A DNA stretch of 64,000 nt, taken from positions 45,430 through 109,429 of IMG/VR virus record IMGVR_UViG_3300031413_000005; one strand, given 5' to 3'. This DNA is from a virus. The notes below the pieces were generated by a model. It was not told where the DNA came from. It saw only the letters and a list, made by a program, of their open reading frames with translations, and made no database searches. Positions 1-64,000 of this stretch are shown piece by piece; positions within the stretch are counted from its first letter, which is position 1, and every line of letters starts with the position of its first letter. The translations under genes were made by a program, and so were the position numbers.

Positions 1-411
1 CTGGATCACGTCACCTTCCGTGCGACCGCGGCGCGGTGCGGTGCGGGTGGACTCGTTGAGCTCCAGGCCGAAGACCTCCCACATCGGCAGCTTGATCGCC
101 ATGCCGGGGCCGACCTCTGCGATCAGCTTTGCCTGGCGCTCGTTCTGAAGGCGCTCCTCGTTCTTGCGCGCGGTCTCGCGATCGATGTGCTGGCGCATCG
201 CTGCGTCGTATGCGGCCGACGTCAGCGGTGCGTCGGGAAACTGCTTGCGATACTCACCAACGAGAACCTCGGGGTCGGCCGCGCCGAGCTCACCGGTCTG
301 CTGGAGGTGCTTGCCGATGTGGTGGCTGGCGGCGCCGCACATGCGGCAAACGACCTGCCCATCGGGCGCGAGGTCGGTAGAAACTGGCTTGGTCATCGTT
401 GCGGTCGACAT
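1..411 (-). CDS. CobS/MoxR-like AAA+ ATPase, N-terminal part (runs off window)
   Basis: Not in the ORF track. ATG at 411 with GAGGAG RBS; MSTATMTKPVSTDLAPDGQVVCRMCGAASHHIGKH... (CxxC..H..H Zn finger). Lies directly downstream of the CobT-like vWA gene. The AAA domain itself is outside the window, so the call rests on synteny. Confidence 0.6.
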   Translation of the reverse strand, partial: MSTATMTKPVSTDLAPDGQVVCRMCGAASHHIGKHLQQTGELGAADPEVLVGEYRKQFPDAPLTSAAYDAAMRQHIDRETARKNEERLQNERQAKLIAEVGPGMAIKLPMWEVFGLELNESTRTAPRRGRTEGDVIQ

Positions 412-475
412 TCTGGTAACTCCTCGTGAACCGTCTTGCGCGGTGCATTCTCTCTAGCAGCGTTTTGAGCGCTTG

Positions 476-499
476 TGCATGGGTGTTGTTGACCATGCA
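476..499 (-). repeat. 24-bp dispersed motif
   Basis: tgcatg-ggtgttgttgac-catgca. Confidence 0.8.
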
Positions 500-509
500 C
501 AAAGAGCCG

Positions 510-1826
510 TCATTGAATCAAGAATTTTTTCAGCACGCCCATCAGCTTTGCGGGCATCTCGGCCACCTCGTTGATGACGAGCGAGTTAGGATAATAGCCC
601 TGCACGCCAGCGTATTTGATCCCGACACCGACCACATCGATCCCGGCCGCGGTGACCTCACGGACCATCTCGCCGGCATGCTGCTGGTAGGGGTGCGTCG
701 CGGGATTGACGCCGCGGTTCTTCTTGGGGTCAGCCTTGAGCGCAGCAGCGTCGGGGTGGAACACAGGCCCCATTGGTTTGCCGTCCGACATGACGATAAG
801 CATTTTGCGCTTCTGCGGTTGGGCGAGAAGACGGCGCGCTGCAAACTCGACCGAGCAGCCCTCGATCGTTCCGTTCATCGTGATGGCGCTGCGAGAGTCG
901 TGAACGGCAGCAAAGCGGCGCTGGACATCGAGATTGAAGGGCTCGTGAAATTCCTTGAAGCGGGGATACTCGAGCGGCGTCCAGCGCGTGATCGGCGCGA
1001 TGTCGTGCGCGCGCTGAACCTCGGCCTGATAGTCCGCGGTCGGCTGGAAAGTCATCGCGGTGGTATAGCCGACAACCTCGAAAGGGACGCCCACGCGCGT
1101 CAGCACAGATCCGAGCGCGTAAGCGGCGCGGACCGCAAGCGACATGGCTGACTGGTCCCAAGTGGACTGACCGCCGTTCTGCATCGAGCCCGAGCAGTCC
1201 AGCAGCAGCGTGATCGCGGTGTCGAGGGCAGGGGCCTCTTGCTTGCGGCTGAATACGCGATCGTCACCCGAGAGGACGCGATGCAGGTTCGGCGCGTGAA
1301 TGCGACCGCGGCGCTGACCGGGCAGGCGAACCGATTGCGTCTTGGCGGCGATCAGTCGCGTGATGTCTTTCTGAAGCGGACCGACCGCGGTTGCCGTTGC
1401 CGCCTGGATCTTGTCGAGCGTGACGCCGCGAGTGTTAATGTCGACGAGCTTGTCCAAGTCTTTCGTGAACACGCGGTAGGCGTGACTGCGATCCGAGAGC
1501 TGACGCTCGATGAACACGGACAGCATGTCGTCCATGTCGACCACGTCGGCTGCGCTGAACTCGATCGGCGTCTCGGGCGCATCATCGGCCCCGCCACCAG
1601 AGCCGCCCTCGTCCTCGATGTCGACACCGTCGTCAGCTTCCTCCCACGCGCTCAGCTGGTCCTCGAGCTCGCGCATCTCCTTGAGGTGATCCGCGAACGC
1701 GGTGCTGGATTTCTCAAGCGCCTTGAGCGCGGGCTTCTGCGCTTCAGGCCAGTCTTTCGAGTAAGGTCCGAACGTGTCGACGAGGTCGATTGCGGCGTCG
1801 ATTGCGATATTGAGGCTCACCGTCAT
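510..1826 (-). CDS. CobT-like C-terminal vWA (MIDAS) domain protein
   Basis: RGRIHAPNLHR...VFSRK, LLLDCSGSM (DxSxS), NGT, MLIVMSDGKP, VVGVGI. Confidence 0.85.
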   Translation of the reverse strand: MTVSLNIAIDAAIDLVDTFGPYSKDWPEAQKPALKALEKSSTAFADHLKEMRELEDQLSAWEEADDGVDIEDEGGSGGGADDAPETPIEFSAADVVDMDDMLSVFIERQLSDRSHAYRVFTKDLDKLVDINTRGVTLDKIQAATATAVGPLQKDITRLIAAKTQSVRLPGQRRGRIHAPNLHRVLSGDDRVFSRKQEAPALDTAITLLLDCSGSMQNGGQSTWDQSAMSLAVRAAYALGSVLTRVGVPFEVVGYTTAMTFQPTADYQAEVQRAHDIAPITRWTPLEYPRFKEFHEPFNLDVQRRFAAVHDSRSAITMNGTIEGCSVEFAARRLLAQPQKRKMLIVMSDGKPMGPVFHPDAAALKADPKKNRGVNPATHPYQQHAGEMVREVTAAGIDVVGVGIKYAGVQGYYPNSLVINEVAEMPAKLMGVLKKFLIQ

Positions 1827-3157
1827 TCCTTCATCAGCTTGGCGAGACCACGACGGGCCTCGCGCAACATTTCTTCCACTCGGTCAGCGCTCACGTTCAA
1901 TTCGCTCGCGATCTCGGTGACCGATTTCTTGCGTTTCTTATGCAAGAAAAGAGCGCGTCGAAGGGTGGGATCAAGCAACCCCAGCGCTTCCGTCATCGTG
2001 CGGTTGCGTTTCCCACCTTCGCCTGGGGCTGCGTCGTCTTCGGCGTCGGGCTCGTCGGCATCGTCTGGACGATCGCCCTCGTCGCGATCGCTGTCGGCAT
2101 CAGGAACAGGCTTGTCGCCTGGCTGATCGCTGGCTTCAGGTTCGCCTTCGTCACCGTCGCTATCGCCAGGCTCGTCATCGCCAGCATCATCAGCAGGATC
2201 GTCACCAGAACCGTCACCTTCCTCTGTGGCGTCAGCGTTATCGTCCCCAGCGGCGTCTGAATCATCTCCGGCATCGTCGTCGTCCTCATTGGTGGGCGAG
2301 CCGTCCTCGCCCTCGTCTGTATCATCGTCGCTCACGTCATCGCCGGGCTCAGAGCCTTCGGCGTCTTCGTCTTCGGAAGGCTCGGTCTCGCTCGGCTCGT
2401 CGTCATGCGTGCCTTCGCTGTCGTCCTCATCAGATCCCTCGCCGGGATCTTGTGAGTCCTCGTCGGCCTCCGGCTCGGGTTCGGGCTCTGGCGGGGCTGG
2501 AGGGGCCGGTGGGGGAGGCGGGGGCGTCAGCGCTTCCTTCAGCTTCTCCACGCACGCCAGCACGTCGTCGTAGGTCTCCATCGCGGCAACCTGCGCCCCA
2601 AAGCCAGGCAGTCGCTGCATCAGCGGCTCAACGATCGACCAGTAGCCCTTTTCGTCCATCAGCTGCTGGAACACCTTCTGCCCGCCAAGCGCGCGCATGG
2701 TCGGCATGAGCAACGCGGAGATCATGCGCTTCGGGTCACCAGACTTTGCGACGTCGTCGAGCATTGGCTGCACGATCAGCGGGAGCCAGTTGACATACAT
2801 GCGCTCAAGATTGTCCTTCGTCCCGGGCAGGTCGCGGGGCAGGAGCTTCTCGAGACGAATGTCCTCGAAGATGTTCGCGAAGGCGCCGCGTTCGGCGTCG
2901 ACCCGGCGATCTGGGATCTTGTCGAACGGCGTGTAGAAGATGTGGCCGACCTCGTGATCGAGGTAACCTTGGAGCGCATCGACGAGCAGCGCAGGGGCCT
3001 CGTCGGGGATCTCGGGCAGATTGAGACGCACGACCTTGCCCGTGTGTGGGTCAGCCGCCACAAACGGAGTTGCACCACGAAAGGTGACGGCTGTGCCCTC
3101 GTTCGTCAGCAGTCGCACGGTCCGTGCAAGTGCGTCCTTTCTCGATTGTGCCTTCAC
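1823..3157 (-). CDS. CobT-like N-terminal protein (HExxH), acidic linker, C-terminal sigma70 region-4-like HTH
   Basis: GYLDHEVGH, NIFEDIRLE, long D/E-rich linker, C-term RRALFLH..KSVTEIASELNVSADRVEEMLREARRGL; ATGA overlap with the vWA gene. Confidence 0.75.
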   Translation of the reverse strand: MKAQSRKDALARTVRLLTNEGTAVTFRGATPFVAADPHTGKVVRLNLPEIPDEAPALLVDALQGYLDHEVGHIFYTPFDKIPDRRVDAERGAFANIFEDIRLEKLLPRDLPGTKDNLERMYVNWLPLIVQPMLDDVAKSGDPKRMISALLMPTMRALGGQKVFQQLMDEKGYWSIVEPLMQRLPGFGAQVAAMETYDDVLACVEKLKEALTPPPPPPAPPAPPEPEPEPEADEDSQDPGEGSDEDDSEGTHDDEPSETEPSEDEDAEGSEPGDDVSDDDTDEGEDGSPTNEDDDDAGDDSDAAGDDNADATEEGDGSGDDPADDAGDDEPGDSDGDEGEPEASDQPGDKPVPDADSDRDEGDRPDDADEPDAEDDAAPGEGGKRNRTMTEALGLLDPTLRRALFLHKKRKKSVTEIASELNVSADRVEEMLREARRGLAKLMKE

Positions 3158-3169
3158 CGTATTCTCCGC

Positions 3170-3193
3170 TGCATGTGTGTCGTTACCTATGCA
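3170..3193 (-). repeat. 24-bp dispersed motif
   Basis: tgcatg-tgtgtcgttacc-tatgca. Confidence 0.8.
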
Positions 3194-3247
3194 CGTCTTA
3201 GCAGACGAGACCGCTCGCGCAAGTTGGCGGGCGGTCTCGATCGGTGG

Positions 3248-3424
3248 CTATAGAGGTTGGTGCGTGACGCGAATGCACACGCCGCCTGGTGAACGGTAAA
3301 TCAACCCCTTGGGGTAGTGAATCGCCACGCCTCCATCGCCCATCACCTGCCGGTGAAGATTCGATGCTGCGGCTTGTTCGTCTATCTCAGCAAACTCATC
3401 GATCGAGATGGCGTCAAGCGCCAT
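3248..3424 (-). CDS. small hypothetical protein
   Basis: ORF MALDAISIDEFAEIDEQ..., co-oriented with neighbours. Confidence 0.4.
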   Translation of the reverse strand: MALDAISIDEFAEIDEQAAASNLHRQVMGDGGVAIHYPKGLIYRSPGGVCIRVTHQPL

Positions 3425-3537
3425 GCCGGCTTCCCATCGACCAAAAGACTCCTGCACCCGCGACTCCTTCCAAGGGGTCGAGACGATGCAGGAGTTGAGG
3501 GAGGATTGCAACGAACAAAACGGGAACGAGTGTTCCT

Positions 3538-4137
3538 TTAGAGGTCCATAATCGCTTGCTTGAGAGCCTTGCGCTGCACCATCGACAGCCCGTTCTTGTT
3601 GATCTCGGGACGCTCGCTCCGAATCATGTCGAGCACGCCCATTTCCGGGACGCTGGCCCAGCGCCGCACTGCATTCCGATCGGCCGCTGCCTCACGGACT
3701 ACCGCGAACTGCTCAGCAGGCATGTCAGCGAGCGGAGCGCCGGATGCGGACTGGAGATCCTCGATCATCAGAGTTTCCTCGTCAACCCGGCCAGAGCGCG
3801 TCTTGGGGTCGCCTGCTGCCTTAGACAGCATGCGCCCGAAAGGTATCTGGGGGAAACGCTGTTCGAGCACGGCGAGCAGAAACTCGGGCGCATCGAGACG
3901 CAGCGTGCGAACGAAGTCCATTGCCCGCTCGACAGGGATTGGTGCTCGTCCGCTTGCCATGTGGCTAATGACCACCGACGACTTGTAGCCGAGCATGCCA
4001 GCTACGGTGCGCTGGCTAGTCCCGCTCTCTCGCTCGATGCGGTCGAGCCCAGCCGCGAACATACGGCAAGCCCGCGTGTTTGCGAGAGGGTAAGAACCCT
4101 CGTCTCGTTGTTCTGCCTTCAGCACTTTCGCTACCAT
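3538..4137 (-). CDS. XRE-like HTH protein, candidate repressor
   Basis: SQRTVAGMLGYKSSVVISHMASGRAPIP HTH; AAGGAG upstream; degenerate 24-bp motif in its leader. Confidence 0.65.
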   Translation of the reverse strand: MVAKVLKAEQRDEGSYPLANTRACRMFAAGLDRIERESGTSQRTVAGMLGYKSSVVISHMASGRAPIPVERAMDFVRTLRLDAPEFLLAVLEQRFPQIPFGRMLSKAAGDPKTRSGRVDEETLMIEDLQSASGAPLADMPAEQFAVVREAAADRNAVRRWASVPEMGVLDMIRSERPEINKNGLSMVQRKALKQAIMDL

Positions 4138-4459
4138 GATCGTTACGTCGCTCCTTTTCTTCTTCTTGTTGTGTTGTACGCTATGCACCTGCTTGTTAGC
4201 TAATCAACACACACCGCGCAAGACGGCTCACATGACAAATGGTTCAGTTTATCGATAAGCCAATCGACAAATCGACCACAAAAACCAGAACGTATAGAGA
4301 ACAACACACACTGGTATCGCAGGAATGCGATAGTTTACCGTTCTTCCCGAACGGCAAGTCCATGGTGATGAATTTCTGTGATCGAGATAATCGTCTGCTT
4401 CCCCAGCGAGGCGCGTGGAGCCCCGTAGGGGTGGAGCGCAGCGCGCCTCGCCCGTTAGA

Positions 4460-4669
4460 GAGAATCTGTTATTGATTCTGTTAAGTAAGTTAAGGTCAAA
4501 ATCGGCTTGCAAAATCAGTCACTTACAAGGGTTTCTGTAAGCGATAGACGAGTCAATGGAAGCGATAGACGAGCCGAATGCAAGCGATAGACGAGTCGAT
4601 ATGCAAGCGAAAGACGAGTCGATCTGGCAAATGTAAGCGATAGACGAGTCGATGTAAGCGAAACGCGTC
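4460..4669. other. plasmid replication origin: AT-rich region plus iteron array
   Basis: 19-bp repeats TG(C/T/G)AAGCGATAGACGAG(T/C)C at 4536, 4557, 4579, 4602, 4632 and a degenerate copy at 4653, spaced 21-30 bp, next to an AT-rich tract 4460-4535 and to repA. Confidence 0.85.
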
Positions 4670-5752
4670 TCACTGCGGCTCGGAGGCTCCCTTTTTGGCA
4701 ACCAGCGACTTCACGAGGTCAGGGAATGAGGCAAAATCGGCCGCGGTGACCGGATCGTCGATATGCTCAGGCGCAAAACGCGGTTCGACTCGTCTTTCGC
4801 TTACATTCGGGGCCGTCTCGACTCGTGTATCGCTTGCAATCTGAGCCGTGCGACGGGTGACTCGTCTATCGCTTGCGTTGGCTCGACGATGGAAGACAAC
4901 CTTGAGTGCCTTCAGCCCGCGGACCAGCTTAGCATCGACCAGCGCGGTGTCGCTCTTGTCGCCAGCAAGGGACAGTGAGATCTGATACTCTGGCAGGTCA
5001 TTTGCCTGAACGATGTCCAGCACCACCTGCTTGAAGTAGCGAGTGTTCTTATCCTCGTACCCGATCTTTTCCGCCAAACGCAGCAGGTTGATCGACCAGG
5101 TAGGTTGAGTGCCGCAGTGTTTGCGCGCCAGCTCGTAGACCCGACGAGCGATCCCCGAGGTAAGCTTGAAATAACCGGCGTCGATTGAGAGGATCGTTCT
5201 GTCTTCGACGATCTGGCGCCAAAGCCAGTCCTCCATCTCGACCTCGACCATGCCGGTCACTTTGCGGCCGTTAGGCAGCTCGCGTTCTGTCAGTTTCCCC
5301 GACTTGATCCACGAGAAGAATCCTTTTTCGTTGGTCGATGCGCCGGTCTTGATGTTGGTTCGGATCGTGGTCGACTGGAGCCGGTCGAGCGCAGCTTCGA
5401 GATCCTGATAAGCTCGACCTCCCGTGGACCGGCCGCAGCTGACGAAGAAGTCGTGGGCGTGGAAGCGAACGCGCTGGGAAACGGGCACTCCCTCATTCAT
5501 GCAGCGGTTAATGTGGCTCGCGACGAAGATCAGGAGATCCTTGTCCCAGATCGTAGCGAGTCCCTCGGGTCCAGGCCGCACCTCGAACCTGACTTTACCG
5601 TCGTCGTAGATCCGCTTCTCCATCACCTTCGTCTTGGAGATTGAGAAAAAGGGGAACTCCATCAGGTTCGTGATGTCTCGGAAGCTGACGCGATCCTGGC
5701 GATCCAGAAAGAGGTCAGGCGTTTCAACGATCTGGTTCACGGGCGCTCCCAA
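4670..5752 (-). CDS. repA: plasmid replication initiator (RepA/RPA family)
   Basis: LMEFPFFSISK, GLATIWDKDLLIF, GRSTGGRAYQDLEAALDRL, YFKLTSGIARRVYELARKHCG; flanked by iterons. Confidence 0.9.
   Translation of the reverse strand: MGAPVNQIVETPDLFLDRQDRVSFRDITNLMEFPFFSISKTKVMEKRIYDDGKVRFEVRPGPEGLATIWDKDLLIFVASHINRCMNEGVPVSQRVRFHAHDFFVSCGRSTGGRAYQDLEAALDRLQSTTIRTNIKTGASTNEKGFFSWIKSGKLTERELPNGRKVTGMVEVEMEDWLWRQIVEDRTILSIDAGYFKLTSGIARRVYELARKHCGTQPTWSINLLRLAEKIGYEDKNTRYFKQVVLDIVQANDLPEYQISLSLAGDKSDTALVDAKLVRGLKALKVVFHRRANASDRRVTRRTAQIASDTRVETAPNVSERRVEPRFAPEHIDDPVTAADFASFPDLVKSLVAKKGASEPQ
4787..4877 (-). repeat. three inverted iterons inside the repA 3' end
   Basis: GACTCGT(C/G)T(T/A)TCGCTT(A/G)C at 4787-4805, 4820-4838, 4859-4877 is the reverse complement of the iteron. 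Confidence 0.85.
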
Positions 5753-5848
5753 TGCAAGCGATAGACGAGCGGGCCTAGCGCGAATGCAAGGGATAGACGA
5801 GCCCTAAATGCAAGCGATAGACGAATCTTTGCAAGGGATAGACGACTG
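5753..5848 (+). repeat. four iterons over the repA promoter/start
   Basis: TGCAAG(C/G)GATAGACGA at 5753, 5785, 5809, 5830. Confidence 0.85.
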
Positions 5849-5901
5849 AGGTCCGGGTTCGATAAGAGAGATTATGTGAAATTGATCTATGGACTGGCCG
5901 A

Positions 5902-6381
5902 TTAGCCGTCTAGCTCACACGACCCGTGCTTGATCGCCTTGGACGACACCAGCTTCGCATTCTCGATCCCGAGCCCCAGGAAATTGTGGTTGCCATAGTC
6001 ATGAGCGACAATGCGGCCGTCAAGCATGCCGAAGTTCGAGGGCTTCAGGTCGGCAAGGAACGCCGGCACGCGCTTTAGCTCGTTCCACTGCTCGCGCGTT
6101 GGCGGCATCGTGCGGTGCTGGACCAAGACAGCGCCGTAGCCGTCGATCGAGACGCACGGTGCGAACCACTTCTCCCACTTGGTCCCCTGGACCTCTTGCC
6201 AGATGCTCCACTCGTGGGCGTTCGAGAACGTCATCCCGCGAGCTTCGATCTTGAGGACCAGGTGATCGGCGTGGCGCATCCGGTAGACGTCGCGATAAGC
6301 CCCAGAGCCGACGAACGCGCCGGTCAGCGCCGACAGCGCGCAGTCCTTCAGCTTCTCGTGGTAGCTCCAGATGGTGCTCAC
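5902..6381 (-). CDS. minimal protein-kinase-like protein
   Basis: GSGAYRDVY, LVLKIE, NAHE, DLKPSNFG and HDYG motifs in 159 aa. Confidence 0.65.
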   Translation of the reverse strand: MSTIWSYHEKLKDCALSALTGAFVGSGAYRDVYRMRHADHLVLKIEARGMTFSNAHEWSIWQEVQGTKWEKWFAPCVSIDGYGAVLVQHRTMPPTREQWNELKRVPAFLADLKPSNFGMLDGRIVAHDYGNHNFLGLGIENAKLVSSKAIKHGSCELDG

Positions 6382-7463
6382 TTGTAGGGGTTCCTGATCT
6401 TGATCTTCATGGCGAGGGAGCGGCTGTAGGATCGCGCGTTGGCGATCGCGTACCGGACGACATGCGGCTCGACTTCGTTGGGGTCGCAGCCCTTCGGGAG
6501 GAAGGCGATGCGCATGGCAAAGCCGTAGCGGGTGAGCTGTTCGGCTGCGTTGAGAGCTGCGGTCAGAGCATCGGGCGTTCCGTCCCAGATGATCGTGATG
6601 ATCTTGAGACCGGCGTCGCGCAGCGCGAGCAGCGCGGTGAGCTGGTTCGGCCCCTCGCCGGTCAGCGTCAGGTTTTTGCCGAACGAGCCGACGGGGATGA
6701 TCGAGCGCATGGTGTGGTCCTGGTCGAGCGCCGCCTTGGTGGCGATGACGTCGAACGCGCCCTCCCCCATGGCTATGTGACTCGCCCCAACCGCGTTGTG
6801 CCCGTTGTAGAGGAAGCGTGCGGTGCCAGGCAGGCGCTTGGGGAACAGGTATTTGCGATCAGTCTCGAGCGTCGGTAGCGCGCGGCCCTGGAACGTGACC
6901 AGCGTGCGATCGAGATCCCAGATGGGGATCAGGATGCGCCCCGAAAACACCGTGCGGCGCTTCTCTCCTGCCTCGTCGTTGTAGAAGAACGCGCCGTCAT
7001 GGCAGTAGCGCAGGCCGAAATAGCGCGCGAGGTCGTTCGAGATGTTGCGCTCGACGAGATAGGGCAGCGTGCGGCCGTCAGGCGTCGGGAGCTCGATCGA
7101 GTTGGGGAGCTTTACCGCGCCGTCGAGCGCTGGCGCCGAGATGCGCTTCTCGCGGCGCTTGGGCTTCCAGCCGCCCAGGCCGGCGATCTCGTCGAAGCTC
7201 TTGCCGATCGTCTTGCTATCGTCGGTCCCCAGCAGCGCCTTGACGAAGCTCCACATATTGTAGGGGCCGCATTTGAAGCAGTTGCCCAGGCCGGTGTCCT
7301 CGCCGAGGTAGACCTTCCAGTCGCTCGTGCCACAGCGCGGGCAGGACTTGATGTTGAACTGCGGGCCAGAGCGGCCCGACACGGGACCGCGGTACTCGAT
7401 GCCGTGATGGTCGAGCATCTCCACGCACGAGACCTGGTCATAGCCGCGATCGGGGTTCGTCAC
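6378..7463 (-). CDS. DNA primase (Zn finger + TOPRIM)
   Basis: CPRCG...CFKCG, GRILIPI, FQGR, EGAFD, WDGTPDA, DPNE. Confidence 0.9.
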   Translation of the reverse strand: MTNPDRGYDQVSCVEMLDHHGIEYRGPVSGRSGPQFNIKSCPRCGTSDWKVYLGEDTGLGNCFKCGPYNMWSFVKALLGTDDSKTIGKSFDEIAGLGGWKPKRREKRISAPALDGAVKLPNSIELPTPDGRTLPYLVERNISNDLARYFGLRYCHDGAFFYNDEAGEKRRTVFSGRILIPIWDLDRTLVTFQGRALPTLETDRKYLFPKRLPGTARFLYNGHNAVGASHIAMGEGAFDVIATKAALDQDHTMRSIIPVGSFGKNLTLTGEGPNQLTALLALRDAGLKIITIIWDGTPDALTAALNAAEQLTRYGFAMRIAFLPKGCDPNEVEPHVVRYAIANARSYSRSLAMKIKIRNPYK

Positions 7464-7624
7464 GCGTGCGCCACCCGGTAGCCCTCACCTGGCGGCGAGC
7501 AGCATGGGCATGGCTCGATCGACATATCATAATGCGACCCGATCACCCCGCGACCGCCGCAACGGATGCAGTGTCCGAACACCAGCGAGACGAGCTGAAT
7601 TAGTGCATGTGTTACGTTCACCAT
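7460..7624 (-). CDS. small Cys-rich protein (54 aa)
   Basis: MVNVTHALIQ...CIRCGG...PCPCC; exactly fills the helicase-primase gap; starts inside a 24-bp motif. Confidence 0.5.
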   Translation of the reverse strand: MVNVTHALIQLVSLVFGHCIRCGGRGVIGSHYDMSIEPCPCCSPPGEGYRVAHA

Positions 7625-7627
7625 TCA
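7604..7627 (-). repeat. 24-bp dispersed motif
   Basis: tgcatg-tgttacgttcac-cattca. Confidence 0.65.
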
Positions 7628-8959
7628 CTCCTTGCCAACGAAACTGGTGATGAATCGCATGCAGTCGATTTGCTGATTGAACCGCAGCCGCAGCCCGCCC
7701 TCGGTGTTTCGCATTTCTGAGAAGTAGAGGACGACCTCACCGTTCTGCTTTTCCTCCGGGCTCGCGTTGATCGTGATGAGCACGTCGGCCAGTCGAACCT
7801 TGTCGTAATCCTCCGCAGCGTCCGTGCCGTCGGTGACGTTCTTTGCGGCCTTCTTGGTGCCCTCTCGGTTCGTCTGCGTGGCGGTCAGCAGCGCGACGTT
7901 GAAGTCCTTGGCGAGCGCGCGCAGGTCGCGGAAGATCTGCGACAGCTCGTGGCGCTTGTCGCTCTCGCGGCGCTCGGAACACATGATGTCGCCGTAGTCG
8001 ACCACGACCAGATCGAAGATGATCCCGTCGGCCTCGAAGCGCTTCAGGATGCGGCGCAGCTCGGAGACCTTGAGGGTGCCGGTTGCGAAATCCTGGATCT
8101 CGAGCTCGCCGGCGCCGATCGCCCAGCGCGATACCGACGCGTCGACCTCGCTGCTGCGGGAGCGGAGCTCCTTGACCGGGACGCCCGATACGTTGGCGTC
8201 AGCGCGGTCCTCGATGATCTCCTTGGACACTTCGCACGAGGCGTAGAATACGTTCTTGCCCGATGCAGCCGCGCCCACGGCGAAGCCGACCATCGCCGCG
8301 GTCTTGCCCGACTTCGGCGGTCCCATGAGGATCGACATCTCCTTGCGCCCCCAGCCGTTGTGCGGGAACAGAAACTTGTCCAGGTCAGCGTTGCCGGTGC
8401 TGATGCCAGTCGGGACCGCGGTGCCGGCGAGCAGCGCTGCGCGGTTCGCGGTACGCTCCTGCCGGCGCTTGGCGAAGTTGTTCGAGCGCGCGACGTCGGC
8501 CGCACCGACCTGGAACGCGTTGGTCATCTGGACCGCGCCCTTCTCGATCTCAGCCTGCTTGCCGTCGACCAGCGCGTCAGCCATCACCATCGTCGCGTTC
8601 TCGATCGCCTTGGTGCGGGCGAACTCTGCGATCTTGTCGATGACGAACGGGCGATCGTTAGGGTCGCACGAACCCGCGCCGTAGAGCACGCCGAGCAGAC
8701 GCTTGGCTTCTGCAGGGTCGGCGATTTGGATCTGCTTCTTGGCGACCGCGTCCTTATACGCCTGGACGTATGCGGTCAGCGTGGGGCACGCGCGATACCG
8801 GGTCCAATAATCCTTCTGGACCCATACGAGCTGCTGGAGCGTCTCGTTCTCGAAATAGGCCGGCTCGATGAGGCCCTCGATCGTGTGACCGAAGGCGTCG
8901 TCGCGCAGGTAAAAGGATGCTACCTTCTCTTGGAAGGCAGCGTCGAACGTGTAGGCCAT
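7625..8959 (-). CDS. DnaB-like replicative helicase
   Basis: GPPKSGKT Walker A, VVVDYGDI, TATQTNR. Confidence 0.9.
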   Translation of the reverse strand: MAYTFDAAFQEKVASFYLRDDAFGHTIEGLIEPAYFENETLQQLVWVQKDYWTRYRACPTLTAYVQAYKDAVAKKQIQIADPAEAKRLLGVLYGAGSCDPNDRPFVIDKIAEFARTKAIENATMVMADALVDGKQAEIEKGAVQMTNAFQVGAADVARSNNFAKRRQERTANRAALLAGTAVPTGISTGNADLDKFLFPHNGWGRKEMSILMGPPKSGKTAAMVGFAVGAAASGKNVFYASCEVSKEIIEDRADANVSGVPVKELRSRSSEVDASVSRWAIGAGELEIQDFATGTLKVSELRRILKRFEADGIIFDLVVVDYGDIMCSERRESDKRHELSQIFRDLRALAKDFNVALLTATQTNREGTKKAAKNVTDGTDAAEDYDKVRLADVLITINASPEEKQNGEVVLYFSEMRNTEGGLRLRFNQQIDCMRFITSFVGKE

Positions 8960-8968
8960 CAATGCCCC

Positions 8969-8992
8969 TGCATGTGTGTTGTTGACTATGCA
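8969..8992 (-). repeat. 24-bp dispersed motif
   Basis: tgcatg-tgtgttgttgac-tatgca. Confidence 0.85.
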
Positions 8993-9014
8993 CTAGCGCC
9001 CAAGGTTGGGGCGG

Positions 9015-9845
9015 TCAAGCTGCGAGCGATTTGGCTCTGCGAATGACGCTGGCGTCAAAGGTCTGCTCGGCGAGCGCGAGCGGGAGCTGGGGCTTGTCGA
9101 ACAACACGATCGACAGCGGGATCGCGATGTCGTCGACACGCCGCATGATCTGTTTCACGAGATACGCGTGATAGTCGTCCTGCGCCGGGTGTCCGACGTA
9201 GTGCTCGATCGAGTAGAACGGGTGCTTGGCAGCGACCAGGCGCTGGCTCGTATGCGCGTCCCAGAGATTGATCGTCTCTGCGGCCAGCTTCTCGCCGTAT
9301 AAATTGCTTGGCTGTGGAACGCGCGTCCAGTTTGCTTCCATCGCCTGACGGATCGCGAGCGAGCAGAACAGGTCGTAGGGCATGCCGAACATATCGGCGA
9401 CCGTCATGGCCTTGAACAGGCCGACGATGTATCGCGTGTCGCGCTCCCAGATGTCGGCCTCGGTCTGCTTCGTGAACGTCGCGCCGTAGAGCTTCATGTG
9501 GCTGGCGACCTGAGCGCGCGTCATCACCTTGCCGGTCTTGGTGCGCATCGGGCCGCGGCTGTTGATGAAGTCGCGGGCGCCGCGCTGCATGGCGGTCAGG
9601 TACTCCCGCGAGAACAGCATGAAGCTGTGACCGAACGGCAGGCGTCGGTAATCGAACCAGCGGCTCGCATAGCAGTTCACCGCCCCGGCGAAGTGCTGGC
9701 GCTTGACGTGCGCCATGAGCAAAGCCTCAATACGACTCGAGGGGGCGTTAACCCCCTCGAACGTACCGAACAAACTGACGTTCAGCGACCAGTCGTCATG
9801 CGGCTTGTCGAACTGGAAGGCCGGTGCGGGGATCGGTGTAAGCAT
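9015..9845 (-). CDS. hypothetical replication-module protein
   Basis: 276-aa ORF in an operon between phoH and the helicase. Confidence 0.6.
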   Translation of the reverse strand: MLTPIPAPAFQFDKPHDDWSLNVSLFGTFEGVNAPSSRIEALLMAHVKRQHFAGAVNCYASRWFDYRRLPFGHSFMLFSREYLTAMQRGARDFINSRGPMRTKTGKVMTRAQVASHMKLYGATFTKQTEADIWERDTRYIVGLFKAMTVADMFGMPYDLFCSLAIRQAMEANWTRVPQPSNLYGEKLAAETINLWDAHTSQRLVAAKHPFYSIEHYVGHPAQDDYHAYLVKQIMRRVDDIAIPLSIVLFDKPQLPLALAEQTFDASVIRRAKSLAA

Positions 9846-10596
9846 TGTCGTTGTGGCTCTGTTTGCTGTAGCGCTCGATCACGGCACGGCACATGCCAGA
9901 CCGGACGATGTCGTCGGTGGTGAACTGGTGGTGTGCGACCGACTTGACGCCCATCATGCGCTGCACGGCATCAGCGAGACCGTCGGCCTGATCCCCGAAC
10001 CTCTGACGGCTGTCACCGCAGACGACGATCTTGGTCTCCTCGCCGATGCGAGTGAGAAACATCTCCATCTCGCGCGGCGACATATTCTCGGCTTCGTCCA
10101 GGATCACGAACGCGTCCTCGAAGGTCGAGCCCTGAAGGAACGGGACGGGGGCGATCTCGATCTTGCCGTTGGCGATGTATGCCTCGACGGTCGCCTTCCC
10201 CAGGATCTTCTCGAAGATCGTGCGGACCGGCTTGAAGTACGGCTCGAACTTCTCGGTCATGTCGCCCTTCAGGAAGCCCATCGGGGTGCCCGCTTCGACG
10301 TTGGGGCGGCAGACGACGACGCGCTGAACGATCTTGTCGCGGAGTGCGAGCGCGGCTGGAGCGGCGCCGCAGTGGGTCTTGCCGGTGCCGGCCGGGCCGG
10401 TCAGGAACGTCAGCTGGTTTGCCATGACCTTCGCATGCGCGAGGCGCTGCGCGTCGTTCTTGGGCTTGAACTCTCCGGTGCCGCGAGCGCGCGGGCCGGT
10501 GTCGAGGAGCGCGTCGGTAGGCAGCGGAACCTGTCGAGCTGCTGCTCGGCTACGCTTGCCGTCACGCTGGGGACGGTTCGAACGATCCTTGGTCAT
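9796..10596 (-). CDS. phoH: PhoH-family ATPase
   Basis: GPAGTGKT, RPNVEAG..GFLKG, ILDEAEN, LTRIGE, GDSRQ, DIVRSG. Confidence 0.9.
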   Translation of the reverse strand: MTKDRSNRPQRDGKRSRAAARQVPLPTDALLDTGPRARGTGEFKPKNDAQRLAHAKVMANQLTFLTGPAGTGKTHCGAAPAALALRDKIVQRVVVCRPNVEAGTPMGFLKGDMTEKFEPYFKPVRTIFEKILGKATVEAYIANGKIEIAPVPFLQGSTFEDAFVILDEAENMSPREMEMFLTRIGEETKIVVCGDSRQRFGDQADGLADAVQRMMGVKSVAHHQFTTDDIVRSGMCRAVIERYSKQSHNDNAYTDPRTGLPVRQAA

Positions 10597-10610
10597 TGGT
10601 CACTCCGGTT

Positions 10611-10634
10611 TGCATGTGTGTCGTCTACCATGCA
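10611..10634 (-). repeat. 24-bp dispersed motif
   Basis: tgcatg-tgtgtcgtctac-catgca (consensus). Confidence 0.9.
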
Positions 10635-10681
10635 CGCGGTTTGATGCAAGAGTGAATTTGCGCGCACGGTCAGTGGAAATG

Positions 10682-10712
10682 AAAAGACCGCCCCTCACGA
10701 GGAGGGACGGTC
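10682..10712 (-). terminator. rho-independent terminator ending the late/lysis transcript
   Basis: GACCGTCCCTC-loop-GAGGGGCGGTC followed by TTTT on the minus strand. Confidence 0.7.
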
Positions 10713-10726
10713 GGATAGAGGATTAA

Positions 10727-10762
10727 TTAACGGATGGGCTTGCCGATGGGCCAATAGCGCAT
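10727..10762 (-). CDS. 11-aa micropeptide MRYWPIGKPIR
   Basis: AAGGAG RBS 7 nt before ATG; lies between the endolysin and the terminator. Confidence 0.45.
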   Translation of the reverse strand: MRYWPIGKPIR

Positions 10763-10818
10763 GGAGTCTCTCCTTTCTGTGTTGCTGAAGTGGTTAGGAA
10801 ACCGGTGCCGGCGGTCGA

Positions 10819-11304
10819 CTACGCGACCAGCTCGAAATGCGGGCTGTCAGTCTCGCCCTTCTCGCGGGGCTTGCCGTTCGCGTTCCAGTCAGCGCCCCAG
10901 CGGATCGCGACCTTCTCGAGCTTCGCGGCTTCGAGCACCAACCTCGCCATGGCGTCGAAGCGCTTCAGGTTGTTCCAGTCGACGGGATACGGGACGATGT
11001 CGACCGCGTGACCGTAACCCGACGCCTGCTTGACGTGCTTCGAGTTGAGCGGGTTCTTGAGCCAGGTGACCTTCGAGAGGTTGGGCTTGGCGTGGCTGGC
11101 TGGGGCGCCCGCTGCGATGCACTGTGCGGCTGTGCGGCCCTTGCCAAAGTTCACGAAGCACTGCTCGGGCGAGCGCACGCCTTCGATCACCGTGAAGTCG
11201 AGATCCGGGGTCGCCATCTCGGCCGCGCGCTTCAGGACGCGGATGAGATCGGGATGGACCCCTACGAGGTTCGCAAGCGAACGGGCACCAAACTGGATAG
11301 CCAA
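10819..11304 (-). CDS. endolysin, M15-family (L-Ala-D-Glu) peptidase
   Basis: SLANLVGVHPDL, EGVRS, SKH..GHAVD, RWGADW, DSPHFEL; TTG start with AGGAGA. Confidence 0.85.
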   Translation of the reverse strand: MAIQFGARSLANLVGVHPDLIRVLKRAAEMATPDLDFTVIEGVRSPEQCFVNFGKGRTAAQCIAAGAPASHAKPNLSKVTWLKNPLNSKHVKQASGYGHAVDIVPYPVDWNNLKRFDAMARLVLEAAKLEKVAIRWGADWNANGKPREKGETDSPHFELVA

Positions 11305-11314
11305 AGCAACTCTC

Positions 11315-11428
11315 CTATTGTGTGTGTGGTTTACCATGCACTGCGGCGAAATGCAATCGCGGTGCGTTCGGGATGGACTTGCCGGGAGTGAGCAGCGCCA
11401 GGAAGGTCGCGAGGATTAGCTTGCGCAT
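11315..11428 (-). CDS. 37-aa hydrophobic peptide
   Basis: MRKLILATFLALLTPG...; TGATG overlap with the holin candidate. Confidence 0.35.
   Translation of the reverse strand: MRKLILATFLALLTPGKSIPNAPRLHFAAVHGKPHTQ
11317..11340 (-). repeat. 24-bp dispersed motif
   Basis: attgtg-tgtgtggtttac-catgca. Confidence 0.7.
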
Positions 11429-11799
11429 CAGTCTGCCTTCTTGCCGAAGCCGGGAATGCTGGGCAGCAGATCCTTGAGAAACGTTCCGAGCGTTGCGAAC
11501 GGGCTGTCGCGGAAGTTCTCGGATGCCTTCACGAAGCCCATGACGATGTTCTCGGTCATGACGGCCGCAATCCCTGCCCCACCGAGCATCCAGGCAGTGC
11601 CCCAGCCCTCCAGGGCGAGCCCTGCGACCAGTGCGCCGATGCCCCCGAAGATGCAGCCGGCGAACAGCTTGAGCGCGGTGCGCCGCGTGACGTCGAAGAT
11701 CGAGACCAGCAGCGTGATGAGCGTGCCGCCGACGAAGAAGAACAGATGCCCGACATAGGCAACGTAGGCGTTGGTGAACGTGATCGTGTTCGTCGGCAT
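11428..11799 (-). CDS. putative holin
   Basis: about three TM segments, basic C-terminus, upstream of the endolysin. Confidence 0.6.
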   Translation of the reverse strand: MPTNTITFTNAYVAYVGHLFFFVGGTLITLLVSIFDVTRRTALKLFAGCIFGGIGALVAGLALEGWGTAWMLGGAGIAAVMTENIVMGFVKASENFRDSPFATLGTFLKDLLPSIPGFGKKAD

Positions 11800-12152
11800 C
11801 AGCCATTACCCCAGAGGTACGAAGGTGCGCGATCCCGCGAGTTCTCGATCTTCGCTTTGATGAACAGGTGTGCGGTGAGAAACAGCAGACCCATGGCGGC
11901 GTGAAAGCTCATCCACATGGTCGTGTGTTGCTCGCCGACGATTGCAGGACCGCCGATCCAGATCCAGAACCCGATGACCGCGGAATGGGAAATGCTGAAG
12001 ATCGTCGACAGCGTGACCCAGATATAGGCGATGGCGTTTTCACGACCGCGAGCGATGTCGCGGGTGCTAAAGTGCCAGTCCTTCCCGCTGCCGATCGCCA
12101 GGAGCCCCGACAGAAACGCGGCGAGAGAACAGACCAGAGCGATGTAGATCAT
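11799..12152 (-). CDS. membrane protein (lysis cassette)
   Basis: three hydrophobic segments; coupled to the holin. Confidence 0.55.
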   Translation of the reverse strand: MIYIALVCSLAAFLSGLLAIGSGKDWHFSTRDIARGRENAIAYIWVTLSTIFSISHSAVIGFWIWIGGPAIVGEQHTTMWMSFHAAMGLLFLTAHLFIKAKIENSRDRAPSYLWGNG

Positions 12153-12153
12153 G

Positions 12154-12324
12154 TTACTTCGACGTCTGCTGCGGCGGGCGATTGTTGCCGCCCATTCCAC
12201 CAAAACCACCGCCAACGCCGGGGATGGTTTCTGGCGTCGGCGCGGTCGCGCGAAGGCGACTCCGAACGACCAGAACTGCCACGACCACCACGAGGGCAAT
12301 CATGACGAAAAATACAGGATTCAT
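12154..12324 (-). CDS. small single-TM protein
   Basis: MNPVFFVMIALVVVVAVLVVRSR... Confidence 0.5.
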   Translation of the reverse strand: MNPVFFVMIALVVVVAVLVVRSRLRATAPTPETIPGVGGGFGGMGGNNRPPQQTSK

Positions 12325-12338
12325 TGGAACAAGCCTCG

Positions 12339-12362
12339 TGCAAGTGTGTTGCTTGCCATGCA
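12339..12362 (-). repeat. 24-bp dispersed motif
   Basis: tgcaag-tgtgttgcttgc-catgca. Confidence 0.75.
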
Positions 12363-12398
12363 GTATAGCACGCAGGCAACACACCGGCAACGATGGCC

Positions 12399-12725
12399 TT
12401 AGACCGTCGCCGTCTCCGGCAGCGGGATCGGCGTCGAAAGCAGCTCGATCTGCTGCGCTACGGGCATCGCGTCGTAGCGCATAATCGATACCAGGCGTTC
12501 GAGCCGCTGGTAAGTCTCACGGTCGACATTCGGCATAACCGCGGCGATTGCTTCAATCTGAGCGGTTACGTGACGAACCGAGAGCAAATCCTTGAGCGGC
12601 TCGTAGATTTTCAGCTTGGCGAGGCGCTCGGTTTCACGCGCGTTCCAGTTCTGCTTGGCCTTCTTGGCTTGCAGCGAGGCGAGGAGCGCTAGTTCTTCGC
12701 TCGTGAGGTCATCTTCGAGGTCCAT
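12399..12725 (-). CDS. hypothetical protein
   Basis: 108-aa ORF with GGAG RBS. Confidence 0.55.
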   Translation of the reverse strand: MDLEDDLTSEELALLASLQAKKAKQNWNARETERLAKLKIYEPLKDLLSVRHVTAQIEAIAAVMPNVDRETYQRLERLVSIMRYDAMPVAQQIELLSTPIPLPETATV

Positions 12726-12809
12726 AGGCTCTCCATAGGCAAATGCGGTGGGTATGTGTGTGGCGATGATAACACATGGTAGGCATTCGCTCCACCCGGT
12801 TTCGATGGC

Positions 12810-13553
12810 TTAGTGGCCCGTGACGTCGAGCACGAGCACCGGTCCCATTGGCCTGCTCCACGTTGCGTTTGCCGGAATTGTCGGCGGGAACCGACTGTTG
12901 CCGAGCGAGCGAGCGACATCGTCATAGCTGACAAGTCCCGTCGACACGGTCGCCCCAGAAGCGGCGGTCCCATTGAGCTTACCGTCGTTGTTGTAGGTCC
13001 AATTTCCGGCCGTGTTTCCGCTGTCGCCAGGTTCGTAAAGTCGACCGTCCTTGTAGAGCTGTCCGTTGTTACGAGAGCGACCAGTCCATTCCTGTGCAGC
13101 GAGAGCGTAGGAACGCCCCGCCGAAAGGGTCGCGCTTTGCGTAGCGCCGTCAAGAACCGCGGCGATCGTCGCAACAGGGCGAGAGGACGAGTAGGTTAGA
13201 TTGCCGGCAGTATCGAACAGCTCCAGGCCAACGCCGGTAGGCGGAAACCTGTTCGACTGTCCATACAGCCAATAATTCACCGGCTGATTGACGTCTGCCC
13301 CCGATACGAAATGCGCGACGGCTTGTGCGCCGTTCATGTAGCGGCCCGCGCGCGCGCAATAGAAAGGGCTTTGGACTGCGAGAATGATCGGCGATGTCAG
13401 GTCAGGAAGCGGCACGAGGACGCTACTCTTGGTAGTAGTTCCCGAAAGTCGGGCTTGGGTAAAAACTGTCCCCTTGCCGATTAGAGCCATTGTCATCAGC
13501 CCGGCATCGAACTGAAGGGCACCATCGCTCCGAAAAGTCTGAAACGTCGCCAT
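12810..13553 (-). CDS. tail-fibre-associated protein
   Basis: GLELFDTAGNLTYSS-type repeat; position after the fibre gene. Confidence 0.6.
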   Translation of the reverse strand: MATFQTFRSDGALQFDAGLMTMALIGKGTVFTQARLSGTTTKSSVLVPLPDLTSPIILAVQSPFYCARAGRYMNGAQAVAHFVSGADVNQPVNYWLYGQSNRFPPTGVGLELFDTAGNLTYSSSRPVATIAAVLDGATQSATLSAGRSYALAAQEWTGRSRNNGQLYKDGRLYEPGDSGNTAGNWTYNNDGKLNGTAASGATVSTGLVSYDDVARSLGNSRFPPTIPANATWSRPMGPVLVLDVTGH

Positions 13554-13554
13554 G

Positions 13555-13866
13555 TCAAAACGTCCCATACATAATTGTAGCCCGCGGCCGGTCGCTTTCG
13601 TAGGTCGCCTCCGCCGAAGGGTAGCTCCACGATACGCCGTTTGCAGACGTAGTTATTATGGCCTCCTTGTTGTCTGCGCCGGGGATGCCACCGAGGAGCT
13701 GAAACGCAAATGGGCGACCGTTGCCGAGCCGAGCGTCGGTGATCGAGCCTGACTGCGCAGAACCCGCTCCTCCGATCGCGAAGGTGCCGAGTATTAGCGC
13801 GACGCTGCTCGTGGTATCGATCAACAAGGTGCCATTCTGAGCCCAGACTTGCAGTCCTGTTGCCAT
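13555..13866 (-). CDS. small tail-tip accessory protein
   Basis: MATGLQVWAQNGTLLIDTTS, typical of genes after a J-like fibre. Confidence 0.6.
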   Translation of the reverse strand: MATGLQVWAQNGTLLIDTTSSVALILGTFAIGGAGSAQSGSITDARLGNGRPFAFQLLGGIPGADNKEAIITTSANGVSWSYPSAEATYESDRPRATIMYGTF

Positions 13867-13867
13867 G

Positions 13868-16800
13868 TTAGATCCCCAGCCTGACGGCGCGTTGACCGTT
13901 AGAATAGTAAACGTCGACCCCAGCGGCGCCGATGGTCGTCGATCCGTTCCCGTTAGCCCCGGTGATGCGGACGTCACCAATGATGTCGACGCCAGCGCCG
14001 GCATTCGCATCTGCCCAGACCCGCATCTGCGCGCGGTTGTTGCCGGCGACCGACTGCACCTGCCAATAGGCGGACGCGCGGCCCTTGAGATCTGCAACCG
14101 CGCCCTCTGCGGTGGTCACGCGCGCGAGGAGGTTCGACTGCTCGACCTTCTTGGACGCGATCTCGCCTGCGGTGGATGGACGCATGACGATGCGGTGCCA
14201 GATCGTGCGCAGGAAGCCATAGCCGCCCGCGCCGGTAAAGCCCGTCCACCCGGCCATCAGATAGAGGTTCACGCCCGGCGACTGCGCGCCGTTGTAAAAC
14301 ATGAAAGTGAACTTGCGCTGGGCATTGCCGATATTGCCGATGCGGTCAGCGGTATCCGCGTTGTTGTGGAAGCCGTATTCGACCGAGTATCCGTTGTTGA
14401 ACTGGCAATGGACGCCCGCACCGGACCAGTTGCCATCCTGGCCCTCGACATCGACCTCAAAGGTGTACCAGCCGGGAGGCATCTTGCCCAACGCCTGCGT
14501 CAGCCCGTTCTGGTTTCCCTGACGGTCGATTTGGAGTGGATAGCGCGCGCCATACTGGGAACCGCCTGCCCCATACGGCCCGTAATACGCGTTTGCGTCC
14601 TGCGCCCACATCGACCAGCCTTGAGGCATGTGCCAGCCGCCATCATAGATCCAGTTCACGTCGGGCTGGGTGAACGTCCCGTTGCGCACGAGATTGTTGC
14701 TGTCGTAGCCCACCGACGCCTCGACGATCGACGTGCGGCCGGCTGCGACGCTATCCGCATTCGCGCGGGCGACGGCCTCGTTGTAGATCCGCGTGTTGAG
14801 CTCGCTGTCCTGCGCACCGCGAAGCTGAGCCTCAACAGTGTCGGCGCGGGTAGCGAGAGCGCTGTCACGCGCGAGGCGGGTGTCTTCTTCGGTTTTCACG
14901 CGAGCGGTGAGCGACACGACGCTCGCTGCCGCCTTGCCAGCTTCGATCTCGCCGACACTTGCCGGGCGAAGTGTAAGTCGACCCCACTTGATATACTTCG
15001 ACGCACGGTAGCGGCCGAACCCGGTCCAGCTGTGCATGCAGTGCAGGTTCATTTCGCTGTAGGCCCCGATGTCGATCATCTTGGTCCACGTCCGAATTTC
15101 CATGTTCGCGCTGTCGCCCACGCGCCCAGTCGTGTCCGGGTCGGAGAGGAAGTCGAGGTTGTAGACGCCGCTCAGCGTGACGCCAGCACCCGACAGGCTA
15201 CCGGAGACGCGCTGTGCGGTCACCTCGATGACCCACTTGCCCGCATGGACGGGGACGGTCTGGTAGATGCCGCACTCTGCGTTTTCGATGTTCGTCGTGT
15301 AGGCCGCGTAGGGACTGCCAACCATGCCGCCTGGCTCGCGGCCGATACCCCACTGGCCTTCCGTGACCCACGCCGCCCATCCGGTCGGGTAGACCTGACC
15401 GTAGGGCCAGATCGCGAACTTGTCGTTTTTGCCTGTGCCCGATCCGATCGTCGCCGTGCTCTCGATCCCCGACACACGGTTCCCCATCGTCACGTCCGCA
15501 TCGGTTCGCGCGATCGTCTCGTTGTAGATGCGGGTGTTGAGCTCGCTGTCACGAGCGCCGCGAAGCTGCGCCTCGATCACGTCGGAACGCGATGCGAGCG
15601 CACGGTTGGCGTCCGCTGCGGTCGTGGCGTTCTCGATGATCGTGGCGTTGAGCTTGGTCTGCTCGGCCACATTGCTGCCCGGCGTGTAAGGCACGGCCTC
15701 GGTGATACCGGGGCGGATTTTCACTAGCTGCGGGCGCAAGAACCAAGCGTAGCTGTTACCACCGGACGTCGTGCCGTGCTTCATCAGGTATATGCGGACC
15801 CAAGAATATCCGGCCGGCACAGTGAACGTGACTACGGTGCGCTTGTAGGTGCTCAACAGCTTGGCGTCGGCATCCAGAGGCACAGTCACCTTTTCCCCGA
15901 GGAACAAGCCAGCGTTAGCTGGCGTGAAACCGTCGATGTAGATGCCCGTGTTGCATCGGTGAGAGTATGAGTAGACCGTCGCCTGATAGGTCGCCCCCGG
16001 CTCCAGGCCATGCACGTCTTGCGACCAGTGCCCCGCGCGCGCGGTGCTCGCATTTTCCTGCCCGATGACGAGCGCGTTCATGTTGTTGGGCCACCAAATA
16101 TTGGCGGTGATACCGTTGCGCGCGCCAATGGAGCCTGCTTCCGGCGTAAAGCCCCAGCCCTCGTTGCCGGTGGTCCATTCGGTATTCGACAGAAGGTTGG
16201 AGCTGGTGCCCGCGCTCGCCTCGATAACGGAGGTCCGACCGGCCAGAACGCGATCGGCTTCCGCGAGCGTGCTGCGGTTCTCCTCGATCTTGGCCGACAT
16301 CGGCGACGCGGTGGTCATGGCGACCTTGCTCTCGAGCGACGTGGTCCGATCCGCTACGGCTTTGGTCGCCGCGGCGGACACGATCGAGCTGTCCGTGATT
16401 GCTGCGTTTGCGGCTGCGATCGCGAACTTCTCGGAGCCCGGCGAGTAAGGTATCCACCCGGTCTGGCCTTCATTGGCGACACCAATGAACGGGCGCCAGA
16501 TCCAGACGTACGTGTCATTCAGACCGGTGCCATAGGTGCGAAGGCAGATCCGGGCCGAGACCGTGTTTGGCGGTGCTTTTACCGACTTTACGCCAGTCTG
16601 GTCCCATTGCTTGGGATCCTTGCCGCCTGCATCGACGCGCGCTCCGACGTTCTCGCCACCGTAGCCGGTGAAGGCCCCGTTTACGTCGTAGAACATGATG
16701 GAGACCCAAGCACGGCTTCGGTGGCTCGCGGTCATGGCGTAACACTGGTAGAACTCGCCCGCGCTGACCGGGATCGGTTCGCTGACGACTTCCATGATGC

Positions 16801-18139
16801 TGCCGGTCGGCGCTTTGCTTTGGCGCATCGCGAGGGCGTTTTCACCGATTGGGTGCCAGTCATCGCTAGGCGCGTTGATGACAATCACGCCACCATTAGG
16901 ATTGTTGGTGATCGAGTAGCCGCGCAGGGTCTCAAAGGCGGTGTTCTGCAAGAGGTTACCACCACCCGTTGCCCGCGCCTCGAGAGCAGCCGTGCGGCCG
17001 GCGATCGCCCGCGTCGCATCTGCCGCGGCGGTCGATGCGTCACGAATGCTTGCCGCAAGCGGGCTGTCTTGTTTGCCGTCCAGCTTCGCCTCGACGACGC
17101 TCGTCCGGTTCGCGACCGCCGATACGGTCGTCGCGCGCACCGCCTTTTCGTCCTCGATCGCAGCCGCGTTGCTCGAAACGTCTTTCTGGACGAGTGCCTG
17201 CTTGTCGCGCAGCACCGCATCCTCTCCAGTTGAGCGCGCAATCTCGTTGGCGAGGTTGTTGCGAACGCCCGCCAAGTCGCCTTCCAGCTCGGTGCGCGCG
17301 TCAGTCAGATCCTGATTTGCCTGATCGATCTCGAGACCAGCTGCTGCTGCGGCCGCGCGCGCCTGGCGAGCCTCCTGAAATGCCTTGGCGACTTCCGCCA
17401 TCGCTTCGGAAATGCGAACCTGTGCGTCGGTGAGCTCCTCGACGATCTCGACCGCGGGCTTGCCGCCAACGGCGTTCGTGTCCTTCGAGGTGTTGTCGCC
17501 GGTGACGTCTGCGTTGTCGTCAGGCTTGTTTGCGCCGGTGACGCCGTCCCACTTCGCGAGCTGGGCGGCGCGATCGGCGATCATGGCGTCGAGATCGGCC
17601 AGCGCCGACACGGCTGCTGCGTAAGAGGTCTGGAAGGTCGCGGCGTTGATCGGCGTGTCCTTCGACATATCGTTATACGCCGGGACGAGGCTCACGATAT
17701 AGTCGGTCCACGCCTTCGTCGCGACGTTGGAGGCGTCGATGTAGGCGTCGATCCCGCCCAGCTGTCGCGCTTTCGCGGCCGAAGCCGACGACGAGGCCAG
17801 CAGCTGCGAATGCACCAGCGAAAGCTGCGGCTTTTCTGCACGCGACAGTATGTTGTCGGCCGTCATCCCGCGAATGTCCGAGATGACCTGGCTCGCCGCG
17901 ACGTCCATAATCGTGCCGGTGATGTTGCCGTTGAACGACACCCGCACGCTGGGCCGGTAGCGCGTGTTCTTCGCTGGCGTGAGCGGCGAGTAGACGACGC
18001 CGTCGGCGTTGATGTCAGAGTCGACCCGGCGATATGCGCGCACGCTGAAGTCGTAAAAGCGGTCTGCCGCCATGCCGGGCAGGATGACAGACCGCTTGTT
18101 CGGCTGGATGAAAACGCTGGTATCGGTGGGATTTGCCAT
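13868..18139 (-). CDS. tail fibre / host-specificity protein with repeated carbohydrate-binding-like modules
   Basis: N-terminal half FN3, coiled coils alternating with four NLL.N..F/W-type beta modules. Confidence 0.75.
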   Translation of the reverse strand: MANPTDTSVFIQPNKRSVILPGMAADRFYDFSVRAYRRVDSDINADGVVYSPLTPAKNTRYRPSVRVSFNGNITGTIMDVAASQVISDIRGMTADNILSRAEKPQLSLVHSQLLASSSASAAKARQLGGIDAYIDASNVATKAWTDYIVSLVPAYNDMSKDTPINAATFQTSYAAAVSALADLDAMIADRAAQLAKWDGVTGANKPDDNADVTGDNTSKDTNAVGGKPAVEIVEELTDAQVRISEAMAEVAKAFQEARQARAAAAAAGLEIDQANQDLTDARTELEGDLAGVRNNLANEIARSTGEDAVLRDKQALVQKDVSSNAAAIEDEKAVRATTVSAVANRTSVVEAKLDGKQDSPLAASIRDASTAAADATRAIAGRTAALEARATGGGNLLQNTAFETLRGYSITNNPNGGVIVINAPSDDWHPIGENALAMRQSKAPTGSIMEVVSEPIPVSAGEFYQCYAMTASHRSRAWVSIMFYDVNGAFTGYGGENVGARVDAGGKDPKQWDQTGVKSVKAPPNTVSARICLRTYGTGLNDTYVWIWRPFIGVANEGQTGWIPYSPGSEKFAIAAANAAITDSSIVSAAATKAVADRTTSLESKVAMTTASPMSAKIEENRSTLAEADRVLAGRTSVIEASAGTSSNLLSNTEWTTGNEGWGFTPEAGSIGARNGITANIWWPNNMNALVIGQENASTARAGHWSQDVHGLEPGATYQATVYSYSHRCNTGIYIDGFTPANAGLFLGEKVTVPLDADAKLLSTYKRTVVTFTVPAGYSWVRIYLMKHGTTSGGNSYAWFLRPQLVKIRPGITEAVPYTPGSNVAEQTKLNATIIENATTAADANRALASRSDVIEAQLRGARDSELNTRIYNETIARTDADVTMGNRVSGIESTATIGSGTGKNDKFAIWPYGQVYPTGWAAWVTEGQWGIGREPGGMVGSPYAAYTTNIENAECGIYQTVPVHAGKWVIEVTAQRVSGSLSGAGVTLSGVYNLDFLSDPDTTGRVGDSANMEIRTWTKMIDIGAYSEMNLHCMHSWTGFGRYRASKYIKWGRLTLRPASVGEIEAGKAAASVVSLTARVKTEEDTRLARDSALATRADTVEAQLRGAQDSELNTRIYNEAVARANADSVAAGRTSIVEASVGYDSNNLVRNGTFTQPDVNWIYDGGWHMPQGWSMWAQDANAYYGPYGAGGSQYGARYPLQIDRQGNQNGLTQALGKMPPGWYTFEVDVEGQDGNWSGAGVHCQFNNGYSVEYGFHNNADTADRIGNIGNAQRKFTFMFYNGAQSPGVNLYLMAGWTGFTGAGGYGFLRTIWHRIVMRPSTAGEIASKKVEQSNLLARVTTAEGAVADLKGRASAYWQVQSVAGNNRAQMRVWADANAGAGVDIIGDVRITGANGNGSTTIGAAGVDVYYSNGQRAVRLGI

Positions 18140-18149
18140 GGCGCGGATA

Positions 18150-18183
18150 ATACCAGATTGCATGTGTGTTATCTACCATGCAC
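18150..18183 (-). promoter_or_regulatory. 24-bp motif with -10 (34-bp promoter cassette)
   Basis: identical to 22201-22234. Confidence 0.85.
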
Positions 18184-21100
18184 TTAGGACGCCGTGCTCC
18201 TCCAGGTAACCTCGAAGCCGTCGATCGTCGCTTCGTCGCCGCCCCACCCGAACTCGAAGCTGATGTCTGCCGAGCCGTCGGTGTTGATGACGTGCTCGAC
18301 ATCGGTAGCGGCATCGGTTGTCGGCGCGACGATCGGGTCAGGGTTCCGATTATTCCACTTCGAGAAATCCTGCATGTTCGTAGGCGCAACCGCGATGGTG
18401 AACTCCTTCGTCACCCAAGGCGAGATCGAGTTTTCCGCGACCGCGCGCACCTGAACGACATAGGCTCCCGTCTGAAGACCGTTCATTGCGCACCGCGTCT
18501 GGGTGTGGCTCCCAAGGCTCAACCATTCGGTCTCGACCTTGCGCCGATACTGAGCCTCGTAACCGGTCACCCCAGTACCGTCGCCCGGCGCCACCCAGCT
18601 TACAGCCGCAGAGCCGATGACATCGAAGTTCGTGGGAACGACGGTGAGCCCGGTTGGCGGATCGAGCGTTGCGTAGATGACCGCGATGGTGCCGCGAACG
18701 CTTGGAGCAGTCGCGAACGGGGCACGGTCGCCGCGCTTGTTGTAGGCCACGACCTTGAACTCGGGCACGTCGCCCTCATTGAGCGACACGAGCAGCTCGG
18801 TCATGTTGAGCGCGGTCCCGACCGGACGCATCGCGCCCCCGTTGAGCGCCATGTAGACGTCCGCGCCGGCATAGTTGCGGATCCCCGCAGCGGTCCAGTG
18901 GACGCGCGCGTTGAGCGACTTGCGGTTGGCCGAGACCATGCGCTCGTAATCGAACAGGAGCGACTGGACGTGCGCGACCTCGCGATCGGAAGGCGGCGCA
19001 ACCGGGATCGGGATCTCGAGCTCCGCAGGACCGTAGACCCGCTCGTCGTATTCCATGAAGGTCAGCTTGCGCTTCTCGACGCCGTTCCCGCTGACGCCCG
19101 TCAGCGTGTAGGGCTTCTTGACCAGGCGCAGCTCGCCAAAGATAAAGTTGCGCAGCGAAGCGGGCGCGACCGGGAACGCCACGGTCACGTCGACAAAGGA
19201 CCGCTCGACAGCCCCAGCTGGCGCGACGACCTCGCGCTCGATCAGGACGTCGGTATCCCAGAACGTGACGGTGTCGCCGGTCTTGATGCCGTCGTTGCTG
19301 GCAAGCAGGACGGTGTCGAACTGCGACCCCTTCACGACCTGGGCGATCTCGCAATCCACCTCGCCGACCTTGGCACGCGCGGGGACCTTCCCGGGCGACA
19401 GGAAGGACGCGGTCGGGATCATGAGCTTATTGCCGATGACGCTCGACACCTTGGCGGTGCCCTGTGCGATCGCGTCGTAAAGGATGAGGACGCCCCAGGA
19501 CTTGCCCGGCTCCATATACACGTTCTGGTCGAGCTGGATGCGCGTCGTCGTCGATCCCGCGGCCGTGCGGCCCGACTGCGACCACTCCATCATGTTGTGC
19601 GCGATCAGCGCGTTCTCACCTTGGACGATGTTGATCGATTCCAGGAACGACTCAAACTCGATCGTGCGGATTAGCAGCCGGTTGGCGTAGATGTTGCGCC
19701 ACAGCTCGCGCCGCGCCTGCTCGATGTTGTCGACGCCCATGAGCGCGATCGATGACAGACGCTGGCTTTCGTTGAACGTGACCGCCTTGGGGTCGACGTA
19801 GCGAATGGTCTTCTGCTTGTTGCGGTCGTTCCGATCGAAGTAGCTGACCTCGAACTCATTCGCCCGATCGACCATTGGCATGTAGGTGACCTGGAAGGTC
19901 CCCTTGAGGATCGAGCCCTGGCCGAACGCCGTGACGGGATCGCGCTTGCGATCGATCACCACCGAGATCTTATTGCCTACCGGAACCGGCGCCGCATGGC
20001 CGACGCGCAGCACGGTCTGGAACGCCTCGGCGAGCGTCGTGCCCGTCTCGAACACGCCGTTGAACGCCAGGTTGTTGTCGCGGCAGTGCTGCGCGAAATC
20101 GAGCCATGCAGGCCAGTCGATCTCAGTCTTTGGCGTTCCGGCGCCGCGCTCGATGCCCGCGAGAATGTCCAGCGCGACCCAGGCGACATTATTGCTCCAG
20201 CGCTTGACGGTCGGGTTGCCCTCGAAGTCGTATTCTTGGAGCAGCGAGCCTCGCACGCGCGCGGTCAGCCCCGGTATTCCGTTGAGCTGTTCGTTCAGCT
20301 TGATCTTGAGCGACAGGTTCGCGGTGCCGCGCAGCGCGACCTGGTCCGTCTGGATCTCCGCGACGTCCGTCAGGAAGACTTCGTCGAGCAGATACTGATC
20401 GGTGGACGTGACGGTCGTGCGCCGAATGCGCGCCTGGTAGTAGCCGCGAGCGAGCCGGCCGCTTTCGAACGACTTGCGGATCTGGCGCGTGCGCTTGTCC
20501 GTGACAGTGACCGTGCCGGTCTGGTTGGGCGGGTAGGCGATAACCTCGCTGATCGTCCCGTTCGGAAGGCGCAAATCCACGACGCCCGCCTTACTGAGCG
20601 TGACGTCGTAGGTGCTGTTCGCGATCGGCGTGATGTCGGTGTCGCCGACGATCGAGCCGTCACCCGACGGGTCGAGATTGTAGCCGACGCTGGGCTCGCT
20701 CGACAGCGTAGGGGCGACCGAGACCCAGTTGCCCCCGTCGACGCGGTATTCGAGGCTGTTGGCGGAAAGCGCGCGAGCTTCAGCTGCGGTCGACGCGACG
20801 TTCGACTGAGCACCGACGATAAAGCGCATGGCGGTGCCGACGATCGACAGGTTCGCGGCGCTGCCAATGTAGTTGCTCGGGTTCGCCGCGCCCGTCCATG
20901 CCTGGACCGGCTGCTTCGTGATCGGGTCGAGCAGGCGATATTCCATAACGAACGTCACCGACCGCGGCTTGTAGGTGCCCTTCTTCTGGTCGATCTGAAC
21001 AAGGCCCTGAGTGAAGCCGACATCGAAGCGGAGCTGATCGACCTCGGTCGACGTCTCGTGAACGAGCGCCGTCGTGTCGATCTTCATCCCTTTGTTGACC

Positions 21101-21825
21101 TGACGGATCGACCGGCCAAACCAGTCATTCACGTCTTCGGTCAGCGTCCCCTTCTTGAAGCGCGTCTCGACGTTCGTGAAGTTGGCGAGCGGCTGCTCGT
21201 TCACCTCGATGTCGTAGACACCCTCGATCTCGCCGTCGTTGAGGACGGTGCGCAGGAACAGGTATTGGTCGTCGCCGACGTTCAGCGTGTAGAGGTCGCC
21301 GAAGTTGCCGGCGACGCGATACTCGCCATAGATGACAGGGTAAGGGATACCCTCGACCGCGGAGTTCTTCGCGCCGTCGATGCCGTAGCTGTTCGAGGTG
21401 TTGCTGTCGTTGCCGAGCTTGCTCTTTGGGGTGAGCAGGAACGCGTTCACGAGCCCGGCGCCGACCGCGACGAGGGCGATGACCCACCACTGCTGCGTGA
21501 TAGCCGCGACGACTGCCACAGCAGCCGTCAGCGCGATGCGCATGATCGCCTTGAAGCCGTCACCGCCCTGCGGGATCAGGATTAACCCGAGCTGGTCGCC
21601 CTTGTTGACGACGTGCAGGTGCGCATGGTCGAGCGCGACCTCCTGCCCGTTGTGAAACGCCTTCCACTCGTGCTCGGTCGGAAGCCCATCGAAATACTGG
21701 TCGAGCGTCGCGCCCTCCCGGTATTCCATCTCGTGAACCTCGACGCTCGAAGGCGTGAATGCGTCGTAGAGCAGCCGGAGCTGCACCAGATCCGGGACGA
21801 CGTCGGGCGAGCGATCCTCACGCAT
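18184..21825 (-). CDS. tail tip / host specificity protein J-like (with I-like N-terminus, FN3)
   Basis: YGIDGAKN...PYPVIYGE, GEIEG, SNNVAW, FN3 near the C-terminus. Confidence 0.85.
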   Translation of the reverse strand: MREDRSPDVVPDLVQLRLLYDAFTPSSVEVHEMEYREGATLDQYFDGLPTEHEWKAFHNGQEVALDHAHLHVVNKGDQLGLILIPQGGDGFKAIMRIALTAAVAVVAAITQQWWVIALVAVGAGLVNAFLLTPKSKLGNDSNTSNSYGIDGAKNSAVEGIPYPVIYGEYRVAGNFGDLYTLNVGDDQYLFLRTVLNDGEIEGVYDIEVNEQPLANFTNVETRFKKGTLTEDVNDWFGRSIRQVNKGMKIDTTALVHETSTEVDQLRFDVGFTQGLVQIDQKKGTYKPRSVTFVMEYRLLDPITKQPVQAWTGAANPSNYIGSAANLSIVGTAMRFIVGAQSNVASTAAEARALSANSLEYRVDGGNWVSVAPTLSSEPSVGYNLDPSGDGSIVGDTDITPIANSTYDVTLSKAGVVDLRLPNGTISEVIAYPPNQTGTVTVTDKRTRQIRKSFESGRLARGYYQARIRRTTVTSTDQYLLDEVFLTDVAEIQTDQVALRGTANLSLKIKLNEQLNGIPGLTARVRGSLLQEYDFEGNPTVKRWSNNVAWVALDILAGIERGAGTPKTEIDWPAWLDFAQHCRDNNLAFNGVFETGTTLAEAFQTVLRVGHAAPVPVGNKISVVIDRKRDPVTAFGQGSILKGTFQVTYMPMVDRANEFEVSYFDRNDRNKQKTIRYVDPKAVTFNESQRLSSIALMGVDNIEQARRELWRNIYANRLLIRTIEFESFLESINIVQGENALIAHNMMEWSQSGRTAAGSTTTRIQLDQNVYMEPGKSWGVLILYDAIAQGTAKVSSVIGNKLMIPTASFLSPGKVPARAKVGEVDCEIAQVVKGSQFDTVLLASNDGIKTGDTVTFWDTDVLIEREVVAPAGAVERSFVDVTVAFPVAPASLRNFIFGELRLVKKPYTLTGVSGNGVEKRKLTFMEYDERVYGPAELEIPIPVAPPSDREVAHVQSLLFDYERMVSANRKSLNARVHWTAAGIRNYAGADVYMALNGGAMRPVGTALNMTELLVSLNEGDVPEFKVVAYNKRGDRAPFATAPSVRGTIAVIYATLDPPTGLTVVPTNFDVIGSAAVSWVAPGDGTGVTGYEAQYRRKVETEWLSLGSHTQTRCAMNGLQTGAYVVQVRAVAENSISPWVTKEFTIAVAPTNMQDFSKWNNRNPDPIVAPTTDAATDVEHVINTDGSADISFEFGWGGDEATIDGFEVTWRSTAS

Positions 21826-22189
21826 AGAGGTATGCCGCAAGCGGAGTAAACATGCCGTTGGTCAGGCGGTCGGTGGTGACACCGGTCGCCTCGAACGCGT
21901 GGAGGAAACGGTCGCCGGTCAACGTGAAGCCGACATGCGCGCCGATACCCTCGACACGCAGGGTCACCAGCGAGCCGACGGTGCCGATCGGAACTCGGCG
22001 CCAGCGTGCGCTCTCGGACGAGATGAGGTCTGCAACCTCCTCGATCGTACCTGGACTTTCGAAGTCGGGAAGAACGACACCTGCGCGTCGAAACATCTCG
22101 ATCGCCAACCCATAGCAATCATAGGCGTCGGGACCACGCGCGCCGCGTTTGAACGGCACGCCAAGGAGATCGAGATATTCGGGTGTCAT
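21818..22189 (-). CDS. tail assembly protein, NlpC/P60 (lambda K-like)
   Basis: GARGPDAYDCYGL...HVG...FLHA. Confidence 0.85.
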   Translation of the reverse strand: MTPEYLDLLGVPFKRGARGPDAYDCYGLAIEMFRRAGVVLPDFESPGTIEEVADLISSESARWRRVPIGTVGSLVTLRVEGIGAHVGFTLTGDRFLHAFEATGVTTDRLTNGMFTPLAAYLYA

Positions 22190-22200
22190 AGCGGCACATC

Positions 22201-22234
22201 ATACCAGATTGCATGTGTGTTATCTACCATGCAC
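22201..22234 (-). promoter_or_regulatory. 24-bp motif with -10 (34-bp promoter cassette)
   Basis: ataccagattgcatgtgtgttatctaccatgcac. Confidence 0.85.
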
Positions 22235-22237
22235 CTC

Positions 22238-22879
22238 CTACAGGTTCATGGGCACCAGGCCGGGCAGAACGCGTGCGTTCATGCTGTTACCCTTCTCGCG
22301 GCACCCGCCCTTCCCATCGAGGACATAGGTGCAGGTGGTCGCTGCACCCTTATAGCCGCACCCATAATCCTTGAAGCGCCAGGCGCAGCGCTCGCGGAAC
22401 TGCTTGTATTTGGGGAACTGGATATTAAGCGGGTTCTCGGCCCCCAGGTTCGCGGTGACGACATAGTCCTTGGACGACGTCGTGATGACGCTGAACTTCT
22501 CGCGCACCTCCGCGGGTTTATCGAGGCGCGCGGTGTTCACCACCATCAGCACGACCTCCGAAAATACGCCCCCGGCGTAGCCCTCGATCCTCGACTGGAT
22601 GAACATCGTCGGGTCCGTTGCGGTCAGCGTCACGCTCGGCGACGTGTTTGCCTTCTGGTCGATCTGAAGGTCGAAGTTGGCCGACTGGTAGATCGCCGTG
22701 TAGCCCTTCTCGTCGAGCCCGAACATGATGTTTTCGTCGTTCGCTGCCAGGCGCAGGATTTCGACGACCTGGCGTGTGTTGGGGTCGACGATCCGCAGCT
22801 CGAGCAGAACGACGAACGCCACCTTGGACGAGATCTTGTTCTTCTCAATTACCGTTGCGACAGAAAGATGGCGTGCCAT
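22238..22879 (-). CDS. minor tail protein L-like
   Basis: C-terminal CAWRFK..CGY...C......C Cys cluster; synteny. Confidence 0.75.
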   Translation of the reverse strand: MARHLSVATVIEKNKISSKVAFVVLLELRIVDPNTRQVVEILRLAANDENIMFGLDEKGYTAIYQSANFDLQIDQKANTSPSVTLTATDPTMFIQSRIEGYAGGVFSEVVLMVVNTARLDKPAEVREKFSVITTSSKDYVVTANLGAENPLNIQFPKYKQFRERCAWRFKDYGCGYKGAATTCTYVLDGKGGCREKGNSMNARVLPGLVPMNL

Positions 22880-23253
22880 TACAGCTCCTTCATCTCGAAT
22901 GTTGGGGACCACATGCGGTTACGACCGATGATCTGGGGCTCCCAGTTCGGCTCCTTCTCGAAGCGCATCGTCCGGTAGAAGCCGTGGACATAGTCGTAAT
23001 AGGTGAACGCCTCGGTCGTGAGGTGCGCATCCCAGAACGCCTTCAGCTTCAGATAGTCGTCGTGCGAGCAGCCGATGAAGCCGGTCTTGACGGTCTCGCG
23101 CGGCCGGCGCGTGGTGCGCTGCCGGCGAAACTCATAGCCGCCATCTGCATCTGCTCGAATGTCGTTGACCTCGACGCCAGGGACGTACTTGGACGGGCTC
23201 TCCCCTCGTTCGAGAAAGCCCGCCCCAACTCCCTTGATGGGAAACTGTGCCAT
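22879..23253 (-). CDS. distal/minor tail protein (M-like)
   Basis: follows the tape measure; DGGYE.RR..TRRPR. Confidence 0.65.
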   Translation of the reverse strand: MAQFPIKGVGAGFLERGESPSKYVPGVEVNDIRADADGGYEFRRQRTTRRPRETVKTGFIGCSHDDYLKLKAFWDAHLTTEAFTYYDYVHGFYRTMRFEKEPNWEPQIIGRNRMWSPTFEMKEL

Positions 23254-23255
23254 TA

Positions 23256-26200
23256 CTAACCTGCTCCAAGCTGTTTGAGCGCGGTGCGGAGCGGGCCTTG
23301 CTTACTGGTCGCCTCGGTGACGATGCCGATGACCCAGTCCTTCCCGTTGAAGGACGGCTCGCTCGCTTCGGCCTCCATGTCCGTGCCGCTGTTGTTGATG
23401 AAGTCGATCTTAACCGACGGAGCGACACCGCCCCCGCCTGCGAGCCGTCGACCAAGGAGGTTCTGCTGATCTTCCGTCAGCATGAGCTCCTTTTCCTTGG
23501 CGATGATCGGATGCTCGCCTGGCTGGAGCGGTCGCTCACCGATAAAGCCGCCCGTGTGATACTTCGCGGCGTTCGCAAAGATGGCCGGGTTGACCCCGCT
23601 GACCGTCTTGAGAGCACCACCGATCACACCGCCCGTGTGGGCTACCGGGGTCTTTGCGGCCGAGTAACCGATGCTGGACTTCGAGCCGTTATTCAGCCCC
23701 ACGCCTGCCCCCATCTGACCCTTCAGGAACGAGCCCATGCTGACGTGCTTGCCGTCCGAGTTGTTCGCCATGCCGATCGCCGAGAGGATTGCGTAGGCAA
23801 TCATCGCCGTAAGGATCACCTTCATCAGGCTCTTGACCACACCCAGCACGAACTCACCGGTATTGAACTCGGCCTCACCGATGCCGTCGGCGTAGCTCGC
23901 CACGGCGTCGGCCATCGTCGACTGGATGCCCTGGCCCATCTTGGCCCAGTCGCGACCCATGCGAGTGATTGCGCCCTCGTTCTGGCGAGCAAGCTGCGCC
24001 TTCGAACCGCGGTCCCACTCAGCAAACGCCTTTTCCATATCGAGGCGACGCTGCGACCCGGCTGCGGTCAGCTCGATCAGGCGGCGCTGACGCGCGACCT
24101 CCAGCTCGTAGTTCTTCTGGCGCTGGTCGTTCTCCGACAGCAGGCTGTTCCGCATCTCGATCGCTGCATCGCTCCAGCCCTGGGCAATGTCGGCCGCGTC
24201 TGCGTCCTTGAAGTTCTGGACGATCTTGTCGATCGTGGCGTTCGCCGAAGCGAGATCGTCGCCCTTCAGTCCGTCGGTCAGACCAGCGAAGCGCGACGTG
24301 ATCTGCGCGAGCCGCTTGTCGGTCTCCATCGTCCCCGACGAAAACGACTTCCACAGCGCATCGGCTTCGGTGCGTGACTTCGACAGTTCCGCGTCGAGCC
24401 GACCTGTGGATGCCTTCACGTCCTTCTGGCGATTGAGGCTCTCGACGATCTTCAGATACTCGCGCATCTGGTCGATCTTCTCCTGCGGCACGCCCTTAAA
24501 CGCACCGGCCTCGAATTGAGCGTTGAAGCTGGCAAGGTCACCCTCGCCGCCCTGGAGCTCGTCGCGAAGCCCGGCGATCTTGCCCGCGAGGTTCGTCAGG
24601 CGCGTGTCGAGGTCGTCTGCTGCGTTTGCGGCGTCGGCCTGCCCACCCTTCGCGGCGGTCAGCGCATCCTTCATTGCCATCTGGCCGCGCACGACGTCGA
24701 GCTGAGCCTTGCTCCAGCCCTTATACTTCGGCGCACCAGCTGCGACCTCTGCGTTGAATTTCGCGAGGTTGCCGGCAGAGCCGTCCAGCTGAGCCTTGAG
24801 CTTGGCGACATTACCTGCACCCGCTGCCATAGCGGCCGGGAAGCTGCTCTTGCCGCCTCCACCACCGCTCACGGCATTCGCGGTGCCTTCCAACGCGCCA
24901 TTGGTCGCATCTGCCTGCTGCTTGAGCTGCCGAAGTGCCGAGATCATCGGACCCGACTTGAGACCCTTTGCCGTTCGAGCATCGACCATTGCCTGAAGGC
25001 TACCGATACGGTTCTGGAGATCGCCAGACGCCTTCTTGTCGTACTTGGCGCGCAGCTCCGCATCGATCGCAGCGATCTTCTTCTGATCGGTTACGCCCTT
25101 GGTGCGGATCTGCTGCTCGCGGACGTAGCTCTGCGAAAGACGGTCCAGGAAGGCGTCATGATCCGAGGTGACCTTGTTTTGCCACTGCTGCTGCCGCTGC
25201 ACATAGGCGGTCTGTTGACCCGCGGCGCGTGCGCCCACGAGGTCGTCATCCTCCTTCTTGATTTCAGCGAGGCGCTTCTTGCGCGAGGCGTCGTTGACGA
25301 ACCAGGCGCCGTTGCCGGTGTTCTGGTGCGACTGACCGGATACGCCGATCCCCTTGCCCATGTCCTCGTTGAGCTCGCGAGCTTCCGCGGCCAGGTTCGC
25401 ACGCTGCATGGCAACCTTTGCGGCGTCACCGGCTTCCTGGAACCCCTGACGCATGCGCTGCGCTGCTGCGGTCGCACGGTCAGCCGCGGTCTCGAACACG
25501 CCGAAAGCCGTTGCTGCCTGGTAGGCGAGCATCGCGATGATGCCGACCGGACCGAGCGCAAGGTTGACCGCGGCCCCGAGCGCGGTCGTTGCCACTGCGG
25601 CAACGCCGGTTGCAGCGCTATAGACGCCCTTGGCAAGCGCTGCTGCGCGCGTGGCGAGCGTCGACTCGACCGTCGATGCAGTCTCGGCATTCTGTGCTCG
25701 GACAAGCGCTGCCTCGGCCAGGATCTGGCGCTCGACGTTCGCGAGGATCTGGAACCCGACGCTGACCTTGCCCTTACCCGCGACAGCATTCCCAGCCATT
25801 GCGGCCGTCTCGCGAGAGATCGCAGCGGTGACGCCCGCGGTCGCCGTCGCAAGCCGTGCCTTGGCCGAAATCTCCTGCGCGGTCTCTGCGCGGCCGGCGA
25901 GGCGACGAGCGCGCACTTCGCCTTCAACCCGTGAAAGGTTGGCTGCGGCGAGGGCTGCATTGCGCTGGGCTTGCGCAAGCTCGCTCTCCGCGATCGTCTG
26001 CTGCCGAAGCGCGGTGCGAATCTGCTGTGCGCGCTGTGTGCGGGTCAGGGCCGAGTTGTTGGCTGCGGCGTCGGCCTGGGCGCGAGCGACGGACAGACGC
26101 TCGATTGCGGCCTGCTCCTCCGCTGTCATGGCGATCGACTGAGCGCGAGCGGCCTGGATCGCCGGATCGGACGCCATGTTCTTCGTCGCCTTGGCGATCG

Positions 26201-27674
26201 CCAGCTCGCGCACGCGGATCAGCTCTTGCTCGGCTGCTGCTGCGGCTGCGCGTGCCATGACGACATTCTGCGATGCGGCGAGCTGGCCTGCGCGCGAAGC
26301 GGCGTTCTGCGCGGCCTGCGTGGCGCGAAGCTGCGTCTCCTGCAACTTGAGCAGGACCAGTCGATTGTTCTCGTTCACGACGGCCTGGGCGGCGCCCGCG
26401 GCTGCTGCGCGTGCGCGCTGAGCTTCAGCCTGCGCGGACCCAAGGATCGTCACCCGGCCCGTCGCGACCGCCATGTTGTAGCGGATCTGCGCAACGGTGC
26501 CGTTGTCGACGCCCGAGAACAACGTGCGCATGTTTGCGCCGAGATTCGTCAGGTAGCCGGCGAGATTGTTCAGCATCTGGCCGAGCGAGTTCGCCCACGC
26601 CAGGCCCGTCTTCATCGCCCAGACGGTCGCGAGCGCCTTTGCGGCAAAGCCCACCTGATCCTTGAACTGGACCACGGTCTTGATGACCGACACCAGCAGG
26701 CCCGCGACATTGCCGACACCCGCGCCGAACGACGCCAGGAACGACCGGGCCTCGGTCGAGCGCATGAGCGTGTTGAGCTGCTTCATCTCCCCGACGACGC
26801 GGCCGAAGAAGCTGTCTTTTTGACCCATGCCGGTGAAGTCGGTGGTGAGCTGCGCCCAATTCGACTTCACCTGCGCCATCTGGCCGAACAGGGTGTTTGC
26901 GAGCTTCTCGCCCGAGCCGTGGTAGACGCGCTCCATCTCGGCGAACATCGCGGCAAGCGCTGGCTTGGCCTGGACGGTCCCCTTCTGGATCATCTTGGCG
27001 AGTTCGGGCATCGACTTGCCCATGGCACGCGCCATCAGGCTCATAGCCGACGGCACCGCTTCACCCAGCTGCTGGCGAAGTTCTTCCATCGAGATGACGC
27101 CCTTGCCGGCCATCTGCTGGATCGCGATCGCGGCGCGGTTGAGGGTGTCACTGTTACCGCCGAACGCCGCGGTCGCGTCGACCAAGCCACGGAGCGAACC
27201 GTTCATCGGGTCGATGCCGCCCGACTTGATCTTGACGAACGACTGCGCGAGTTCCTGGACTGCAAAGCCCGAGGTGCGCGCGATCTGGTAGAGCGACGAA
27301 AGGCTCTGCTGCGCTTCCTTGCTCTTGCCGATGTCGGTGGTTGCGGTCGACAGGCCCTTCATGAGGACCGTCAGGCGCTCGATCTCGCCCGCCTGCTTGA
27401 AGATCGCGCCCAGCCAGCCGACCGAGACGTCCTTCAGCGTGAGGAATGCGGAGCGCGCCTGGCCCAAGATGACCATCAGGTCGCGCAAGCGGGCGGTGGG
27501 CGAGGACATCGAACGCCCGACGTTGCCCATCGTGGCGCTGAAGCGATTGGCCTCGAGCCCGGTCGAACGTACCGCACCGCCGAAGTTCAGGACGTCGCCC
27601 TTGGCGCCCGAGAGTTTGCCGTTCCACCGCGAGGTATCGAGATCGAGGACGACGCTTAGTTTACGGACGGCCAT
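23256..27674 (-). CDS. tape measure protein
   Basis: 1472 aa, Ala-rich helical; QMAGKGVISMEELRQQLGEAVP tape-measure motif. Confidence 0.9.
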   Translation of the reverse strand: MAVRKLSVVLDLDTSRWNGKLSGAKGDVLNFGGAVRSTGLEANRFSATMGNVGRSMSSPTARLRDLMVILGQARSAFLTLKDVSVGWLGAIFKQAGEIERLTVLMKGLSTATTDIGKSKEAQQSLSSLYQIARTSGFAVQELAQSFVKIKSGGIDPMNGSLRGLVDATAAFGGNSDTLNRAAIAIQQMAGKGVISMEELRQQLGEAVPSAMSLMARAMGKSMPELAKMIQKGTVQAKPALAAMFAEMERVYHGSGEKLANTLFGQMAQVKSNWAQLTTDFTGMGQKDSFFGRVVGEMKQLNTLMRSTEARSFLASFGAGVGNVAGLLVSVIKTVVQFKDQVGFAAKALATVWAMKTGLAWANSLGQMLNNLAGYLTNLGANMRTLFSGVDNGTVAQIRYNMAVATGRVTILGSAQAEAQRARAAAAGAAQAVVNENNRLVLLKLQETQLRATQAAQNAASRAGQLAASQNVVMARAAAAAAEQELIRVRELAIAKATKNMASDPAIQAARAQSIAMTAEEQAAIERLSVARAQADAAANNSALTRTQRAQQIRTALRQQTIAESELAQAQRNAALAAANLSRVEGEVRARRLAGRAETAQEISAKARLATATAGVTAAISRETAAMAGNAVAGKGKVSVGFQILANVERQILAEAALVRAQNAETASTVESTLATRAAALAKGVYSAATGVAAVATTALGAAVNLALGPVGIIAMLAYQAATAFGVFETAADRATAAAQRMRQGFQEAGDAAKVAMQRANLAAEARELNEDMGKGIGVSGQSHQNTGNGAWFVNDASRKKRLAEIKKEDDDLVGARAAGQQTAYVQRQQQWQNKVTSDHDAFLDRLSQSYVREQQIRTKGVTDQKKIAAIDAELRAKYDKKASGDLQNRIGSLQAMVDARTAKGLKSGPMISALRQLKQQADATNGALEGTANAVSGGGGGKSSFPAAMAAGAGNVAKLKAQLDGSAGNLAKFNAEVAAGAPKYKGWSKAQLDVVRGQMAMKDALTAAKGGQADAANAADDLDTRLTNLAGKIAGLRDELQGGEGDLASFNAQFEAGAFKGVPQEKIDQMREYLKIVESLNRQKDVKASTGRLDAELSKSRTEADALWKSFSSGTMETDKRLAQITSRFAGLTDGLKGDDLASANATIDKIVQNFKDADAADIAQGWSDAAIEMRNSLLSENDQRQKNYELEVARQRRLIELTAAGSQRRLDMEKAFAEWDRGSKAQLARQNEGAITRMGRDWAKMGQGIQSTMADAVASYADGIGEAEFNTGEFVLGVVKSLMKVILTAMIAYAILSAIGMANNSDGKHVSMGSFLKGQMGAGVGLNNGSKSSIGYSAAKTPVAHTGGVIGGALKTVSGVNPAIFANAAKYHTGGFIGERPLQPGEHPIIAKEKELMLTEDQQNLLGRRLAGGGGVAPSVKIDFINNSGTDMEAEASEPSFNGKDWVIGIVTEATSKQGPLRTALKQLGAG

Positions 27675-27692
27675 CGGTTGATCTCGATCCAC

Positions 27693-28010
27693 TCACTTGC
27701 TGTTGAAATTGGCCTGCATTTCGAGGAACTTGGCCTCGTCGAAGCCCTTGATGACGAGCATCGGCGAGCCGACCTCGGCGCGCAGGCTGGCAAAGAGCTC
27801 CTTCGCCGTGTCGCCGGAGCTGGCCGCGATCAGGAGCTGAAGGGTGCGCTGGTCACGCTCGGCCTGAAGGCGATCGATCTGCTTGTTGGCGGACCAGAAC
27901 GACTTCAGGGGAAGCGACAGAACCTGCGTGTGTGTCAGCCCGTATGCACTTGCTACGCGCCAGAAGAAGAAGGGGAGATCGACTGATTCCAGCCGGTCTC
28001 CCTCTAGGCG
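27693..28010 (-). CDS. tail assembly chaperone, T-like segment reached by -1 frameshift
   Basis: open -1 frame after slippery G GGA AAC (28010-28016): ...ESVDLPFFFWRVASAYGL...EMQANFNSK; no ATG near its 5' end. Confidence 0.75.
   Translation of the reverse strand, partial: RLEGDRLESVDLPFFFWRVASAYGLTHTQVLSLPLKSFWSANKQIDRLQAERDQRTLQLLIAASSGDTAKELFASLRAEVGSPMLVIKGFDEAKFLEMQANFNSK
27925..27948 (-). repeat. 24-bp motif, intragenic degenerate copy
   Basis: tgcgtg-tgtgtcagcccg-tatgca. Confidence 0.5.
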
Positions 28011-28438
28011 TTTCCCTCGGCGTCCGTCGCACCTTCAGCGCCGGCATCGTTCATGTCCTGGCTCATCTGGTTGAGCCAGGCGAAGATCGTGAACAACTTG
28101 GGGACCGGCAGCTGGTTGACCGGCAGCGTGGGGAAGAACGAGATGACGGCGTCGCGAATGACTTCGACGGCCTTCAGCTCGGCGTCCTGCGCTTCCTCGA
28201 CGGTCGCGTCGGGCGAGTTCGCGGCGAGCTCGACCAGGCGCTCGTGCTCCTGGGCGCGAGCCTGCTGCTCGACGAAGCCTTCGACGGTGAGGATCACCAT
28301 CGCGTGCTCGACGCCTTGATGCTTGATCTTGATGTCCGACTCTGTGGTCGGCATCTCGTCGAGGTTGAGGTAACGGGGGCCAGTGCTGGTCAAGGGAATA
28401 CCGTGCTGTTCGAAGGTGGGCGGGGTGACCGAAGTCAC
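28004..28438 (-). CDS. tail assembly chaperone (G-like)
   Basis: between tube and tape measure; ends ...EGNA at the slippery site. Confidence 0.75.
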   Translation of the reverse strand: MTSVTPPTFEQHGIPLTSTGPRYLNLDEMPTTESDIKIKHQGVEHAMVILTVEGFVEQQARAQEHERLVELAANSPDATVEEAQDAELKAVEVIRDAVISFFPTLPVNQLPVPKLFTIFAWLNQMSQDMNDAGAEGATDAEGNA

Positions 28439-28447
28439 CCCGACGGG

Positions 28448-28975
28448 TTAGGCTGCGGTGAGCGCCGGATCGCCGAAGACGCAGAGCGTGTCGGTGGTCA
28501 GGTCCACGTAGCCCGTGAACTCGACGTTGAAGATGCGCTGGTCGTCGACCTTGTAGGCGAAGGTCATGTCGCCCTTGCTGTTCGCGATCGGCACGACGAA
28601 GTCGCGGCTCTTGTCGGTGTCGGGCATGCCCTTGGGATGCAGGACGAGAATGCCGGCCGACTTGCGCAGCGATGCGCCAACACCCGAGCCGAGCGTCAGC
28701 TTCTTCTTGGTGCCGTTGGTGACGAGCGTCGCGCCCGGCGTCACCGCGAGCAGCTTGTCGAGATCGCGCTCTGCCATCGGCACCTTCACGGTGACCTTAC
28801 GGCCCTTGATGACTTCGTCGATCGCGGTCTCGCCGAACTGGTCAGCGGTAATCATCGTGGACTCGGTCGCGATGGCAACTTCGCAGCCGCCCTTGGTGAG
28901 GCCGAGGTTCACGCCCTTAAAGGTGGGCGTGCATGGACCCATCTCGAGGTTTTCAAAATTGGTGGCGTCAGCCAT
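28448..28975 (-). CDS. major tail (tube) protein
   Basis: LGLTKGGCEV...DQFGET.ID...VKVPMAE; synteny. Confidence 0.8.
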   Translation of the reverse strand: MADATNFENLEMGPCTPTFKGVNLGLTKGGCEVAIATESTMITADQFGETAIDEVIKGRKVTVKVPMAERDLDKLLAVTPGATLVTNGTKKKLTLGSGVGASLRKSAGILVLHPKGMPDTDKSRDFVVPIANSKGDMTFAYKVDDQRIFNVEFTGYVDLTTDTLCVFGDPALTAA

Positions 28976-29027
28976 TTCAGACATCTCCAAGTCGGTTTTG
29001 ATCGTTCGGATCTATTTAGCAGTGGCA

Positions 29028-29063
29028 ATAATAACACAGTGCATGCGTGTGGTCTACCATGCA
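29028..29063 (-). promoter_or_regulatory. 24-bp motif with -10, upstream of the tail tube gene
   Basis: TAGACC-17-TATTAT on the minus strand. Confidence 0.8.
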
Positions 29064-29065
29064 CG

Positions 29066-29455
29066 TCAGTCGGGCTTTTGACCCCAGCTGATGATGAACG
29101 GGATTCCCCATTCGACAGTGCCCGCGTCGCTGCGCGGGTACGCGATGGGCCGGGTTCGGGGGCGGCAATCGGTGATCCAGATCTCCCCCGACTGCTCGCG
29201 GCCGATCGTCAGGGCAGACGAGATGGTCTTGCACTTCTCGAATGCGGCTCTGCCATCGCCGCCACGGACCACTACCAGGAACTCGCTGGAGTAGAAGTCG
29301 GGCTGTTCCGGGTTGATCGGATCGCCCGTCAGCGGGCCGCGGATCATGATGCCGTTCTGGACGTCCGCTGGCAGGGTGAACATGAACAGGTCGTCGCCAG
29401 CGGCCGCTACGCCAGTTGCTTCGATCAGCTCCGCGATGCGCATAAGGTGGATCAC
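29066..29455 (-). CDS. tail terminator-like protein
   Basis: synteny and size. Confidence 0.6.
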   Translation of the reverse strand: MIHLMRIAELIEATGVAAAGDDLFMFTLPADVQNGIMIRGPLTGDPINPEQPDFYSSEFLVVVRGGDGRAAFEKCKTISSALTIGREQSGEIWITDCRPRTRPIAYPRSDAGTVEWGIPFIISWGQKPD

Positions 29456-29880
29456 AACAGGTCTCCCATGATTTCGTCGATCAGGTCTTCGGGAAGGTCG
29501 TCGGAGAACTCGTCGAATGCCCGCTCAAGAAAGTGCGGACCGACCTGGGAGCCTTTGGCGATCGAGCGGTCGCCCAGCTTCTCGAACAGTCCCTCCTCGA
29601 TGATCGATGCGTATTTATCGACATCGGTGCGAGTCAGGCCGGTCGCGCCCACCTGAACGGTCGTCACGATACGGCGATTCTCAGCCTTCTCCTCAACGAT
29701 CTCGTGCGCTGCCTCCAGATCGCCGCGAAGGATCGGTGCGTTCTTGACCGACTGGTCTTTCACCTTCTTGGCAACGCGGCGCATTGCGCGAAGCGCCCGA
29801 GCACTGGTGCGATCACCGACACGCTCGAACGTCGCGCCGACATCACTGGCGCCCTCGCCTGGCTTGAACGTGAAGCTCAC
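29452..29880 (-). CDS. HK97 gp10-like neck protein
   Basis: NAPILRGDLE, YASIIEEG, PHFLERAF. Confidence 0.7.
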   Translation of the reverse strand: MSFTFKPGEGASDVGATFERVGDRTSARALRAMRRVAKKVKDQSVKNAPILRGDLEAAHEIVEEKAENRRIVTTVQVGATGLTRTDVDKYASIIEEGLFEKLGDRSIAKGSQVGPHFLERAFDEFSDDLPEDLIDEIMGDLL

Positions 29881-30227
29881 GTCGCCAGCTCCTGGATAAC
29901 ACCGGCCACTTCGATGTGGTCGAGCTTGCCGGCGACATTGAAACGCGGGACGACTTTGGTGACGCGGATTTGGACGCCGGAGACGGTCAGGACGTAGTTG
30001 ATCGCGACCTTGACGGTTGTCGGGAACAGGATGACAGCCGCTGCCTCTTGCTGCTCTGCGGCGCCGCGGCTTGCGCTGCTATCGGCGCGCACCGACGTCG
30101 TCAGCGCGGTCGTCTCCAGCTTCACGATCGAACAGGGCACGCGGACGGGCTTCGTCAGGCGAGGTTTGCTGAATAGGTCACGCCCCGCGGGGCGGCTCAA
30201 CAGGCACTTGTTGTTCGGTCGGAACAC
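29877..30227 (-). CDS. head closure protein
   Basis: synteny; 116 aa, beta-rich. Confidence 0.55.
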   Translation of the reverse strand: MFRPNNKCLLSRPAGRDLFSKPRLTKPVRVPCSIVKLETTALTTSVRADSSASRGAAEQQEAAAVILFPTTVKVAINYVLTVSGVQIRVTKVVPRFNVAGKLDHIEVAGVIQELAT

Positions 30228-30230
30228 GGC

Positions 30231-30977
30231 TCACTCCACCATCGAAAGGAATGCGTCGGACGATGGATGAAACACCTCGTCGCGGACGTCGTAATAGCTC
30301 TCCCCTGCCCCTTCGACGTCGTGGACCGCGATGATTTCGCCGTGCCATTTGTGTTGCGGGTTCGGGTGGTTGATCTGGACCTCGGTGACGCCAGCTTCAG
30401 ACATCGCGTAGAGGAAGGCTTCGTTGCTGGTCGTCAGCAGGTGATGGCGATATTGGTCACGCACATGCTTCGCGGACGAGTAGCTCCGGCCCATGCGATC
30501 GATGAACCGGAACTCGGGACCTTGGCGCCGCATCAGCAGCGCAGCAGCTAGAGCGATCTCCTTCGGCTTGCCCGCGCGCGCGGCCATGTCGAGCCGGATG
30601 CCTGTCGAGTTGACCTCGCGAACCATCGTGGAGATGTCGCGTGCAGCTTGCGCAGCGAGTATCTCGACCAAATAGTCCCCGGTGTTGCCGAAGTGCGTGT
30701 GAAGCTCTGTCGGTGCTTCAGGGGCGATCTGCCCGGTCGCCCGTGCTGCATCGTCGTATGCCTGGAGACCGAGACCGTAGGTGTCGATGCGAATGACCTC
30801 TGCCTCGTCAGCAAGCCATTCCCGGGCCTGGTCCTTGGCGTTGTCGGCCGCGGTCAGTCGCGTCGAACCGTGCGTGGGGTCGTCAGCGACTGCCAATTCG
30901 AACTGGCGGCGCAAGAGGTCGAGGAGCGCCTGGTAGCGCGCGGTCGCATCGAGCGCCCGCTGGGTGATCGGATTCAT
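30231..30977 (-). CDS. putative minor head / morphogenesis protein
   Basis: FIDRMGR and C-terminal VFHP motifs; lies in the head-neck operon. Confidence 0.45.
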   Translation of the reverse strand: MNPITQRALDATARYQALLDLLRRQFELAVADDPTHGSTRLTAADNAKDQAREWLADEAEVIRIDTYGLGLQAYDDAARATGQIAPEAPTELHTHFGNTGDYLVEILAAQAARDISTMVREVNSTGIRLDMAARAGKPKEIALAAALLMRRQGPEFRFIDRMGRSYSSAKHVRDQYRHHLLTTSNEAFLYAMSEAGVTEVQINHPNPQHKWHGEIIAVHDVEGAGESYYDVRDEVFHPSSDAFLSMVE

Positions 30978-31777
30978 CCGCGCGTCAGTTCGATCCGTCG
31001 ATAGATGTAACCGGACAGCTCACGGTTAGCCGACCGCGACAGCGGCATGTCGAGCGCCGGCCGCGAGTTGAACATCATCGAGCTTTCGCCCGTCGTCTCG
31101 GACAGGATGCCGTCTGCGCGCCGCTTCCCGATGATGTCGCCGCCCAGGAGGTTGTCGGCTTCAAGCAGCTGCGCGCGCTTGAGCGCGGTCAGGAACCGCT
31201 CGGGCAATGCCTTGAACTTGTCGACGGGCATGCGCGCGATGTCGGTCACGAGATACGCGACGCCCATTCCGCCCAGATAGTCCGTGTCTTCGTACCCGGC
31301 ATACTGGCTCGGATCGTCAGGCGTCAGCTTGAACGACAGGCGCGAGATCTTGTGGAACGCGTGCTCCATCGCCTGCGTGCGCTCGGTGGTCGTGGCGACG
31401 TCCCAGCCGTCCAGCAGGCCACCAAAGCTCTCGCGCAGCACGATCGACTGCCCCATCGTCTGGAAGCTGTTCTCGAGCATGGCGAGGATCGTCGACTTGG
31501 TGACGAGGTAGAAGGTGTCGACCACGACGTCGCCACTCTCGGTCGCGAACGTCACCCGCAGGTTGCGCGCTTCACGCACCTCGGTAATCGCGTTGTGGGC
31601 ACCGGGAATGAGGACCGAGACGGCGTTCTGGTCGAGCGCCCCGTCACCGGATGCAATCTCGACTTCGTCCTGGTCGAACAGACGCCAAGTCGCTGCGGTA
31701 GCCGCGATCGCGCCCCCGGTGTCGTCCTGAAGCGGAACGGTGATCGCAAGCGGCGAGGCGTCTGTTACCCGCTGCAT
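30974..31777 (-). CDS. head-tail adaptor-like protein
   Basis: LKRAQLLEA...GILSETTGESS; synteny. Confidence 0.55.
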   Translation of the reverse strand: MQRVTDASPLAITVPLQDDTGGAIAATAATWRLFDQDEVEIASGDGALDQNAVSVLIPGAHNAITEVREARNLRVTFATESGDVVVDTFYLVTKSTILAMLENSFQTMGQSIVLRESFGGLLDGWDVATTTERTQAMEHAFHKISRLSFKLTPDDPSQYAGYEDTDYLGGMGVAYLVTDIARMPVDKFKALPERFLTALKRAQLLEADNLLGGDIIGKRRADGILSETTGESSMMFNSRPALDMPLSRSANRELSGYIYRRIELTRG

Positions 31778-32313
31778 TACGCTGCCAGTGCCTTCGCCTG
31801 AGCCTTCAGGATCGCAGCGACGAGCTCGGTGACCGATCGACCCTTCACGTTGTCCATGGTCTCCGCGATCGCGCGCAGGCCGGCGATGCCGTCGTTGGCG
31901 CCGATGCCCTCGAGCTCCATGCGCGTGTAGACGACAGGCGTCTCGGACTCGATCTTGGCGCGGGCCGACGCAAGCGCTTCGGCTTCAGCTGCGGCCTTCT
32001 CGGCTTCAGCTGCGGCGTTCTTCTCGGCTTCCTCGCGCTCGGCCTGGATGCGCAGCACGCTTTCCACACCGGTCTCGGTATGCGCGCGGACGGGCATGTC
32101 ATCGCCGCGGATATTGAACAGCGTGGCGGCAGGCCCGACCTGGCCGACATTCTCGCCGTCCTCGTCGACTTCCTCGATCGACAGGCTGCAACCGATACGC
32201 ATGACGAGGCGACGATCGACATCTGCGACCGAGACGCCGTCCTGAAACATGGTGCCGCCAGCGAGCGGGCCGGTGAAGTTCTCCCAACCGGGCGAGGTGA
32301 TACGGATCTTCAA
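31777..32313 (-). CDS. hypothetical head-associated protein
   Basis: TTG start with AAGGA RBS, after the capsid terminator. Confidence 0.55.
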   Translation of the reverse strand: MKIRITSPGWENFTGPLAGGTMFQDGVSVADVDRRLVMRIGCSLSIEEVDEDGENVGQVGPAATLFNIRGDDMPVRAHTETGVESVLRIQAEREEAEKNAAAEAEKAAAEAEALASARAKIESETPVVYTRMELEGIGANDGIAGLRAIAETMDNVKGRSVTELVAAILKAQAKALAA

Positions 32314-32335
32314 ATGGATTTCCTTCTCTGAAACG

Positions 32336-32364
32336 AAAAGGGCGGGACCTTTCGGCCCCGCCCC
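32336..32364 (-). terminator. terminator after the major capsid gene
   Basis: GGGCGGGGCC-GAAA-GGTCCCGCCC-TTTT. Confidence 0.8.
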
Positions 32365-32374
32365 TGTTGAGACC

Positions 32375-32398
32375 TGCATGTGTGGTGGACACCACACA
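32375..32398 (-). repeat. 24-bp motif variant
   Basis: tgcatg-tgtggtggacac-cacaca. Confidence 0.55.
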
Positions 32399-32404
32399 CA
32401 CGGA

Positions 32405-33322
32405 TCAAATGTTGGTGACACCACCCAGGCGGGCCAGCGACTTCGTCGACTTCAGCGCCAGGCCGGTGTACCACTTCACGCGGTAGCGCTCGGCGTCCTT
32501 GTTCTGGACCGGGCCGACCGAGCTCACCCGAACGCCTGCGGTGGGACCACCGAAGATGCCGTGGACGCCGTCGGCTTCGTTGAAGCGCGCTGCGTAGATC
32601 GAGCAGGTCGTCGGGGCCGCGCCGCGCACTTCCTTGTCCGACAGGAAGTCGTTGATGATGATCGGGACCGAACGATACGACGGGACCGAGATCTTGCGAT
32701 CACCACCCAGCGAGATCGTGACGTGCTCGGGGTTGGTGCCGCCCAGCTGGCGCAGCATCGCGGCGATCGCGTCGGTCGTGCCACCGCGCATCACCAGCGC
32801 GTCCGCACCGAGCGGGATCATACGGAGCAGACGATCGAGGTTCTCGAAGGTCAGCGCGCCGCCATTGCCACCCGAGCCGGCATAGAAGGTCTGGTCCGCC
32901 GTCACGAGACGCTGGATGCCGTCGAACTCCTTGTTGCGGGCCGAGTTGTCGCCCTGGACCAGCGTGCGCTGGAACTTGCGGCTCATGCCCTTCACCTTGG
33001 CGGCGATCTGAACGGCCGTCTGGTCGTTCGTCTCCGACATGGTCTCGTCGAGGAAGTTGTCGACGTCGACGTCGCCGATCAGGATGCGGAGCTTCGCCAC
33101 GACTTCCTGGAACGTCGAAGCGCTCTCGTTGATCGTGTCGTTCGGATCGAGGAAATCACCCTCGGCCAGCTCGAGCTCGCGGTCGTAGATGTAGCCCTTG
33201 CCCTGGATGCGCATGAAGGGCAGCATCGCGAACATGGCATCGTTGTCGATGATCTCCTCGATCACGCCCCGCTCGAGGGTCGTGGTCGAGAGCTTCTCGG
33301 CTTCCACACGAAGCAAAGGCAT
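32405..33322 (-). CDS. major capsid protein
   Basis: 305 aa, GDVDVDNF, EFDGI, strong AGGAG RBS, downstream of the scaffold gene. Confidence 0.85.
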   Translation of the reverse strand: MPLLRVEAEKLSTTTLERGVIEEIIDNDAMFAMLPFMRIQGKGYIYDRELELAEGDFLDPNDTINESASTFQEVVAKLRILIGDVDVDNFLDETMSETNDQTAVQIAAKVKGMSRKFQRTLVQGDNSARNKEFDGIQRLVTADQTFYAGSGGNGGALTFENLDRLLRMIPLGADALVMRGGTTDAIAAMLRQLGGTNPEHVTISLGGDRKISVPSYRSVPIIINDFLSDKEVRGAAPTTCSIYAARFNEADGVHGIFGGPTAGVRVSSVGPVQNKDAERYRVKWYTGLALKSTKSLARLGGVTNI

Positions 33323-33359
33323 CTCGTTCTCCTAATCGGTTTTCTTTATTTCTGACACC

Positions 33360-33410
33360 ATCCTACATCAGGGTGCATGTGTTGTAAATACCACACACTA
33401 CCCTGATGTA
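33360..33410 (-). promoter_or_regulatory. capsid promoter TTTACA-17-TAGGAT within an 11-bp inverted repeat
   Basis: -35 at 33383-33388, -10 at 33360-33365; IR TACATCAGGGT / ACCCTGATGTA encloses a 24-bp motif variant. Confidence 0.6.
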
Positions 33411-33419
33411 AAAATGTCA

Positions 33420-34166
33420 CTACCGCCGATTGCTCGCACGCAGGTTTGCGAAGCCCTCCGCGAACAGCTGATGACGGCTCTTGCCCGTGTCGGGGTCGGT
33501 CTTGCCGCCATCGGTGCGCGAGCCCGCGCCGGGCTTGGCGTTCGACTTCAGCAGGTCGTCCTTGTCGGGATCGGCCATGATGACCTTCTCGATCGCGGCT
33601 TCGAAGCCCAGCGGCTTGCCGGAACCGTCGACCAGCATCGTGCGCTTCGCGGCGCCCTTGGGCTTGTCATAGACGACGGTCTCGCCATCGACGACTTCCG
33701 CATGCTCGTGGAACAGGGTGCGAACCTTGCCGACCGGCAATGCGACCTTCTCGCGGAGGAACTTGCTTTCGTTGAAGGCGCGGTCGATCGCCATGTTGTC
33801 GAGGCGGGCGTCTGCGGCCGACTTGCCGGTCTTCAGCTCCTCGATCTGCGCCTGGAGCGCCGCTTCCTTGGCGTCACGCTCGGCGACCATCAGCTCGCGC
33901 ACGCGCTCCCAGTTGCCCTCGGCTTCGGCCTTTGCCTTCTCGGCATCGCGCTTCGCAGCTTCCGACGCGTCACGCGCGGCGATTGCTGCCTTGGCTGCGG
34001 CCGGGTCGAGGCCCTCGAACTGTGCGAGGCTGGCGTCGCGGCTTGCGAGTTCGGCGCGCAGACGTTCGAGCTCAGCCACATTGGCGTCGGGCTTCTCGTC
34101 CTTCTTGTCGGCTGCTGCGGCTGCTGCTGCGGCCGCATCTGCTGCGGCCTGTTCTTCTGGATCCAC
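33420..34166 (-). CDS. capsid scaffold protein
   Basis: Ala/Glu/Lys coiled coil, C-terminal KPGAGS; upstream of the capsid gene. Confidence 0.75.
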   Translation of the reverse strand: MDPEEQAAADAAAAAAAAADKKDEKPDANVAELERLRAELASRDASLAQFEGLDPAAAKAAIAARDASEAAKRDAEKAKAEAEGNWERVRELMVAERDAKEAALQAQIEELKTGKSAADARLDNMAIDRAFNESKFLREKVALPVGKVRTLFHEHAEVVDGETVVYDKPKGAAKRTMLVDGSGKPLGFEAAIEKVIMADPDKDDLLKSNAKPGAGSRTDGGKTDPDTGKSRHQLFAEGFANLRASNRR

Positions 34167-34232
34167 GAAACACCTTTACTTGAAACTATGTAGGTGTGGC
34201 TATTGTGCCACACCTACCCCGAGTTTGCAACG

Positions 34233-34256
34233 CGCATGTGTGTTACAGACCATGCG
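34233..34256 (-). repeat. 24-bp motif with compensatory arm change
   Basis: cgcatg-tgtgttacagac-catgcg; abuts TTGCAA-17-CACAAT. Confidence 0.8.
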
Positions 34257-34257
34257 G

Positions 34258-35514
34258 CTACTTGCCGACGATTTGCGTCACGTATGGATTGACGGGAACG
34301 CTGTATCGCGTCGCCTTGGAGCCATCCATCTTGTAGATGTAGCTCTCCGGCCAGATACGACCGCCGCCCCACCACGTCGCGCCCTTGAGCACATCGGCGT
34401 TGGCGCGCAGCGCTTCGATAGCCTCCTGCCCCACAGCCTTGCAGGTCGAATGCACACCATAGCTCGAGCCGAATGCGGACTCAGTGATGTAGGCTTGGAG
34501 GTTGCGCCGGCGAAGCTGCTCGGCGAACTCGACGAACCCGCTGGTCTTGGCGTCGCATTCCTTGCTCGTGCCCGACGAACCCCGATCGAAGTAGCGGTGG
34601 GCGTTGATGCGCGTCAGGCCGAGCGGGTCCTTCAGGCCACCCCCGCGGTCGATCGCGCAGGCCGCGCTCTCGCAAGCCTTGTTCGGTCCTTCATGCTTGT
34701 CGAAGCGGAACGATGCTGACCACTGCGGATATTCGAGCAGGATCGGGTGCCGGATACCGTTCGCACGCAGACCGGCGATGATGATGTTGCTGTCGCGCAG
34801 CCACTGGTCCCAGTCGTTTGTCAGGACCGGATCATCGAAGCCCTTCGGCTCGTTGACCAGGTCGAGAAGTACAGACCCATCATCAGGGAAGTTTCGCGCG
34901 AAGGCCGTCCAGTCGGCGATCATCACCGAAGGCACGCGCCAGGTGTAATCGTGGCGGTCGAGGATGACGGGAACACCCTTGCTGCCAGCATAGGCGACGC
35001 TGACCTTCAGGTCTGCGACCCGGGCCGGGGTCATGCGCTCCAGCTTGAACGGGTAGCGGATGAGCTGGAAGCCGTACCGCTCGATGTAACCCGTCCAGTC
35101 CTCGATCGACGGCCGAACCGCGTCGCTTCCGCTTGCTTCGGCGCCGGATAGGTTTGCACCGAACAGCACCTTTGCGGGCTTTACTGCTGCGGCGCAGGGA
35201 GCCGCGTCGATCGGTGCGTAGACCCAGCCCTTGCCCTGGACGTTCTCGACGAACCGGATCTTGCTGGCGCCGATCGTCTCGAACCAGTTGCCGGCCGCGT
35301 CCGAACGCGCGCGATCGTTCCAGCCCTTCCACCCCTTCTCACGCGAGCCGTCGGCCAGGAGCTCGCGGCCCATCTTCTTTTTGAGAACTAGGGTGTCGCC
35401 CGCGCAGACGGTAATCTGCGCGGGAGGGTTGGCGCCGGTGACGATGTGTTCGGTCCGCGCAGCTACCGGCGTGGAGAGGAGCGCGGCGATGGCGAAAACG
35501 ACGCCGCGGATCAC
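34258..35514 (-). CDS. secreted glycoside hydrolase family 5 (endoglucanase-like)
   Basis: signal peptide; GANLSGAE, RYPF, ILDRHDY, DLVNEP (acid/base), HRYFD, ITES (nucleophile), WWGGG. Confidence 0.85.
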   Translation of the reverse strand: MIRGVVFAIAALLSTPVAARTEHIVTGANPPAQITVCAGDTLVLKKKMGRELLADGSREKGWKGWNDRARSDAAGNWFETIGASKIRFVENVQGKGWVYAPIDAAPCAAAVKPAKVLFGANLSGAEASGSDAVRPSIEDWTGYIERYGFQLIRYPFKLERMTPARVADLKVSVAYAGSKGVPVILDRHDYTWRVPSVMIADWTAFARNFPDDGSVLLDLVNEPKGFDDPVLTNDWDQWLRDSNIIIAGLRANGIRHPILLEYPQWSASFRFDKHEGPNKACESAACAIDRGGGLKDPLGLTRINAHRYFDRGSSGTSKECDAKTSGFVEFAEQLRRRNLQAYITESAFGSSYGVHSTCKAVGQEAIEALRANADVLKGATWWGGGRIWPESYIYKMDGSKATRYSVPVNPYVTQIVGK

Positions 35515-38393
35515 TGGTCGAGCGCCTTAAAGCCAGAGGGGATGGGGATGGTCATCGTGGCAGCAGTGAAGCGGGCGACGAAGTTCCCGACCCCTCGGAA
35601 CGAACAACATGCGGAATAGCCCGAGTTCCGTCGCCCGACAGCGGCAACGTCAAGGGCGCGAATTTGCGATATGTCGATGCCTCCAACACCGGTTGCCGGG
35701 TTCGCATCAGCCGAACCATTGAACAGGGTTGACGTAGAAGGTCGCACCCAAAGAAGATCAGCGTCCGCATCCACGCAGAAAAGATACGACCCGCCACTCG
35801 GCACAGCCTCTGCTTTAGCATTCGCAACAGCGGCGAGAAGCATGGTGACTTGCCCGTTGGCGACAGGATTAAAGCCGATCCCCTCGTTTGTTGCGTACAC
35901 GGTGCCGCTCTGCGGCTTGTTCAGCTTGGTGAGGTGTCCGACAACGCCAAGCATCATATTCGCGGGCGTTCCCGTATAACCGACCTCCCAGCAGTATTTA
36001 CCGGTGCGAATGATCGGGTAACCGTAGACCACGGTCCCGCCACCGCCGCTCGGAAGCGAGGCAATGTCTGCGCCCCGGATAGCGGAAGCTGCGTCGCCGT
36101 TGGCGTTGGTCAAAACCACAGCCGTAGAATGGTCGAACCAGCTCCACGTCAGCGGCCCGAAGGTCCGAACGCCAGGAGCTGCGACTGCCTTGTTGATTGC
36201 GGCGCTATAAACTGGCCCGAAGTATTCAACCGCTGTGTTCTTGAAGTGCGTGCCGTCACCCGAGAAATCTACGGTAACCTTCGCAGCAGTATCGAGCTCT
36301 GGAACTGAGCCCAAATCGAACATGTAATCCGCGTTTAGGTAGCTGCTGTATAGGGCGCGAATGCTCTGGTTGAGCGGCACGGTAGCGCCGTCGAAGTTGT
36401 GCTCGACACTGGTATCAGTGGCATCGAACGCCACGTTATTGCGTGACGGGATGGTGCCGACAAGGGTTCGTTGGAACCCGACGCCACCAGCTCTGACCAT
36501 TACGGAACGGAGAGCCCGCATGATGGAGTCATGCGCCTGGAACACGCCGTCGTTGGTGCCGGCCATGATCGTGCCGATATTCATATCGACGTTGGGGTTA
36601 AAGGCAGGCCCCATGCCGACGTCCGAACCGGTGCCACCAAGCGGTCCTGCCGTTACCGAGATAGGCCCCGAGCCACCAGTGCCGTTCGCGAACTGGCTTG
36701 CCATGATTGCCGCAGTCTGACCGCTCAAAGACAGCTTGCGGTAAGTGTAGGTCGGCCCGGCAGTCAGGCCCGATACCACACCTCGATCGACGTAGCTGTT
36801 GATGCCACCAGGCGTACCGCCGATGCCGGTCGTGTTGCTGTCGCCCTCGGCAGCGATCTGCACGGTGGACGGCAGGTTCGAGAAGGCGTCATCGTTAAGG
36901 ATAGTGCCGGTCGCGCTCATCGATGCGCCCGTGACGTAGCCGCTCGGGGTCGAGATCAGGACGGTGAACGTCTCGTCAGGTTCGAATGAAGGGTCGCCGT
37001 TGACGCTAATCGAGAAGGTCCCAGTCGCGACACCGTCTGCCATCGCGACGTTTCCACCAGCAGGGAACGACCCACCGGTGAAGTCGCTCGCCGAAGTGCT
37101 GCCCGCGGTGAACGACCACGGAACATTGATCGCGCCCGTCGTCGACGATCGCGTCACGGTGTAGGTGAACACGGTTGCGCCGCTGTTCCCTTCGGACTTC
37201 GATTGCGCGCCCGACATGGTGACAGTTGGCGCAGCGTCGTCGTTTGTGATCGTGCCGGTCGACGTCACGGTGTTGAGCCCAGCTGCCGTAACAGCGAGGG
37301 TGAACGTGTCGTTGGGCTCGAATGCGGTGTCGCCCGCGACAATCACCGAAATGGTCTTGCTCGTCTCGCCTGCTGCAAACGTACCGCTGCCGGCCGGGAA
37401 TGCACCGCCGAAGTCTGCCGCGTCGGCCGGGTTTGCACCGCTACCCACGGTGGACCAGCTGAACGGATACGCTGCCGTGCTGCCGTCTCGGTTGAGCGTG
37501 AGGGTCCAGGAGAAGACAGCCGTTCCGCTGTTGCCTTCGGACTTGGTGACCGCAGACGAGAGCGACAGGGAAGGCGCTGGGACCGCAGCAGCAGCTGATA
37601 CCGTAACCGGGGAGGAGGTCGACTTGATCGTCTCTCCGTTGGTGCCAAGCACGGTATTCTCGCGGGTCAGCGAGCCCGTGGCATTCGGCGTGACCGTGGC
37701 GCCGGTGCCAATCGCGGTCGTGCCGAGCAGCCAGCGACGGCTCGTGATCGTGCCGTTCGTGGGGGTGCCGTCTGTCGCGGAGAAGGTCGTTCCGACCGCG
37801 CCGCTACTTGGCGAGATCGTCGGCTGGGTAAGCGTGGGCGACGGGATCGGCGTTACGGTTTCGCCGTCACCTGCGACCAGATCCGGGTCGCCGAAGACGC
37901 AGAGTGTGTCGGTTTCCAGGTTCACATAACCGTTGAACTCGACCGCGAACACACGCTGGTCGTCAACCTTGTAGGCGAAGGCCATGTCGCCCTTGCAGCT
38001 GGCAAGCGGGATGGTGAAGTCGCGGCTCTTGTCCTCGATCGGCATGCCCTTGGGGTGCAGAACCAGCGCGCCCGAAGTCTTGCGCAACGACGCACCGACG
38101 CCCGAACCGAGCGTGAGCTTCTTCCTCGCAAACTTGCCGATGCCGTTGGTTACGAGCGTCGCGCCAGGCGTCACGGCCAGGAGCTTGTCGAGATCGCGTT
38201 CAGCCATCGGCACCTTCACGGTGACCTTGCGACCCTTGATGACCTCGTCGATGGCGGTCTCGCCAAACTGGTCGACCGTGATGAGGGTCGATTCCGTGGC
38301 GATCGAGACTTCGACGCCGCCCTTCGTGAGACCAAGATCCAGGCCGCGATACGTCGGCAGGCATGGACCCATCTCAAGCTTTTCGAAACTCAC
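35511..38393 (-). CDS. tail-tube paralog fused to 2x Calx-beta, SGNH hydrolase and C-terminal beta (SPRY-like) domain
   Basis: N-terminal ~175 aa closely match the tube gene at 28448; two SEGNSG...GDT.FEP.ETF..ATGTI.NDD repeats; GDS, SGQT, GTND, DGTH. Confidence 0.8.
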   Translation of the reverse strand: MSFEKLEMGPCLPTYRGLDLGLTKGGVEVSIATESTLITVDQFGETAIDEVIKGRKVTVKVPMAERDLDKLLAVTPGATLVTNGIGKFARKKLTLGSGVGASLRKTSGALVLHPKGMPIEDKSRDFTIPLASCKGDMAFAYKVDDQRVFAVEFNGYVNLETDTLCVFGDPDLVAGDGETVTPIPSPTLTQPTISPSSGAVGTTFSATDGTPTNGTITSRRWLLGTTAIGTGATVTPNATGSLTRENTVLGTNGETIKSTSSPVTVSAAAAVPAPSLSLSSAVTKSEGNSGTAVFSWTLTLNRDGSTAAYPFSWSTVGSGANPADAADFGGAFPAGSGTFAAGETSKTISVIVAGDTAFEPNDTFTLAVTAAGLNTVTSTGTITNDDAAPTVTMSGAQSKSEGNSGATVFTYTVTRSSTTGAINVPWSFTAGSTSASDFTGGSFPAGGNVAMADGVATGTFSISVNGDPSFEPDETFTVLISTPSGYVTGASMSATGTILNDDAFSNLPSTVQIAAEGDSNTTGIGGTPGGINSYVDRGVVSGLTAGPTYTYRKLSLSGQTAAIMASQFANGTGGSGPISVTAGPLGGTGSDVGMGPAFNPNVDMNIGTIMAGTNDGVFQAHDSIMRALRSVMVRAGGVGFQRTLVGTIPSRNNVAFDATDTSVEHNFDGATVPLNQSIRALYSSYLNADYMFDLGSVPELDTAAKVTVDFSGDGTHFKNTAVEYFGPVYSAAINKAVAAPGVRTFGPLTWSWFDHSTAVVLTNANGDAASAIRGADIASLPSGGGGTVVYGYPIIRTGKYCWEVGYTGTPANMMLGVVGHLTKLNKPQSGTVYATNEGIGFNPVANGQVTMLLAAVANAKAEAVPSGGSYLFCVDADADLLWVRPSTSTLFNGSADANPATGVGGIDISQIRALDVAAVGRRNSGYSACCSFRGVGNFVARFTAATMTIPIPSGFKALDQ

Positions 38394-40021
38394 TTACCTG
38401 ACTCCTTGGCTTTATCGTCGGCCTTCACCGATCCCTTGTTGTTCTGTCCCTGCGAGCCGTTCTGTCCGGGGAGACGGCCGGGCTTCGGCGCCGTGGGGCG
38501 CCCAGCAGGCCCGCCAGGCATCAGCTCGGCCGGATCAGGCTCTGCGAGCCAGTCGCCGTCGATGTCGGCTTCGATGGCCTTCTTGTCGGTCTCGCTGACC
38601 TGGGGGTACATTTTGCCCGCCAGCTTCTTCATCTGGATCTTGCGGAGCGCCTTGGGCGCATTCATCACAGCCAGGCGCTGGGCGTTGTCCATGTCGTCGG
38701 CGAGGTTGCGGACGTCGAAGGTCGTCGGATACGTGACGTATTCTTTGCAGTCCTCAAGCTCCTCGAGGGTGCCCCACCAGCCCATCACGAGACGGTTGAT
38801 CGAGTTCTCGGCCGCGGCGAGCGCCATCGCCTTCGCGACCAGCATCGCGTTCAGGCGCTCGAAGTCATACGCCTTGGCGACGCCCGAGCTGTTGTCGATG
38901 CCGACCGAGTTGTCCGACTTGGTCCGCTCGCCGGCCATGCCGATCGAGTGGTAGATCTCGTCGATGATCTTAGAGATGACGGTGATGATGATCCCAGCCT
39001 GGCGAGGATCTGGGGACAGAAACTCCGGCGCGGAACCGCCTTCAGCATTGTAGGCGAACACCCGCTTGGTGCCCATCTCATACATCTGCTTCTGGGTGCC
39101 CTTCTTGCCCTCGTCGTCGTTGTCGGACTCGAGCAGTCCCTGATACGGGATCGCCAGCTGGCTGAAGGTCTGGTCCTGGATGATCGCGTCGAGGTTCGAC
39201 AGGTAGTTCGTGGCGCCGCGATCCATGTAGGCCACGTCGTCGATCAGGCCCTTGTTGGAGTAGAGCTCCTCGGACGGGTTGTGATCGACCGGCACGACCG
39301 GCACCGCGCCCAGCTTGTGCTCGGCGTTCTCACCGACCGCGGCGATGCGGTCACCGGCCTCGTTCTTGGCGACGGTGATGACGGCGTAAAATTCGGGCGT
39401 CCAGATGCGGAACTGCGTCGCGACCTTGCCGGAAGCGAGCGGGCTCACGTCGTCGCGCTTGGTCTCGGCCAGCAGGAACCACGACAGCTCGCCGTCCTCG
39501 TCATAGGCGAAATCGAGCGCGTCGATCGGGGACACCAGGTAGGCGTAGACGCGACCCTTTGATGCCTTTTCCTCGGCGACGGTCTTGGTCTCGGCGGGGA
39601 AGTTGTTGTCGACGACAACGTAGACGCGGCCGAAGATCGAGGACTTGCGCGAGATGGTGTCCATCAGCGTGTCGACTGGACGCTTCATGAGCGTCGCGTT
39701 CTTCCAGAACCGCTTGATCTTATCCGGAGCATCGGCGCTGCGCGCGATGTCGCCCTTCAGGACATATTTGTTGACGAGGTTCACGACCTCGCGTGTGTGC
39801 GGGAAGCGATAGGCGCGCTTCTTGCGCTCGCGAAATTCCCGCAGACCCTCCTTGTGATAGCGCCAGAGGTTCGCGTCGAACCACGAACGGCCCCCGTCAT
39901 GGGTCGCTTCGAGGAAACGCCAATGATCGAGGTTGTCCGCATATTCGGGGTGCCGGCGATCGACGATCGCGAGCAGGGCGTCAGACGATGCCGCCTTCAG
40001 TTCAGTGAGCGTGATAGCCAT
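38390..40021 (-). CDS. portal protein
   Basis: 543 aa after terL; VPVV, LIDDVAY.D, SSGVAKAYDF. Confidence 0.8.
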   Translation of the reverse strand: MAITLTELKAASSDALLAIVDRRHPEYADNLDHWRFLEATHDGGRSWFDANLWRYHKEGLREFRERKKRAYRFPHTREVVNLVNKYVLKGDIARSADAPDKIKRFWKNATLMKRPVDTLMDTISRKSSIFGRVYVVVDNNFPAETKTVAEEKASKGRVYAYLVSPIDALDFAYDEDGELSWFLLAETKRDDVSPLASGKVATQFRIWTPEFYAVITVAKNEAGDRIAAVGENAEHKLGAVPVVPVDHNPSEELYSNKGLIDDVAYMDRGATNYLSNLDAIIQDQTFSQLAIPYQGLLESDNDDEGKKGTQKQMYEMGTKRVFAYNAEGGSAPEFLSPDPRQAGIIITVISKIIDEIYHSIGMAGERTKSDNSVGIDNSSGVAKAYDFERLNAMLVAKAMALAAAENSINRLVMGWWGTLEELEDCKEYVTYPTTFDVRNLADDMDNAQRLAVMNAPKALRKIQMKKLAGKMYPQVSETDKKAIEADIDGDWLAEPDPAELMPGGPAGRPTAPKPGRLPGQNGSQGQNNKGSVKADDKAKESGK

Positions 40022-40029
40022 AGCGCGCT

Positions 40030-40066
40030 ATCATACCAGATTGCATGTGTGTTGCCTACCATGCAC
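40030..40066 (-). promoter_or_regulatory. 24-bp motif with -10, upstream of the portal gene
   Basis: 2 mismatches versus 22198-22234. Confidence 0.85.
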
Positions 40067-40069
40067 TGC

Positions 40070-41323
40070 CTACAGATCGATACCGATCGGCATGCGGACC
40101 TTGCGGCCGTAGTGATAGTGGATCGGGTAACCCACGGCGTCGGCCATGTGGTCCACACCCATCGTCTTGTCGACCATCGGCGTGCCCGGCTTGTAGATCG
40201 TCTGCTCCATCGCCTCGATGACGTGCGTGCATTTGGCGTCGAACCGGAGGCGGATCGTGCCGTCTGCGGTGCGCAGCATCGAGTTCACGGCCGACACGCG
40301 GTCCGCGACCAGTGGATGCTTCTTCGGGAAGATGAGCTTGATGTAGCCCTTCTCGCGGAAGACATCGAGGTCGCTCTCGCCGCGGCTGGAGCTGCGGTTC
40401 GAACCGGCCGGATCGGGGTAGATGGCGATCGAGCGCTTGTATTTGAAATAGCGGCGGTCGAGTTCCTCGGCCACCTCCATGACGTTCGAGTTCGGGAAGT
40501 GGATCTCGTCGATGATCCAGACCTCGCCGTTCTCCTGCACCTGCATGATTGCAGACGACATCGGATCGACGTTGAAGTCCTGGCCAACGATGATCGGTAG
40601 CTTCGGATTGAACGGGTAATTGCCGACGTGCTGCCGGCGATCGAACTGGTAATAGACGCGGCCCGACATGCTCTCGAACGACGCCTCGAACTCCTGACGG
40701 AAGCTCTTGGGGTCCATCGAGTTACGCGCGGTCTCGATCTCAGAAGGCGGGAAGAACGGGCTTTCGATCGTGGGAATCTGCCACGACATATACTCCAGTT
40801 TCTTCTGGTTCTTCTTGATCTGCCCGAGACGATACATCTCGTGGAAATGGTTGAAGGACTTCGGCGTGCCGATGATGAGCGCGCGACCGCGGGTGGTCGT
40901 CAGCGTCGGGAACAGAACCTCCTGCCAGACGCCCGGCCGGAAATCCTGGTACTCGTCCAAGATCAGGAAGTGCAGCGCACGGCCGCGCAGCGTGTCGGGG
41001 CGATCGGCGCCCTTCAGCTGGATGAGCACGCCGTTGATGAGGCGGATCTCGAGCCTGGTCTCGTGGGTCTTGCGGATCCACGACGCCGGTATGTTCGCCA
41101 GCAGCTCGTCCCACATCAGGTCGCGGGCCATCGTGAAGGTCGGCGCGACATACCAGATGATCTTAGGACCGCGGCCCCGCGCGGCGCGGATGATCTCGGC
41201 GCGCGCAAGCGTGGTCTTCCCGAACCGTCGACCCGCGACAAGCGTGCGGAAGCGAGCCGGGTGACGGAACACGTCGGCCTGCCCCTTGTGGAGCTTGATG
41301 TGGATCTTCGGTGGTTCGAACAT
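40070..41323 (-). CDS. terminase large subunit
   Basis: AGRRFGKT, LRG..L...ILDE, GTPK, FRQEFEASF, GQDFN, DHMADA. Confidence 0.93.
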   Translation of the reverse strand: MFEPPKIHIKLHKGQADVFRHPARFRTLVAGRRFGKTTLARAEIIRAARGRGPKIIWYVAPTFTMARDLMWDELLANIPASWIRKTHETRLEIRLINGVLIQLKGADRPDTLRGRALHFLILDEYQDFRPGVWQEVLFPTLTTTRGRALIIGTPKSFNHFHEMYRLGQIKKNQKKLEYMSWQIPTIESPFFPPSEIETARNSMDPKSFRQEFEASFESMSGRVYYQFDRRQHVGNYPFNPKLPIIVGQDFNVDPMSSAIMQVQENGEVWIIDEIHFPNSNVMEVAEELDRRYFKYKRSIAIYPDPAGSNRSSSRGESDLDVFREKGYIKLIFPKKHPLVADRVSAVNSMLRTADGTIRLRFDAKCTHVIEAMEQTIYKPGTPMVDKTMGVDHMADAVGYPIHYHYGRKVRMPIGIDL

Positions 41324-41328
41324 GAGGA

Positions 41329-41895
41329 TTAGCCGGCGTTGTCGCCGTCGTCCTCTGCATCCTCGTCCAGGCCGGTCTGATAGGACTCCTCGATCGCGTC
41401 CTGAATACCGGTGATCTCGTCGGTCGTGTATTCGCCGATGTTCAGATCCGGCAGTTCCTCGGACTGGTCCTTCAAATCGTCGATGCTCAGGATCGTCCAG
41501 ATCTCGGAGCGGCCCTTCTCGACGATCTTCATCGCGTTGCCGAGAACGATCAAGTCGGCGTTGATGCCAGGAAGGGCGCTGGCCTGATTGGCTTCGAGCA
41601 CCTTCTTCATCGCCATTCGCGTGATCGCAGTCACGTAGCCGGCGTGGTCCGACTTCAACTTGGTCGCCTCGGCAACGCGGCGGGCAAGCTCGGCACGGGC
41701 GGCGTCGTCAGCGTCGTTGCGCACCTCATCGAGACGCGACGCCTTTTCGATGCCGCGCTCCTTCAGGCCCTTCTCGATGGCCTGGCGCGACACCCCGAAC
41801 TGCTCACCCAGCTGTCGAGTGTTCTTCTCGCCGCGCTGGTAGAGGACGACGATGGTCGCCCATTCCGCAGCCGTGAGGTTCTTGCCGGTGGTCAT
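41329..41895 (-). CDS. terminase small subunit
   Basis: N-terminal HTH (LGEQFGVSRQAI), directly upstream of terL. Confidence 0.7.
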   Translation of the reverse strand: MTTGKNLTAAEWATIVVLYQRGEKNTRQLGEQFGVSRQAIEKGLKERGIEKASRLDEVRNDADDAARAELARRVAEATKLKSDHAGYVTAITRMAMKKVLEANQASALPGINADLIVLGNAMKIVEKGRSEIWTILSIDDLKDQSEELPDLNIGEYTTDEITGIQDAIEESYQTGLDEDAEDDGDNAG

Positions 41896-41928
41896 CTCTA
41901 GTCGTCTTTTATCGGGAGTGTCAAGCGG

Positions 41929-41952
41929 TGCATGTGTGTAGTCTACCATGCA
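41929..41952 (-). repeat. 24-bp dispersed motif
   Basis: tgcatg-tgtgtagtctac-catgca. Confidence 0.9.
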
Positions 41953-42192
41953 CCTCGATTTTTTGGAAGCCAGCGCGCTTCGCGCTGATCGCCGCGGGAT
42001 TTTCGGTCTCGTGCGCGTGCTCGCGTATGCGCGCTAGGCGTGTGCGCTCGCGTGCGCGCGCGTTAGAGATTCTCCGATTGCGCTGGATTCGAGCTTGATC
42101 TCGAAACTCCCGCGCTCCGGTATATTACTTACTACGTAGTAATATGGGAACGAGGTTCTTTTTTGTTCTTTTAGACAGAATGTCTTACCTAT

Positions 42193-42480
42193 TCAGATTG
42201 AGGGTCTGAAAAGCGCATAACCCGCGGTGGTCGACGCATACGTGCGGAGTGAGCGCTTCCTCCTGGTCACGAGCTTATCCTCGCGAGCCAGACCATGCGC
42301 GGCGAGATGCCGAAGGCTGCACAACATGGCTCCCCGGGTCGTCCCCGGTGATACGAGGTCGATCAGCTGCATGAGGTCGAGCAGACTCCCGTCGGGATTG
42401 CGCCGAATGAGCGCCTGCATGATCGCCGTCTGCTTCGGGGTCATCTTGGGCGGAAGACGCTTCGCGTCGAGCTGCATCAT
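42193..42480 (-). CDS. winged-helix DNA-binding protein
   Basis: MTPKQTAIM...SLRHLAAHGL...YASTTAG; ATGA overlap with the GNAT gene. Confidence 0.55.
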   Translation of the reverse strand: MMQLDAKRLPPKMTPKQTAIMQALIRRNPDGSLLDLMQLIDLVSPGTTRGAMLCSLRHLAAHGLAREDKLVTRRKRSLRTYASTTAGYALFRPSI

Positions 42481-43391
42481 GGCATCACCAGCGGCATGTT
42501 CGGGGCCTGTGCGTCGAAGCACCGCAGCGGCAGGATTGCCGGCAGCGGAGCGGCCTGGACGGGGTTCTGGTAAACCCCGTAGAGCGGGCTCGCTAGGGTC
42601 ATCTGCTGGAGGTTGTGAAGCACGTCGCGCATGGGCATTGCGGCCACGCGGCGCTCACCCACACCACCCAGCGATTTGCCGGTCTTCTCCATCGATGAGT
42701 TCTTGTAATAGAACGATTTTGTTTGCTCCTCGATCGCCTTACGCTCGGCGATCGGCAGGCTCATAAATTCCTCCACGAGCGCCTCCAGATCGGCCGGATC
42801 GCTGGTGAACGTCGAGCGGAAAAACCGCATGCCCAGGTCGTATTTGTTCGAGCGCATCGGCTTGACGAACGTGAAGCCGGCGCGGTGCGCGAACAGGTTG
42901 TATTTCGACATCGACGACTGGATCTCGATGTAGCGTTTGCCCTCCATCCGAGCGGCCAGATTGGTGAACCGGTAGGCAAGCCCGGCGCCGCGGTACATCG
43001 TGTCGATGACGACGCGCGCCACGACCGACATATTCGCGTTGATCCACTTCATCCGGTATTGGTTCGTCAGCTTGTTGTCCTCGCCGGTGGGCTTCAGCTT
43101 CGGGAAGGCGACGTGCCGCTCCTTCAGCAGAAGCTTCGGGCTTGCCATCACCAGCACACCGACCAGCTCGTCGCCGAGCTTGAGCGTGAAGTGGTGCGAG
43201 CCGGCCGGGAGCGATCCTGCCTGCTTGTAGTGGAGGGCCTCGAGCGTGCGCCAGTCCTCGATCGTGCCGCGCTGGACGGTCATGTCGTCGAGCAGCGACA
43301 GCTTCGGCGTGGCGAGCGAACGCACGACGTCCCAGTGAACTTCCGGGTTGCGCTCCAAGATTCGCGGTTCTATGTGTGTGTTATCCACCAT
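42477..43391 (-). CDS. GNAT/Mom-like acyltransferase
   Basis: LHYK, ELVGVLV, ARVVIDTMYRGAGLA (acetyl-CoA motif A). Confidence 0.7.
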   Translation of the reverse strand: MVDNTHIEPRILERNPEVHWDVVRSLATPKLSLLDDMTVQRGTIEDWRTLEALHYKQAGSLPAGSHHFTLKLGDELVGVLVMASPKLLLKERHVAFPKLKPTGEDNKLTNQYRMKWINANMSVVARVVIDTMYRGAGLAYRFTNLAARMEGKRYIEIQSSMSKYNLFAHRAGFTFVKPMRSNKYDLGMRFFRSTFTSDPADLEALVEEFMSLPIAERKAIEEQTKSFYYKNSSMEKTGKSLGGVGERRVAAMPMRDVLHNLQQMTLASPLYGVYQNPVQAAPLPAILPLRCFDAQAPNMPLVMP

Positions 43392-43394
43392 GCA
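43371..43394 (-). repeat. 24-bp motif spanning the ABC stop / GNAT start
   Basis: tatgtg-tgtgttatccac-catgca. Confidence 0.7.
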
Positions 43395-44028
43395 CCCGAT
43401 TGATAGAGATACGCTCGTGAAACCTTTTCGTGATGCTCAAGGAAGGCGACAGCTCCTCGATCAGATCCGAGTGCGTGGTGGCGACGATCAGGGTCTTGCC
43501 GTAGGCACGCGCGGCCTTGGCGAGATTCCAAGCCACAATTCTCGCCGTGACGCGATCGAGTACCGCCCCAAACTCGTCCGCGACCCAGACGTCGGCATCG
43601 CTTTCGATCAGCTTCGCAAGACGGTATCGGTACTTCTGTCCATCCGAGAGCTCACCGGGCTTTCGAATGTAGAGGTAAGCGTCGGAAAGACCGGCGATGG
43701 AAAGCAAGCGGATAGCGTCGGCCATGCTCTCGGGTGCGAGCTGATCTATGATCGCCTTTTCATCGGAGAACTCGATAGCGTCGAGATTGGCGACCTTCTG
43801 ACCCGTGCGCTCCAGCGCGGCGCTCGTCTCACGGAGAAGCACCGACTTGCCGGCGCCCGACTGTCCGTTGATGTAGACGACGTCACCCGGCTCAAGGTCA
43901 AATTCTACGTTGTCGAGGACCGTGAAGTCCCGGTCTTCCAGCCCAAGCCCAAAGGCTTCGGCCACCTTGATGACTCGCTCGCTGCGCGCGGTGCGGGTGG
44001 TGAACGACCGATTTAGGGTGATCTTCAT
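43381..44028 (-). CDS. stand-alone ABC-type ATPase
   Basis: GQSGAGKS, LSDGQKYR, VWVADEF, VATTH; no permease nearby. Confidence 0.85.
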   Translation of the reverse strand: MKITLNRSFTTRTARSERVIKVAEAFGLGLEDRDFTVLDNVEFDLEPGDVVYINGQSGAGKSVLLRETSAALERTGQKVANLDAIEFSDEKAIIDQLAPESMADAIRLLSIAGLSDAYLYIRKPGELSDGQKYRYRLAKLIESDADVWVADEFGAVLDRVTARIVAWNLAKAARAYGKTLIVATTHSDLIEELSPSLSITKRFHERISINRVHGG

Positions 44029-44447
44029 GCCTCGTCCTCGTCATACTGGGCCTGGCTGAAGACCTCCTTGATGTGGCTTTCGAGCAGCGAGCAGCCGCCC
44101 AGGAACAGTGCCATGTGCTCCTCGAGCCCGACCGACATCGCGGTCTGCACCGTGCCCATGTTCGTCTGATTGCTCTCGACACCGGCCACCAGCGCGACGT
44201 GACGGACCTCGCCCTGCTCGACGAGGTCGATGTAATGTTCCAGCAGCGAGATCGTCTCGTCGCGCTCGAGCTGGCGCATGTCGTCGCCGGTCACGAACGG
44301 CTCGCCCTCCACGGCAACCATGTGGTCGGGCTCTGCGACCTCCTCGTCGGTAACAAGAATCATGATCTTCTGGCCCGGGCCGGGCTTCAGGACGTCCGCG
44401 GCGAGGTCGCGCAGCGCTTCCAGGTCTGCGAGCTCAGGGACGTGCAT
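44025..44447 (-). CDS. hypothetical protein
   Basis: MHVPELADL...; overlaps both neighbours. Confidence 0.55.
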   Translation of the reverse strand: MHVPELADLEALRDLAADVLKPGPGQKIMILVTDEEVAEPDHMVAVEGEPFVTGDDMRQLERDETISLLEHYIDLVEQGEVRHVALVAGVESNQTNMGTVQTAMSVGLEEHMALFLGGCSLLESHIKEVFSQAQYDEDEA

Positions 44448-45123
44448 TGAGCCACTCCGTGAAGGCTTCAGCGCCCTTCTTGCCGGTCGCGCCCTCAACC
44501 TCGGCCACGAAGCGCTTGAACAGCACCACCTGCGCGACCGGCACGCCGCGGAACCCGAACACCTTCGAGATCGGCTGCATGGCGGTGTCCACGGCCGCGA
44601 CCTTGTCGGCGGTTTCCGCATCCTGGGCGTCGAGCTCGGCGTCGAGATCCTCGGCCAGTCCGCCAAGATCCATCGCGCCCAGATCCTCGGTCAGGAAGGC
44701 GAGTTCGCGATCGTCGAGGCCAAGGCTCCCCAGATCGACATCGTCGACCATCGAGAGGCGAGCGATTTCCTCGGCCATGAAGCCGCTGTCGTAATCGGTG
44801 CCCTGCGTCTTGTTGTCGGCGATGCGCGCGGCGTCGGCCTGGTTCTTCGTCAAATGCTTGGCGTGACGCACCGGGAACTCGACGTGGCCCATCTCGAGCA
44901 GGCACGCGTAGCGCTTGTGACCGGCGATCAGAACCCCGTCGACATCGACGATCAGCGTGTTGATGAGACCGAACTCGCGGATCGACGCGATCGTCTTGTC
45001 CTTGTCGGTGCGGCTGTGGATCTTGTTGTTCTTCGCATACGGCGAGATGCGATCAGCCGTCCACATCTCGACGGGGAGACGCTGAAGGCCATAGGGGTCA
45101 TGCGTGTGTGTGTTGTCTGCCAT
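44434..45123 (-). CDS. ParB/Srx N-terminal domain protein
   Basis: PYAKNNKIH, SIREFG, IAGHKR, RIADNK. Confidence 0.85.
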   Translation of the reverse strand: MADNTHTHDPYGLQRLPVEMWTADRISPYAKNNKIHSRTDKDKTIASIREFGLINTLIVDVDGVLIAGHKRYACLLEMGHVEFPVRHAKHLTKNQADAARIADNKTQGTDYDSGFMAEEIARLSMVDDVDLGSLGLDDRELAFLTEDLGAMDLGGLAEDLDAELDAQDAETADKVAAVDTAMQPISKVFGFRGVPVAQVVLFKRFVAEVEGATGKKGAEAFTEWLNARP

Positions 45124-45126
45124 GCG
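45103..45126 (-). repeat. 24-bp motif encoding the ParB N-terminus
   Basis: cgtgtg-tgtgttgtctgc-catgcg. Confidence 0.7.
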
Positions 45127-45129
45127 CTC

Positions 45130-45291
45130 TCAGCCCAAAAATAGCATGTCGTCGACGCCGGCTGGCTCGACTTCTTCGAAAAACTCACCGGCATCGCAGC
45201 CGGAGCATGTGCGCACGCGGCCTGCAAACACGCAGTCCTCGCACTCGTCGAACTTCAGCTCGACGTCTTCCAGATCACGCTGGCGTGGCAT
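45130..45291 (-). CDS. 53-aa CxxC-x8-CxxC protein
   Basis: MPRQRDLEDVELKFDECEDCVFAGRVRTCSGCDAGEFF...; fills the gap between the two ParB genes; not in the ORF track. Confidence 0.6.
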   Translation of the reverse strand: MPRQRDLEDVELKFDECEDCVFAGRVRTCSGCDAGEFFEEVEPAGVDDMLFLG

Positions 45292-45976
45292 TGGGGTCGT
45301 CCTTGGTGAGAATGTGCATCAAGGCGTCGCCAGCGTTTGTCAGATCGTCGGCATGGCTGAAGCCTTGTGCTTTCATGACCCCGCCCACGATGGCGCGCGC
45401 TCGCGCGGCATCTTGGATCGAAACCTTGAAACGGAGAATGTCGTGGGTCTTCGGCTCCTTCGTGGGAGCCTGGTCGAGCGTGTCGAGGTCACCGGGCGCG
45501 ATCGGGTCGTCGTCCAGATCCAGATCGGCCACGTTGACCGACAGGGAGGCGGTGAAGCCCTCCATCTCGCCGGCCGACCACGGCATGACCATCGCCAGAT
45601 CGATGTCCTTCAGCGAGCCGAGCAGCTCACCCAGCTTCAGCACGTCGTCGTGACCGTAGCGCGCATTGTCGAGCAGGCTGATTTCCTGCGCTCGCGCGTC
45701 GGGGATGATCCCAAGGTTGATGACGGGGACGGTGTCGAAGTCCAGGTCGCAGGCTTGCTCGACGCGGTGCCAGCCGCCTAGCGACTGATATTCCCCAGCG
45801 GGAAGACCGGCGACCTCGCGCACGACGACCGGGCGGAAGAAGCCGTGCCGCTTGAGCGACTCCTGGATCTTCAGCTCGTTTTCGTGGCTCACGACGTTCG
45901 TGTTCCACGGGTTGGGATGGATGAGACGGGGGTCGACCGCCAGGTGCTCATATTGCGCTGCGGGTGTGTGGTGCAT
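45275..45976 (-). CDS. ParB/Srx N-terminal domain protein
   Basis: PNPWNTN, SLKRHGFFRPVVVRE, GGWHR, DNARYG. Confidence 0.8.
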   Translation of the reverse strand: MHHTPAAQYEHLAVDPRLIHPNPWNTNVVSHENELKIQESLKRHGFFRPVVVREVAGLPAGEYQSLGGWHRVEQACDLDFDTVPVINLGIIPDARAQEISLLDNARYGHDDVLKLGELLGSLKDIDLAMVMPWSAGEMEGFTASLSVNVADLDLDDDPIAPGDLDTLDQAPTKEPKTHDILRFKVSIQDAARARAIVGGVMKAQGFSHADDLTNAGDALMHILTKDDPNATPA

Positions 45977-46042
45977 GCCACACATGATAACCCAAAAACG
46001 CCGGCAGATCCACGTCTCTTTACTCAAAGGAGCTATACACAA

Positions 46043-46066
46043 CGCATGGTAGACGACACGCATGCA
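46043..46066 (+). repeat. 24-bp dispersed motif (first flipped copy)
   Basis: cgcatg-gtagacgacacg-catgca. Confidence 0.85.
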
Positions 46067-46067
46067 G

Positions 46068-46096
46068 TTGCCAAACTACACTCAAACCGGTATGAT
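46068..46096 (+). promoter_or_regulatory. sigma70-type promoter, likely leaderless
   Basis: TTGCCA-17-TATGAT, ATG 7 nt downstream, 24-bp motif abutting the -35. Confidence 0.65.
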
Positions 46097-46103
46097 ATTT
46101 CGA

Positions 46104-47672
46104 ATGAACAAGACCGCACAGCTGATCGCGAACCCCGTCGTCGCGCAGGTAAACGGCGTCGATGACGACGTGCGCCGTCAGCTATCCGACGCCATGAGCT
46201 ATCAGGTCGAAGGGCACGAGCACATGGGCGCGAACCCCGGCTGGGACGGCCGCTCGACGCTCTACGACTGGAACTCGAACAAATTCCCGGCAGGCTTCCA
46301 GGCAACCGCGGAGGCCGTGCTGAAGGCGAACGGCTACACCGTGCAGCTGGTCAAGAACGCCCTTCCCGCGCCGCTTGGTCCGATGCCGACCCAGGAGAAC
46401 AGCCTGGTCGACGACTTCGGGCCGGATGCTCGTTACGACTATCAGTTTCGCGCCCCCGCGATCCTGGAGAAGCACGGCGCGTATATCGCCCGCTGCGCGA
46501 CCGGCGCCGGTAAGAGTCGCATCGCGAAGCTCTGCACCAAGCGCATCGGCCGCAAGACGCTGTTCGTAACCTCGCGCACCGTCCTGCTCTACCAGATGGG
46601 TGAGGCTTACGAGGCAGCAGGCTTCAAGGTCAGCTACATTGGCGACGGTTCGTGGGACACGTCGGGCGATGTCGTGCTGGGCATGGTTAAGACGCTCGCC
46701 GATCGCCTGGTCGACCAGCCTGCGGCAAGCATGATGGCGACGCCGGCCGAGATCAACGCAGCGACCGAGCGTTGGCGTTCGCGCCGCGACGAAGCGCTGA
46801 ATCTGCTCCACTCGATCGAGTTTGTGATCGGCGAGGAAGCGCACGAGTCTGGCGGCAACAGCTACTACACGGTGCTCAAGAATTGCCGTCGTGCTGCGTA
46901 TCGTTTGGCGCTGACCGGCACTCCGCTGATGCGCGACGGTGAATCGAACGCGCGCCTGATCGCGATGTTTGGACCCATCCGCCTCGAGGTCAGCGAGAAG
47001 CAGCTCATCGACAGCGGCATTCTCGCGCGCCCAATCTTCAAGATCATCGACAGCGACGCGCCGCCCACCCTGAAGCGCGGCTCGGCATGGCAGAAGGCCG
47101 ACGAGATCGGCATCGTCATGAACCAGTGGCGCAACAAGCGCATCTGCGCGGAGGCCATTCGAGCGTCGCGCTACGGACTGGGCACGATGATCCTCGTGAA
47201 GCGCAAGGCACACGGCGAGATCCTGAAGGCGATCCTCACACGCGCGGGGATGCGGGCGGAATACATCTTCGGTGACAGCAACAAGAAGAAGCGCGACGAA
47301 GCGCTAAAGAAGATGAAGCGCGGCGAGCTCGACGTGCTGATCGGCTCGACCATCCTCGATGTCGGTGTCGACGTGCCGGCGATCGGCATGCTGATCCTCG
47401 CGGGCGGTGGGAAAGCGGAGGTTGCGACCCGTCAGCGCATCGGCCGCGGGCTGCGCGCTAAGCACAAGGGTCCGAACGTCTGCTACGTCGTCGACTTCAA
47501 GGACGCGAAGAACAGCCACCTCCTGAAGCATAGCCAGACGCGTCTCGCGATCCTCCAGCAGACCGAGGGCTTCGCCGAGAATATCCTCAAACGGGGCGTC
47601 GACTTCAACTTCGCAGGCGACGGCTTTGTAGTCCTCGCCAACGACAACGCGAGCCAGGCAGCAGCAGCGTGA
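46104..47672 (+). CDS. SF2 (DEAD/DEAH-like) helicase
   Basis: ATGAGKS, GEEAH, LTGTP, DVGVDVP, QRIGRGLR. Confidence 0.9.
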   Translation: MNKTAQLIANPVVAQVNGVDDDVRRQLSDAMSYQVEGHEHMGANPGWDGRSTLYDWNSNKFPAGFQATAEAVLKANGYTVQLVKNALPAPLGPMPTQENSLVDDFGPDARYDYQFRAPAILEKHGAYIARCATGAGKSRIAKLCTKRIGRKTLFVTSRTVLLYQMGEAYEAAGFKVSYIGDGSWDTSGDVVLGMVKTLADRLVDQPAASMMATPAEINAATERWRSRRDEALNLLHSIEFVIGEEAHESGGNSYYTVLKNCRRAAYRLALTGTPLMRDGESNARLIAMFGPIRLEVSEKQLIDSGILARPIFKIIDSDAPPTLKRGSAWQKADEIGIVMNQWRNKRICAEAIRASRYGLGTMILVKRKAHGEILKAILTRAGMRAEYIFGDSNKKKRDEALKKMKRGELDVLIGSTILDVGVDVPAIGMLILAGGGKAEVATRQRIGRGLRAKHKGPNVCYVVDFKDAKNSHLLKHSQTRLAILQQTEGFAENILKRGVDFNFAGDGFVVLANDNASQAAAA

Positions 47673-47950
47673 ACACGTCGATCGACCTCACGGTCAAACC
47701 GGTGAACATCAAGCTTTCGGTCGCTGCGCACGCGCGCGCCAAAGACATTGCGGCCCGCCACGGGCTCAAGCTCCAGGACGTCTTCTCGGCTGCGCTGATG
47801 GAGATGCCCGAGGCCGACTTAGTGGCCGCGTGTCGCGAGCGCGCTGCGCAAACCGCCAACCTCCCCAAGGCCATCAGAGGCGTGCTCGCGCAAGCGCACC
47901 GCATGTCGCCCGAGGACAAGCAGAAGATCATCGATGCCCTTCTATCCTAA
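47669..47950 (+). CDS. small putative DNA-binding protein (RHH-like)
   Basis: KPVNIKLS..AH...K.IA pattern. Confidence 0.5.
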   Translation: MNTSIDLTVKPVNIKLSVAAHARAKDIAARHGLKLQDVFSAALMEMPEADLVAACRERAAQTANLPKAIRGVLAQAHRMSPEDKQKIIDALLS

Positions 47951-48506
47951 GCTGATCGGCGTCGTCGGCCACCCGACGCACGGCAAGACGACCGCGCTGC
48001 GCGTGATCCAGCGCCTGACCGGTGCGGTGATCTTCGATACGGGCGAACCGCTGCGCCGCGCGTGCATGGAGCTCTATGGGCTGAGCTGGGAGGACGTCTC
48101 GACGCAGGAGGGCAAGGCCCGCATGGTCTATCGCCCCGAGCTGGGCGACACGGTTACCGTGCGTCAGGCGCTGGGCGACTATGGCAAGATCCTGGAGCGC
48201 GAGAGTCCCGACAAGAACATCTGGACAACGATCGCCGTCGACCAGGCCATGCAGACGCTGTTCCCGGTCCTTGCCTTCGACAGCGTGCGCATGGGCCAGG
48301 GCGAGGTGATCCAGAAGCGGGGCGGTATCGTCATCTCGATCGAGGATCCACGCAAGCCCAAGAGCCCGCACGACTTCGACCAGTTCGACCCTCGCTTCGT
48401 CGACCTATCCATCTCGAACGCCAGCACGCTCGAGCGTTTCGAGCGCAGCATCGAGTTCGCCTTGGCATATTCGTTTCCCGACGACTGGACAGCTCTAGCC
48501 GCTTGA
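47934..48506 (+). CDS. deoxynucleoside monophosphate kinase-like
   Basis: LIGVVGHPTHGKTT, PLR, RQAL..YG, DSVR..GG. Confidence 0.7.
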   Translation: MPFYPKLIGVVGHPTHGKTTALRVIQRLTGAVIFDTGEPLRRACMELYGLSWEDVSTQEGKARMVYRPELGDTVTVRQALGDYGKILERESPDKNIWTTIAVDQAMQTLFPVLAFDSVRMGQGEVIQKRGGIVISIEDPRKPKSPHDFDQFDPRFVDLSISNASTLERFERSIEFALAYSFPDDWTALAA

Positions 48507-48564
48507 GCGTAACTATCAGCTAACGTATCGGTGCATTTATCGATTAGTTGATAGAAAGATTCGC

Positions 48565-49200
48565 ATGCAGATCATTGCCTGTATCAGTCAGAAGGGCGGC
48601 GTCGGTAAATCCGTCATCACCCGCCTTCTCGCGCGCGAACTCGCCGCGGCTGACTTCGTCGTAAAGATCGCTGACCTCGATGTGCAGCAGGCGACGTCGA
48701 CCCGCTGGATCGGAACCCGGCTCGAGAACGGACACAAGCCCGACATCTCCGGCGCCTTCTACAAGACCGTGGGCGAAGCTCTGCGCGACGCGGGCGAGAC
48801 CGAGATCATGATCTTCGACGGCAAGCCCGTCGCTGACCAGCAGGCCACCGAGGTTGCGAAGAAGGCCGACCTGATCGTCCTCCCTTCCGGCGCGAGCGTC
48901 GATGACCTCCGGCCGACCGTCCAGCTGATGCACGCGCTGCTGGGCGCTGGCGTGCCGGCCAAGCGCATGATCGTCGTTCTGGTGTCGTCCATGACCCCGG
49001 CAACCGAGGCCGACGCTCGCGCGGTCCTCGAGAACGCGGGCATTCGCGTCGCTGCGCGTGCGCTGCGCAAGCTTCCCAGCTACGAGGTCGCGCTCGGCCA
49101 GGGGCAGTCCCCTTCCGAAGCCCGCGGGCGTGCTGACGTCCGCAAGGAGGCGGCAGACGTCGCCGAGGAAATCTACAAAGCGCTTCAGGAGACCGAGTGA
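48565..49200 (+). CDS. parA: ParA partition ATPase (short, type Ib-like)
   Basis: SQKGGVGKS, DLDVQQ, ADLIVLP. Confidence 0.9.
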   Translation: MQIIACISQKGGVGKSVITRLLARELAAADFVVKIADLDVQQATSTRWIGTRLENGHKPDISGAFYKTVGEALRDAGETEIMIFDGKPVADQQATEVAKKADLIVLPSGASVDDLRPTVQLMHALLGAGVPAKRMIVVLVSSMTPATEADARAVLENAGIRVAARALRKLPSYEVALGQGQSPSEARGRADVRKEAADVAEEIYKALQETE

Positions 49201-49433
49201 TGCCGATCGAGAAACCCGTGCGCAAGCCGCGCATCGACCTTGGCGACATCACGCCGCCCGCGGCGCTGTCGAGCGCGACCGACCCGAAGGAATATTACAG
49301 CGTCCGCATCCCCGCCTCGCTCATGAAAGCGATCCGGCAGGCGCAGGCCCGCGAGGGGCACAACCAGGGCTACAAGCATTTCACCGAGATCATGACCGAG
49401 TATCTCAGGAATAAGCACCCCGACCTGCTCTGA
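49197..49433 (+). CDS. small ParA partner (RHH/ParG-like)
   Basis: overlaps the parA stop; YYSVRIPASLMKAIR. Confidence 0.6.
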   Translation: MMPIEKPVRKPRIDLGDITPPAALSSATDPKEYYSVRIPASLMKAIRQAQAREGHNQGYKHFTEIMTEYLRNKHPDLL

Positions 49434-49482
49434 ACAACGGGCGCGCGAGATTGCACTTGCGCGCCCAATATCTCATCGCTAG

Positions 49483-49506
49483 TGCATAGTGAATGACACA
49501 CATGCA
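49483..49506 (+). repeat. 24-bp dispersed motif
   Basis: tgcata-gtgaatgacaca-catgca. Confidence 0.75.
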
Positions 49507-49786
49507 CCACGAGGCGGCTATCGAATTAGAGCGCGATTACCCGCCCGTCATCGACGCGTTCGTTCTCCATGACGAGGGCGCAGCGCACTCGGCCTTCCTC
49601 GTTGGAGCCCTCGCGAACGTCGACGAGACGCTGCTCGCAGATGGTTATGACCAGATGCGCTTGGGCCAGGCGCATGCAAGCCGCTCGCTCGACCTGATCC
49701 GGCTCTGCGATCGCCCGACAGCACGCTACCTGATGCTGATGAACGCGAAGCTGTGGCTCGACCAAGCGAAGTCGTTAGGCGAATGA
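49493..49786 (+). CDS. hypothetical protein
   Basis: start lies inside a 24-bp motif. Confidence 0.5.
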   Translation: MTHMHHEAAIELERDYPPVIDAFVLHDEGAAHSAFLVGALANVDETLLADGYDQMRLGQAHASRSLDLIRLCDRPTARYLMLMNAKLWLDQAKSLGE

Positions 49787-50160
49787 GCCCGCGTCTCAAG
49801 GCTTTGAAGGCCAAGGCAACCAAGCGCTTTATCGCTTTCGTGATGATCCACTGCTCCACCCTGCGGGTCAGCTACAGCACGCTGATCGCCGAGCGCAACG
49901 CCCTTCGCAGGGACCTTGATGCACTAGAAGCGCGTCACACGCCGCTGATGGATGCAGCCTCGCGCTTCAACCGCATGCTCGACAACACGCACACACAGCG
50001 GCCCGGGTCGATCCAGTTGGTGATCGCCGACGAGCCCCTCGCACTCGCCTTCAAGACCAAGCTGAACAACCTCGTCCTCGCAGTCGAGGGGAAGCCGCTC
50101 ACTGATGACCCTTTCTTCGACCTGCCGGTGTCGGCCGGTCCCAGCCGCAGGATGCACTGA
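49783..50160 (+). CDS. hypothetical protein
   Basis: coupled at both ends. Confidence 0.55.
   Translation: MSPRLKALKAKATKRFIAFVMIHCSTLRVSYSTLIAERNALRRDLDALEARHTPLMDAASRFNRMLDNTHTQRPGSIQLVIADEPLALAFKTKLNNLVLAVEGKPLTDDPFFDLPVSAGPSRRMH
49972..49995 (+). repeat. 24-bp motif, intragenic
   Basis: cgcatg-ctcgacaacacg-cacaca. Confidence 0.55.
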
Positions 50161-50825
50161 TGCTTATCTCGATCGACGGAATGTCCCACACCGGCCGCAA
50201 AGATCTCGCGCGTGCGGTCGCCCGCCAATTCGCCTTGCCTTTGCTCGACGTCGAAGCCCTCTGGAATCTGCTTGCTCTCCAGCTCACCGGCATGCGGGTA
50301 ACCGCCGACGCCTCGCCGGATTATCTGGAGCGCGCGGCGCACAAGCTGATCTCAGACGGGCTCGATATTGAGCTAATCGATAGTGGCTTCGCGCAGGTGC
50401 CCGAAATGACCAAGTTCGCCGAAACGCTGCGGCGCTTTCCGCTCATTCGCACCCGCATGGCCAATGTCGCCCGCGATTGGCTGGTCGTGAGCCAGCAGAA
50501 GGCCGTCGTGTTCGGCCGTGACACGGGGCGGGCCATTGCGCCTCATGCAGACCACAAGGTCTTCCTGATCGGTGACGCTACCGTTCGCGCTCGCCGTCGC
50601 TCTGGGGTTATTGGCGCTGCCGATCTGGCAGCGCTGCGCGACGAGATCGTTGCAGAAGACAAGCGCGCGATCACGACGTTCGGTGCCCCGCTCCGGCCAG
50701 CGATCGAGGCGACGGTCATCGACACCACGCACACGTCGAACCGGGCAGTCTTCAGTCACATCTGCGAGCTGATCGCCGCACGCGCGGCCTGGGCGCGGAT
50801 CGAGAGCGAGGCGCTGAAGCTCTGA
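50160..50825 (+). CDS. cytidylate kinase-like protein
   Basis: ISIDG..., GRDTG, KVFL...RARRR, PLRPA...IDTT; P-loop atypical. Confidence 0.7.
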   Translation: MLISIDGMSHTGRKDLARAVARQFALPLLDVEALWNLLALQLTGMRVTADASPDYLERAAHKLISDGLDIELIDSGFAQVPEMTKFAETLRRFPLIRTRMANVARDWLVVSQQKAVVFGRDTGRAIAPHADHKVFLIGDATVRARRRSGVIGAADLAALRDEIVAEDKRAITTFGAPLRPAIEATVIDTTHTSNRAVFSHICELIAARAAWARIESEALKL

Positions 50826-51238
50826 TGCCGCCCTGGATGCTATCGCCCTTCGTGAAGATCGGTGGGATCGCGCTGGTCGCGGTCGTCCTGGTGGTCGGCG
50901 TCACCACCTGGCTCGGCAAGCGCGACGATGCCGCCTTCCGCCGCGGCGTCGAGGCTACCGAGGCCCAGGTTCGTCAGGCGACCGACCGGGCGAACGCGGC
51001 CGAGCGCAAGCTCGAACTCTCGATGTCGCTCACCACCACCCTGATCGGCCAGCGCGCGCAGACGCAGGGAAGCGCGCTCACGATCAAGCTCGAAACCATG
51101 CAGAAAGACCTAGCCCGTGAAATCCAAACTGACGCTGGCGCTCGTTGCCGTGTCGCTGATGGGGTGCTCAGCGCGCTCCAGGCTCAACGTACCGCCGTCA
51201 ACGCCGGCATTGCTGCCAGCGATCCCGGCCAACCTTAA
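50825..51238 (+). CDS. i-spanin (Rz-like)
   Basis: N-terminal TM, coiled coil, one Cys; overlapped by a lipoprotein gene. Confidence 0.6.
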   Translation: MPPWMLSPFVKIGGIALVAVVLVVGVTTWLGKRDDAAFRRGVEATEAQVRQATDRANAAERKLELSMSLTTTLIGQRAQTQGSALTIKLETMQKDLAREIQTDAGARCRVADGVLSALQAQRTAVNAGIAASDPGQP

Positions 51239-51422
51239 CCAGCCGGCAAGCCCGATCGGCGAGCTGCACGCGACCGAATATGGCGACATCGCGGTCGACA
51301 GCGGAAACCTCACCGGCATGTATGGACTGCTCGCGGTCCGATTCAACAATCTTCTCCTGTTCACCCGCTGCATGATTGCCGAGCGCAACACAGCGACCAA
51401 GCCAAAGGATTGCCCCAAGTGA
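51117..51422 (+). CDS. o-spanin (Rz1-like lipoprotein)
   Basis: lipobox LMGC, Pro-rich, overlaps the i-spanin 3' end. Confidence 0.6.
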   Translation: MKSKLTLALVAVSLMGCSARSRLNVPPSTPALLPAIPANLNQPASPIGELHATEYGDIAVDSGNLTGMYGLLAVRFNNLLLFTRCMIAERNTATKPKDCPK

Positions 51423-51583
51423 TCGAGCTCATCATCCCCTTCTGGTTCGCATTGCTCGTAGGCGTGCTGGTCATGGCGCCGGCGATCGGCATGTCGGCAG
51501 GCGCGGCGTACCTCGTCCACTTCACCTACCTGAAGATCTTCAAGCCGTTTCGGTGGAAGCGAAAAAACATTCACCTGCTCTAA
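51419..51583 (+). CDS. small membrane protein
   Basis: MIELIIPFWFALLVGVLV... with a basic tail; GTGA overlap. Confidence 0.5.
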   Translation: MIELIIPFWFALLVGVLVMAPAIGMSAGAAYLVHFTYLKIFKPFRWKRKNIHLL

Positions 51584-51595
51584 ATCCCGCTTGTG

Positions 51596-51619
51596 CGTGT
51601 GTGTGTTGTCTACTATGCA
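51596..51619 (-). repeat. 24-bp motif (opposite to the ligase gene)
   Basis: cgtgtg-tgtgttgtctac-tatgca. Confidence 0.75.
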
Positions 51620-51625
51620 CTTCTC

Positions 51626-52780
51626 ATGACGACAGACACAGCAATCAAGCGGAGCCCGGAGCTCTACAAGCTCGACAGCAAGAGCAAGACCCGCGTCTGG
51701 TTCATGGAGCAGGAGGGCGACAAGTATCGCACCTATGACGGGCTCCTGGACGGGAACGTGAAGTGCAGCGCCTGGCGCACCGCAAAACCGACCAACGTCG
51801 GCCGCTCGAACGAGCGTGGCGGTGTTGCCCAGGCCGCTTTCGAGATCGAGGCTGCATACACCAAGCAGCTGAAGGGCTCGTATTACACCGACCTCGCCGA
51901 CATTCACCTTGGGTGCCGTTACGTCGAGCCGATGCTCGCGGAGAAATACACCGAGTTCGCGCCGGGCGAGGCCCAGCCGAAGCTTGATGGTTTCCGCTGC
52001 GTGCTCATGGCGACCGGTGGTCAGTCGCGCGAAGGCGAGATGCTGCCGGGTGCGCGTCACCTCGTCACCGCGCTCGCACCGATCTTTGCCCGCGCGCCCA
52101 ACCTGAAGATCGACGGCGAGCTCTACAACCCCGCCTATGCGACGACGTTCGGCAAACTCTCCAGCCTCATCAAGGACGGAAGCCCGACGCCGGCCGAGCA
52201 GGAGAAGATCGAGCGTGACGTGCAGTTCCACGCTTACGACATCATCGGCCTTCCCCTGAAGCGCCGCGAGCGCAAACTGAAACTCGCGCAGCTCATCGCG
52301 GCCATCAACAACCCCATGATCCAGCTGGTCGAGAGCCACGACGTCGAAGACGAGGCGAGCTACGATGCGCTGCATATCAAGTGGGTCAGCGAGCAGTGCG
52401 AAGGCTCGATGTGGCGCCCGCATGACGGGGACTATGAGGAGGGCAAGCGCTCGAAGAACCTGCGCAAGCGCAAGGACTTCGACGATGCCGAGTTCGAGAT
52501 CATCCCCGATGGCATCGAGGAAGGTGAAGGCAACTGGGCAGGCGCTGCCAAGCGCGTCATCTGCTGGCTTCCCGGCGCTGACCGGACCGGTGGTCCCACC
52601 AAGTCGAACACCTTCGAAGCGGGCCTGCGCGGCACGAAACCGGACAACATCAAGCTGTTCGCCGAGCGCGGCCAGCACAAGATCGTCAGCATCCGGCACT
52701 TCGGCTGGACCGACACGGCAATTCCAAAGCCGCGGTTCGGTGTCGCAACCAAGTTCTGGGGCGCTGCCCGAGACCTCTGA
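51626..52780 (+). CDS. ATP-dependent DNA ligase
   Basis: PMLA, QPKLDGFRC, DGELY, FHAYD, EGSM, KRS..L.KRK.F.DAE. Confidence 0.9.
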   Translation: MTTDTAIKRSPELYKLDSKSKTRVWFMEQEGDKYRTYDGLLDGNVKCSAWRTAKPTNVGRSNERGGVAQAAFEIEAAYTKQLKGSYYTDLADIHLGCRYVEPMLAEKYTEFAPGEAQPKLDGFRCVLMATGGQSREGEMLPGARHLVTALAPIFARAPNLKIDGELYNPAYATTFGKLSSLIKDGSPTPAEQEKIERDVQFHAYDIIGLPLKRRERKLKLAQLIAAINNPMIQLVESHDVEDEASYDALHIKWVSEQCEGSMWRPHDGDYEEGKRSKNLRKRKDFDDAEFEIIPDGIEEGEGNWAGAAKRVICWLPGADRTGGPTKSNTFEAGLRGTKPDNIKLFAERGQHKIVSIRHFGWTDTAIPKPRFGVATKFWGAARDL

Positions 52781-52824
52781 CCTCAAGCCACTGGCGCCAC
52801 CCGGCGCCACTGGTCTGTCCTTGG

Positions 52825-52848
52825 TGCATGGTATGCACCACACATGCA
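52825..52848 (+). repeat. 24-bp dispersed motif
   Basis: tgcatg-gtatgcaccaca-catgca. Confidence 0.85.
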
Positions 52849-52861
52849 ACGGAGACACGAA

Positions 52862-53299
52862 TTGACTGCCTTCATTCTCAACGGTGTCCGCGGCCTTGGC
52901 GCGCGCATCAAGCGGGTCACGCGCACGCGCTCGATCGTGATGTTCTCGAACCGTCACGCTACGCTGTCGGAGACCTATGCTCGCCAGAGCGAGCGCGTCG
53001 AGCGGTTGCTCGCGCACAACCGGTCAGTGGTCGCCTTGAGCACGCTGCGCGGTGGTCAGCTGGTGTCGGCCAACGAGCTTCTGGTCGAGAGCACCGAGAC
53101 AGTCGCATCGCTGCGCGTCGACGTTCTCGCGCTCGAACAGGCCCGGGCCGCTGATGCCGCGGCGCTCCGTCGCTCGAACGTCGCACACGGCAAGGTACTC
53201 AAGGGGCTTTGCGACATTCTCCAGGCCATCAACGCGGTGAAGTCGCCGAATGGCACCACTCAGAAGGTGGCTCGGATCGCCAACGCGGCGCTCGCATGA
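52862..53299 (+). CDS. hypothetical coiled-coil protein
   Basis: TTG start with GGAG. Confidence 0.5.
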   Translation: MTAFILNGVRGLGARIKRVTRTRSIVMFSNRHATLSETYARQSERVERLLAHNRSVVALSTLRGGQLVSANELLVESTETVASLRVDVLALEQARAADAAALRRSNVAHGKVLKGLCDILQAINAVKSPNGTTQKVARIANAALA

Positions 53300-53472
53300 T
53301 CGACCGGCTTCTCGACAAGGCGGCGATGCAGATCGCTTGGTGGATGCCCGCGCGCTTCGTCGTCTGGTGCTCCATCCGCGTCTGGGCGCACGGCACGCAG
53401 GGCAAATGGTCGAACCAGGACGTCACGACGCTGACGGTTACCGAAGCGCTGAAGCGCTGGGACGAAAAGTGA
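53296..53472 (+). CDS. hypothetical protein
   Basis: ATGA coupling. Confidence 0.5.
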   Translation: MIDRLLDKAAMQIAWWMPARFVVWCSIRVWAHGTQGKWSNQDVTTLTVTEALKRWDEK

Positions 53473-53798
53473 GCACCACGCCCACCTGCCCGTCCTGCGG
53501 CGCCAACCGGATCAGTCAGGAGCGTCGACCCAACGGTAACGCGACCTGCGAGCGCGGGCACACCTACCCGGCGAACCAGTTCAAAACGCCTCCTGTGACG
53601 ATCGACGGCGCGTACCGCGATCAGATGCTGGCTCCGATGCAGGGGCTGCTCACCGCGGTCTCGAAGCTCGGGGTCGACTTCGCTGGCGGTCACGCGGAGC
53701 TCGTGGAGCTCACCGCCCGAAAATTCGAAATGCTCGCCGACATGGTCCTCGCGACCGGGATGAGCCCCGACCTCCTCAAGGCAGCGATGAAAGGCTGA
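53469..53798 (+). CDS. Zn-ribbon hypothetical protein
   Basis: CPSCG...CERGH. Confidence 0.55.
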   Translation: MSTTPTCPSCGANRISQERRPNGNATCERGHTYPANQFKTPPVTIDGAYRDQMLAPMQGLLTAVSKLGVDFAGGHAELVELTARKFEMLADMVLATGMSPDLLKAAMKG

Positions 53799-53806
53799 CC
53801 CTCCAA

Positions 53807-54070
53807 ATGAAGAAGATCCTCTACTCCCTCATTCTCGTGGGCTCGATGCTCGTCACCGGCTGCACCGATCCCGTCGCTGCGAAGCGCGTCGCCGAAGACC
53901 AGGGTTTCACCCAGGTCATCATCACCGGACACCGCTTTTCGGGCTGCGGCGATAACGACAACGTCGCGACGGGGTTTGCCGCTGTTGGCGCGACCGGCCG
54001 CTCGGTGACCGGCGTCGTGTGCGGCTCCACCTCGCTCTTTGGCAAGTCGAACACGCTGCGCGTCGACTGA
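53807..54070 (+). CDS. small lipoprotein
   Basis: lipobox VTGC. Confidence 0.65.
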   Translation: MKKILYSLILVGSMLVTGCTDPVAAKRVAEDQGFTQVIITGHRFSGCGDNDNVATGFAAVGATGRSVTGVVCGSTSLFGKSNTLRVD

Positions 54071-54146
54071 CCCCTTTGCGACGGCCGTTCGAGCTGCGGC
54101 CGTCGCCTCCCTTTCAAAGCTCACCATCAACAGAACTGGAACTGAA

Positions 54147-54452
54147 ATGAAGACCTCGATCATCGCATTCTTTGCGACCCTCATCGCCCGCGTGCTCCCG
54201 ACCAAGTCGGTCGACGGCGCCATCTCGTTCGTCACCAAGGGCCTGAACGCACTGGCGGTAGCTGAAGCCGCCCAGAACGCCGAAGCCGTGAAGCTGTTCG
54301 ACGAAGCGTCGGCACTCGAGAAGCGCGCGACGATGCTGAAGAACACCGGCAACGCATTCTCGGCCGAAGCCGATCGCGCAGCCGCGATCCGCGCGAACCT
54401 GGTCGCACTGGTGTCCGCACCGGCCGCAACCGACGCCGTCGCGACCGCGTAA
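54147..54452 (+). CDS. hypothetical protein
   Basis: Ala-rich ORF with phage-like codon use. Confidence 0.55.
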   Translation: MKTSIIAFFATLIARVLPTKSVDGAISFVTKGLNALAVAEAAQNAEAVKLFDEASALEKRATMLKNTGNAFSAEADRAAAIRANLVALVSAPAATDAVATA

Positions 54453-54466
54453 ACGATAGCACGAGG

Positions 54467-54772
54467 ATGGCGTCTTCTCTCGCAATCGGCATCGCGGCCC
54501 GCAAGGCGGCGATCAAGAGCTATAAGGAAGCTCCGCGAGGGAAGACGTTCATCGTCTCCACCCGAGACGAAGCCGAGCGGCAGAGCGACATCGCGTATGA
54601 TGCCGGTCGCTCGGACCTGATTTTCAAAACGAAGGCCGACGTCGAGTGGGAAGCGAAAGCGCAGGAGCGCGCTGACGCAGCGGCAGCAGCGCAGATCGCG
54701 CGCGCCACCCATGACGACGGCTCAATGGTCGCCGAAGGGCACCCGCTCAAGGAATTGGAAGCGACATGGTGA
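54467..54772 (+). CDS. hypothetical protein
   Basis: operon position. Confidence 0.55.
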   Translation: MASSLAIGIAARKAAIKSYKEAPRGKTFIVSTRDEAERQSDIAYDAGRSDLIFKTKADVEWEAKAQERADAAAAAQIARATHDDGSMVAEGHPLKELEATW

Positions 54773-54954
54773 GCACCGAGGCCGTGCAGATTGCGGCCGC
54801 TCTCGAACCGGATGACGGCTGGTATAAGCCGGGCACCGAAGACGTCATCGCGGACGCCGCGCACGAAATGCTCGAAGCCGGCATGCACTCACACCTGATC
54901 GAGGAGCAGCTGGGTTCCGTCGTCAGCGCGATCCGCGCCGAGTTCGGCGAATGA
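54766..54954 (+). CDS. hypothetical protein
   Basis: coupled ORF. Confidence 0.5.
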   Translation: MVSTEAVQIAAALEPDDGWYKPGTEDVIADAAHEMLEAGMHSHLIEEQLGSVVSAIRAEFGE

Positions 54955-55160
54955 CGATCAAGGTCAGCACCAGCCGGCCGATGAAGGTCCGCTACACGAA
55001 CTACCGCGGCGAGACCTCGAACCGCGAGATCCAGGCTCGCGAGATATTCTTCGGCTCGAACGAATACCATCCCGAGCCCCAGTGGCTAATGCGCGGCATC
55101 GACATGGAGCGGTTCGTCGAGCGAGTCTTCGCAATCCGCGACATGGTGCCGCTTGTATGA
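54951..55160 (+). CDS. stand-alone WYL-like domain protein
   Basis: YTNYRGETSNREI...QWLMRGID..R.FA. Confidence 0.6.
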   Translation: MTIKVSTSRPMKVRYTNYRGETSNREIQAREIFFGSNEYHPEPQWLMRGIDMERFVERVFAIRDMVPLV

Positions 55161-55405
55161 GCGTCGAGCAGAGCAAGGCCGACAGTTGGATCGAGACGAT
55201 AATCAATGTCAGCGTCGGCTTTGTGATAAGCCTGGGAACTCAGTGCTTAATCATCGCTCCAGCACTCGGCCTACAAACCAACACCTTCGAGAATGTCGCT
55301 CTTGTTGGGATTTTCACGGTTACCTCGATCGCCCGGCAATACACGCTGCGGCGCGCATTCAACGGTCGGCCTGTCTGGGCAACCATCAAGAGTAAGTTCT
55401 CATGA
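55157..55405 (+). CDS. small membrane protein
   Basis: QSKADSWIE..INV.VG...SIARQY.LRR.FN. Confidence 0.6.
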   Translation: MSVEQSKADSWIETIINVSVGFVISLGTQCLIIAPALGLQTNTFENVALVGIFTVTSIARQYTLRRAFNGRPVWATIKSKFS

Positions 55406-55881
55406 ATCGACTGGTTCTGATGTCCGAGCAGCGCGAGCGCCGCGATCGCTGGACCAAGCGGTGGTTCGACACCTGCAAGCTGTTCGCGTCCTGGTCGAAA
55501 GACCCCAAGCGCGGCGTCGGTGCGGTCATCGTCAACGATCGCAACACCCAGGTAGCGGGCGGCTGGAACGGGCTACCCCGCGGCGTCGATGATCTCCCCG
55601 AGCGGTACGAGCCCGAGGTTAAGAAGATGTGGTGCGAGCACGCGGAGCGCAACGCGATCTACGGCGCGGCATCCGAGGGCATCGCGACCCGCGGCACAAC
55701 GATGTTCAGCATCTACTTCCCCTGCTCGGACTGCGCGCGCGGTATCATTCAGTCGGGCATCGCCCACCTGGTCACGATCGAGCCCGACTGGCTCTACGCA
55801 CCGCGGCAGGAGGATTGGGCGGTCTCGGCACAAATGCTCGCCGAAGCTGATGTCAAAGTGACGTTTGCCCATTGCAATTAG
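55402..55881 (+). CDS. dCMP deaminase
   Basis: SKDP..VGAVIV, GWNGLPRG, HAERNA, PCSDC. Confidence 0.9.
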   Translation: MNRLVLMSEQRERRDRWTKRWFDTCKLFASWSKDPKRGVGAVIVNDRNTQVAGGWNGLPRGVDDLPERYEPEVKKMWCEHAERNAIYGAASEGIATRGTTMFSIYFPCSDCARGIIQSGIAHLVTIEPDWLYAPRQEDWAVSAQMLAEADVKVTFAHCN

Positions 55882-55886
55882 CGGAG

Positions 55887-55910
55887 TGCATGGTAGACGA
55901 CACACATGCA
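55887..55910 (+). repeat. 24-bp dispersed motif
   Basis: tgcatg-gtagacgacaca-catgca (consensus). Confidence 0.9.
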
Positions 55911-55926
55911 CTGACACGAGGATGCA

Positions 55927-56448
55927 ATGCGCTACTTCCTAGACACCGAGTTCAATGACTACGAGGGCGAGCTCATATCGATCGCCCTCGTAGGCGAGGA
56001 CGGCCGCGAGATCTATGTTCAGATCCCCGCCGCTCACGACCAGCTGCTGACCCCTTGGGTCGCAAAGAACGTCACGCCCTACCTGTTGGGCACGCTCGAA
56101 TATCCGGCCCGCCCGATGATGCCGATGCAGCGCAATTCGGCATCGATCGCGATTGGCGCGTTCCTCATGCAGGACCCCGAGCCGATGGTATTGGCCGACC
56201 ACCCAATCGACATCTCGCATCTGTGCCGTCTGCTCGAGCTCGGGCCTGGCAAGGTGTTTCCGCTGCCGGCGCTCCAGTGCGTCTTCGTTGCCGTACCCGA
56301 CTTCAACGTCACGCGTGACAGCAAGGTGCCTCATAACGCGCTCTGGGACGCGCGAGCGCTGCGCGACCACGTCTTGTCGTTCGAGCGGTCGTTCGAAACT
56401 GTCGAAGCGCCCCTGGTCGCTCTCGAAGACGATGCGAGCGGTGACTGA
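55927..56448 (+). CDS. DEDDh 3'-5' exonuclease
   Basis: FLDTEF, LISIALV, HNALWDA. Confidence 0.8.
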   Translation: MRYFLDTEFNDYEGELISIALVGEDGREIYVQIPAAHDQLLTPWVAKNVTPYLLGTLEYPARPMMPMQRNSASIAIGAFLMQDPEPMVLADHPIDISHLCRLLELGPGKVFPLPALQCVFVAVPDFNVTRDSKVPHNALWDARALRDHVLSFERSFETVEAPLVALEDDASGD

Positions 56449-56449
56449 C

Positions 56450-56665
56450 ATGGCGGCTCCCGAGAAAATGACCGGCCCAGAGGCGTTTCGTCTGGCGCGC
56501 GTTGCGCTTGCGCAGGTCCACCCGATGGAGCTCGCGATCGTCGCCGACGTCAGCTGCATGATCCCCAAAGATCGCCATCCGAACGGCTTGGCGAAGCGGG
56601 CTGACGATCAGCGAGCGGCAGACGCTTACAACTGGCTCGCTGGCGCACACCAAGGAGGCCGCTGA
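56450..56665 (+). CDS. hypothetical protein
   Basis: operon position. Confidence 0.45.
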   Translation: MAAPEKMTGPEAFRLARVALAQVHPMELAIVADVSCMIPKDRHPNGLAKRADDQRAADAYNWLAGAHQGGR

Positions 56666-56666
56666 C

Positions 56667-56888
56667 ATGACGAAGACCGGTCAGATCCGCGACCAGGTGC
56701 TCGAAGCTATCCGTGCGATGGGTAGCGAGGGCCTGACGACCAACGAGTGCGCAATGCTGCTCGACATCGACAAGGGCACGGTCCAGCCGCGCACGTCCGA
56801 GCTGCGCGCGGAGTTCTCGATCATCGACAGCGGCGCGCGACGCCGGAACGAGAGCGGCAAGAACGCGATCGTCTGGACCGTCCGGTGA
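56667..56888 (+). CDS. winged-helix protein
   Basis: GLTTNEC...TVQPRTSEL...DSG.RR...SGK.AIVW. Confidence 0.65.
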   Translation: MTKTGQIRDQVLEAIRAMGSEGLTTNECAMLLDIDKGTVQPRTSELRAEFSIIDSGARRRNESGKNAIVWTVR

Positions 56889-57009
56889 TCCGGCTGGTCT
56901 ACCGTCTCGCCGGCTGGTTCTGGCGATCGTCAGCGCTGAGCGGCGCGACGGTCGGCCCCTACCCTTCCGCGCGGCTCGCTGCGATCGACGCCTACCAGGT
57001 CGGGGGCCA

Positions 57010-57351
57010 GTGGTGAGTATCTTCGCTACCCCCTACGAAACCCCGTCACGCGAAAACCCGGCCGACGACATCGACGAGATCCTGAAGATCGTCGAGGAGA
57101 ACGAGCGGCTGAAGAACCCCGAGGTTCTGTGGCCTGGCGACGTCAGCGACTTCGAGAAGATCGACACGCTCGGAACGAACCTGAAGGCGTTTCGCGAGCT
57201 CTACGAGACCGAGCTTCGCATGTCTCCTCTGTTGCCGATGCCGAAGCCCGAGCCGATCGACAGCCATCGGTCCGACGCATGGCGCTACGCCTTCGGTATG
57301 GGCGTTCAGGTGCGCCTGCCGAACTCGATGATGAGCATCCTTGGCGCATGA
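57010..57351 (+). CDS. hypothetical protein
   Basis: coupled ORF. Confidence 0.5.
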   Translation: MVSIFATPYETPSRENPADDIDEILKIVEENERLKNPEVLWPGDVSDFEKIDTLGTNLKAFRELYETELRMSPLLPMPKPEPIDSHRSDAWRYAFGMGVQVRLPNSMMSILGA

Positions 57352-57767
57352 GGAACATTCGCCTTCTCGTCAGCGGCGGTCGAAAGTTCGACGACGATCG
57401 CGAGCTCGATCGCGTCCTGTCGGCCATCCACGCCAAGCTCGTGATCGAGTATCTGATCCAGGGCGAAGCGCCCGGCGCGGACACGCTCGCCAAAGGCTGG
57501 GCGCACTCGAAGAAGATCGCGGTCAGCGACGGCGACTATCCCGCGAATTGGGACCTCTACGGCGGTCGCGCAGGACTGCGTCGCAACCAGCTGATGCTCG
57601 ACGACGGCCGACCGGACTTCGCGGTGTGCTTCCCGGGCGGTGACGGCACCGCCGACATGCGCCGTCGTCTCGTGGCCTACGGCAACCCCTTCATGTGGGC
57701 GAAGGCCCATCCCGTCATCTCAATGGGCGTCCCCGTGCGCCCGATCTACGAATGGATCCGAATGTGA
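57348..57767 (+). CDS. SLOG/YspA-like (DUF2493) protein
   Basis: LLVSGGR, QGEAPGAD, ANW..YG..AG.RRN..ML, FPGG.GT.DM. Confidence 0.8.
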   Translation: MRNIRLLVSGGRKFDDDRELDRVLSAIHAKLVIEYLIQGEAPGADTLAKGWAHSKKIAVSDGDYPANWDLYGGRAGLRRNQLMLDDGRPDFAVCFPGGDGTADMRRRLVAYGNPFMWAKAHPVISMGVPVRPIYEWIRM

Positions 57768-58075
57768 CCTATCGCCATACCTCCAACGGTTTGATTCAGC
57801 CCAAGGACGGCGCGCTGACCGTCAACGAATGCCACACCCTGCTCGGCTTCCAGACCGACAGCTGGGAGCCCGCACCGATGATCCGCGGCCGGCGCCGCAC
57901 CCAAGACTGCCTGGAAATGGTCAAACGCGGCGTCCTGACCGAGAAGCCCGGGACGGTAGGCGCTCGCCGCTACAAGGTGACCGAGCTCGGCATCCAGCTG
58001 CACGCCCAGCTCGAGCGTGTGCTCGCCGCGGTGAAGCAGGTGACCGAGGAACGCGCTCAGGAGCGCGCAGCATGA
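57764..58075 (+). CDS. hypothetical protein (winged-helix-like)
   Basis: GTGA coupling; YKVTELG. Confidence 0.45.
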   Translation: MTYRHTSNGLIQPKDGALTVNECHTLLGFQTDSWEPAPMIRGRRRTQDCLEMVKRGVLTEKPGTVGARRYKVTELGIQLHAQLERVLAAVKQVTEERAQERAA

Positions 58076-58290
58076 TGATCCGCACCGGAGACGTCGTCGG
58101 CTTCAGCGTGCCCTACCAGGCGCTCGACGGCTCGCAGCGCACCCGCACGGTCTGGGGTCGCATCACGATCATGTGGAGCCAGGTGCCCGGCGCAGTGGTC
58201 CCGCTGACCGTCGAGCTCATCCACGAGCCCGGCAAGACGATGTGGGTCGCGTGGGGCAGCATCCACACGGTCCTGAACAACGCCCGATGA
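58072..58290 (+). CDS. hypothetical protein
   Basis: ATGA coupling. Confidence 0.45.
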   Translation: MMIRTGDVVGFSVPYQALDGSQRTRTVWGRITIMWSQVPGAVVPLTVELIHEPGKTMWVAWGSIHTVLNNAR

Positions 58291-58511
58291 GTCTCGCCGA
58301 CCTATGCGACTGCGGTGCGCCGGCCTCGATGTGCGGAGGCTCCTGCGAGCCAAAGCCCGCCTACAAGGTCGGCGACCTCTGTCCTGCCAAATGCGGAGCA
58401 AGGCTCGGATCTTGGTTCGCGAAATCTGGCCGCTGCGACTGGTGCGGTGGTGACCCTGTAACTGGAGAGCCCGCGCAGCTTGTCGCCGCCTCCGAGGAGA
58501 TGTTGCTTTGA
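58287..58511 (+). CDS. Cys-rich small protein
   Basis: 8 Cys in 74 aa. Confidence 0.45.
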   Translation: MSLADLCDCGAPASMCGGSCEPKPAYKVGDLCPAKCGARLGSWFAKSGRCDWCGGDPVTGEPAQLVAASEEMLL

Positions 58512-58726
58512 ATATCATCAAGCCCGGCAACCTGCCCCAGGACGCCATCTACCGGGCGACGTGCTCCAGCTGCGAAGCGGTCTACGAGTTCGCCCGGCAC
58601 GAAGCGCGGTTCTCGACCGATCAGCGTGACGGCGATGCCCTCATCACCAGATGCCCGACGCCAGGATGCGGCAAGGAGAACTGGATCAACCCGAACCCCA
58701 AGCGCGGGAGCCAGTGGGACCGATGA
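58508..58726 (+). CDS. Zn-ribbon small protein
   Basis: CSSC...DQRDG...CPTPGC. Confidence 0.6.
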   Translation: MNIIKPGNLPQDAIYRATCSSCEAVYEFARHEARFSTDQRDGDALITRCPTPGCGKENWINPNPKRGSQWDR

Positions 58727-58953
58727 AAGCCCATCTCCTCGCCGGCACCGCGCCGCGCACCGTCCCGCCCTATCGGCCGCACCCGGTTCTGAAGAAGGCT
58801 CGCCAGGTGGAATCGGTCCAGCAGATGACGCAAGCCCTCCACAACGTCGGAGTGGCGGCTATGGCGACCGGCGTAGCTCTCAAGTCGGTGGTCGAGGCCA
58901 TCAACCTCCAGCAGATCGCACTGGCGCAGCGCCGCGCTATGAGGATGGGCTGA
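58723..58953 (+). CDS. hypothetical protein
   Basis: ATGA coupling. Confidence 0.45.
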   Translation: MKAHLLAGTAPRTVPPYRPHPVLKKARQVESVQQMTQALHNVGVAAMATGVALKSVVEAINLQQIALAQRRAMRMG

Positions 58954-59138
58954 CCGCTCCTTCCACCGTCGTAGCGGGTCTCTTGCCGTCGTAGCGGGCA
59001 TACTGTAACGCATCGCGTTACAGGCGGCGCGGTGGAATAAACCGACTTTCCCGCTACTCAGACACCACAAACTCAACCATTTGTTGACTCGGTGCGTTAT
59101 ACGATCATACGCTCAGTTCGCCAGGAAGGAGATGAACC

Positions 59139-59285
59139 ATGGCTACTCAGCTCGTCGTAGTTGCTCCTCGTAGTGGGCGCACCAAGAAAACCGCTCGACC
59201 CATGCAGACGCGCGTCTCCGCTGCGAGCGTGGTTGATCGTCTCTACGATCGCTTCGGACCGGACATGGCGCGTCTCGCTGAATGA
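59139..59285 (+). CDS. putative antitoxin (48 aa)
   Basis: AAGGAG RBS, TTGACT-18-TACGCT promoter, C-term VVDRLYDRFGPDMARLAE, ATGA overlap with the toxin; not in the ORF track. Confidence 0.6.
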   Translation: MATQLVVVAPRSGRTKKTARPMQTRVSAASVVDRLYDRFGPDMARLAE

Positions 59286-59863
59286 TCTCAACCCCGTTGT
59301 GGGTGACAGTGGATGAGGTGGTCGACCTCAACCGGCACGTCATCGCCAAGTCACCCATTATCGGCGAACCATTCGGCCTGACCGATCCGGCAGCATTAGG
59401 CTCCGCGGTTGCACGACCCATCCAGCATTTCAATTACGGCCCCGAGGATACCCAGGATGACCTGGTGCTCCTTGGGGCTAAGCTGTGCATTGGCATCAGC
59501 GAGGCACAGGCTTTTCGGCAAGGCAACAAGCGCACCGGCTTTGCCGCCATGGAGATGTTCTTCAACCTCAACTCATACGAGATCTCGCATGCGGCGGTCG
59601 GCCAGGTAGCCGAGCTTATCATGCGGTCCGCTCATCCAGATCACGCACAGCGGATCGATGACGAGGAGTTTGCCGAAGGTCTCGACCCCTATGTCGTGGA
59701 TTTCAACGACACGATCACGATGGGCGGCTTGGTCAGCGCTGGCAAGATGAGCCAGATTGCCTTGGCGCTAAGCGGGGTCACCGTCCAAGGCGTGACGATA
59801 GCGGAGATACTCAACCCGCCCAAGTGGACGAGCTTGGGGCTTAACCGCGAAGACGATGCGTAA
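59282..59863 (+). CDS. Fic/Doc-family toxin (variant motif)
   Basis: LGSAVARP, AQAFRQGNKRTG. Confidence 0.75.
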   Translation: MISTPLWVTVDEVVDLNRHVIAKSPIIGEPFGLTDPAALGSAVARPIQHFNYGPEDTQDDLVLLGAKLCIGISEAQAFRQGNKRTGFAAMEMFFNLNSYEISHAAVGQVAELIMRSAHPDHAQRIDDEEFAEGLDPYVVDFNDTITMGGLVSAGKMSQIALALSGVTVQGVTIAEILNPPKWTSLGLNREDDA

Positions 59864-60143
59864 GGCGCTTCAGATCGGCGTCTGACTGCGGCCCCCAGCG
59901 CGGAAACGACTTCGGCGTCGATCGATCGCACGGCCTGAAGCGGCCAGCGCCGCGCGTCCGACACCGCGAACACCGGAAGTGCCTGCCGCAGATCTCGAGC
60001 GAGTCAGGCCATCGGTGGACGTTGAACCACACATAGCAGATCGACGCCGCCACCACCCCGGTATGCCCGCACCGGCACGAGACGTGAATGTCGCAGTCGT
60101 GCCGCACGAAGTCGTAGATCCGGTGGAAGGTCTTGTTGCCCAT
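59841..60143 (-). CDS. Zn-binding hypothetical protein
   Basis: CRCGH...FRCSRC. Confidence 0.5.
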   Translation of the reverse strand: MGNKTFHRIYDFVRHDCDIHVSCRCGHTGVVAASICYVWFNVHRWPDSLEICGRHFRCSRCRTRGAGRFRPCDRSTPKSFPRWGPQSDADLKRLTHRLRG

Positions 60144-60224
60144 CGCCGGAACATAGCAGGAACGAGGACCACCTCAAGGCCGCAGGCCATAGCCAGCGGG
60201 GTAGTCACTTTTGCGAACGCGTCG

Positions 60225-60416
60225 TCAGGCGTGTCGCGTGATGTTCAGGGTGAGCCCGTTGCGGCGCGATCGGTAGAGGAAATTGCCACGCTGGTTCACG
60301 TTGTAGAGGCTCGCGCGATACGCGTTCAGCGCCTTCTCGGTCATGAAGCGCAGGTCGATCGAAGGGGCTACGCTCAACGTGAGGTGCAGCTGGGCGGGGG
60401 TGACTGGACGGGACAT
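60225..60416 (-). CDS. hypothetical protein
   Basis: AGGAG RBS; 24-bp motif upstream. Confidence 0.5.
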   Translation of the reverse strand: MSRPVTPAQLHLTLSVAPSIDLRFMTEKALNAYRASLYNVNQRGNFLYRSRRNGLTLNITRHA

Positions 60417-60439
60417 AATGCACTCCTGACAACACAAAG

Positions 60440-60463
60440 TCGGTGTGTGTGGTCTAGCATGCG
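60440..60463 (-). repeat. 24-bp dispersed motif
   Basis: tcggtg-tgtgtggtctag-catgcg. Confidence 0.6.
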
Positions 60464-60807
60464 TGCGCGTGGGTGCAAGCGGCGCCCGGCTGGCACCAGC
60501 TATCCCAGGTGTCGGAGGATGGCGTGGAGCCTCTGTGACAGCGGTTCGCGGATGGCGTGCATGTCGGGATCAGCTGGGGGCGTGGGAGCAGCGCATCGGA
60601 GGATGGGTCGGGGACGGGGAATGCGCTGGGGGCAGCGGGCTTCGCGGGGGCAGCGCATTGGCTGGGGCAGCGGGGGCGCGAGGGAGCGCGTGGCATACCG
60701 GAGGATGGCTGGGGCGTGGAAATCACCGGCCGATAGGCGGCATCCGGGTCCCAGGAGAAAAAATAAATTTAGGACTTCGAGTCGGTGTGTTGACACTTGT
60801 CGGAGGT

Positions 60808-60841
60808 AAACCGCGCGAACCGTAAGTGATTCGCGCGGTTT
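60808..60841 (-). terminator. hairpin terminator
   Basis: AAACCGCGCGAA...TTCGCGCGGTTT just after the 60848 stop. Confidence 0.65.
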
Positions 60842-60847
60842 GTTTCG

Positions 60848-61786
60848 TTACGCTGCGACCGTTGCTTGCGTCATGTAGCGAGCGCGGAACAGGTTAAAGA
60901 AACCATGATCCCGATTGATTGCGATACCGCCCCGCGCATGGTCAACCGTGACGATCGAGGCAAGGCCCAGCACGTCTAGCACGTTGCGCACCTGCGACGA
61001 CTGAGTGTCACGCCCACCGCTCATGAACTTGTGCTGATAGTCTTTAAGGTAGCTTGCAAGGTCAGCGTCAGACACAAGCTTGTCAAAGCTTGCGTTAGAC
61101 AAGAATGCCTTATTGACCTTGTTACCAATCGCGTTTGCATCCTTATCAGCTACTGCGACCGCGCAAGCAATGAATGCCTTAGAGACCGACTGAAAGCGCG
61201 CTGCATTACCGCAAATGAACATGCAAAGCTCCGTCACCTTGTCGAGACCTTTAGCGGTGAACTCATTCGACGACACTACCTTGCGACGGATCACGTTCAC
61301 CGGATCGACGCCCAGAACGATAAAGCCCCGTGCGACCGCGTTTGCGTTGTTCATCATGAACGTGCGGGCCTTAGCGTAAGAGGTCGACCGGTCTGCGAGG
61401 TCGAGACCGCGCGAAGCTTCGAAAGCGTCGCGAGCGTCAAAGGTTGCCTGAATGCGTGCGACCATAGCGTCCACGTCGGTCTGCGAGACCGCTAGAGCGC
61501 GATCACGCAAGTTTGCGGTATCTGCATCGGTCGCAGTGTCGAGCGTTGCCAGAACCGCGTCCACGTCGACCGTTTCGGCATTCGGTGCGATGCTTGCCAG
61601 AACCGCGTCAATGTCCACCGGTGCGAGGTCGCTCGATACATCTGCGATCAAGGCGAGCGAGGTGGATGCAATATCCTTAGCGACCGTCAGGCCATGCTTG
61701 TTTGCGTAGCGCGTCGCGGAACCTGCATTCTTGAAGCTGCGAACCGAAACAGAACCGTTAGCTGCGACGAGATTGAAATCGAACAT
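60848..61786 (-). CDS. hypothetical protein (312 aa, atypical composition)
   Basis: own promoter, TGAAAGGT RBS and terminator; internal VD.DAVLA repeat. Confidence 0.75.
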   Translation of the reverse strand: MFDFNLVAANGSVSVRSFKNAGSATRYANKHGLTVAKDIASTSLALIADVSSDLAPVDIDAVLASIAPNAETVDVDAVLATLDTATDADTANLRDRALAVSQTDVDAMVARIQATFDARDAFEASRGLDLADRSTSYAKARTFMMNNANAVARGFIVLGVDPVNVIRRKVVSSNEFTAKGLDKVTELCMFICGNAARFQSVSKAFIACAVAVADKDANAIGNKVNKAFLSNASFDKLVSDADLASYLKDYQHKFMSGGRDTQSSQVRNVLDVLGLASIVTVDHARGGIAINRDHGFFNLFRARYMTQATVAA

Positions 61787-61852
61787 TTTAAGACCTTTCA
61801 TGTGTTGCGCTTGCTACCTCTAGCTTGCGACCGCTTGTCGGTTAAACCGTTG

Positions 61853-62090
61853 CGGTGACATCTTTAGAGGAGCTTTCTGACCGATTCGCAAGGACTAAAA
61901 ACCCGCAGAAAACCGCGATTTTTGAAGATTCTTTGTCCCGGTTTGCGACCTAATCGACGAATCAGCGAGTCGATTTACCGATTCGGCGATTCGCAATGTC
62001 ACGAATCTACCTGGTCTATTTGTGTCATTCTCTAATGATGCGTGTGTGTGGTTGACTCTGCATCTAATCGGTCCTCTAACAGTGTCACCG
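61853..62090. promoter_or_regulatory. twin divergent promoters
   Basis: CTTGCG-17-CTCTAA (minus) and GTTGAC-17-CTCTAA (plus), both followed by NNNTGTCACCG. Confidence 0.6.
62039..62062 (-). repeat. 24-bp dispersed motif
   Basis: tgcgtg-tgtgtggttgac-tctgca. Confidence 0.7.
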
Positions 62091-62130
62091 GTCGAGAGGT
62101 CGACTCGGTTGCTTTGAAAGGTTCCACACG

Positions 62131-62268
62131 ATGCGCTCTTTCCTGATACTCGCAAACGTCGCTTTAAAGCTGACGATCGCCGCAGCGTTCGCGCATGACG
62201 GCGACGCGGTTGCCGCTCTGACGTTCGTCGCGCTCGCGCCCGTCTCCAGCATGTTGATCGCACGCTAA
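62131..62268 (+). CDS. 45-aa hydrophobic peptide
   Basis: TGAAAGGT RBS; MRSFLILANVALKLTIAAA... Confidence 0.5.
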   Translation: MRSFLILANVALKLTIAAAFAHDGDAVAALTFVALAPVSSMLIAR

Positions 62269-62375
62269 TGGGCGCGCTCGTCACGCTCGGATCGATCGCC
62301 GTGGCAGGTGTGGTCGCATCCCCGTTCCTCGCGCGTGCTGCCGAGCGCATCCGCGAGATCCACCGGTCCCTCTAA
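62268..62375 (+). CDS. 35-aa single-TM peptide
   Basis: TAATG coupling; MGALVTLGSIAVAGVVASPFL... Confidence 0.45.
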   Translation: MGALVTLGSIAVAGVVASPFLARAAERIREIHRSL

Positions 62376-62444
62376 CCCCCACGCGCTCCCAAGCGACCCG
62401 AGGCGTCCCCGCAACCGCGGTGGGCGCCTTTTCGCGTGGCCGGC

Positions 62445-62625
62445 GCACTCCCATGGCTTCCCGTGACAAAAGCGCTCCCGTGGCCCGCTGCTCACCGCCC
62501 CAGCCGTATATACGCCGTGCCACCTCGGTAGCCGTACTCGGACGCTCCCATGGGCGCCCACCGGTCCAGCCGTACTCGGGAAGCGCCACATCGGCTCCCG
62601 TACTCCGCGGGCTCCCATGGCGTGC
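62445..62625. repeat. cluster of CTCCCRT / CCATGG / CCGTACTC motifs
   Basis: multiple short copies in non-coding DNA. Confidence 0.55.
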
Positions 62626-62694
62626 CAATCCGATGAGCGAAAGAGAGGGGGCGCGCGGCCCCGGTGTGGGATCATTCCCCTCTCTCGTGTTGGC

Positions 62695-62829
62695 TTACTT
62701 CGATCGGCGTGACCCCTTTCTGCGTGCCCAGCGTGCGTGCCGTGCTTCCCGCTCTGGTGTGGCATCCCCGAATGCGAGATCGAGGAAGGTGATGGCGCTG
62801 GCTGCGCGCTTGAGCTCGCGACGGCTCAT
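62695..62829 (-). CDS. 44-aa basic peptide
   Basis: ATGA coupling to the 62826-63011 ORF. Confidence 0.4.
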   Translation of the reverse strand: MSRRELKRAASAITFLDLAFGDATPEREARHARWARRKGSRRSK

Positions 62830-63011
62830 GCGACTGCCCCGTGACCGCAGCGGAGACGGAGCTTGCCAGGGATGCGTGCGGCCGAAGGGATCTCGAGGGG
62901 CTCGCTCTCACCGCGCACCAGGCGCTGCCACTGCTTCGTGGTGATGCCGCTGGTGGCACCGGTGGGGCACTTGGTCACCGCGATCGGTGGCTTTGCGAGA
63001 GAGACTGCCAT
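62826..63011 (-). CDS. hypothetical protein
   Basis: TGAAAGGT RBS. Confidence 0.5.
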   Translation of the reverse strand: MAVSLAKPPIAVTKCPTGATSGITTKQWQRLVRGESEPLEIPSAARIPGKLRLRCGHGAVA

Positions 63012-63144
63012 TTCGAGAACCTTTCATTTGCTAGTCAGCACCGCTGCTGACCATTTGCTTATCGAGCATGTCCGATAGGCACGCGAATGGCTGATTGAGC
63101 TGTGCGCAAGGTGCCGCACGTCAGCGCGGAGCCAGCGGTATATG

Positions 63145-63352
63145 CCGGCGCCATGGCATCCCATGGGAGCGGACGAACTATGTGCGCCGAGCGAGGGAGC
63201 CATGGGGAGCCTGGTGTGCGTGGACCCAGCTGGAGCCATGGGAGGCCGCGGGAGCCTCTATACGCCTAGCCAGCTGTGCTCACGGAGCCTCCCGTACTCG
63301 GGAGCCGCGGCCGTCACGGAGCCTCCCGTATTCCATGGGACGCCATGGCGCG
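63145..63352. repeat. second cluster of CCATGG / GGAGCC / CACGGAGCCTCCCGTA motifs
   Basis: six CCATGG plus a 16-bp direct repeat (63281, 63315). Confidence 0.55.
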
Positions 63353-63471
63353 CGGATTGCGGACAAGCAAAAGGCGGCAGGATCGCTCCTACCGCCTCGT
63401 GCCCGCGACCAGGGGTAGAAAGGTCCGAAGACCCCCTGGCAACTCGGTAACTGGTTTATGGCGTGGTCAGC

Positions 63472-63672
63472 TCACTCGGTCAAGTCGGGAGCGCGTGGGA
63501 TTTTGCGAGAGGGGCGATCTGAATAAGCAGCCATGCCGCGATCGTCCTCCTCCCAGCCATCGCTCTGTGCTTGCTCGGCCTGCCGTGCGATCGCGCGCTC
63601 ATTGAGCTGATCGTAGAGGGCCTTCCATACAGCGAGACGCGCGCGGGTTCTGCGAAGCCATGACGCGATCAT
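63472..63672 (-). CDS. hypothetical protein
   Basis: ATGA coupling. Confidence 0.4.
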   Translation of the reverse strand: MIASWLRRTRARLAVWKALYDQLNERAIARQAEQAQSDGWEEDDRGMAAYSDRPSRKIPRAPDLTE

Positions 63673-63881
63673 CGCGGCTCGAGCCATTCGTTATCGCCCA
63701 TCACGGTGATCTCGGCCGAGCCTTCACGACCTGCGATGGCATCGAGCTCCTCCAGCAACGCGGCGATCGCCTGCTCGTTCTCATCCGAAGCCCCGGCCAG
63801 CGCAGGCGCCATCTCGAGGCCGGTCGTGATGACCGATGCCAGGAGGGAGAGCTTGGTCTTGTCGAGTGAGAATGAAGCCAT
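63669..63881 (-). CDS. hypothetical protein
   Basis: MASFSLDKTKLSLL... Confidence 0.5.
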   Translation of the reverse strand: MASFSLDKTKLSLLASVITTGLEMAPALAGASDENEQAIAALLEELDAIAGREGSAEITVMGDNEWLEPR

Positions 63882-64000
63882 GATCGCTGTCTCTTTCGTA
63901 GCTCGCTGCACCGCTGCAACGCATGATCTAAATGCGCTCGATCGTGGTGGCATGCGAATGGCTGATGCAGCGGCTCGAGCGGTCCCGAGCGAAACCCGAG

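Follow-up and report, generated by a model that had tools for sequence, protein, structure and literature searches.

The window, a stretch of 64,000 nucleotides, comprises bases 45430-109429 of the 109,429-bp genome of a Sphingomonas-type phage-plasmid (109 kb), in which a RepA-like gene is flanked by iterons and for which near-identical DNA is present in sequencing runs of isolates and in no RNA run. As a preliminary description had proposed, one cis-element, which is phage-specific, serves genes of many kinds: those for replication and nucleotide metabolism, for packaging, for head and tail, and accessory genes. A PWM scan finds about 44 copies of this motif across the whole genome and 25 in the window, while the same scan of shuffled sequence gave 0 copies and none are expected by chance; similarly, the 24-mer consensus, allowed 3 mismatches at most, matched 11 times in the window versus 0 times in 100 shuffles. 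About 27 copies had been described before, and all 28 coordinates listed contain the sequences given for them, but three of them (4164, 7604 and 33374) are variants too weak to reach the family threshold. On a rough gene map, 40 of the 44 copies are intergenic or lie on gene borders, the non-coding share of the genome being about 11.5%, and 41 of 42 distinct sites are oriented with transcription. About 10 window copies overlap the upstream stop codon or begin at most 10 nt from it, close to the 11 or so originally counted.

Motif copies along the window

On the minus strand, a copy at 476..499 (family score 24.2) lies 10 nt after the stop codon of a CobT-C-like gene and upstream of a CobS-like gene; orthologous copies upstream of CobS are found at 80155/80199 of a Sphingomonas contig and also in a Novosphingobium prophage. 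The copy at 3170..3193, 12 nt upstream of the GTG of a CobT-N-like ORF (1823-3157), has its orthologue at 82954 of the Sphingomonas contig. The degenerate copy reported in the leader of an XRE-family HTH gene (3538-4137) is present in sequence (4164..4187) but falls below both PWM thresholds, and a weak one (7604..7627; score 17.1) marks the gene junction directly upstream of the DnaB-like gene region. The start of the DnaB-like helicase gene follows 6-9 nt after a strong copy (8969..8992; orthologue at contig position 86764). The perfect class I copy upstream of PhoH (10611..10634; CTTGCA at -15..-10) stands about 50 nt after an intrinsic terminator of the same strand (approximate limits 10686..10716; -21.9 kcal/mol) with a GC hairpin and a T-run (genome position 56114), so that transcription must restart after this terminator. 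Further copies comprise a strong one of class I (11317..11340) with TTGCAT at -15, ahead of a Shine-Dalgarno-led start codon, and a moderate one (12339..12362) upstream of a 166-aa gene, with the orthologous junction at contig position 89927.

Also on the minus strand, a strong class II copy (18159..18182) begins 1 nt after a stop codon upstream of a 1431-aa tail gene; its core TAGATA is followed by 17 nt, TGgTATTAT, 7 nt and the tail-gene ATG, without a Shine-Dalgarno sequence. Another strong class II copy, of leaderless type (22210..22233), is followed by TGgTATGAT, 8 nt and ATG, and its orthologue (contig position 103630) by TAGGAT, 6 nt and ATG. A weak copy (27925..27948; score 20.1) lies upstream of the tape-measure gene, and one between two small tail genes (29040..29063; orthologue at 110120) precedes the tail-tube gene with TATTAT at +31. 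The sequence at 32375..32402, a near-palindrome with a score on either strand, immediately precedes the intrinsic terminator behind the capsid gene. The Sphingomonas contig (113520) and Novosphingobium prophage (341281) repeat this arrangement, and the sequence is probably no true copy but a hairpin. A variant that lacks one CA unit (33374..33397), ahead of the major capsid gene, is missed by both PWMs, and its orthologue (114466) is strong. Two nt after the class III copy at 34233..34256, a host-type promoter begins (TTGCAA-17-CACAAT). The strong class II copy upstream of the portal gene (40042..40065) has the core TAGGCA followed by 17 nt, TGgTATGAT, 8 nt and the portal ATG; the portal copy in the Novosphingobium prophage has TGGACA-18-TATAAT. 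A perfect class III copy (41929..41952) is followed 4 nt on by TTGACA-17-CTAGAG and then the ATG of a small-terminase-like gene. Where two ATPase genes adjoin, the stop codon of the upstream one lies inside a strong copy (43371..43394; orthologues in C126 at 16847 and in the Novosphingobium prophage at 349518), and the copy upstream of the second ParB-like gene (45103..45126) likewise has orthologues in both (15062 and 351157, respectively).

Close to window position 46.0 kb, the orientation of the element flips with the coding strand as previously described. A weak, partly palindromic copy that scores on both strands (45961..45988) lies at the start of the first ParB-like gene, and a plus-strand copy in the divergent region (46043..46066) ends 1 nt before a rightward promoter that we read as TTGCCA (46068-46073), TATGAT (46091-46096) and ATG (46104). 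By the same reading, a leftward promoter, TTGGCA-17-TACCAT, has this copy in antisense as its spacer and its -10 (TACCAT). On the plus strand, positions 20-22 of a strong copy (49483..49506) form the ATG (49502) of a 94-aa ORF without a Shine-Dalgarno sequence; a Novosphingobium copy also opens a 94-aa ORF, and both proteins start with MHH. The remaining plus-strand copies are a weak one within an ORF (49972..49995; score 16.3), one upstream of a 151-aa gene (52825..52848) and a perfect class I copy (55887..55910) with TTGCAA at -14 and a Shine-Dalgarno-led ATG 16 nt on. The single orientation exception, recognized from the start, is the strong minus-strand copy upstream of the ATP-dependent DNA ligase gene (51596..51619), whose counterpart in the Sphingomonas contig is co-oriented with TTGACG upstream. 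Two moderate minus-strand copies lie beside local minus-strand genes, one of class I (60440..60463; CTTGCA at -15) upstream of a 70-aa gene and one (62039..62062) 237 nt upstream of a 317-aa gene.

Makeup and phage specificity of the element

What 126 copies from ten related sequences conserve is a signal in two parts (TGCATRGT-N5-ACACACA), with TGCAT and ACACACA nearly invariant and positions 9-11 and 13 variable. In 31 of 44 copies, position 0 is a G, which extends the element to 25 bp. The 6-bp palindromic arms first described are not under selection: all 6 pairs form in only 11 of 44 copies, the mean number of arm pairs is 4.0 versus 4.08 in a shuffled-partner control (44 copies), and a relative's copies pair at 2.5 of 6 arm positions, the 3' arm being absent in relatives. 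Because arm pairing equals this control, the compensating arm changes pointed out at 34233 are an anecdote.

The repeated 24-base word is genuine and restricted to this phage family. All 28 motif matches in a 3.7-Mb Sphingomonas MAG lie on two phage contigs, and all 12 in a 3.3-Mb Novosphingobium genome fall within a span of about 97 kb (252.7-349.5 kb) of a prophage of about 100 kb, while the reversed pattern gave 0 matches in both genomes. Outside these relatives of the phage, the two sphingomonad genomes are free of the motif, contrary to what a host repeat would give. At least 14 copies occupy orthologous junctions in relatives whose proteins are 30-75% identical. Since the Novosphingobium relative is an integrated prophage, the phage family is temperate, a lifestyle with which the iteron-flanked RepA-like gene and the near-identical DNA in isolate runs are in keeping. 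At contig joints, flanks are mostly 20-28 nt with 80% likeness, on metagenome contigs, and such matches often come from other organisms.

Predicted promoter signals in and around the element

In 7 genomes, the CobS stop codon is followed by an intrinsic terminator, 20-30 nt, the motif and a Zn-finger/winged-helix gene, which lies just left of our window. The start ATG of this ORF coincides with motif positions 20-22, lacks a Shine-Dalgarno sequence and opens a conserved N-terminus (M..P.GCFGS); the same architecture recurs for the 94-aa gene (two genomes). A start codon conserved at this place without a Shine-Dalgarno sequence implies a putative leaderless mRNA, and therefore a transcription start, at A20. 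In alpha-proteobacteria, leaderless mRNAs that begin with AUG have been documented (PMC3616915). Independently, TTG is found at about -16..-13 upstream of the motif in 42 of 126 copies versus about 5% by chance. A start at A20 would place this optional -35 at -34..-29, a canonical geometry, and motif positions 8-13 at -12..-7, in agreement with the leaderless start codon, and these two independent lines place a predicted promoter inside the motif. The nine class I copies examined, of eleven flagged in this genome, all have TA at positions 8-9, and three of four strong coding-strand terminators are followed by a copy within 30-75 nt. In front of portal and tail genes, copies instead lie across the -35 and spacer of promoters with an extended -10 (TGgTATGAT here). 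As a -10, the motif itself is poor (A9 in only about 51% of family copies; no T at -7, where position 13 is A or G), so promoter activity free of a helper is uncertain, and the -35 is absent from two thirds of copies. The ATG at positions 20-22 could also be read from transcripts that pass the terminator, since a Shine-Dalgarno sequence is missing from many genes of alpha-proteobacteria.

The explanation that we favor, at a rough probability of 0.45, is that the copies are promoter cores and that a single phage protein, most likely a repressor, binds to their invariant flanks. Each core would span about -19 to +5 relative to the A20 start; host sigma-70-type RNA polymerase would read T5-G6 as the "TG" of an extended -10 and T8-A9 as the first bases of a weak -10, and about a third of copies would add a TTGCA-type -35 sixteen bases upstream. 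Because sigma-70 promoters do not conserve blocks like TGCAT (1-5) and ACACACA (14-20) around the -10, these may be the docking site of a phage-encoded DNA-binding protein that would switch all of the approximately 44 promoters together and, as a repressor, keep lytic genes silent in the plasmid/prophage state. Near-consensus extended -10 promoters need no activator and must be off in a lysogen; a repressor appears most likely since the family is temperate and copies cover the -35 and spacer of such late promoters. Strict co-orientation, which a plain operator does not need, would be explained by the embedded promoter elements. The single master regulon proposed in the preliminary description thus fits as one regulon controlled in trans, given that the motif is phage-specific, absent from the host chromosome, conserved at gene junctions and associated with all gene classes, but the element would be more than an operator in containing a promoter core.

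Candidate regulators and alternative explanations

Three candidate binders had been named. The XRE-family HTH protein (3538..4137, minus strand) is a genuine XRE protein found in all relatives, with homologues that carry PF01381, but unlike that of a classical immunity repressor its gene is not divergently placed. The sigma4-like domain suggested at about 1830-1990 is a real similarity that stays sub-threshold: the last 80 or so residues of the CobT-N-like ORF (1823..3157, minus strand) resemble sigma-70 region 4 (window 1850-1996, 24.2 bits), which makes this ORF a candidate either for binding the motif or for partnering RNA polymerase. The only match of the wHTH at 42193 was to an unnamed PHROG family. 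The Zn-finger/winged-helix gene is better placed than these three and, judging from its terminator-motif-ATG layout, would be driven by its own motif copy. Structural matches of its product are generic (Z 7-8.4), and the best Foldseek row is a weak one to the T4 MotA N-terminal domain (E = 0.27). In the distant relative RHEph10, the homologue gp046 likewise precedes the DNA polymerase gene, with an annotated sigma factor directly upstream. None of these four candidates could be tied to the motif, and neither a phage RNA polymerase nor a complete sigma gene was found in this phage genome.

Phage factors like T4 MotA/AsiA or gp55 and phiEco32 gp36 give positive control of host RNA polymerase, and it is a serious if unlikely option that an activator or sigma-like partner reads the invariant blocks of the same promoter cores. 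Copies without a -35 would then fire only with this factor, and those with a -35 would be early promoters used by the host enzyme by itself. A helper is plausible given the frequent lack of a -35 and the weak -10, and the -19..+5 span is what a polymerase covers when bound to a promoter core. The region-4-like end of the CobT-N-like ORF, the RHEph10 sigma factor next to gp046 and, weakly, the MotA match point the same way, and a copy driving the Zn-finger/winged-helix gene would allow a positive loop. However, the genome lacks the complete sigma gene or RNA polymerase just mentioned, the winged-helix matches are generic, and near-consensus late promoters under copies would need repression rather than activation. 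Copies also occupy incompatible positions relative to host-type promoters (over the -10/start, over the -35/spacer or just upstream of the -35), so a repressor suits better than an activator.

Rather improbable is a pure stoperator-type array with no promoter activity in the copies, where an asymmetric repressor, once bound, would block elongating polymerase at gene junctions and initiation at overlapped promoters. L5-type stoperators are described as asymmetric elements of short intergenic gaps that often touch the stop codon, are co-oriented with transcription and serve all gene classes (PMC9283540, PMC6550527). Our motif has exactly these features and belongs to a temperate family, but TTG enriched at one fixed distance, copies after strong terminators and the terminator-motif-ATG(20-22) architecture of seven genomes would have no explanation.

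Lower still we rate an RNA-level element in 5' leaders, be it a CA-rich unstructured translation enhancer, a processing site or the target of a phage RNA-binding protein. Co-orientation at 10-30 nt upstream of start codons would suit it, as would ACACAC immediately before AUG in some genes and a copy at genome position 24408 whose core has become GGAG, suitably spaced from that copy's own ATG. Yet no hairpin is selected and the motif has no match in Rfam, which also speaks against the stem-loop considered earlier; the spacing between motif and start codon differs among orthologous junctions, copies preceding their own downstream -10 and leaderless ATG would fall outside that mRNA, and the enrichment of a -35 upstream is a signal at the level of DNA. 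A DNA-metabolism site (recombination, packaging, ParB partition or replication polarity) with an orientation that tracks replication rather than transcription is hardly credible, since the single flip near 46 kb and the two ParB-like genes adjoining it are outweighed by strictly intergenic placement just upstream of start codons, by copies 60440 and 62039 following the local gene strand and by a promoter geometry that argues for transcription, and nothing points to the recombination site once suggested.

L5 stoperators, SPbeta SPBRE and P1 C1 are known phage-wide networks, and the motif array, known here from sequence, would be a variant of this kind. As promoter cores under one phage regulator, it would form a genome-wide phage switch of a type already known from other phages.

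An oriented repeat in a family of temperate phages

The virus record is a 109,429-bp sequence of 62% G+C from a phyllosphere metagenome, and the window forms its right 64 kb. Genes for the portal, the large terminase, a RepA-like initiator, primase, DnaB, PhoH, a split CobT and CobS lie in the window, and the left arm encodes the DNA polymerase III alpha subunit, RecA, a gp32-like protein, ribonucleotide reductase and ThyX. The portal shares 46–49% identity with the portals of the Rhizobium RHEph10 group, of SSU5 and of enterobacterial phage-plasmids, and the known phage-plasmid pLM21S1 is related to RHEph10 (PMC7969092). Other plant-litter metagenomes and isolate sequencing runs also contain near-identical sequence, contigs from four DNA runs (metagenomes and isolate runs) include close relatives, and no RNA run carrying this DNA is listed among public runs.

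A PWM scan of the whole genome finds approximately 44 copies of an oriented 24- to 25-bp element (family consensus TGCATRGT-N5-ACACACA, positions numbered 1 to 24), 19 of them left of the window. Within the window, 11 matches to the consensus at no more than 3 mismatches compare with 0 in 100 shuffles, and the element is present at every coordinate where the preliminary description had placed it. As many as 40 of the 44 copies lie between genes or on gene borders, in a genome with just ~11.5% non-coding DNA, and 41 of 42 distinct sites are co-oriented with transcription. All copies from 4.5 to 90.5 kb of the genome are on the (−) strand like the genes there, and those in the (+) block are on the (+) strand, so that the proposed tracking of the coding strand is borne out with the copy at window position 51596 as the sole real exception. 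Many copies start only a few bases away from the upstream stop codon or include it, and many end 10 to 30 nt 5′ of a start codon with a Shine-Dalgarno sequence.

A degenerate pattern scan over 596 Gb of genomes gave mostly single chance matches and two informative ones. The first, a 119-kb contig of a Sphingomonas MAG with a portal 61% identical to that of this phage, forms together with an 18-kb second contig a syntenic relative with ~30 copies of TGCATGGTnACTGACACACAC. The second is the genome of a Novosphingobium isolate in which 12 of 12 pattern matches fall within 252.7–349.5 kb of one contig, inside an integrated, syntenic relative of ~100 kb (~252,600–357,600) that adjoins serS and has 64 orthologues. 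The motif occurs nowhere else on the Sphingomonas and Novosphingobium host chromosomes (a reversed-pattern control also gave 0). The objection raised in the preliminary description, that the motif might be a REP-like repeat just as common on the chromosome of the host, can be rejected, because neither of these two sphingomonad genomes has the motif outside its resident relative. A lone full match to the bipartite motif in a third genome (Sphingomonas sp. chromosome, 2345–2368) lies in the correct orientation upstream of hisB, 10 nt 5′ of the Shine-Dalgarno sequence, and we judge it compatible with chance. Nine more IMG/VR fragments were found via the XRE-family protein; no close relatives came from Megablast against phage records, from a scan of IMG/VR for the exact pattern, or from scans of IMG/VR and of metagenome contigs with the portal. 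At least 14 copies occupy orthologous junctions in genomes whose proteins are 30–75% identical, among them those upstream of DnaB, CobT-N, CobS, ribonucleotide reductase, tail tube, capsid, a 123-aa tail gene and ParB2, and at an ATPase/ATPase border. The motif is a real, phage-family-specific cis-regulatory cassette of a known general kind, new in its sequence, geometry and lineage, with a mechanism that we infer.

The phage family is temperate, since one relative is an integrated prophage in the Novosphingobium isolate. In the window, the RepA-like gene (4670–5752) lies between two direct-repeat arrays (4541–4660 and 5758–5830), whose core, GCGATAGACGAG, often has tgcaa in front of it; the arrays look like plasmid-type iterons. 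No integrase was found in the 109,429-bp genome, where PF00589 has no match. The Novosphingobium relative has neither RepA nor iteron repeats, and its far end matches a tyrosine recombinase weakly; since this match replaces the plasmid replication module, the family alternates between a plasmid and an integrated lifestyle. A Fic/DOC-family protein (59282–59863) is encoded in the accessory region at the right of the window, where motif copies are sparse.

Anatomy of the site and its proposed promoter geometry

A family logo built from 126 copies in ten sequences shows conservation of positions 1–5 (TGCAT), R6, G7, T8, Y12, 14–20 (ACACACA) and Y21, while positions 9–11, 13 and 22–24 are variable. 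The idea of a core co-evolving with its binder (GTAGAC here vs nACTG in the Sphingomonas contig) was dropped because further relatives make the homogeneous GTAGAC core a local feature; positions 9–13 simply vary.

In seven genomes, CobS is followed by a strong intrinsic terminator, 20–30 nt, a copy of the motif and then an ORF for a Zn-finger/winged-helix protein. This ORF opens, without a Shine-Dalgarno sequence, at the ATG of motif positions 20–22, and its N-terminus (M..P.GCFGS) is conserved from this motif-internal ATG onward. The start codon of a 94-aa gene (window 49502) and that of its Novosphingobium counterpart likewise lie inside the motif. This conserved ATG at 20–22, which follows a terminator and lacks a Shine-Dalgarno sequence, is most simply explained by a leaderless mRNA that begins with the A of position 20 (A20). 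Leaderless mRNAs are documented in an alpha-proteobacterium, all with AUG at the start (PMC3616915). The Sphingomonas relative alone has an additional small ORF (contig positions ~78,500–78,870) between CobS and the unit of terminator, motif and regulator; its CxxC/His motifs look, by eye, like those of an HNH endonuclease.

TTG is found at positions −16 to −13 in 42 of the 126 copies, compared with ~5% expected. A start at A20 places the −35 at −34 to −29 and the −10 at motif positions 8–13, with T5-G6 as the "TG" of an extended −10, and the leaderless start and the TTG distance thus appear to agree on a canonical promoter geometry. TA occupies positions 8–9 in all examined copies with a TTGCA-type −35 upstream (class I), nine of eleven in this genome, and copies follow three of the four strong coding-strand terminators within 30–75 nt. 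The element appears to contain a promoter, since a third of the copies carry a −35 at fixed distance and several genes start inside it.

Several other readings of the conserved blocks were considered by eye and rejected: a sigma-54 site (wrong spacing, no GG), an ECF −35/−10 pair (blocks too close), RpoH, CtrA, LexA and DnaA boxes, and a −10 at positions 3–8 (spacer to the −35 of just 11 nt).

The palindromic arms that the preliminary description had seen as a feature of the element, and with them the alternative of an RNA stem-loop, did not hold up. All six arm positions are paired in 11 of the 44 copies only, and the mean of 4.0 arm pairs equals that obtained when the 5′ arm is matched with the 3′ arm of another copy (4.08). 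The closest complete relative has a 3′ arm without any complementarity (2.5 of 6 pairs), and Rfam has no match to the motif. A structured RNA or terminator hairpin with covarying arms was rejected on these grounds, pairing being that of the shuffled-partner control and relatives having no such 3′ arm.

The small genuine palindrome at window position 32375, which precedes a terminator 3′ of the capsid gene as in two relatives, should probably be kept apart from the motif family. A short TGYGTG...CACRCA palindrome with a strong intrinsic terminator behind it is a conserved feature downstream of the capsid gene in three genomes (window 32339–32402; Sphingomonas contig 113520 and 109532; Novosphingobium 341281). 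In one relative, going by the inferred gene position, the same pair probably also follows the tail-tube gene.

Candidate readers of the site

Sigma-70 promoters conserve an A at −11 and a T at −7. At the sites described here both are weak or absent, and −19 to −15 and −6 to +1 are nearly invariant over deep divergence. The site holds ~30 bits of information compared with the ~12–17 bits needed for 44 sites. No phage RNA polymerase and no complete sigma gene were found in the genome, and profile searches of it with PF04542 and PF00940 gave no match, although the PF00940 control matched nowhere either. Seven ORFs exceed 600 aa; the three that were scanned are the DNA polymerase III alpha subunit, ribonucleotide reductase and an SMC/SbcC-like ATPase, and the other four, of 960–1478 aa, lie in the tail block and match the tail region of the relatives. 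The genome also has no match to the sigma factor of RHEph10. With invariant blocks that are not those of sigma-70, information in excess and no RNA polymerase or complete sigma, a phage-encoded protein reading both flanking blocks would be the economical explanation.

This reader would be, in our favoured interpretation of the site geometry, a repressor. Relative to good host-type promoters the motif takes up several positions. It covers the −10 and the start in class I copies; at 18159, 22210 and 40042 of the window it overlies an extended −10 promoter's −35 and spacer, with portal and tail mRNAs predicted to be leaderless (the equivalent in the integrated prophage is TGGACA-18-TATAAT); at 34233, 41929 and 46043 it abuts the −35; and in the divergent region it lies antisense over the spacer and −10 of the leftward promoter. 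Such varied geometry seems to fit occlusion better than activation, and the near-consensus late promoters of a temperate element would have to be silenced. It is on these two points that repression is favoured. Compared with host sigma-70 promoters, the element has a poor −10 (T8; A9 in 51%; T absent at −7) and a −35 is missing from two thirds of the copies, and positive control of the same promoter cores is a serious rival. Under repression, strict co-orientation would be explained by promoter elements that lie within the site, and an additional stoperator-like roadblock role is possible at copies without promoter context. The element is not supported as a phage RNA-polymerase or phage-sigma promoter, the search having yielded just a sub-threshold region-4-like tail. 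This tail is the end of the CobT-N-like ORF (window 1823–3157), the first half of the split CobT and itself a candidate binder; it resembles sigma-70 region 4 (PF08281, 24.2 bits, sub-threshold; weak NCBIfam sigma matches). RHEph10 has CobT as one undivided protein of 836 aa and a distinct sigma gene after CobS.

Another candidate is the Zn-finger (CxxCxxHxxC) and winged-helix protein encoded just left of the window (genome 43920–44459, (−) strand). Its AlphaFold2 model (pLDDT 78) has a winged-helix C-terminal domain resembling MecI, Fur, ArsR and TFE-type folds with generic scores (Z 7–8.4). It is a homologue of RHEph10 gp046, the product of the gene after the RHEph10 sigma factor, and shows no BLASTP similarity to that sigma factor itself. 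The protein has no Pfam or NCBIfam family, and in PHROGs it matches only short N-terminal stretches of the unnamed families phrog_3616 (residues 3–36, E 1.2e-7) and phrog_6337; an Atlas search returned viral hypothetical clusters only, and homologues also occur on short contigs. The copy at its gene has a degenerate 5′ block in three genomes. The XRE protein (window 3538–4137), a candidate binder already suggested in the preliminary description, is conserved in all relatives and has homologues on ~60 contigs. Further candidates are a 109-aa protein (window 42193–42522) and the two ParB-like proteins.

The most far-reaching reading is that one 25-bp cassette serves as both promoter and switch for nearly all genes of these sphingomonad phages and phage-plasmids: the TGCAT/ACACACA site would bracket the −10, and the one small Zn-finger/winged-helix protein, itself expressed from a terminator-insulated, leaderless and weakened copy, would set ~44 promoters. 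Stoperator and SPBRE networks would then have an equivalent in Gram-negative hosts, one whose regulator is of a new type and whose site geometry is new. We give this reading roughly one chance in four.

Comparison with other genome-wide networks

Cluster A mycobacteriophages (L5 gp71, Bxb1, TipsytheTRex Rep) have operators and stoperators, 13-bp sites in actinobacterial phages bound by a monomeric HTH repressor, and this gp71-type immunity repressor blocks both initiation and elongation (PMC9283540, PMC6550527). The sphingomonad motif resembles stoperators in that dozens of asymmetric, lineage-specific sites (~44 copies) are dispersed over a temperate genome, in short intergenic gaps near stop codons, co-oriented with transcription and at early as well as late genes. 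A temperate phage in need of genome-wide silencing is likewise indicated, by the integrated Novosphingobium relative and by the RepA-like gene with its iterons. Unlike the 13-bp site, however, the motif is a 24- to 25-bp bipartite element of sphingomonad phage-plasmids, a third of its copies have a −35 at fixed distance, and the ATG of several genes lies within it.

In the Bacillus phage SPbeta, the ~15-bp repeat SPBRE in promoter regions is bound by the master repressor MrpR (YopR) for the upkeep of lysogeny; it was predicted in silico long before its binder was identified, and MrpR has a tyrosine-recombinase fold (PMC10516654). Both systems have a repeated element spread over the genome of a large temperate phage, in promoter regions that are putative ones here, but sequence, length and host phylum differ, and a regulator of the MrpR type was rejected given that PF00589 finds no match in this genome. 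In phage-plasmid P1, the C1 repressor acts on more than 12 dispersed asymmetric operators over the promoters of many operons, ~17 sites of 17 bp that are not strictly co-oriented with genes. The two phage-plasmids share dispersed asymmetric sites, with no evidence for homology of the phages or their regulators.

T1-like phages (Stevie, T1) have an unexplained asymmetric 22-bp repeat in 16–20 mostly intergenic, transcription-oriented copies (PMC4319613). Unlike the phage described here, they are lytic and enterobacterial, and their AT-rich repeat is unrelated and has no reported promoter geometry. Phage-specific promoters include the 23-bp T7 type and the T4 gp55 and phiEco32 gp36 promoters, which lack a −35. 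The motif is similar to these as a long, highly conserved, co-oriented element (about −19 to +5) at many transcription units, but no phage RNA polymerase or complete sigma was found here and part of the copies have a host-type −35.

RHEph10 (portal 46% identical) carries a near-palindromic 18-bp repeat, TCAGTMAATATTGAYTGA, in at least 16 intergenic copies upstream of genes, partly the same ones as in this phage (DnaB, CobS); its copies overlap −10-like hexamers, some with a TTG −35 seventeen bases upstream. This true palindrome is unrelated in sequence to the motif, so that the architecture is common and the site is not, and it looks like that phage's own genome-wide operator set. Since it overlaps promoters in a similar arrangement, the strategy seems common to the distant RHEph10 group while the sites differ.

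To our knowledge, regulation in SSU5/RHEph10-related phage-plasmids is essentially unmapped; a preprint on an E. coli phage-plasmid contains nothing about operators. The motif provides a sequence tag for family members in metagenomes and genomes (two were found that way) and an example in which leaderless expression of a phage regulator can be tested. It can also be compared with the stoperator, SPBRE and P1 C1 networks, which evolved independently. The question is experimentally accessible because the Novosphingobium isolate carries an integrated relative. If one cassette holds the starts and the switch for ~44 units, the whole transcription map of these 100- to 120-kb elements would be readable from sequence, and the choice between lysis and carriage as a plasmid or prophage would rest with a single pair of protein and DNA site.

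Follow-up and report, generated by a model that had tools for sequence, protein, structure and literature searches.

A split phage CobT-like protein carries an ECF sigma region-4 domain and an anti-sigma-type domain at its cut ends: a proposed non-covalent clasp

The window analysed here, a 64,000-nucleotide stretch of a 109-kb phage genome, contains a CobS/CobT-like module on its minus strand (Table 1). A first-pass annotation of the same stretch had described two coupled open reading frames joined by an ATGA, an HExxH motif, a vWA domain and a CobS-like gene, all of which we find where it placed them.

Table 1. Features of the split CobT-like locus, in window coordinates
Feature	Coordinates	Strand	Description or basis
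ORF1	3157..1823	minus	444 aa; HExxH domain, acidic linker and ECF sigma region-4 end
CobT N-terminal domain (ORF1 residues 1-215)	2513..3157	minus	Pfam, phrog_1576, AlphaFold
HExxH motif of ORF1, intact	2942-2956	minus	HEVGH, residues 68-72
Pro-rich segment, then acidic disordered linker 1 (ORF1 residues 216-385)	2003..2512	minus	Sequence; pLDDT 40-58
Captured ECF sigma region-4 domain (ORF1 residues 386-444)	1826..2002	minus	Pfam and fold matches
ATGA stop/start overlap coupling ORF1 (TGA) to ORF2 (ATG)	1823..1826	minus	Sequence
ORF2	1826..510	minus	438 aa; 62-residue N-domain and vWA/MIDAS
Zinc-less three-helix anti-sigma-type domain (ORF2 residues 1-62)	1641..1826	minus	Profile homology; AlphaFold
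Acidic disordered linker 2 (ORF2 residues 63-95)	1542..1640	minus	pLDDT mostly 41-49, higher near the end
CobT_C vWA domain with N-terminal extension (ORF2 residues 96-438)	513..1541	minus	Pfam, invariant residues, fold
MIDAS motif DxSxS of ORF2	1185-1199	minus	DCSGS, residues 210-214
CobS-like MoxR-class AAA+ gene, first 137 codons	1..411	minus	Start at 411; gene continues beyond the window
24-bp element TGCAT-N14-ATGCA, copy at ORF1	3170..3193	minus	12 nt before ORF1 start; preceded by the hairpin ending the upstream gene
24-bp element, second copy, between ORF2 and the CobS-like gene	476..499	minus	64 nt before the CobS-like start

The N-terminal domain of ORF1 gives a borderline match to Pfam CobT (CobT_N; 25.5 bits, cut-off 26.1) and matches phrog_1576, which covers both halves, at E 5.5e-55. 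Its AlphaFold model has a pLDDT mostly of 87-98 past the first ten residues, and H68, E69 and H72 are invariant among 47 homologues. ORF2 matches Pfam CobT_C/vWA at E 6.6e-20 (72 bits), with D210, S212 and S214 of the MIDAS and D348 invariant in a 43-sequence alignment; the closest folds to its vWA domain are the Rea1/MDN1 MIDAS (Z 21 and 20.2) and the NorD vWA (Z 19.3). The full-length CobS-like protein (421 aa, at L001 646..1911) scores 68 bits with AAA_5 and 19.6 bits with CbbQ_C, below the cut-off of 20.6, whereas seven of eight scanned relatives exceed the CbbQ_C cut-off. With an AAA_5 and CbbQ_C ATPase beside a DxSxS vWA protein, the locus encodes a MoxR-class AAA+/vWA pair.

The same arrangement of N-domain, disordered linker and vWA domain with MIDAS is found in the aerobic cobaltochelatase CobS/CobT. 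A preprint gives the N-domain the name M48C; in canonical CobT its contact is with the small subdomain of the CobS AAA+ module (10.64898/2026.07.21.739949). With this domain on the small subdomain and a finger of the vWA domain entering the CobS pore, the two canonical CobT domains each contact CobS directly, and the disordered linker is the sole join between them (10.64898/2026.10.09.757910, 10.64898/2026.07.21.739949). Canonical CobT, however, is a single chain that works with CobN, whereas the phage version is split and the phage genome has no CobN-Mg_chel match. The motif HExxH is present in 48 of 48 split and 47 of 53 single-chain phage-type proteins but in only 5 of 47 of canonical type, the other 42 being without it (e.g. 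HDESLH), which bears out the earlier view that the phage family is distinct from cobaltochelatase CobT. CobN is encoded by the hosts of prophage copies, and the phage machine may work with it, or its motor may serve a purpose other than cobalt insertion.

The division of CobT into two coupled ORFs, as first annotated, is real and conserved. A contig from an independent metagenome run (X2) covers 1537-2400 and thus spans the junction with no differences, while runs X3 and X4 do not reach it; the suspicion of an assembly error at 1823 can be dismissed, and the split is no artefact. The junctions of L003, L004, L006, L012, L014 and L015 likewise show an ATGA overlap or leave no more than 6 nt between the genes, and the arrangement is kept down to approximately 30% identity (L015). 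The sigma-4 domain closes every one of the 47 short ORF1 homologues, and each of the 43 short ORF2 homologues opens with the three-helix N-domain; among 36 single-chain relatives, neither domain occurs. A search for this HTH in proteins longer than 777 aa found none, which counts as weak evidence.

In line with the first reading of a region-4-like end, ORF1 terminates in a true ECF sigma region-4 domain, with clear fold matches and a borderline Pfam score. The best Pfam match of its last 75 residues is Sigma70_r4_2, at 24.4 bits against a cut-off of 25.7; three orthologues score 25.3, 26.1 and 34.8 bits, placing two of the four copies above the cut-off, and many homologues carry precomputed PF08281 or PF04545. 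Helices are predicted at residues 388-394, 397-407, 413-420 and 424-443, and the AlphaFold model of 388-443 (pLDDT ~95) superposes on ECF sigma region 4 structures, SigL region 4 included, at 0.5-0.6 A over 56 columns (Foldseek). Nearly all of the best ~50 Foldseek matches are sigma-factor region 4, mostly ECF, as are the best 20 in VIA (Z 9-11). SigL4, SigD4 and sigmaE4 are among the fold matches, as is sigma-4 alone in complex with its anti-sigma factor (3hug, 3vep). These fold searches used full-length models, in which sigma-4 filled the list for ORF1 and the vWA domain that for ORF2.

The residues that characterize the cellular family from which this domain derives (see below) are not retained. 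Numbered as in our sigma-4 alignment, S50 (27/28), R54 (28/28) and R19 (25/28) are conserved in the source ECF sigmas, the first two in the DNA-facing helix and R19 in region 4.1. Among 48 sequences of the phage domain, 32 have Asp at position 50; position 54 is occupied by N, Q, E, D or K and position 19 by T, A or K, and an acidic E-D-E cluster lies before the recognition helix. The first half of this helix has a net charge of -2.4 in the phage domain, compared to +2.2 in zf-HC2-linked ECF sigmas and -0.4 in the source family. Pfam (E up to 1) detects no Sigma70_r2 in ORF1 or in the whole genome, and in ORF1 it finds no receiver domain and only sub-threshold PhyR_sigma-like matches. Judged by sequence, ORF1 appears to lack both the region 2 and the conserved DNA-facing residues of a functional sigma factor.

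ORF2 starts with a 62-residue domain that the first-pass annotation overlooked, with three helices (9-19, 31-40 and 42-59) modelled by AlphaFold at a pLDDT of ~95. An exhaustive profile search of 1.84 billion proteins returned 117 matches (E 1e-7 to 1e-3), approximately 90 of which are proteins of ~90-220 aa, most of 140-190 aa, that carry the domain at their N-terminus. Each of the small proteins inspected has one membrane helix. One match carries the name anti-sigma factor RsiW in its source record, and the NCBIfam ‘anti-sigma factor’ models match the small proteins weakly. A reverse search with a profile of the small proteins recovers a prophage ORF2 at E 3.1e-8. The genes upstream of the small-protein genes encode ECF sigmas with regions 2 and 4 in 10 of 10 cases tested, and the ORF2 N-domain HMM matches the anti-sigma ORF in 28 of 30 loci. 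On this profile evidence, the ORF2 N-domain is a homologue of the cytoplasmic N-terminal domain found in small anti-sigma factors with a single membrane pass.

Similarity to zf-HC2 anti-sigma domains is remote (hhalign P 1.6e-4; decoy maximum score 14.5). The ORF2 N-domain has no Cys or His at the positions of the H-x3-C-x2-C zinc motif of the zf-HC2 (ZAS) class, and the cellular relatives inspected likewise have no Cys motif. Pfam at E up to 10 assigns the domain to no anti-sigma family, zf-HC2 included, and its sequence profile finds no meaningful match in the PDB. In the Protein Atlas, residues 1-66 of ORF2 retrieve only generic helical hairpins.

The two cut ends share a source. The phage sigma-4 HMM matches the C-terminus of the upstream sigma in 27 of 28 upstream-ORF hits (E 8e-12 to 1e-4) and, in a set of 30 loci of the small anti-sigma genes, in 28 (E up to 5e-3). 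All five whole genomes examined give as its best match the very sigma gene that adjoins the related anti-sigma gene, and both ends therefore come from one sigma/anti-sigma operon family. Phage and cellular anti-sigma domains have in common the signatures YG.D...WP and LD..L..W, and the sigma-4 domains the signature LL.R(G/A)RR; the cellular family itself matches NCBIfam NF010501, NF052375 and Pfam DUF3379 weakly. The layout of ECF sigma/single-pass anti-sigma operons is also preserved, with sigma region 4 at the C-terminus of the first gene product, the anti-sigma domain at the N-terminus of the second, and a junction (ATGA overlap or short gap) resembling that of host operons. Net charges are complementary, at +3.8 for the phage sigma-4 and -8.4 for the ORF2 N-domain, with +1.3 and -4.1 in cellular pairs. 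Unlike the ECF operons, the phage version has no sigma region 2, membrane helix or extracytoplasmic part, its two domains are embedded in an unrelated protein, and the invariant DNA-facing residues of the sigma are changed.

The first-pass annotation had interpreted the sigma-4 domain as a possible tether that brings the AAA+/vWA machine to RNA polymerase, through the beta-flap, or to the -35-like core of a 24-bp element, which would make CobST a transcription remodeller. We consider this quite improbable. The fold is indeed that of a true sigma-4, and the recognition helix keeps an A-R-R motif; however, the source residues are lost or replaced by acidic ones, region 2 is absent, and the polymerase-binding surface of sigma-4 is the one masked by anti-sigma domains, one of which is encoded immediately downstream. 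This domain at the start of ORF2 offers a simpler partner for sigma-4 than promoters do. A link to transcription might also be read from the single-chain relatives, in several of which (RHEph10, L016, L017, L019 and L020) a Sigma70_r2 gene directly follows or overlaps cobS, whereas the split clade has none; the sigma-like proteins encoded there give no match to the phage sigma-4 HMM, and RHEph10 gp045 has no counterpart in this phage genome. The N-terminal extension of the CobS-like protein, which resembles a Cys2-His2 zinc finger, also speaks for this reading. A weak ROS_MUCR match was obtained with the window copy, cut by the window edge (E 0.06), and at the N-terminus of five of nine full-length phage CobS-like proteins, the full-length protein of this phage not being among the five.

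As for the element itself, TGCAT-N14-ATGCA occurs 17 times in the window compared with 1.5 expected. It does stand upstream of both ORF1 and the AAA+ gene, as had been claimed, but the TAGAC core attributed to it is missing from these two copies (GGTAAC and GTCAAC) and intact in only five others. In at least three copies (18159, 22210 and 40042) an extended -10 box, TGGTATnAT, is spaced so as to put the core at -35, which would favour a promoter function. At ORF1, though, the core is only 23-28 nt from the start codon, so that RNA initiated from it as a -35 box would begin inside the gene. Copies stand before no fewer than 17 genes, with both strands represented, which makes the element a general, genome-wide phage signal of promoter/operator type and not one peculiar to the CobT/CobS module. 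A sigma-70 consensus scan of 300-3600 found no promoter. No T7-type RNA polymerase (PF00940) was matched in the genome, a result without weight because control genomes gave no match either, and simple k-mer counts upstream of the source ECF sigma genes gave only GC-rich words. Promoter reading by the sigma-4 domain is disfavoured on sequence grounds, and with it the idea of promoter tethering.

Because the cut ends carry a sigma region 4 and a matching anti-sigma domain, the pair most likely clips the two halves together. We propose that the captured domains form a non-covalent clasp restoring the CobT tether, with a probability of approximately 0.6. The locus encodes a phage-type machine made up of a MoxR-class AAA+ ring and an adaptor, whose M48-like HExxH domain would dock on the ring rim and whose vWA/MIDAS domain would engage the ring pore, with a long acidic disordered tether between them. 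In this clade of Sphingomonas-type phages, a piece of DNA running from the 3′ part of an ECF sigma gene into the 5′ part of the anti-sigma gene belonging to it would have been inserted into the tether-coding region, cutting the adaptor gene into a first half that ends in sigma region 4 and a second that starts with the anti-sigma domain; the stop/start overlap of the operon would have become the ORF1/ORF2 junction. If the captured domains have kept the mutual affinity of a cognate sigma-4/anti-sigma pair, the resulting order would be N-domain, tether, clasp, tether, vWA, and translational coupling would favour matched amounts of both halves.

The clasp is supported by the strict co-occurrence of the two domains, their identities, their common origin, the style of the junction and their complementary charges. 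As the canonical CobT domains are joined by a disordered linker alone, the tether is just the kind of element that a clasp could replace. There are also points against it. The co-occurrence could reflect descent, within one clade, from one ancestral insertion. In cells, anti-sigma domains usually bind region 2 of the sigma in addition to region 4, and in the absence of region 2 the affinity here may be lower. Both canonical CobT domains bind CobS separately, so a clasp may be dispensable for assembly. We infer the binding of the two domains to each other, as we do the substrate and purpose of the motor.

Taken further, such direct contacts would allow the cassette to be a neutral relic, sitting in a tolerant linker, with no function for the captured domains themselves, while each half joins the CobS ring on its own. 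Acidic disordered linkers do tolerate insertions, and their lengths differ widely among the relatives. The conservation of the cassette makes this very improbable, however. Its two domains show 63% and 55% mean column identity in seven sequences, at least as conserved as the enzymatic domains, where the comparison values are 39% for whole ORF1 and 50% for ORF2 from alignments of 47 and 43 sequences, sets not directly comparable with the seven. Core and signature residues of the cassette are invariant over 43-47 sequences, and both domains are present in every member down to ~30% identity.

It is also conceivable that the captured domains act on a host ECF sigma/anti-sigma pair of the same family, as a switch or decoy. 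The ORF2 N-domain would then sequester the host sigma or hand it to the AAA+/HExxH machine, and since the HExxH is invariant, proteolysis of a bound target is conceivable; the ORF1 sigma-4 would serve as a decoy for the host anti-sigma, as the sigma-like domain of PhyR does for NepR, and motor assembly or the host stress regulon would be coupled to the signalling state of the host. In the host order the source family is frequent, occurring in 40 of 81 Sphingomonadales genomes at E up to 1e-3, and it is present in 42 of 301 genomes of Pseudomonadota; host partners, and not one another, could therefore be what the captured domains bind. Sigma mimicry also has a precedent in the PhyR/NepR/EcfG system of Alphaproteobacteria, in which a degenerate sigma-like domain is used for anti-sigma binding and not transcription. 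Profile and fold similarity to PhyR is weak here, with PhyR-type chains occurring among the sequence and fold matches (3t0y, Z 8.3). PhyR, though, combines sigma-2-like and sigma-4-like parts with a receiver and regulates a real sigma, whereas the phage protein has region 4 alone and its partner domain is not NepR-like. We think a host-directed role unlikely. Two mutually cognate domains whose genes are coupled, and whose amounts are probably similar, would mostly neutralise each other; the sigma-4 HMM scores Sphingomonadales sigmas lower (13-24 bits) than other family members (up to 35 bits); and at E up to 1e-3 no cellular copy of the anti-sigma turns up in the lysogen Sphingomonas sp. NFR04. 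A variant in which the clasp is a regulated switch, with the host sigma or anti-sigma factor competing for its domains so that the tether opens or closes and assembly or targeting of the machine follows envelope-stress signalling in the host, or with the machine remodelling or cleaving the host pair, is distinctly unlikely in our estimation.

Whatever role the captured domains have, the underlying machine has close relatives. SSU5-like phage-plasmids, Rhizobium phage RHEph10 and Pseudomonas phage nickie (phrog_1576) share the gene order, HExxH N-domain, acidic linker, CobT_C vWA, AAA_5/CbbQ_C ATPase and replication-gene neighbourhood, but their CobT is one polypeptide of 694-836 aa without the sigma-4 or anti-sigma-like domain. 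The hde anti-restriction pair vcrx089-vcrx090 of IncC plasmids and SXT/R391 elements (PMC7498323), which lies on mobile elements beside recombination and replication genes, likewise includes an ATPase with AAA_5 and CbbQ_C. The Vcrx089-type ATPase shares 33% identity with the AAA+ module in the CobS-like protein of the phage (E 1e-19). Its Vcrx090-type partner (302 aa) has no similarity to the vWA half in ORF2, and the hde pair is without an HExxH domain, a sigma/anti-sigma cassette or an N-terminal zinc finger. In the literature searched, we found neither a published description of a split CobT with a sigma/anti-sigma cassette nor an ECF sigma-4/anti-sigma pair used as a fastener of this kind.

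For annotation, our results carry two warnings: ‘Sigma-70 region 4’ proteins of this type are not sigma factors, and a phage ‘CobT’ with an intact HExxH may not be a cobalt-chelatase subunit. If the two domains bind, the locus would be an example of a gene split within a disordered linker that kept its function; natural transcription-factor parts would have become a ‘snap fastener’ holding together an enzyme subunit cut in two, and the pair would be a potential, ready-made natural heterodimerisation module. With halves that can be separated, tagged and re-linked, the split protein also offers a handle on the role of the CobS/CobT-like genes that are widespread in phages and phage-plasmids.

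Three minus-strand genes, ORF1, ORF2 and a CobS-like gene (Table), stand at the left end of the window, which forms the right-hand 64 kb of a virus record of 109,429 bp with a completeness estimate of 98%. The 421-aa CobS-like protein carries AAA_5 and CbbQ_C domains, the make-up of CobS/MoxR-class ATPases. In Pfam, ORF2 matches CobT_C/vWA (E 6.6e-20) and ORF1 scores 25.5 bits against the CobT N-domain (cut-off 26.1), so that the description in the first-pass annotation, of a CobT-like sequence divided into two overlapping ORFs and followed by a CobS-like gene, holds at these positions. The family phrog_1576 (729 positions, one phage family) covers ORF1 residues 7-382 and ORF2 residues 94-437; the stretches outside it, ORF1 383-444 and ORF2 1-93, are additional sequence where the protein is cut.

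Table. Coordinates of the features discussed. Positions are those of the window unless a genomic locus (L number; L001 is this phage's record) is named.
Feature	Position	Strand	Remarks
ORF1	3157..1823	minus	444 aa; overlaps ORF2 by ATGA at 1823-1826
HExxH of ORF1	2942-2956	minus	compared with protein sequences P0148-P0196
ORF2	1826..510	minus	438 aa
CobS-like gene	1-411 (start 411, runs off window); L001 646..1911	minus	421 aa in whole record
RepA-like gene with flanking 21-nt iteron arrays	4532-4648, 4670-5752, 5749-5825		iteron core GCGATAGACGAG
24-bp element copies with core at -35 position	18159-18182, 22210-22233, 40042-40065		at least these three; TGGTATnAT extended -10, ATG 7 or 8 nt on
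Sigma70_r2 genes after cobS	L008 7816-8451; L016 3640-4245; L017 9385-10164; L019 3862-4587; L020 9268-9915		single-chain CobT phages/prophages
Conserved ~180-230 aa protein	L001 3-530; L004 10139-10705; L016 4194-4796; L017 10119-10820	minus (L001)	after cobS or sigma gene
Vcrx089-type ATPase locus	L060 4899-6786		IncC plasmid pCVM22425

The split is genuine. An independent leaf-litter metagenome contig covers 1537-2400 with 0 differences and 0 gaps, bridging the junction at 1823 where an assembly error had been a concern. The same two genes, overlapping stop to start or no more than 6 nt apart, occur in relatives drawn from viral contigs and bacterial genomes (L003, L004, L006, L012 from Novosphingobium, L013 from Sphingomonas sp. 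NFR04, L014 and the distant L015). A survey of homologues bore out the proposed association of split and fusion: a shared helix-turn-helix domain ends all 47 short ORF1 homologues (335-465 aa, proteins found with ORF1), and an HMM search with filters off over the whole length of 36 single-chain forms (556-836 aa) found it in none. We also found no protein longer than 777 aa bearing this domain, which is weak evidence.

ORF1 ends in an ECF sigma region 4 domain, as the first-pass annotation had suspected. Sigma70_r4_2 was the top Pfam family in all four copies tested, at 24.4 bits for the window copy and 25.3, 26.1 and 34.8 bits for relatives (cut-off 25.7), and this is the sole Sigma70_r4_2-like stretch in the genome. 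An AlphaFold model based on a 47-sequence alignment places four helices at 388-443 (pLDDT ~95), joined by a disordered acidic linker to a well-folded N-domain (1-215). Sigma-factor region 4, mostly ECF, accounts for nearly all of the best ~50 Foldseek matches and for the 20 leading matches of a second, independent aligner. SigL4 with RslA superposes at an rmsd of 0.5-0.6 A over 56 columns, and further fold matches include sigmaE4 on -35 DNA and SigD4 with RsdA.

Overlooked in the first-pass annotation, the start of ORF2 is a matching anti-sigma domain. A conserved domain of ~62 residues, with the consensus LS..EA.D.ID.YG.D...WP.....L..L...D..F..YV.D.K..D..L..W, opens 43 of 43 split ORF2 homologues and is absent from single-chain CobT forms. 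It is modelled as three helices (pLDDT ~95) and went unrecognised in a Pfam scan. A profile search of 1.84 billion proteins returned 117 matches at E <=1e-3. Some 20 of these are ORF2-type; another ~90 are small proteins, about 90-220 aa long and mostly 140-190, that carry the domain N-terminally. The small proteins inspected also possess a single membrane helix plus a short tail, a classic single-pass anti-sigma architecture. One match bears the source name 'anti-sigma factor RsiW', and NCBIfam models called 'anti-sigma factor', as well as DUF3379, are matched weakly by some. A profile of 30 such small proteins is present in 42 of 301 Pseudomonadota genomes and reciprocally matches the prophage ORF2 N-terminus of Sphingomonas sp. 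NFR04 (E 3.1e-8). At 24 loci the gene immediately upstream lies on the same strand and encodes mostly 185-240 aa, and each of the ten upstream genes scanned encodes an ECF sigma factor that scores far over cut-off for both region 2 and region 4. In an independent comparison by hhalign with Sphingomonadales zf-HC2 anti-sigma domains, the ORF2 domain profile scores 25.5 over 51 columns (P 1.6e-4); among the controls, 60 column shuffles reached at most 10.7 and 29 decoys taken from real proteins at most 14.5.

By sequence comparison, both cut ends derive from one sigma/anti-sigma family. In 27 of 28 upstream-ORF hits (E 8e-12 to 1e-4), the phage sigma-4 HMM aligns to the C-terminal end of the ECF sigma encoded there, and it finds matches in 28 of 30 sigma/anti-sigma loci at E <=5e-3, reaching up to 35 bits on sigmas of this source family versus at most 21 bits on zf-HC2-paired sigmas. 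In each of five whole genomes (3.4-7.1 Mb, 27-80 scored candidates each), its single best match is the sigma gene directly before the related anti-sigma gene. The unusual recognition-helix signature of the source family, ALESLL.R(G/A)RR, is echoed as ..DLL..ARR in the phage domain, and the phage junctions (ATGA, GTGA, TAATG or a few bases) are of the same kind as those of host sigma/anti-sigma operons. The simplest history would be that a fragment spanning an ECF sigma 3' end and an anti-sigma 5' end entered a single-chain CobT-like gene within the part that codes for the linker.

In canonical CobST, the CobT N-domain (M48C domain) docks on the CobS small subdomain at the ring rim (10.64898/2026.07.21.739949) and the vWA domain reaches into the ring pore with a finger; a disordered linker alone connects these two domains (2026 preprints 10.64898/2026.10.09.757910, 10.64898/2026.07.21.739949), so that cutting the linker means losing the tether. 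Among the folds closest to the ORF1 domain are 3hug and 3vep, solved structures in which sigma-4 by itself is bound to an anti-sigma domain. From these two points we infer that the captured domains would bind each other and restore the tether as a non-covalent clasp, a reading to which we give a probability of about 0.6. Translational coupling would favour matched amounts of the two proteins. The charges fit mutual binding: the sigma-4 domain is more basic in phage (+3.8 versus +1.3 in cellular relatives) and the ORF2 N-domain more acidic (-8.4 versus -4.1).

The first-pass annotation had instead proposed that the sigma-4 domain reads promoters, in particular a -35-like core of the 24-bp element TGCAT-N14-ATGCA, which we consider unlikely. 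The phage domain retains its core and the A/G-R-R motif, but compared with 28 cellular source-family sigmas it has lost R19 (25/28; T/A/K in phage), S50 (27/28; Asp in 32/48 phage sequences) and R54 (28/28; N/Q/E/D/K in phage), and has gained an E-D-E cluster where the recognition helix begins. Anti-sigma domains normally mask the face of sigma-4 that binds polymerase. A Pfam Sigma70_r2 scan of the genome found no region 2, and the split clade has no gene at the position directly after cobS where single-chain relatives encode proteins of 200-260 aa that pass the Sigma70_r2 cut-off and lack a recognisable region 4. In RHEph10 and L019 this gene overlaps cobS. Those genes remain a lead toward nucleic-acid functions, as does a weak Ros/MucR-type zinc-finger signal in phage CobS-like proteins: sub-threshold ROS_MUCR matches (E 0.004-0.06) in 5 of 9, always to the zinc-finger part of the profile. 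The N-terminal extension of this CobS-like ATPase (~60-70 residues, C-x2-C...H-x3-KH-L), also noted in L004, L006, L009, L016 and L017, may be a DNA-binding finger on the motor.

The element itself is spread genome-wide, with 17 copies in the window versus 1.5 expected, upstream of genes on both strands. Its core lies only 23-28 nt from the ORF1 start codon, and the TAGAC core reported at the ORF1 and AAA+ gene copies reads GGTAAC and GTCAAC instead. The arrangement of the tabulated copies (there are 14 further sites) points to a general phage promoter/operator-like signal; it fits a leaderless-mRNA promoter whose -35 box is contained in the element, and the element itself resembles an operator that overlaps the promoter.

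Several features bear on what the motor may be for. All 48 split and 47 of 53 single-chain phage-type proteins retain HExxH, against only 5/47 canonical-type CobT (lost in 42/47, e.g. HDESLH); peptidase activity is therefore possible, and the N-domain of the phage protein could be a catalytically active zinc peptidase of M48-like type. We did not find cobN in the phage genome; hosts carrying prophage copies have it, and the motor may work with the host chelatase. IncC plasmids encode a Vcrx089-type ATPase with 33% identity to the AAA+ module; together with vcrx090, that ATPase shields incoming DNA from type I restriction (PMC7498323). The vcrx090 partner is unrelated to the ORF2 vWA half, and the anti-restriction likeness is only a lead. 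Some 2,350 plasmid records hold a relative of this ATPase, roughly 1,000 covering >=80% of the query; sampled full-length matches are ~100-120 kb, the size of SSU5-like phage-plasmids.

The RepA-like gene with its iteron arrays suggests plasmid maintenance, i.e. a phage-plasmid. Split and single-chain clades share the conserved ~180-230 aa protein, with an N-terminal Cys cluster (PGCFGS...C..C......C) and a weak C-terminal winged-helix match. DNA near-identical to window 1300-2400 occurs in phyllosphere and leaf-litter metagenomes of several studies, consistent with a plant-surface host of the Sphingomonas type. Our literature searches found no published description of a split CobT with a captured sigma-4/anti-sigma pair. 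Each part is of a familiar kind: the MoxR-class AAA+/vWA pair, the ECF sigma region 4, the anti-sigma domain. SSU5-like phage-plasmids and Rhizobium phages carry the closest system, a CobT/CobS-like pair with CobT in a single chain; unlike that pair, the phage described here has a CobT split that bears a captured cognate sigma-4/anti-sigma pair at the break, and this is the new feature.

Follow-up and report, generated by a model that had tools for sequence, protein, structure and literature searches.

A diverged tail-tube paralogue with a putative esterase arm, paired with an exported glucanase gene, in a siphophage that probably infects Sphingomonas

Why would a phage keep a second copy of its tail-tube gene between portal and scaffold, fuse it to an esterase-like arm, and let a gene for an exported glucanase follow? 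The question is raised by a window of 64,000 nucleotides (the whole stretch of DNA analysed here), which is part of a 109-kb siphophage of the nickie type whose host is probably Sphingomonas. The source record is a metagenome-derived viral contig, and DNA of the phage is present in phyllosphere and leaf-litter samples. All of the features of the window described below lie on the minus strand.

The cassette and its insertion site

The two genes form a 4.1-kb cassette that begins exactly at the stop codon of the portal gene (38390..40021; phrog_145, E 6.6e-83) and lies between portal and scaffold. At the first junction, portal and fusion gene share the letters GTGA, in which GTG is the start codon of the fusion gene and TGA the stop codon of the portal gene; an AAGGAG ribosome-binding site lies 8 nt 5' of this GTG. 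A second GTGA joins the fusion gene, which stops at its TGA, to the GH5 gene, which starts at its GTG. Both genes are thus chained from the portal stop, as an earlier, sequence-only reading of this DNA had described. The intergenic region that follows, before the scaffold gene (34167..34257), contains a promoter-like element (TTGCAA-17-CACAAT, 34230-34202) overlapping a perfect 11-bp hairpin (34217-34190), and its RNA fold is calculated at -32.8 kcal/mol (z -3.9). The closest relative, L114, has conserved blocks of this region behind its own portal stop. Therefore, the cassette was inserted between the portal stop and the promoter-like element, that is, upstream of a conserved element that belongs to the scaffold/capsid operon. 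The view that the two genes are an insertion is supported both by this boundary and by a presence/absence comparison, in which the cassette was missing from 16 of the 16 related phage loci examined.

A diverged tube paralogue, its arm and the GH5 partner

The fusion gene, P0001 (35511..38393), is an intact open reading frame of 960 aa. Its first 175 residues (37869..38393) form a tail-tube domain paralogous to the phage's own major tube protein, the parent P0003 (180 aa; 28448..28990; phrog_2175, E 9.7e-50). The match noticed in the sequence-only reading amounts to 80% amino acid identity over residues 2-174 (E 1e-95), and the domain itself hits phrog_2175 (E 6e-43). P0003 is located directly upstream of the chaperone (28004-28438) and then the tape measure (23256-27692), and its family (phrog_2175/1280) also fills the tube slot in nickie, Tripp and the related viral contigs examined. 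Furthermore, an AF2 model of the domain, of moderate quality (pLDDT 66.8), matches the tubes of T5/DT57C, lambda gpV, Douge, Bxb1, YSD1 and R4C (Z 8-10), with Dit and baseplate chains also among the matches. The identity to the slot gene, the slot of the family and the fold match together indicate that residues 1-175 are a tube domain.

How old is the duplication? Of what had been observed earlier, the genes, domains and junctions stand, whereas the long identical DNA runs and the recent duplication do not. The two copies share 79% DNA identity, with a longest identical run of 26 nt, and the pairwise comparison gave dN 0.13 and dS 0.74 (dN/dS 0.18), which argues against a recent event. The fused domain is 80% identical to the phage's own tube vs. 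66% to the tube of the nearest relative. It retains 28 of the 28 invariant columns in a 12-sequence family alignment; residues 41-84 are 100% identical between the copies, and the differences are concentrated at residues 1-30 and 96-135. The low dN/dS, the invariant residues and the identical core argue for a functional domain rather than a relic and, judged from these comparisons, it is under purifying selection and selectively maintained. A search for proteins of 316-2000 aa with this tube family returned P0001 only, which is weak evidence.

The sequence-only reading had divided the rest of the protein into a Thr/Ser linker, two Calx-beta repeats, an SGNH domain and a C-terminal beta domain, and all of these were recovered. 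What it had missed is a PKD/Ig-like domain (aa 189-268) behind the Pro/Thr/Ser linker (aa 176-188; together 37590..37868), which the AF2 model depicts as a beta-sandwich (Z ~8.5, rmsd 2.0-2.4 to PKD, FN3 and Ig domains) and which has ~80% identical copies behind other anchors in Sphingomonas proteins. The two Calx-beta domains (aa 269-505; 36879..37589) match PF03160 in two stretches (38.6 bits vs. a cut-off of 27), with weak PDB sequence matches to the CBD domains of the Na/Ca exchanger. For the SGNH carbohydrate-esterase domain (aa 506-742; 36168..36878), Pfam alone gave no call (PF13472, E 0.18), and the assignment comes from the AF2 model (pLDDT 78.6) and the catalytic blocks. The fold matches stand at Z 17-18 (18.0 to the acetyl-xylan esterase 7tog; 17.2 and 16.9 to the CE3 esterases 5b5s and 2vpt). 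The blocks GDS, G, GTND and DGTH are all present, with S519, G558, N614, D713 and H716 intact; these residues are kept in 26-28 of 29 aligned homologues, the remainder being gaps. The C-terminal domain (aa 743-960; 35514..36167) is a SPRY/B30.2-like beta-sandwich (Z 20.4, rmsd 2.3 over 175 aligned residues to the DDX1 SPRY domain 4xw3; Foldseek probability 1.0 to SPSB2 SPRY) and is probably ligand-binding.

The second gene, P0002 (418 aa; 34258..35514), encodes a GH5 endo-beta-glucanase (PF00150, 70.6 bits), with Cel5A 9p41 as its best PDB sequence match (E 1.2e-15). Both of the catalytic Glu residues noted earlier, in VNEP (E222) and ITE (E345), align with the Cel5A catalytic positions. Export, also proposed earlier, is consistent with a predicted Sec-type signal peptide (aa 1-20; 35455..35514; cleavage after VAA, before RTEH), the layout of which (basic start, hydrophobic run, A-x-A before QTEH) is conserved in ~50 homologues. 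Many homologues are located in bacterial chromosomes. The gene pairing is conserved as well: of the 17 metagenome loci that encode a close GH5 homologue and extend far enough upstream of it, 15 place a long modular fibre-like gene immediately before it, and the Sphingomonas xinjiangensis prophage L108 has the same order (n = 1). Judged by this gene order, the functional link between the fusion gene and GH5 is stronger than the sequence alone could show the earlier reader.

A candidate two-gene polysaccharide tool and its rivals

Could the two products work together on a polysaccharide? We consider it fairly probable that the fusion protein is a tail-tube subunit holding an esterase arm on the tail while the exported glucanase acts in trans, and a second, decorated tube subunit is the most parsimonious interpretation. 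The product of the first gene would be a minor subunit that co-polymerizes around the tape measure with P0003, the major tube protein, at a low copy number since its gene is translationally coupled to the portal gene and not to the tube gene. The remaining 785 residues (linker, PKD/Ig-like, two Calx-beta, SGNH esterase and SPRY domains) would project from the tail, where the arm may attach to an acylated host polysaccharide, on the cell surface or in the matrix, and remove its O-acyl groups, aiding reversible adsorption and passage through the polysaccharide layer. The Sec-exported GH5 is unlikely to be a virion component, because virions assemble in the cytoplasm. Its target would be a polysaccharide of the beta-glucan type, attacked from the periplasm or from outside the infected cell as well as after lysis, so that progeny are freed or the matrix is opened. 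We only infer that the glucanase cuts the polymer that the esterase has de-acylated.

Some features count against this tail-tube reading. The fusion gene is in the head/packaging operon and not in the tail operon, an unusual place for a tail component; compared with P0003, the N-terminus of the fused copy is shorter and one of its loops carries a 4-aa insertion; the model of the tube domain is of moderate quality; and, to our knowledge, a 785-aa arm far exceeds any documented tube decoration. Such an arm might hinder polymerization unless it is rare or limited to one ring. The protein could also stay out of the tube itself and form a single hexameric ring, either at the tip beside the distal tail protein or at the neck below the terminator. 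It would then be a collar bearing six side fibres, comparable to an evolved Dit, a T5 collar or a neck passage structure. Six large arms would be sterically easier than many, the tube fold is common to the ring-forming Dit (itself among the fold matches) and to terminator-proximal proteins, and the substitutions at the N-terminus and at residues 96-135 could retune ring-to-ring contacts; in the class-A prophages (see below), moreover, the tail module ends with the fused copy, where side fibres are usually encoded. On the other hand, no sequence feature specifies a position, the overall identity and the unchanged core predict ordinary tube contacts, and genes for the tail tip, J-like and others, are already present. 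We regard a ring as possible but doubtful. Rather less probable is that GH5 is no partner of the esterase arm and instead serves lysis, acts on the cell envelope, or mediates lysogenic conversion or superinfection exclusion by trimming the polysaccharide that the host itself presents as receptor. Export, the many chromosomal homologues and the frequent location of lysis or conversion genes behind the tail fibres of prophages would fit such a role, but GH5 is translationally coupled to the fibre gene within a late structural operon, it follows a fibre gene in 15 of the 17 loci counted above regardless of the anchor, and we know of no peptidoglycan cleavage by GH5 enzymes of the Cel5A-endoglucanase type.

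Might the cassette instead be a non-structural accessory module (a moron), encoding soluble enzymes released at lysis or exported, with the tube-like domain a hitch-hiking remnant or serving oligomerization only? It is a mobile insertion missing from every related locus examined, it sits outside the tail operon, and GH5 is clearly no virion protein. However, the tube domain is under purifying selection with every family-invariant residue kept, and the cassette always stands behind an N-terminus of a virion-anchor type (tube family A, NF048002 or fibre-like), which a soluble enzyme would not need; we therefore find this improbable. Least credible, to the point of being negligible, is a chimeric contig or a collapsed repeat, the misassembly that the sequence-only reading had named as fatal to it. 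The record is metagenome-derived, and related sequences from the same samples inflate the depth over GH5 and SGNH-SPRY, but the tube copies are too divergent at the DNA level to collapse, and each junction has an in-frame GTGA overlap and a ribosome-binding site. Furthermore, exact contigs from other runs bridge 37465-38547 (X2; the portal/fusion junction) and 37432-38039 (X3, an independent sample; the tube/Ig junction), and one X1 contig spans 36409-40500.

Recurrence on other anchors and comparison with known systems

Of the earlier interpretation, the domain calls, the insertion and the decorated second tube subunit hold up; the recency of the duplication does not. Nor is the arrangement a one-off: Sphingomonas prophages have the same display cassette fused to other virion anchors. 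The pair of a long esterase fibre and an exported GH5 recurs there on an unrelated tube family (again a second copy), on the GTA head-spike base and on fibre N-termini. In the Sphingomonas prophages G119, G106 and G041, the slot tube gene belongs to the unrelated family phrog_158, and a second gene, whose product has a tube-like N-terminus and a total length of 271-1166 aa, lies 12-14.5 kb downstream in each prophage. By this comparison, the tube-anchored design recurs independently. No GH5 follows the tube-fused gene in these three prophages, and the pairing of fibre and GH5 is therefore frequent but not obligatory. In the metagenome loci L148 and L151, the order is tubeA-Ig-Calx-SGNH, then GH5.

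The same cassette is present in the class-A tube-anchor proteins P0008, P0009, P0019 and P0027, in P0042 and P0047-49 on the head-spike-base anchor of RcGTA Rcc01079 type (NF048002, E 1.1e-17), and in P0005 and P0050 (class C) and P0013 and P0015 (class D), all from Sphingomonas prophages. These proteins have the linker-Ig-Calx-beta segment in common with P0001 (55-83% identity; for P0005, 60% over aa 183-960); SGNH or SASA esterase domains occur frequently, and the very next gene is often a GH5 gene. Their N-terminal anchors, in contrast, differ and have no detectable sequence similarity to the P0001 tube anchor. In their sources, they are unannotated or called "hypothetical". The cassette would thus be a two-gene polysaccharide tool that related phages mount on other virion parts.

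Among known tubes, lambda gpV has a constitutive Ig-like domain, and the top fold matches of the P0001 model are the decorated tubes T5/DT57C pb6 and lambda V. SPP1 gp17.1* and the lactococcal 936-group MTP/TpeX (470-530 aa) are major tail proteins extended by programmed frameshift, with only some of the subunits decorated (PMC6669499). Like gpV and these proteins, P0001 joins a tube-forming N-terminus to an outward extension, which in them is an adhesin or carbohydrate-binding one. Unlike the frameshift tubes, P0001 is a separate, diverged paralogue 9 kb away in another operon, with no frameshift or readthrough, and its 785-aa extension includes an SGNH esterase, compared with binding modules only in the extended tail proteins.

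The RcGTA head spikes and tail fibres bind capsule or extracellular polysaccharide (PMC5026251, PMC7296036, PMC10218006) and resemble P0001 in that small virion-anchor domains carry polysaccharide-binding appendages; the spikes differ in being attached at the head, not the tube, and in arising without a tube paralogue. Finally, E. coli phage G7C gp63.1 and two Klebsiella prophage fibres are proven SGNH deacetylases (cited in PMC13123978). Their virion-displayed SGNH domain deacetylates surface polysaccharide without depolymerization, an activity that P0001 may share, and the proteins, fibres or spikes of the tail tip, are anchored by N-termini of the fibre type. P0001 is set apart from these SGNH receptor-binding proteins by its tail-tube anchor and its pairing with an exported GH5.

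A tube paralogue inserted behind the portal gene

The viral record around the window measures 109,429 bp (98% complete by CheckV), and the window carries a siphophage structural module on its minus strand. Along that strand, a small terminase-like gene (41329–41949) is followed by the large terminase (40070–41323), the portal (38390–40021), the 960-aa ORF P0001 (35511–38393), the 418-aa ORF P0002 (34258–35514), the scaffold (33420–34166), the major capsid gene (32405–33322), the connector genes between capsid and tube, the 180-aa protein P0003 (28448–28990), a chaperone (28004–28438), the tape measure (23256–27692) and a J-like tip protein (18184–21840). The same gene order is found in Pseudomonas phage nickie, but there the scaffold comes directly after the portal. 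A megablast search of GenBank phages with the structural module gave no DNA-level match, and relatives were seen at the protein level only. The host is probably a Sphingomonas, given the habitat and the likeness of P0001 and P0002, together the cassette, to Sphingomonas proteins.

The start of P0001 matches P0003, as the sequence-only reading had noticed: residues 2–174 are 80% identical to it (E 1e-95), and both proteins fall into phrog_2175, with E 9.7e-50 for P0003 and E 6e-43 for P0001 aa 5–174 (phrog_1280, E 1.1e-26). In nickie, Paenibacillus phage Tripp and the related viral contigs examined, the slot of phrog_2175/1280 lies immediately before the chaperones and tape measure. P0003 occupies this position, whereas P0001 lies between portal and scaffold and is therefore classed as a tube paralogue rather than a major tail protein. 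An AlphaFold (AF2) model of P0001 aa 1–270 was of moderate confidence (pLDDT 66.8). Its tube domain was matched by Foldseek with probability 1.0 to T5/DT57C pb6, lambda gpV and mycobacteriophage Douge (E 5e-6 to 1e-4), and by VIA-align with Z 9.7–7.8 to the Douge, Bxb1, JBD30, YSD1, Mystique, R4C, RcGTA and SPP1 tubes; these Z scores are middling, yet the match list consists consistently of tube proteins. Taken together, the identity, the shared phrog, the slot and the fold indicate that P0003 is the major tube protein and that P0001 begins with a tube paralogue.

How old is the duplication? The same reading had taken it for a recent one, marked by long identical DNA runs, and neither point held. 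The two copies are 79% identical in nucleotides, with no identical run beyond 26 nt, and their comparison gave dN 0.13, dS 0.74 and a dN/dS of about 0.18; the dS and the short runs rule out both a recent duplication and a recent gene conversion. The copies have long been separate, under purifying selection. Third-position identity is somewhat higher over codons 41–80, where an old partial gene conversion may have occurred. In the proteins, the core (aa 41–84) is 100% identical, the differences, 35 substitutions in all, are concentrated at aa 1–30 and 96–135, and in the P0001 copy 4 aa are inserted into a loop behind residue 84, while all 28 family-invariant residues are kept. To the tube of the nearest relative, L114, P0001 is 66% and P0003 73% identical; that P0001 is nearer to the tube of its own phage (80%) than to that of L114 agrees with a duplication in this lineage or with co-evolution of the copies. 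Among proteins of 316–2000 aa, a search for other fused forms of this tube family found only P0001, which is weak evidence, and among proteins of 528–1680 aa none aligned to P0001 aa 1–175.

Other relatives carry altered tube genes of their own. In L126–L135 and L139–L142 (e.g., L128:10001–10786), about 300 nt of extra coding sequence splits the tube gene, between tube residues about 95 and 92–100. The insert looks like a ~100-aa domain in the same surface loop as the 4-aa insertion of P0001, and it would be a third mode of decoration for this tube family. At L115:9995–10762, a further relative has a tube gene (58% identical) whose product measures about 256 aa if read from the chosen start and 271 aa in the longest ORF; it consists of a tube domain plus a ~90-aa C-terminal extension and resembles the tube-plus-Ig architecture of phrog_1280.

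Could the fusion be an artefact of assembly, as the sequence-only reading had allowed? Exact contigs from three phyllosphere and leaf-litter metagenome runs bridge the region: a 5.6-kb contig in X1 covers 36409–40500, one in X2 covers 37465–38547 and crosses the portal/fusion junction, and one in X3, an independent sample and study, covers 37432–38039 and crosses the tube/Ig junction. Furthermore, the tube copies are too divergent to collapse in assembly. Misassembly is ruled out by these contigs and by the divergence. Over 34255–36756 (GH5 and SGNH–SPRY), the contig depth in four plant-associated metagenomes was 3–10-fold that of the phage genes on either side. The surplus is made up of contigs with many differences, which represent related sequences (90% or more) from the same samples; this indicates that these communities contain other carriers of the modules in abundance.

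The insertion site could be mapped. The portal TGA overlaps the GTG start of P0001 (GTGA), with an AAGGAG site 8 nt upstream of the GTG, and the TGA of P0001 overlaps the GTG of the GH5 gene likewise, so that both genes chain from the portal stop as first described. Behind the GH5 stop lies a 91-nt spacer with TTGCAA-17-CACAAT and a perfect 11-bp hairpin (−32.8 kcal/mol, z −3.9). In L114, the closest relative (terminase 88% and capsid 86% identical), blocks of this spacer come directly after the portal stop. The blocks GTTGCAAA, GTGTGGCA, CACCTACA and AGTAAAGGT are conserved upstream of the scaffold gene (window 34190–34230; L114 about 4610–4680) and read as a TTGCAA-17-CACAAT or CATTAT promoter-like element, which overlaps the hairpin in the window. 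The gene pair is absent from all related loci that span portal to scaffold (16/16), and this, together with the spacer mapping, indicates that the 4.1-kb cassette was inserted exactly at the portal stop. No further parts of it were found elsewhere in the window. As placed, the cassette would prolong the terminase–portal translational chain and lie upstream of the scaffold operon's own promoter-like element; consequently, low expression is predicted, portal-like rather than tube-like.

The putative esterase arm and the GH5 partner

The arm of P0001, i.e., the 785 aa beyond the tube domain, begins with a Pro/Thr/Ser linker, behind which the model of aa 1–270 has a PKD/Ig-like beta-sandwich (aa 189–268). 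Two Calx-beta stretches follow (Pfam PF03160, 38.6 bits vs a cut-off of 27). Pfam gave nothing significant for the C-terminal 459 aa, and the fold therefore had to be predicted; 29 relatives were aligned and the region was folded with pLDDT 78.6 and pTM 0.84. In the predicted model, residues 508–740 form an alpha/beta/alpha SGNH fold, with Z 18.0 to the acetyl-xylan esterase 7tog (rmsd 2.7, 186 aligned), 17.3 to 4rsh, and 17.2 and 16.9 to the CE3 esterases 5b5s and 2vpt; many GDSL proteins were matched also. SGNH blocks I, II, III and V are intact (S519 in GDS, G558, N614 in GTND, D713 and H716 in DGTH), and the catalytic residues are kept in 26–28 of the 29 aligned homologues, the remainder being gaps. 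Residues 745–960 are predicted to form a bent beta-sandwich of the SPRY/B30.2 type (Z 20.4 to 4xw3, 19.5 to 7ccb, 19.3 to 6e2h; Foldseek E 5e-8 to SPSB2).

The SPRY model of Pfam (PF00622) was undetected in P0001 itself and recorded only for its homologue P0037. PF13472 scored 12.7 bits on P0001 (E 0.18), below the gathering cut-off of 32.9, a miss that reflects the limited reach of this model for a rare divergent subfamily; the gathering score does not define the superfamily. That the SGNH–SPRY family is rare follows from an exhaustive HMMER search, in which the C-terminal region found 60 hits among 1.8 billion representatives; the 29 aligned relatives were taken from these hits. PHROGs holds no family for the SGNH–SPRY part, and NCBIfam none for P0001, P0002 or P0003. 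Pfam and the models thus confirm the domain list of the sequence-only reading, with one Ig-like domain added and its C-terminal beta domain named as SPRY.

The adjoining gene product, P0002, is a GH5 protein by PF00150 (aa 136–383, 70.6 bits vs a gathering cut-off of 23.5), and among solved structures it is nearest to Cel5A-type endoglucanases (E 1e-15). Both catalytic Glu already pointed out from the sequence, E222 in VNEP and E345 in ITE, align with the catalytic positions in "mNEP" and "ylgE" of Cel5A 9p41. The signal peptide likewise stood up to inspection, a Sec type being predicted from a basic n-region, a hydrophobic h-region and an A-x-A cleavage site; this layout (MIR, hydrophobic run, AAAQ/TEH) is kept in about 50 homologues at 62–77% identity, mostly from Sphingomonas genomes and plant-associated metagenomes. 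Between signal peptide and GH5 barrel lies a conserved domain of ~95 aa (aa 21–115, window 35170–35454; TEHIVTGANPPAQ..VCAGDTLVLKK..), for which Pfam and PHROGs had no match and ESM Atlas gave nothing usable; shorter homologues are without it. PHROGs has no family for P0002.

The same cassette on other anchors

Searching with the whole of P0001, we found many Sphingomonas proteins that share the linker–Ig–Calx-beta segment at 55–83% identity, all with different N-terminal domains (anchors) of about 40–180 aa. P0005 shares P0001 aa 183–960 at 60%, and P0004 shares the SGNH–SPRY part at 90–93%. In class A (P0008, P0009, P0012, P0019, P0024, P0027, P0030, P0062 and P0065), the anchor is the major tail protein of HK97-like Sphingomonas prophages; in class B (P0042, P0047, P0048 and P0049), it is the head-spike base Rcc01079 of RcGTA (NF048002, E 1.1e-17). 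The anchors of class C (P0005, P0011 and P0050) and class D (P0013 and P0015) are without an assigned family; for class C, ESM Atlas returned only sub-threshold viral hypothetical clusters (0.89). In the prophage of S. xinjiangensis, the class-C protein comes after the major head protein.

The standalone form of class A in S. aerolata has 151 aa, matches phrog_158 ("major tail protein") and is encoded between connector genes and chaperones/tape measure. Three Sphingomonas prophages (genomes G119, G106 and G041) have two class-A tube genes each: a slot copy of 146–150 aa and, 12–14.5 kb downstream where the tail module ends, a second one whose tube-like N-terminus is part of a 271–1166 aa protein. 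The two copies are 66–80% identical to each other. A second tube gene with a long arm has thus arisen in two tube families without detectable sequence similarity.

At one S. aerolata locus (L009:10001–10861), and likewise in several similar cases, the 151-aa ORF of the class-A tube shares its frame with the ORF that follows (10493–10861), one TGA lying between them, and the similarity to the linker of the fused proteins continues a few residues beyond the TGA. The shared frame may have arisen by chance (one in three) or may mark a readthrough extension. The S. aerolata prophage (G001:C3:488423–490744; L094, L096, L098, L099) encodes, ~15 kb downstream of its tube gene, a 1013-aa protein in which the same Ig-like domain occurs three times in tandem, alongside an SGNH-like part but without a tube-like N-terminus, at the position of the tube-fused genes in other prophages.

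Does the GH5 gene travel with the fibre? The gene of the 1226-aa cassette protein P0050 in the S. xinjiangensis prophage has two GH5 genes behind it, the first (64% identical to P0002) following 5 nt later; in this tandem (L108:9935–12561), the second gene is without the N-terminal domain. Metagenome loci were counted if their GH5 was 69% or more identical and if 2.5 kb or more of DNA lay upstream of it; in 15 of these 17, an ORF of 847–1297 aa ends just before the GH5 gene, in roughly nine distinct architectures; these counts come from few related metagenome studies and include near-duplicate loci. The recognisable anchors upstream of GH5 are a class-A tube (L148, L151), class D (eight loci) and a P0004-type N-terminus (L145), and esterase domains of the SGNH or SASA type are frequent in these ORFs. 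The cassette-protein/GH5 pairs from equal-sized contigs (P0025/P0225, P0015/P0214, P0019/P0265 and P0065/P0205) point the same way. No GH5 gene was found next to the tube-fused genes in the G119, G106 and G041 loci; the pairing is frequent, not universal.

Proposed mechanism and relation to known systems

The best-supported reading is that P0001 would co-polymerise with P0003 as a minor tube subunit and display on the tail an arm that binds polysaccharide and removes O-acyl groups, while P0002, exported by Sec, would act as a glucanase in trans. Among the polysaccharides of Sphingomonas are acylated sphingans, whose backbone is beta-linked Glc/GlcA/Rha, and this makes the order "esterase first, glucanase second" attractive as a putative course of action. 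A virion role of P0001 is suggested by the purifying selection on its tube domain, the retention of the family-invariant residues, the identical core, the attachment of the cassette always to virion-anchor-type N-termini and the independent recurrence with another tube family. In view of these features, a purely soluble role of P0001 is improbable. For the GH5, a role in conversion or exclusion is an unlikely alternative.

The main rival keeps P0001 in the virion and places it in a single hexameric collar at the tip or neck; we regard this as rather unlikely. The tape measure has 1478 aa, and lambda-like tails follow a rule of about 1.5 Å per tape-measure residue, which would give a tail of roughly 220 nm with several hundred tube subunits. 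With P0001 supplied at the level of the portal, the arms of a mixed tube would be sparse. Returning to the minor-subunit reading, we tentatively extend it, as a possible though not a favoured generalisation, to a portable module (an Ig/Calx-beta/esterase fibre, then a Sec-exported GH5) shared by Sphingomonas phages and GTA-like elements, with freely exchanged anchors. A second tube gene for enzymatic arms would then have evolved at least twice, in unrelated tube families, with copy number set by operon placement, not by frameshifting, and the glucanase would act outside the virion via the host Sec pathway. The conserved pairing points to a division of labour between a virion enzyme and an enzyme released by the infected cell, with a bearing on phage passage through acylated exopolysaccharide/biofilm matrices in the phyllosphere. 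The exchangeable anchors (two tube families, a GTA head-spike base and fibre N-termini) would be natural display scaffolds usable in phage engineering.

Known tail-tube decorations are small, either Ig-like or carbohydrate-binding; the tube gene itself encodes them, and the decorated ratio is set by frameshifting. P0001 differs from them as a separate, diverged tube paralogue with a 785-aa putative enzymatic arm. Tubes extended by frameshift are known from SPP1 gp17.1* and 936-group TpeX (PMC6669499); the likeness to these would lie in the way of working. Their extension lies in or directly behind the tube gene and is reached by recoding. Here, the chaperone gene comes behind the end of the P0003 gene at 28448, and P0001 is encoded 9 kb away, in an intact ORF of its own that has its own start. 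P0001 may work like the frameshift or readthrough extensions, but it is not a member of that group. SGNH receptor-binding proteins have been experimentally proven in G7C gp63.1 and Klebsiella prophage fibres, as outlined in PMC13123978, and together with the intact SGNH catalytic set they argue for the putative esterase role of P0001; the working would be similar, with a fibre anchor there and a tube anchor here. Our literature searches brought up no account of an enzyme-carrying tube paralogue, of a phage GH5 with a fibre (the fibre–GH5 pair) or of Calx-beta in phage tails. If P0001 is in the tail, it would represent a second genetic route to a mixed tube, beside the frameshifted one, and the first enzyme-carrying tube subunit.
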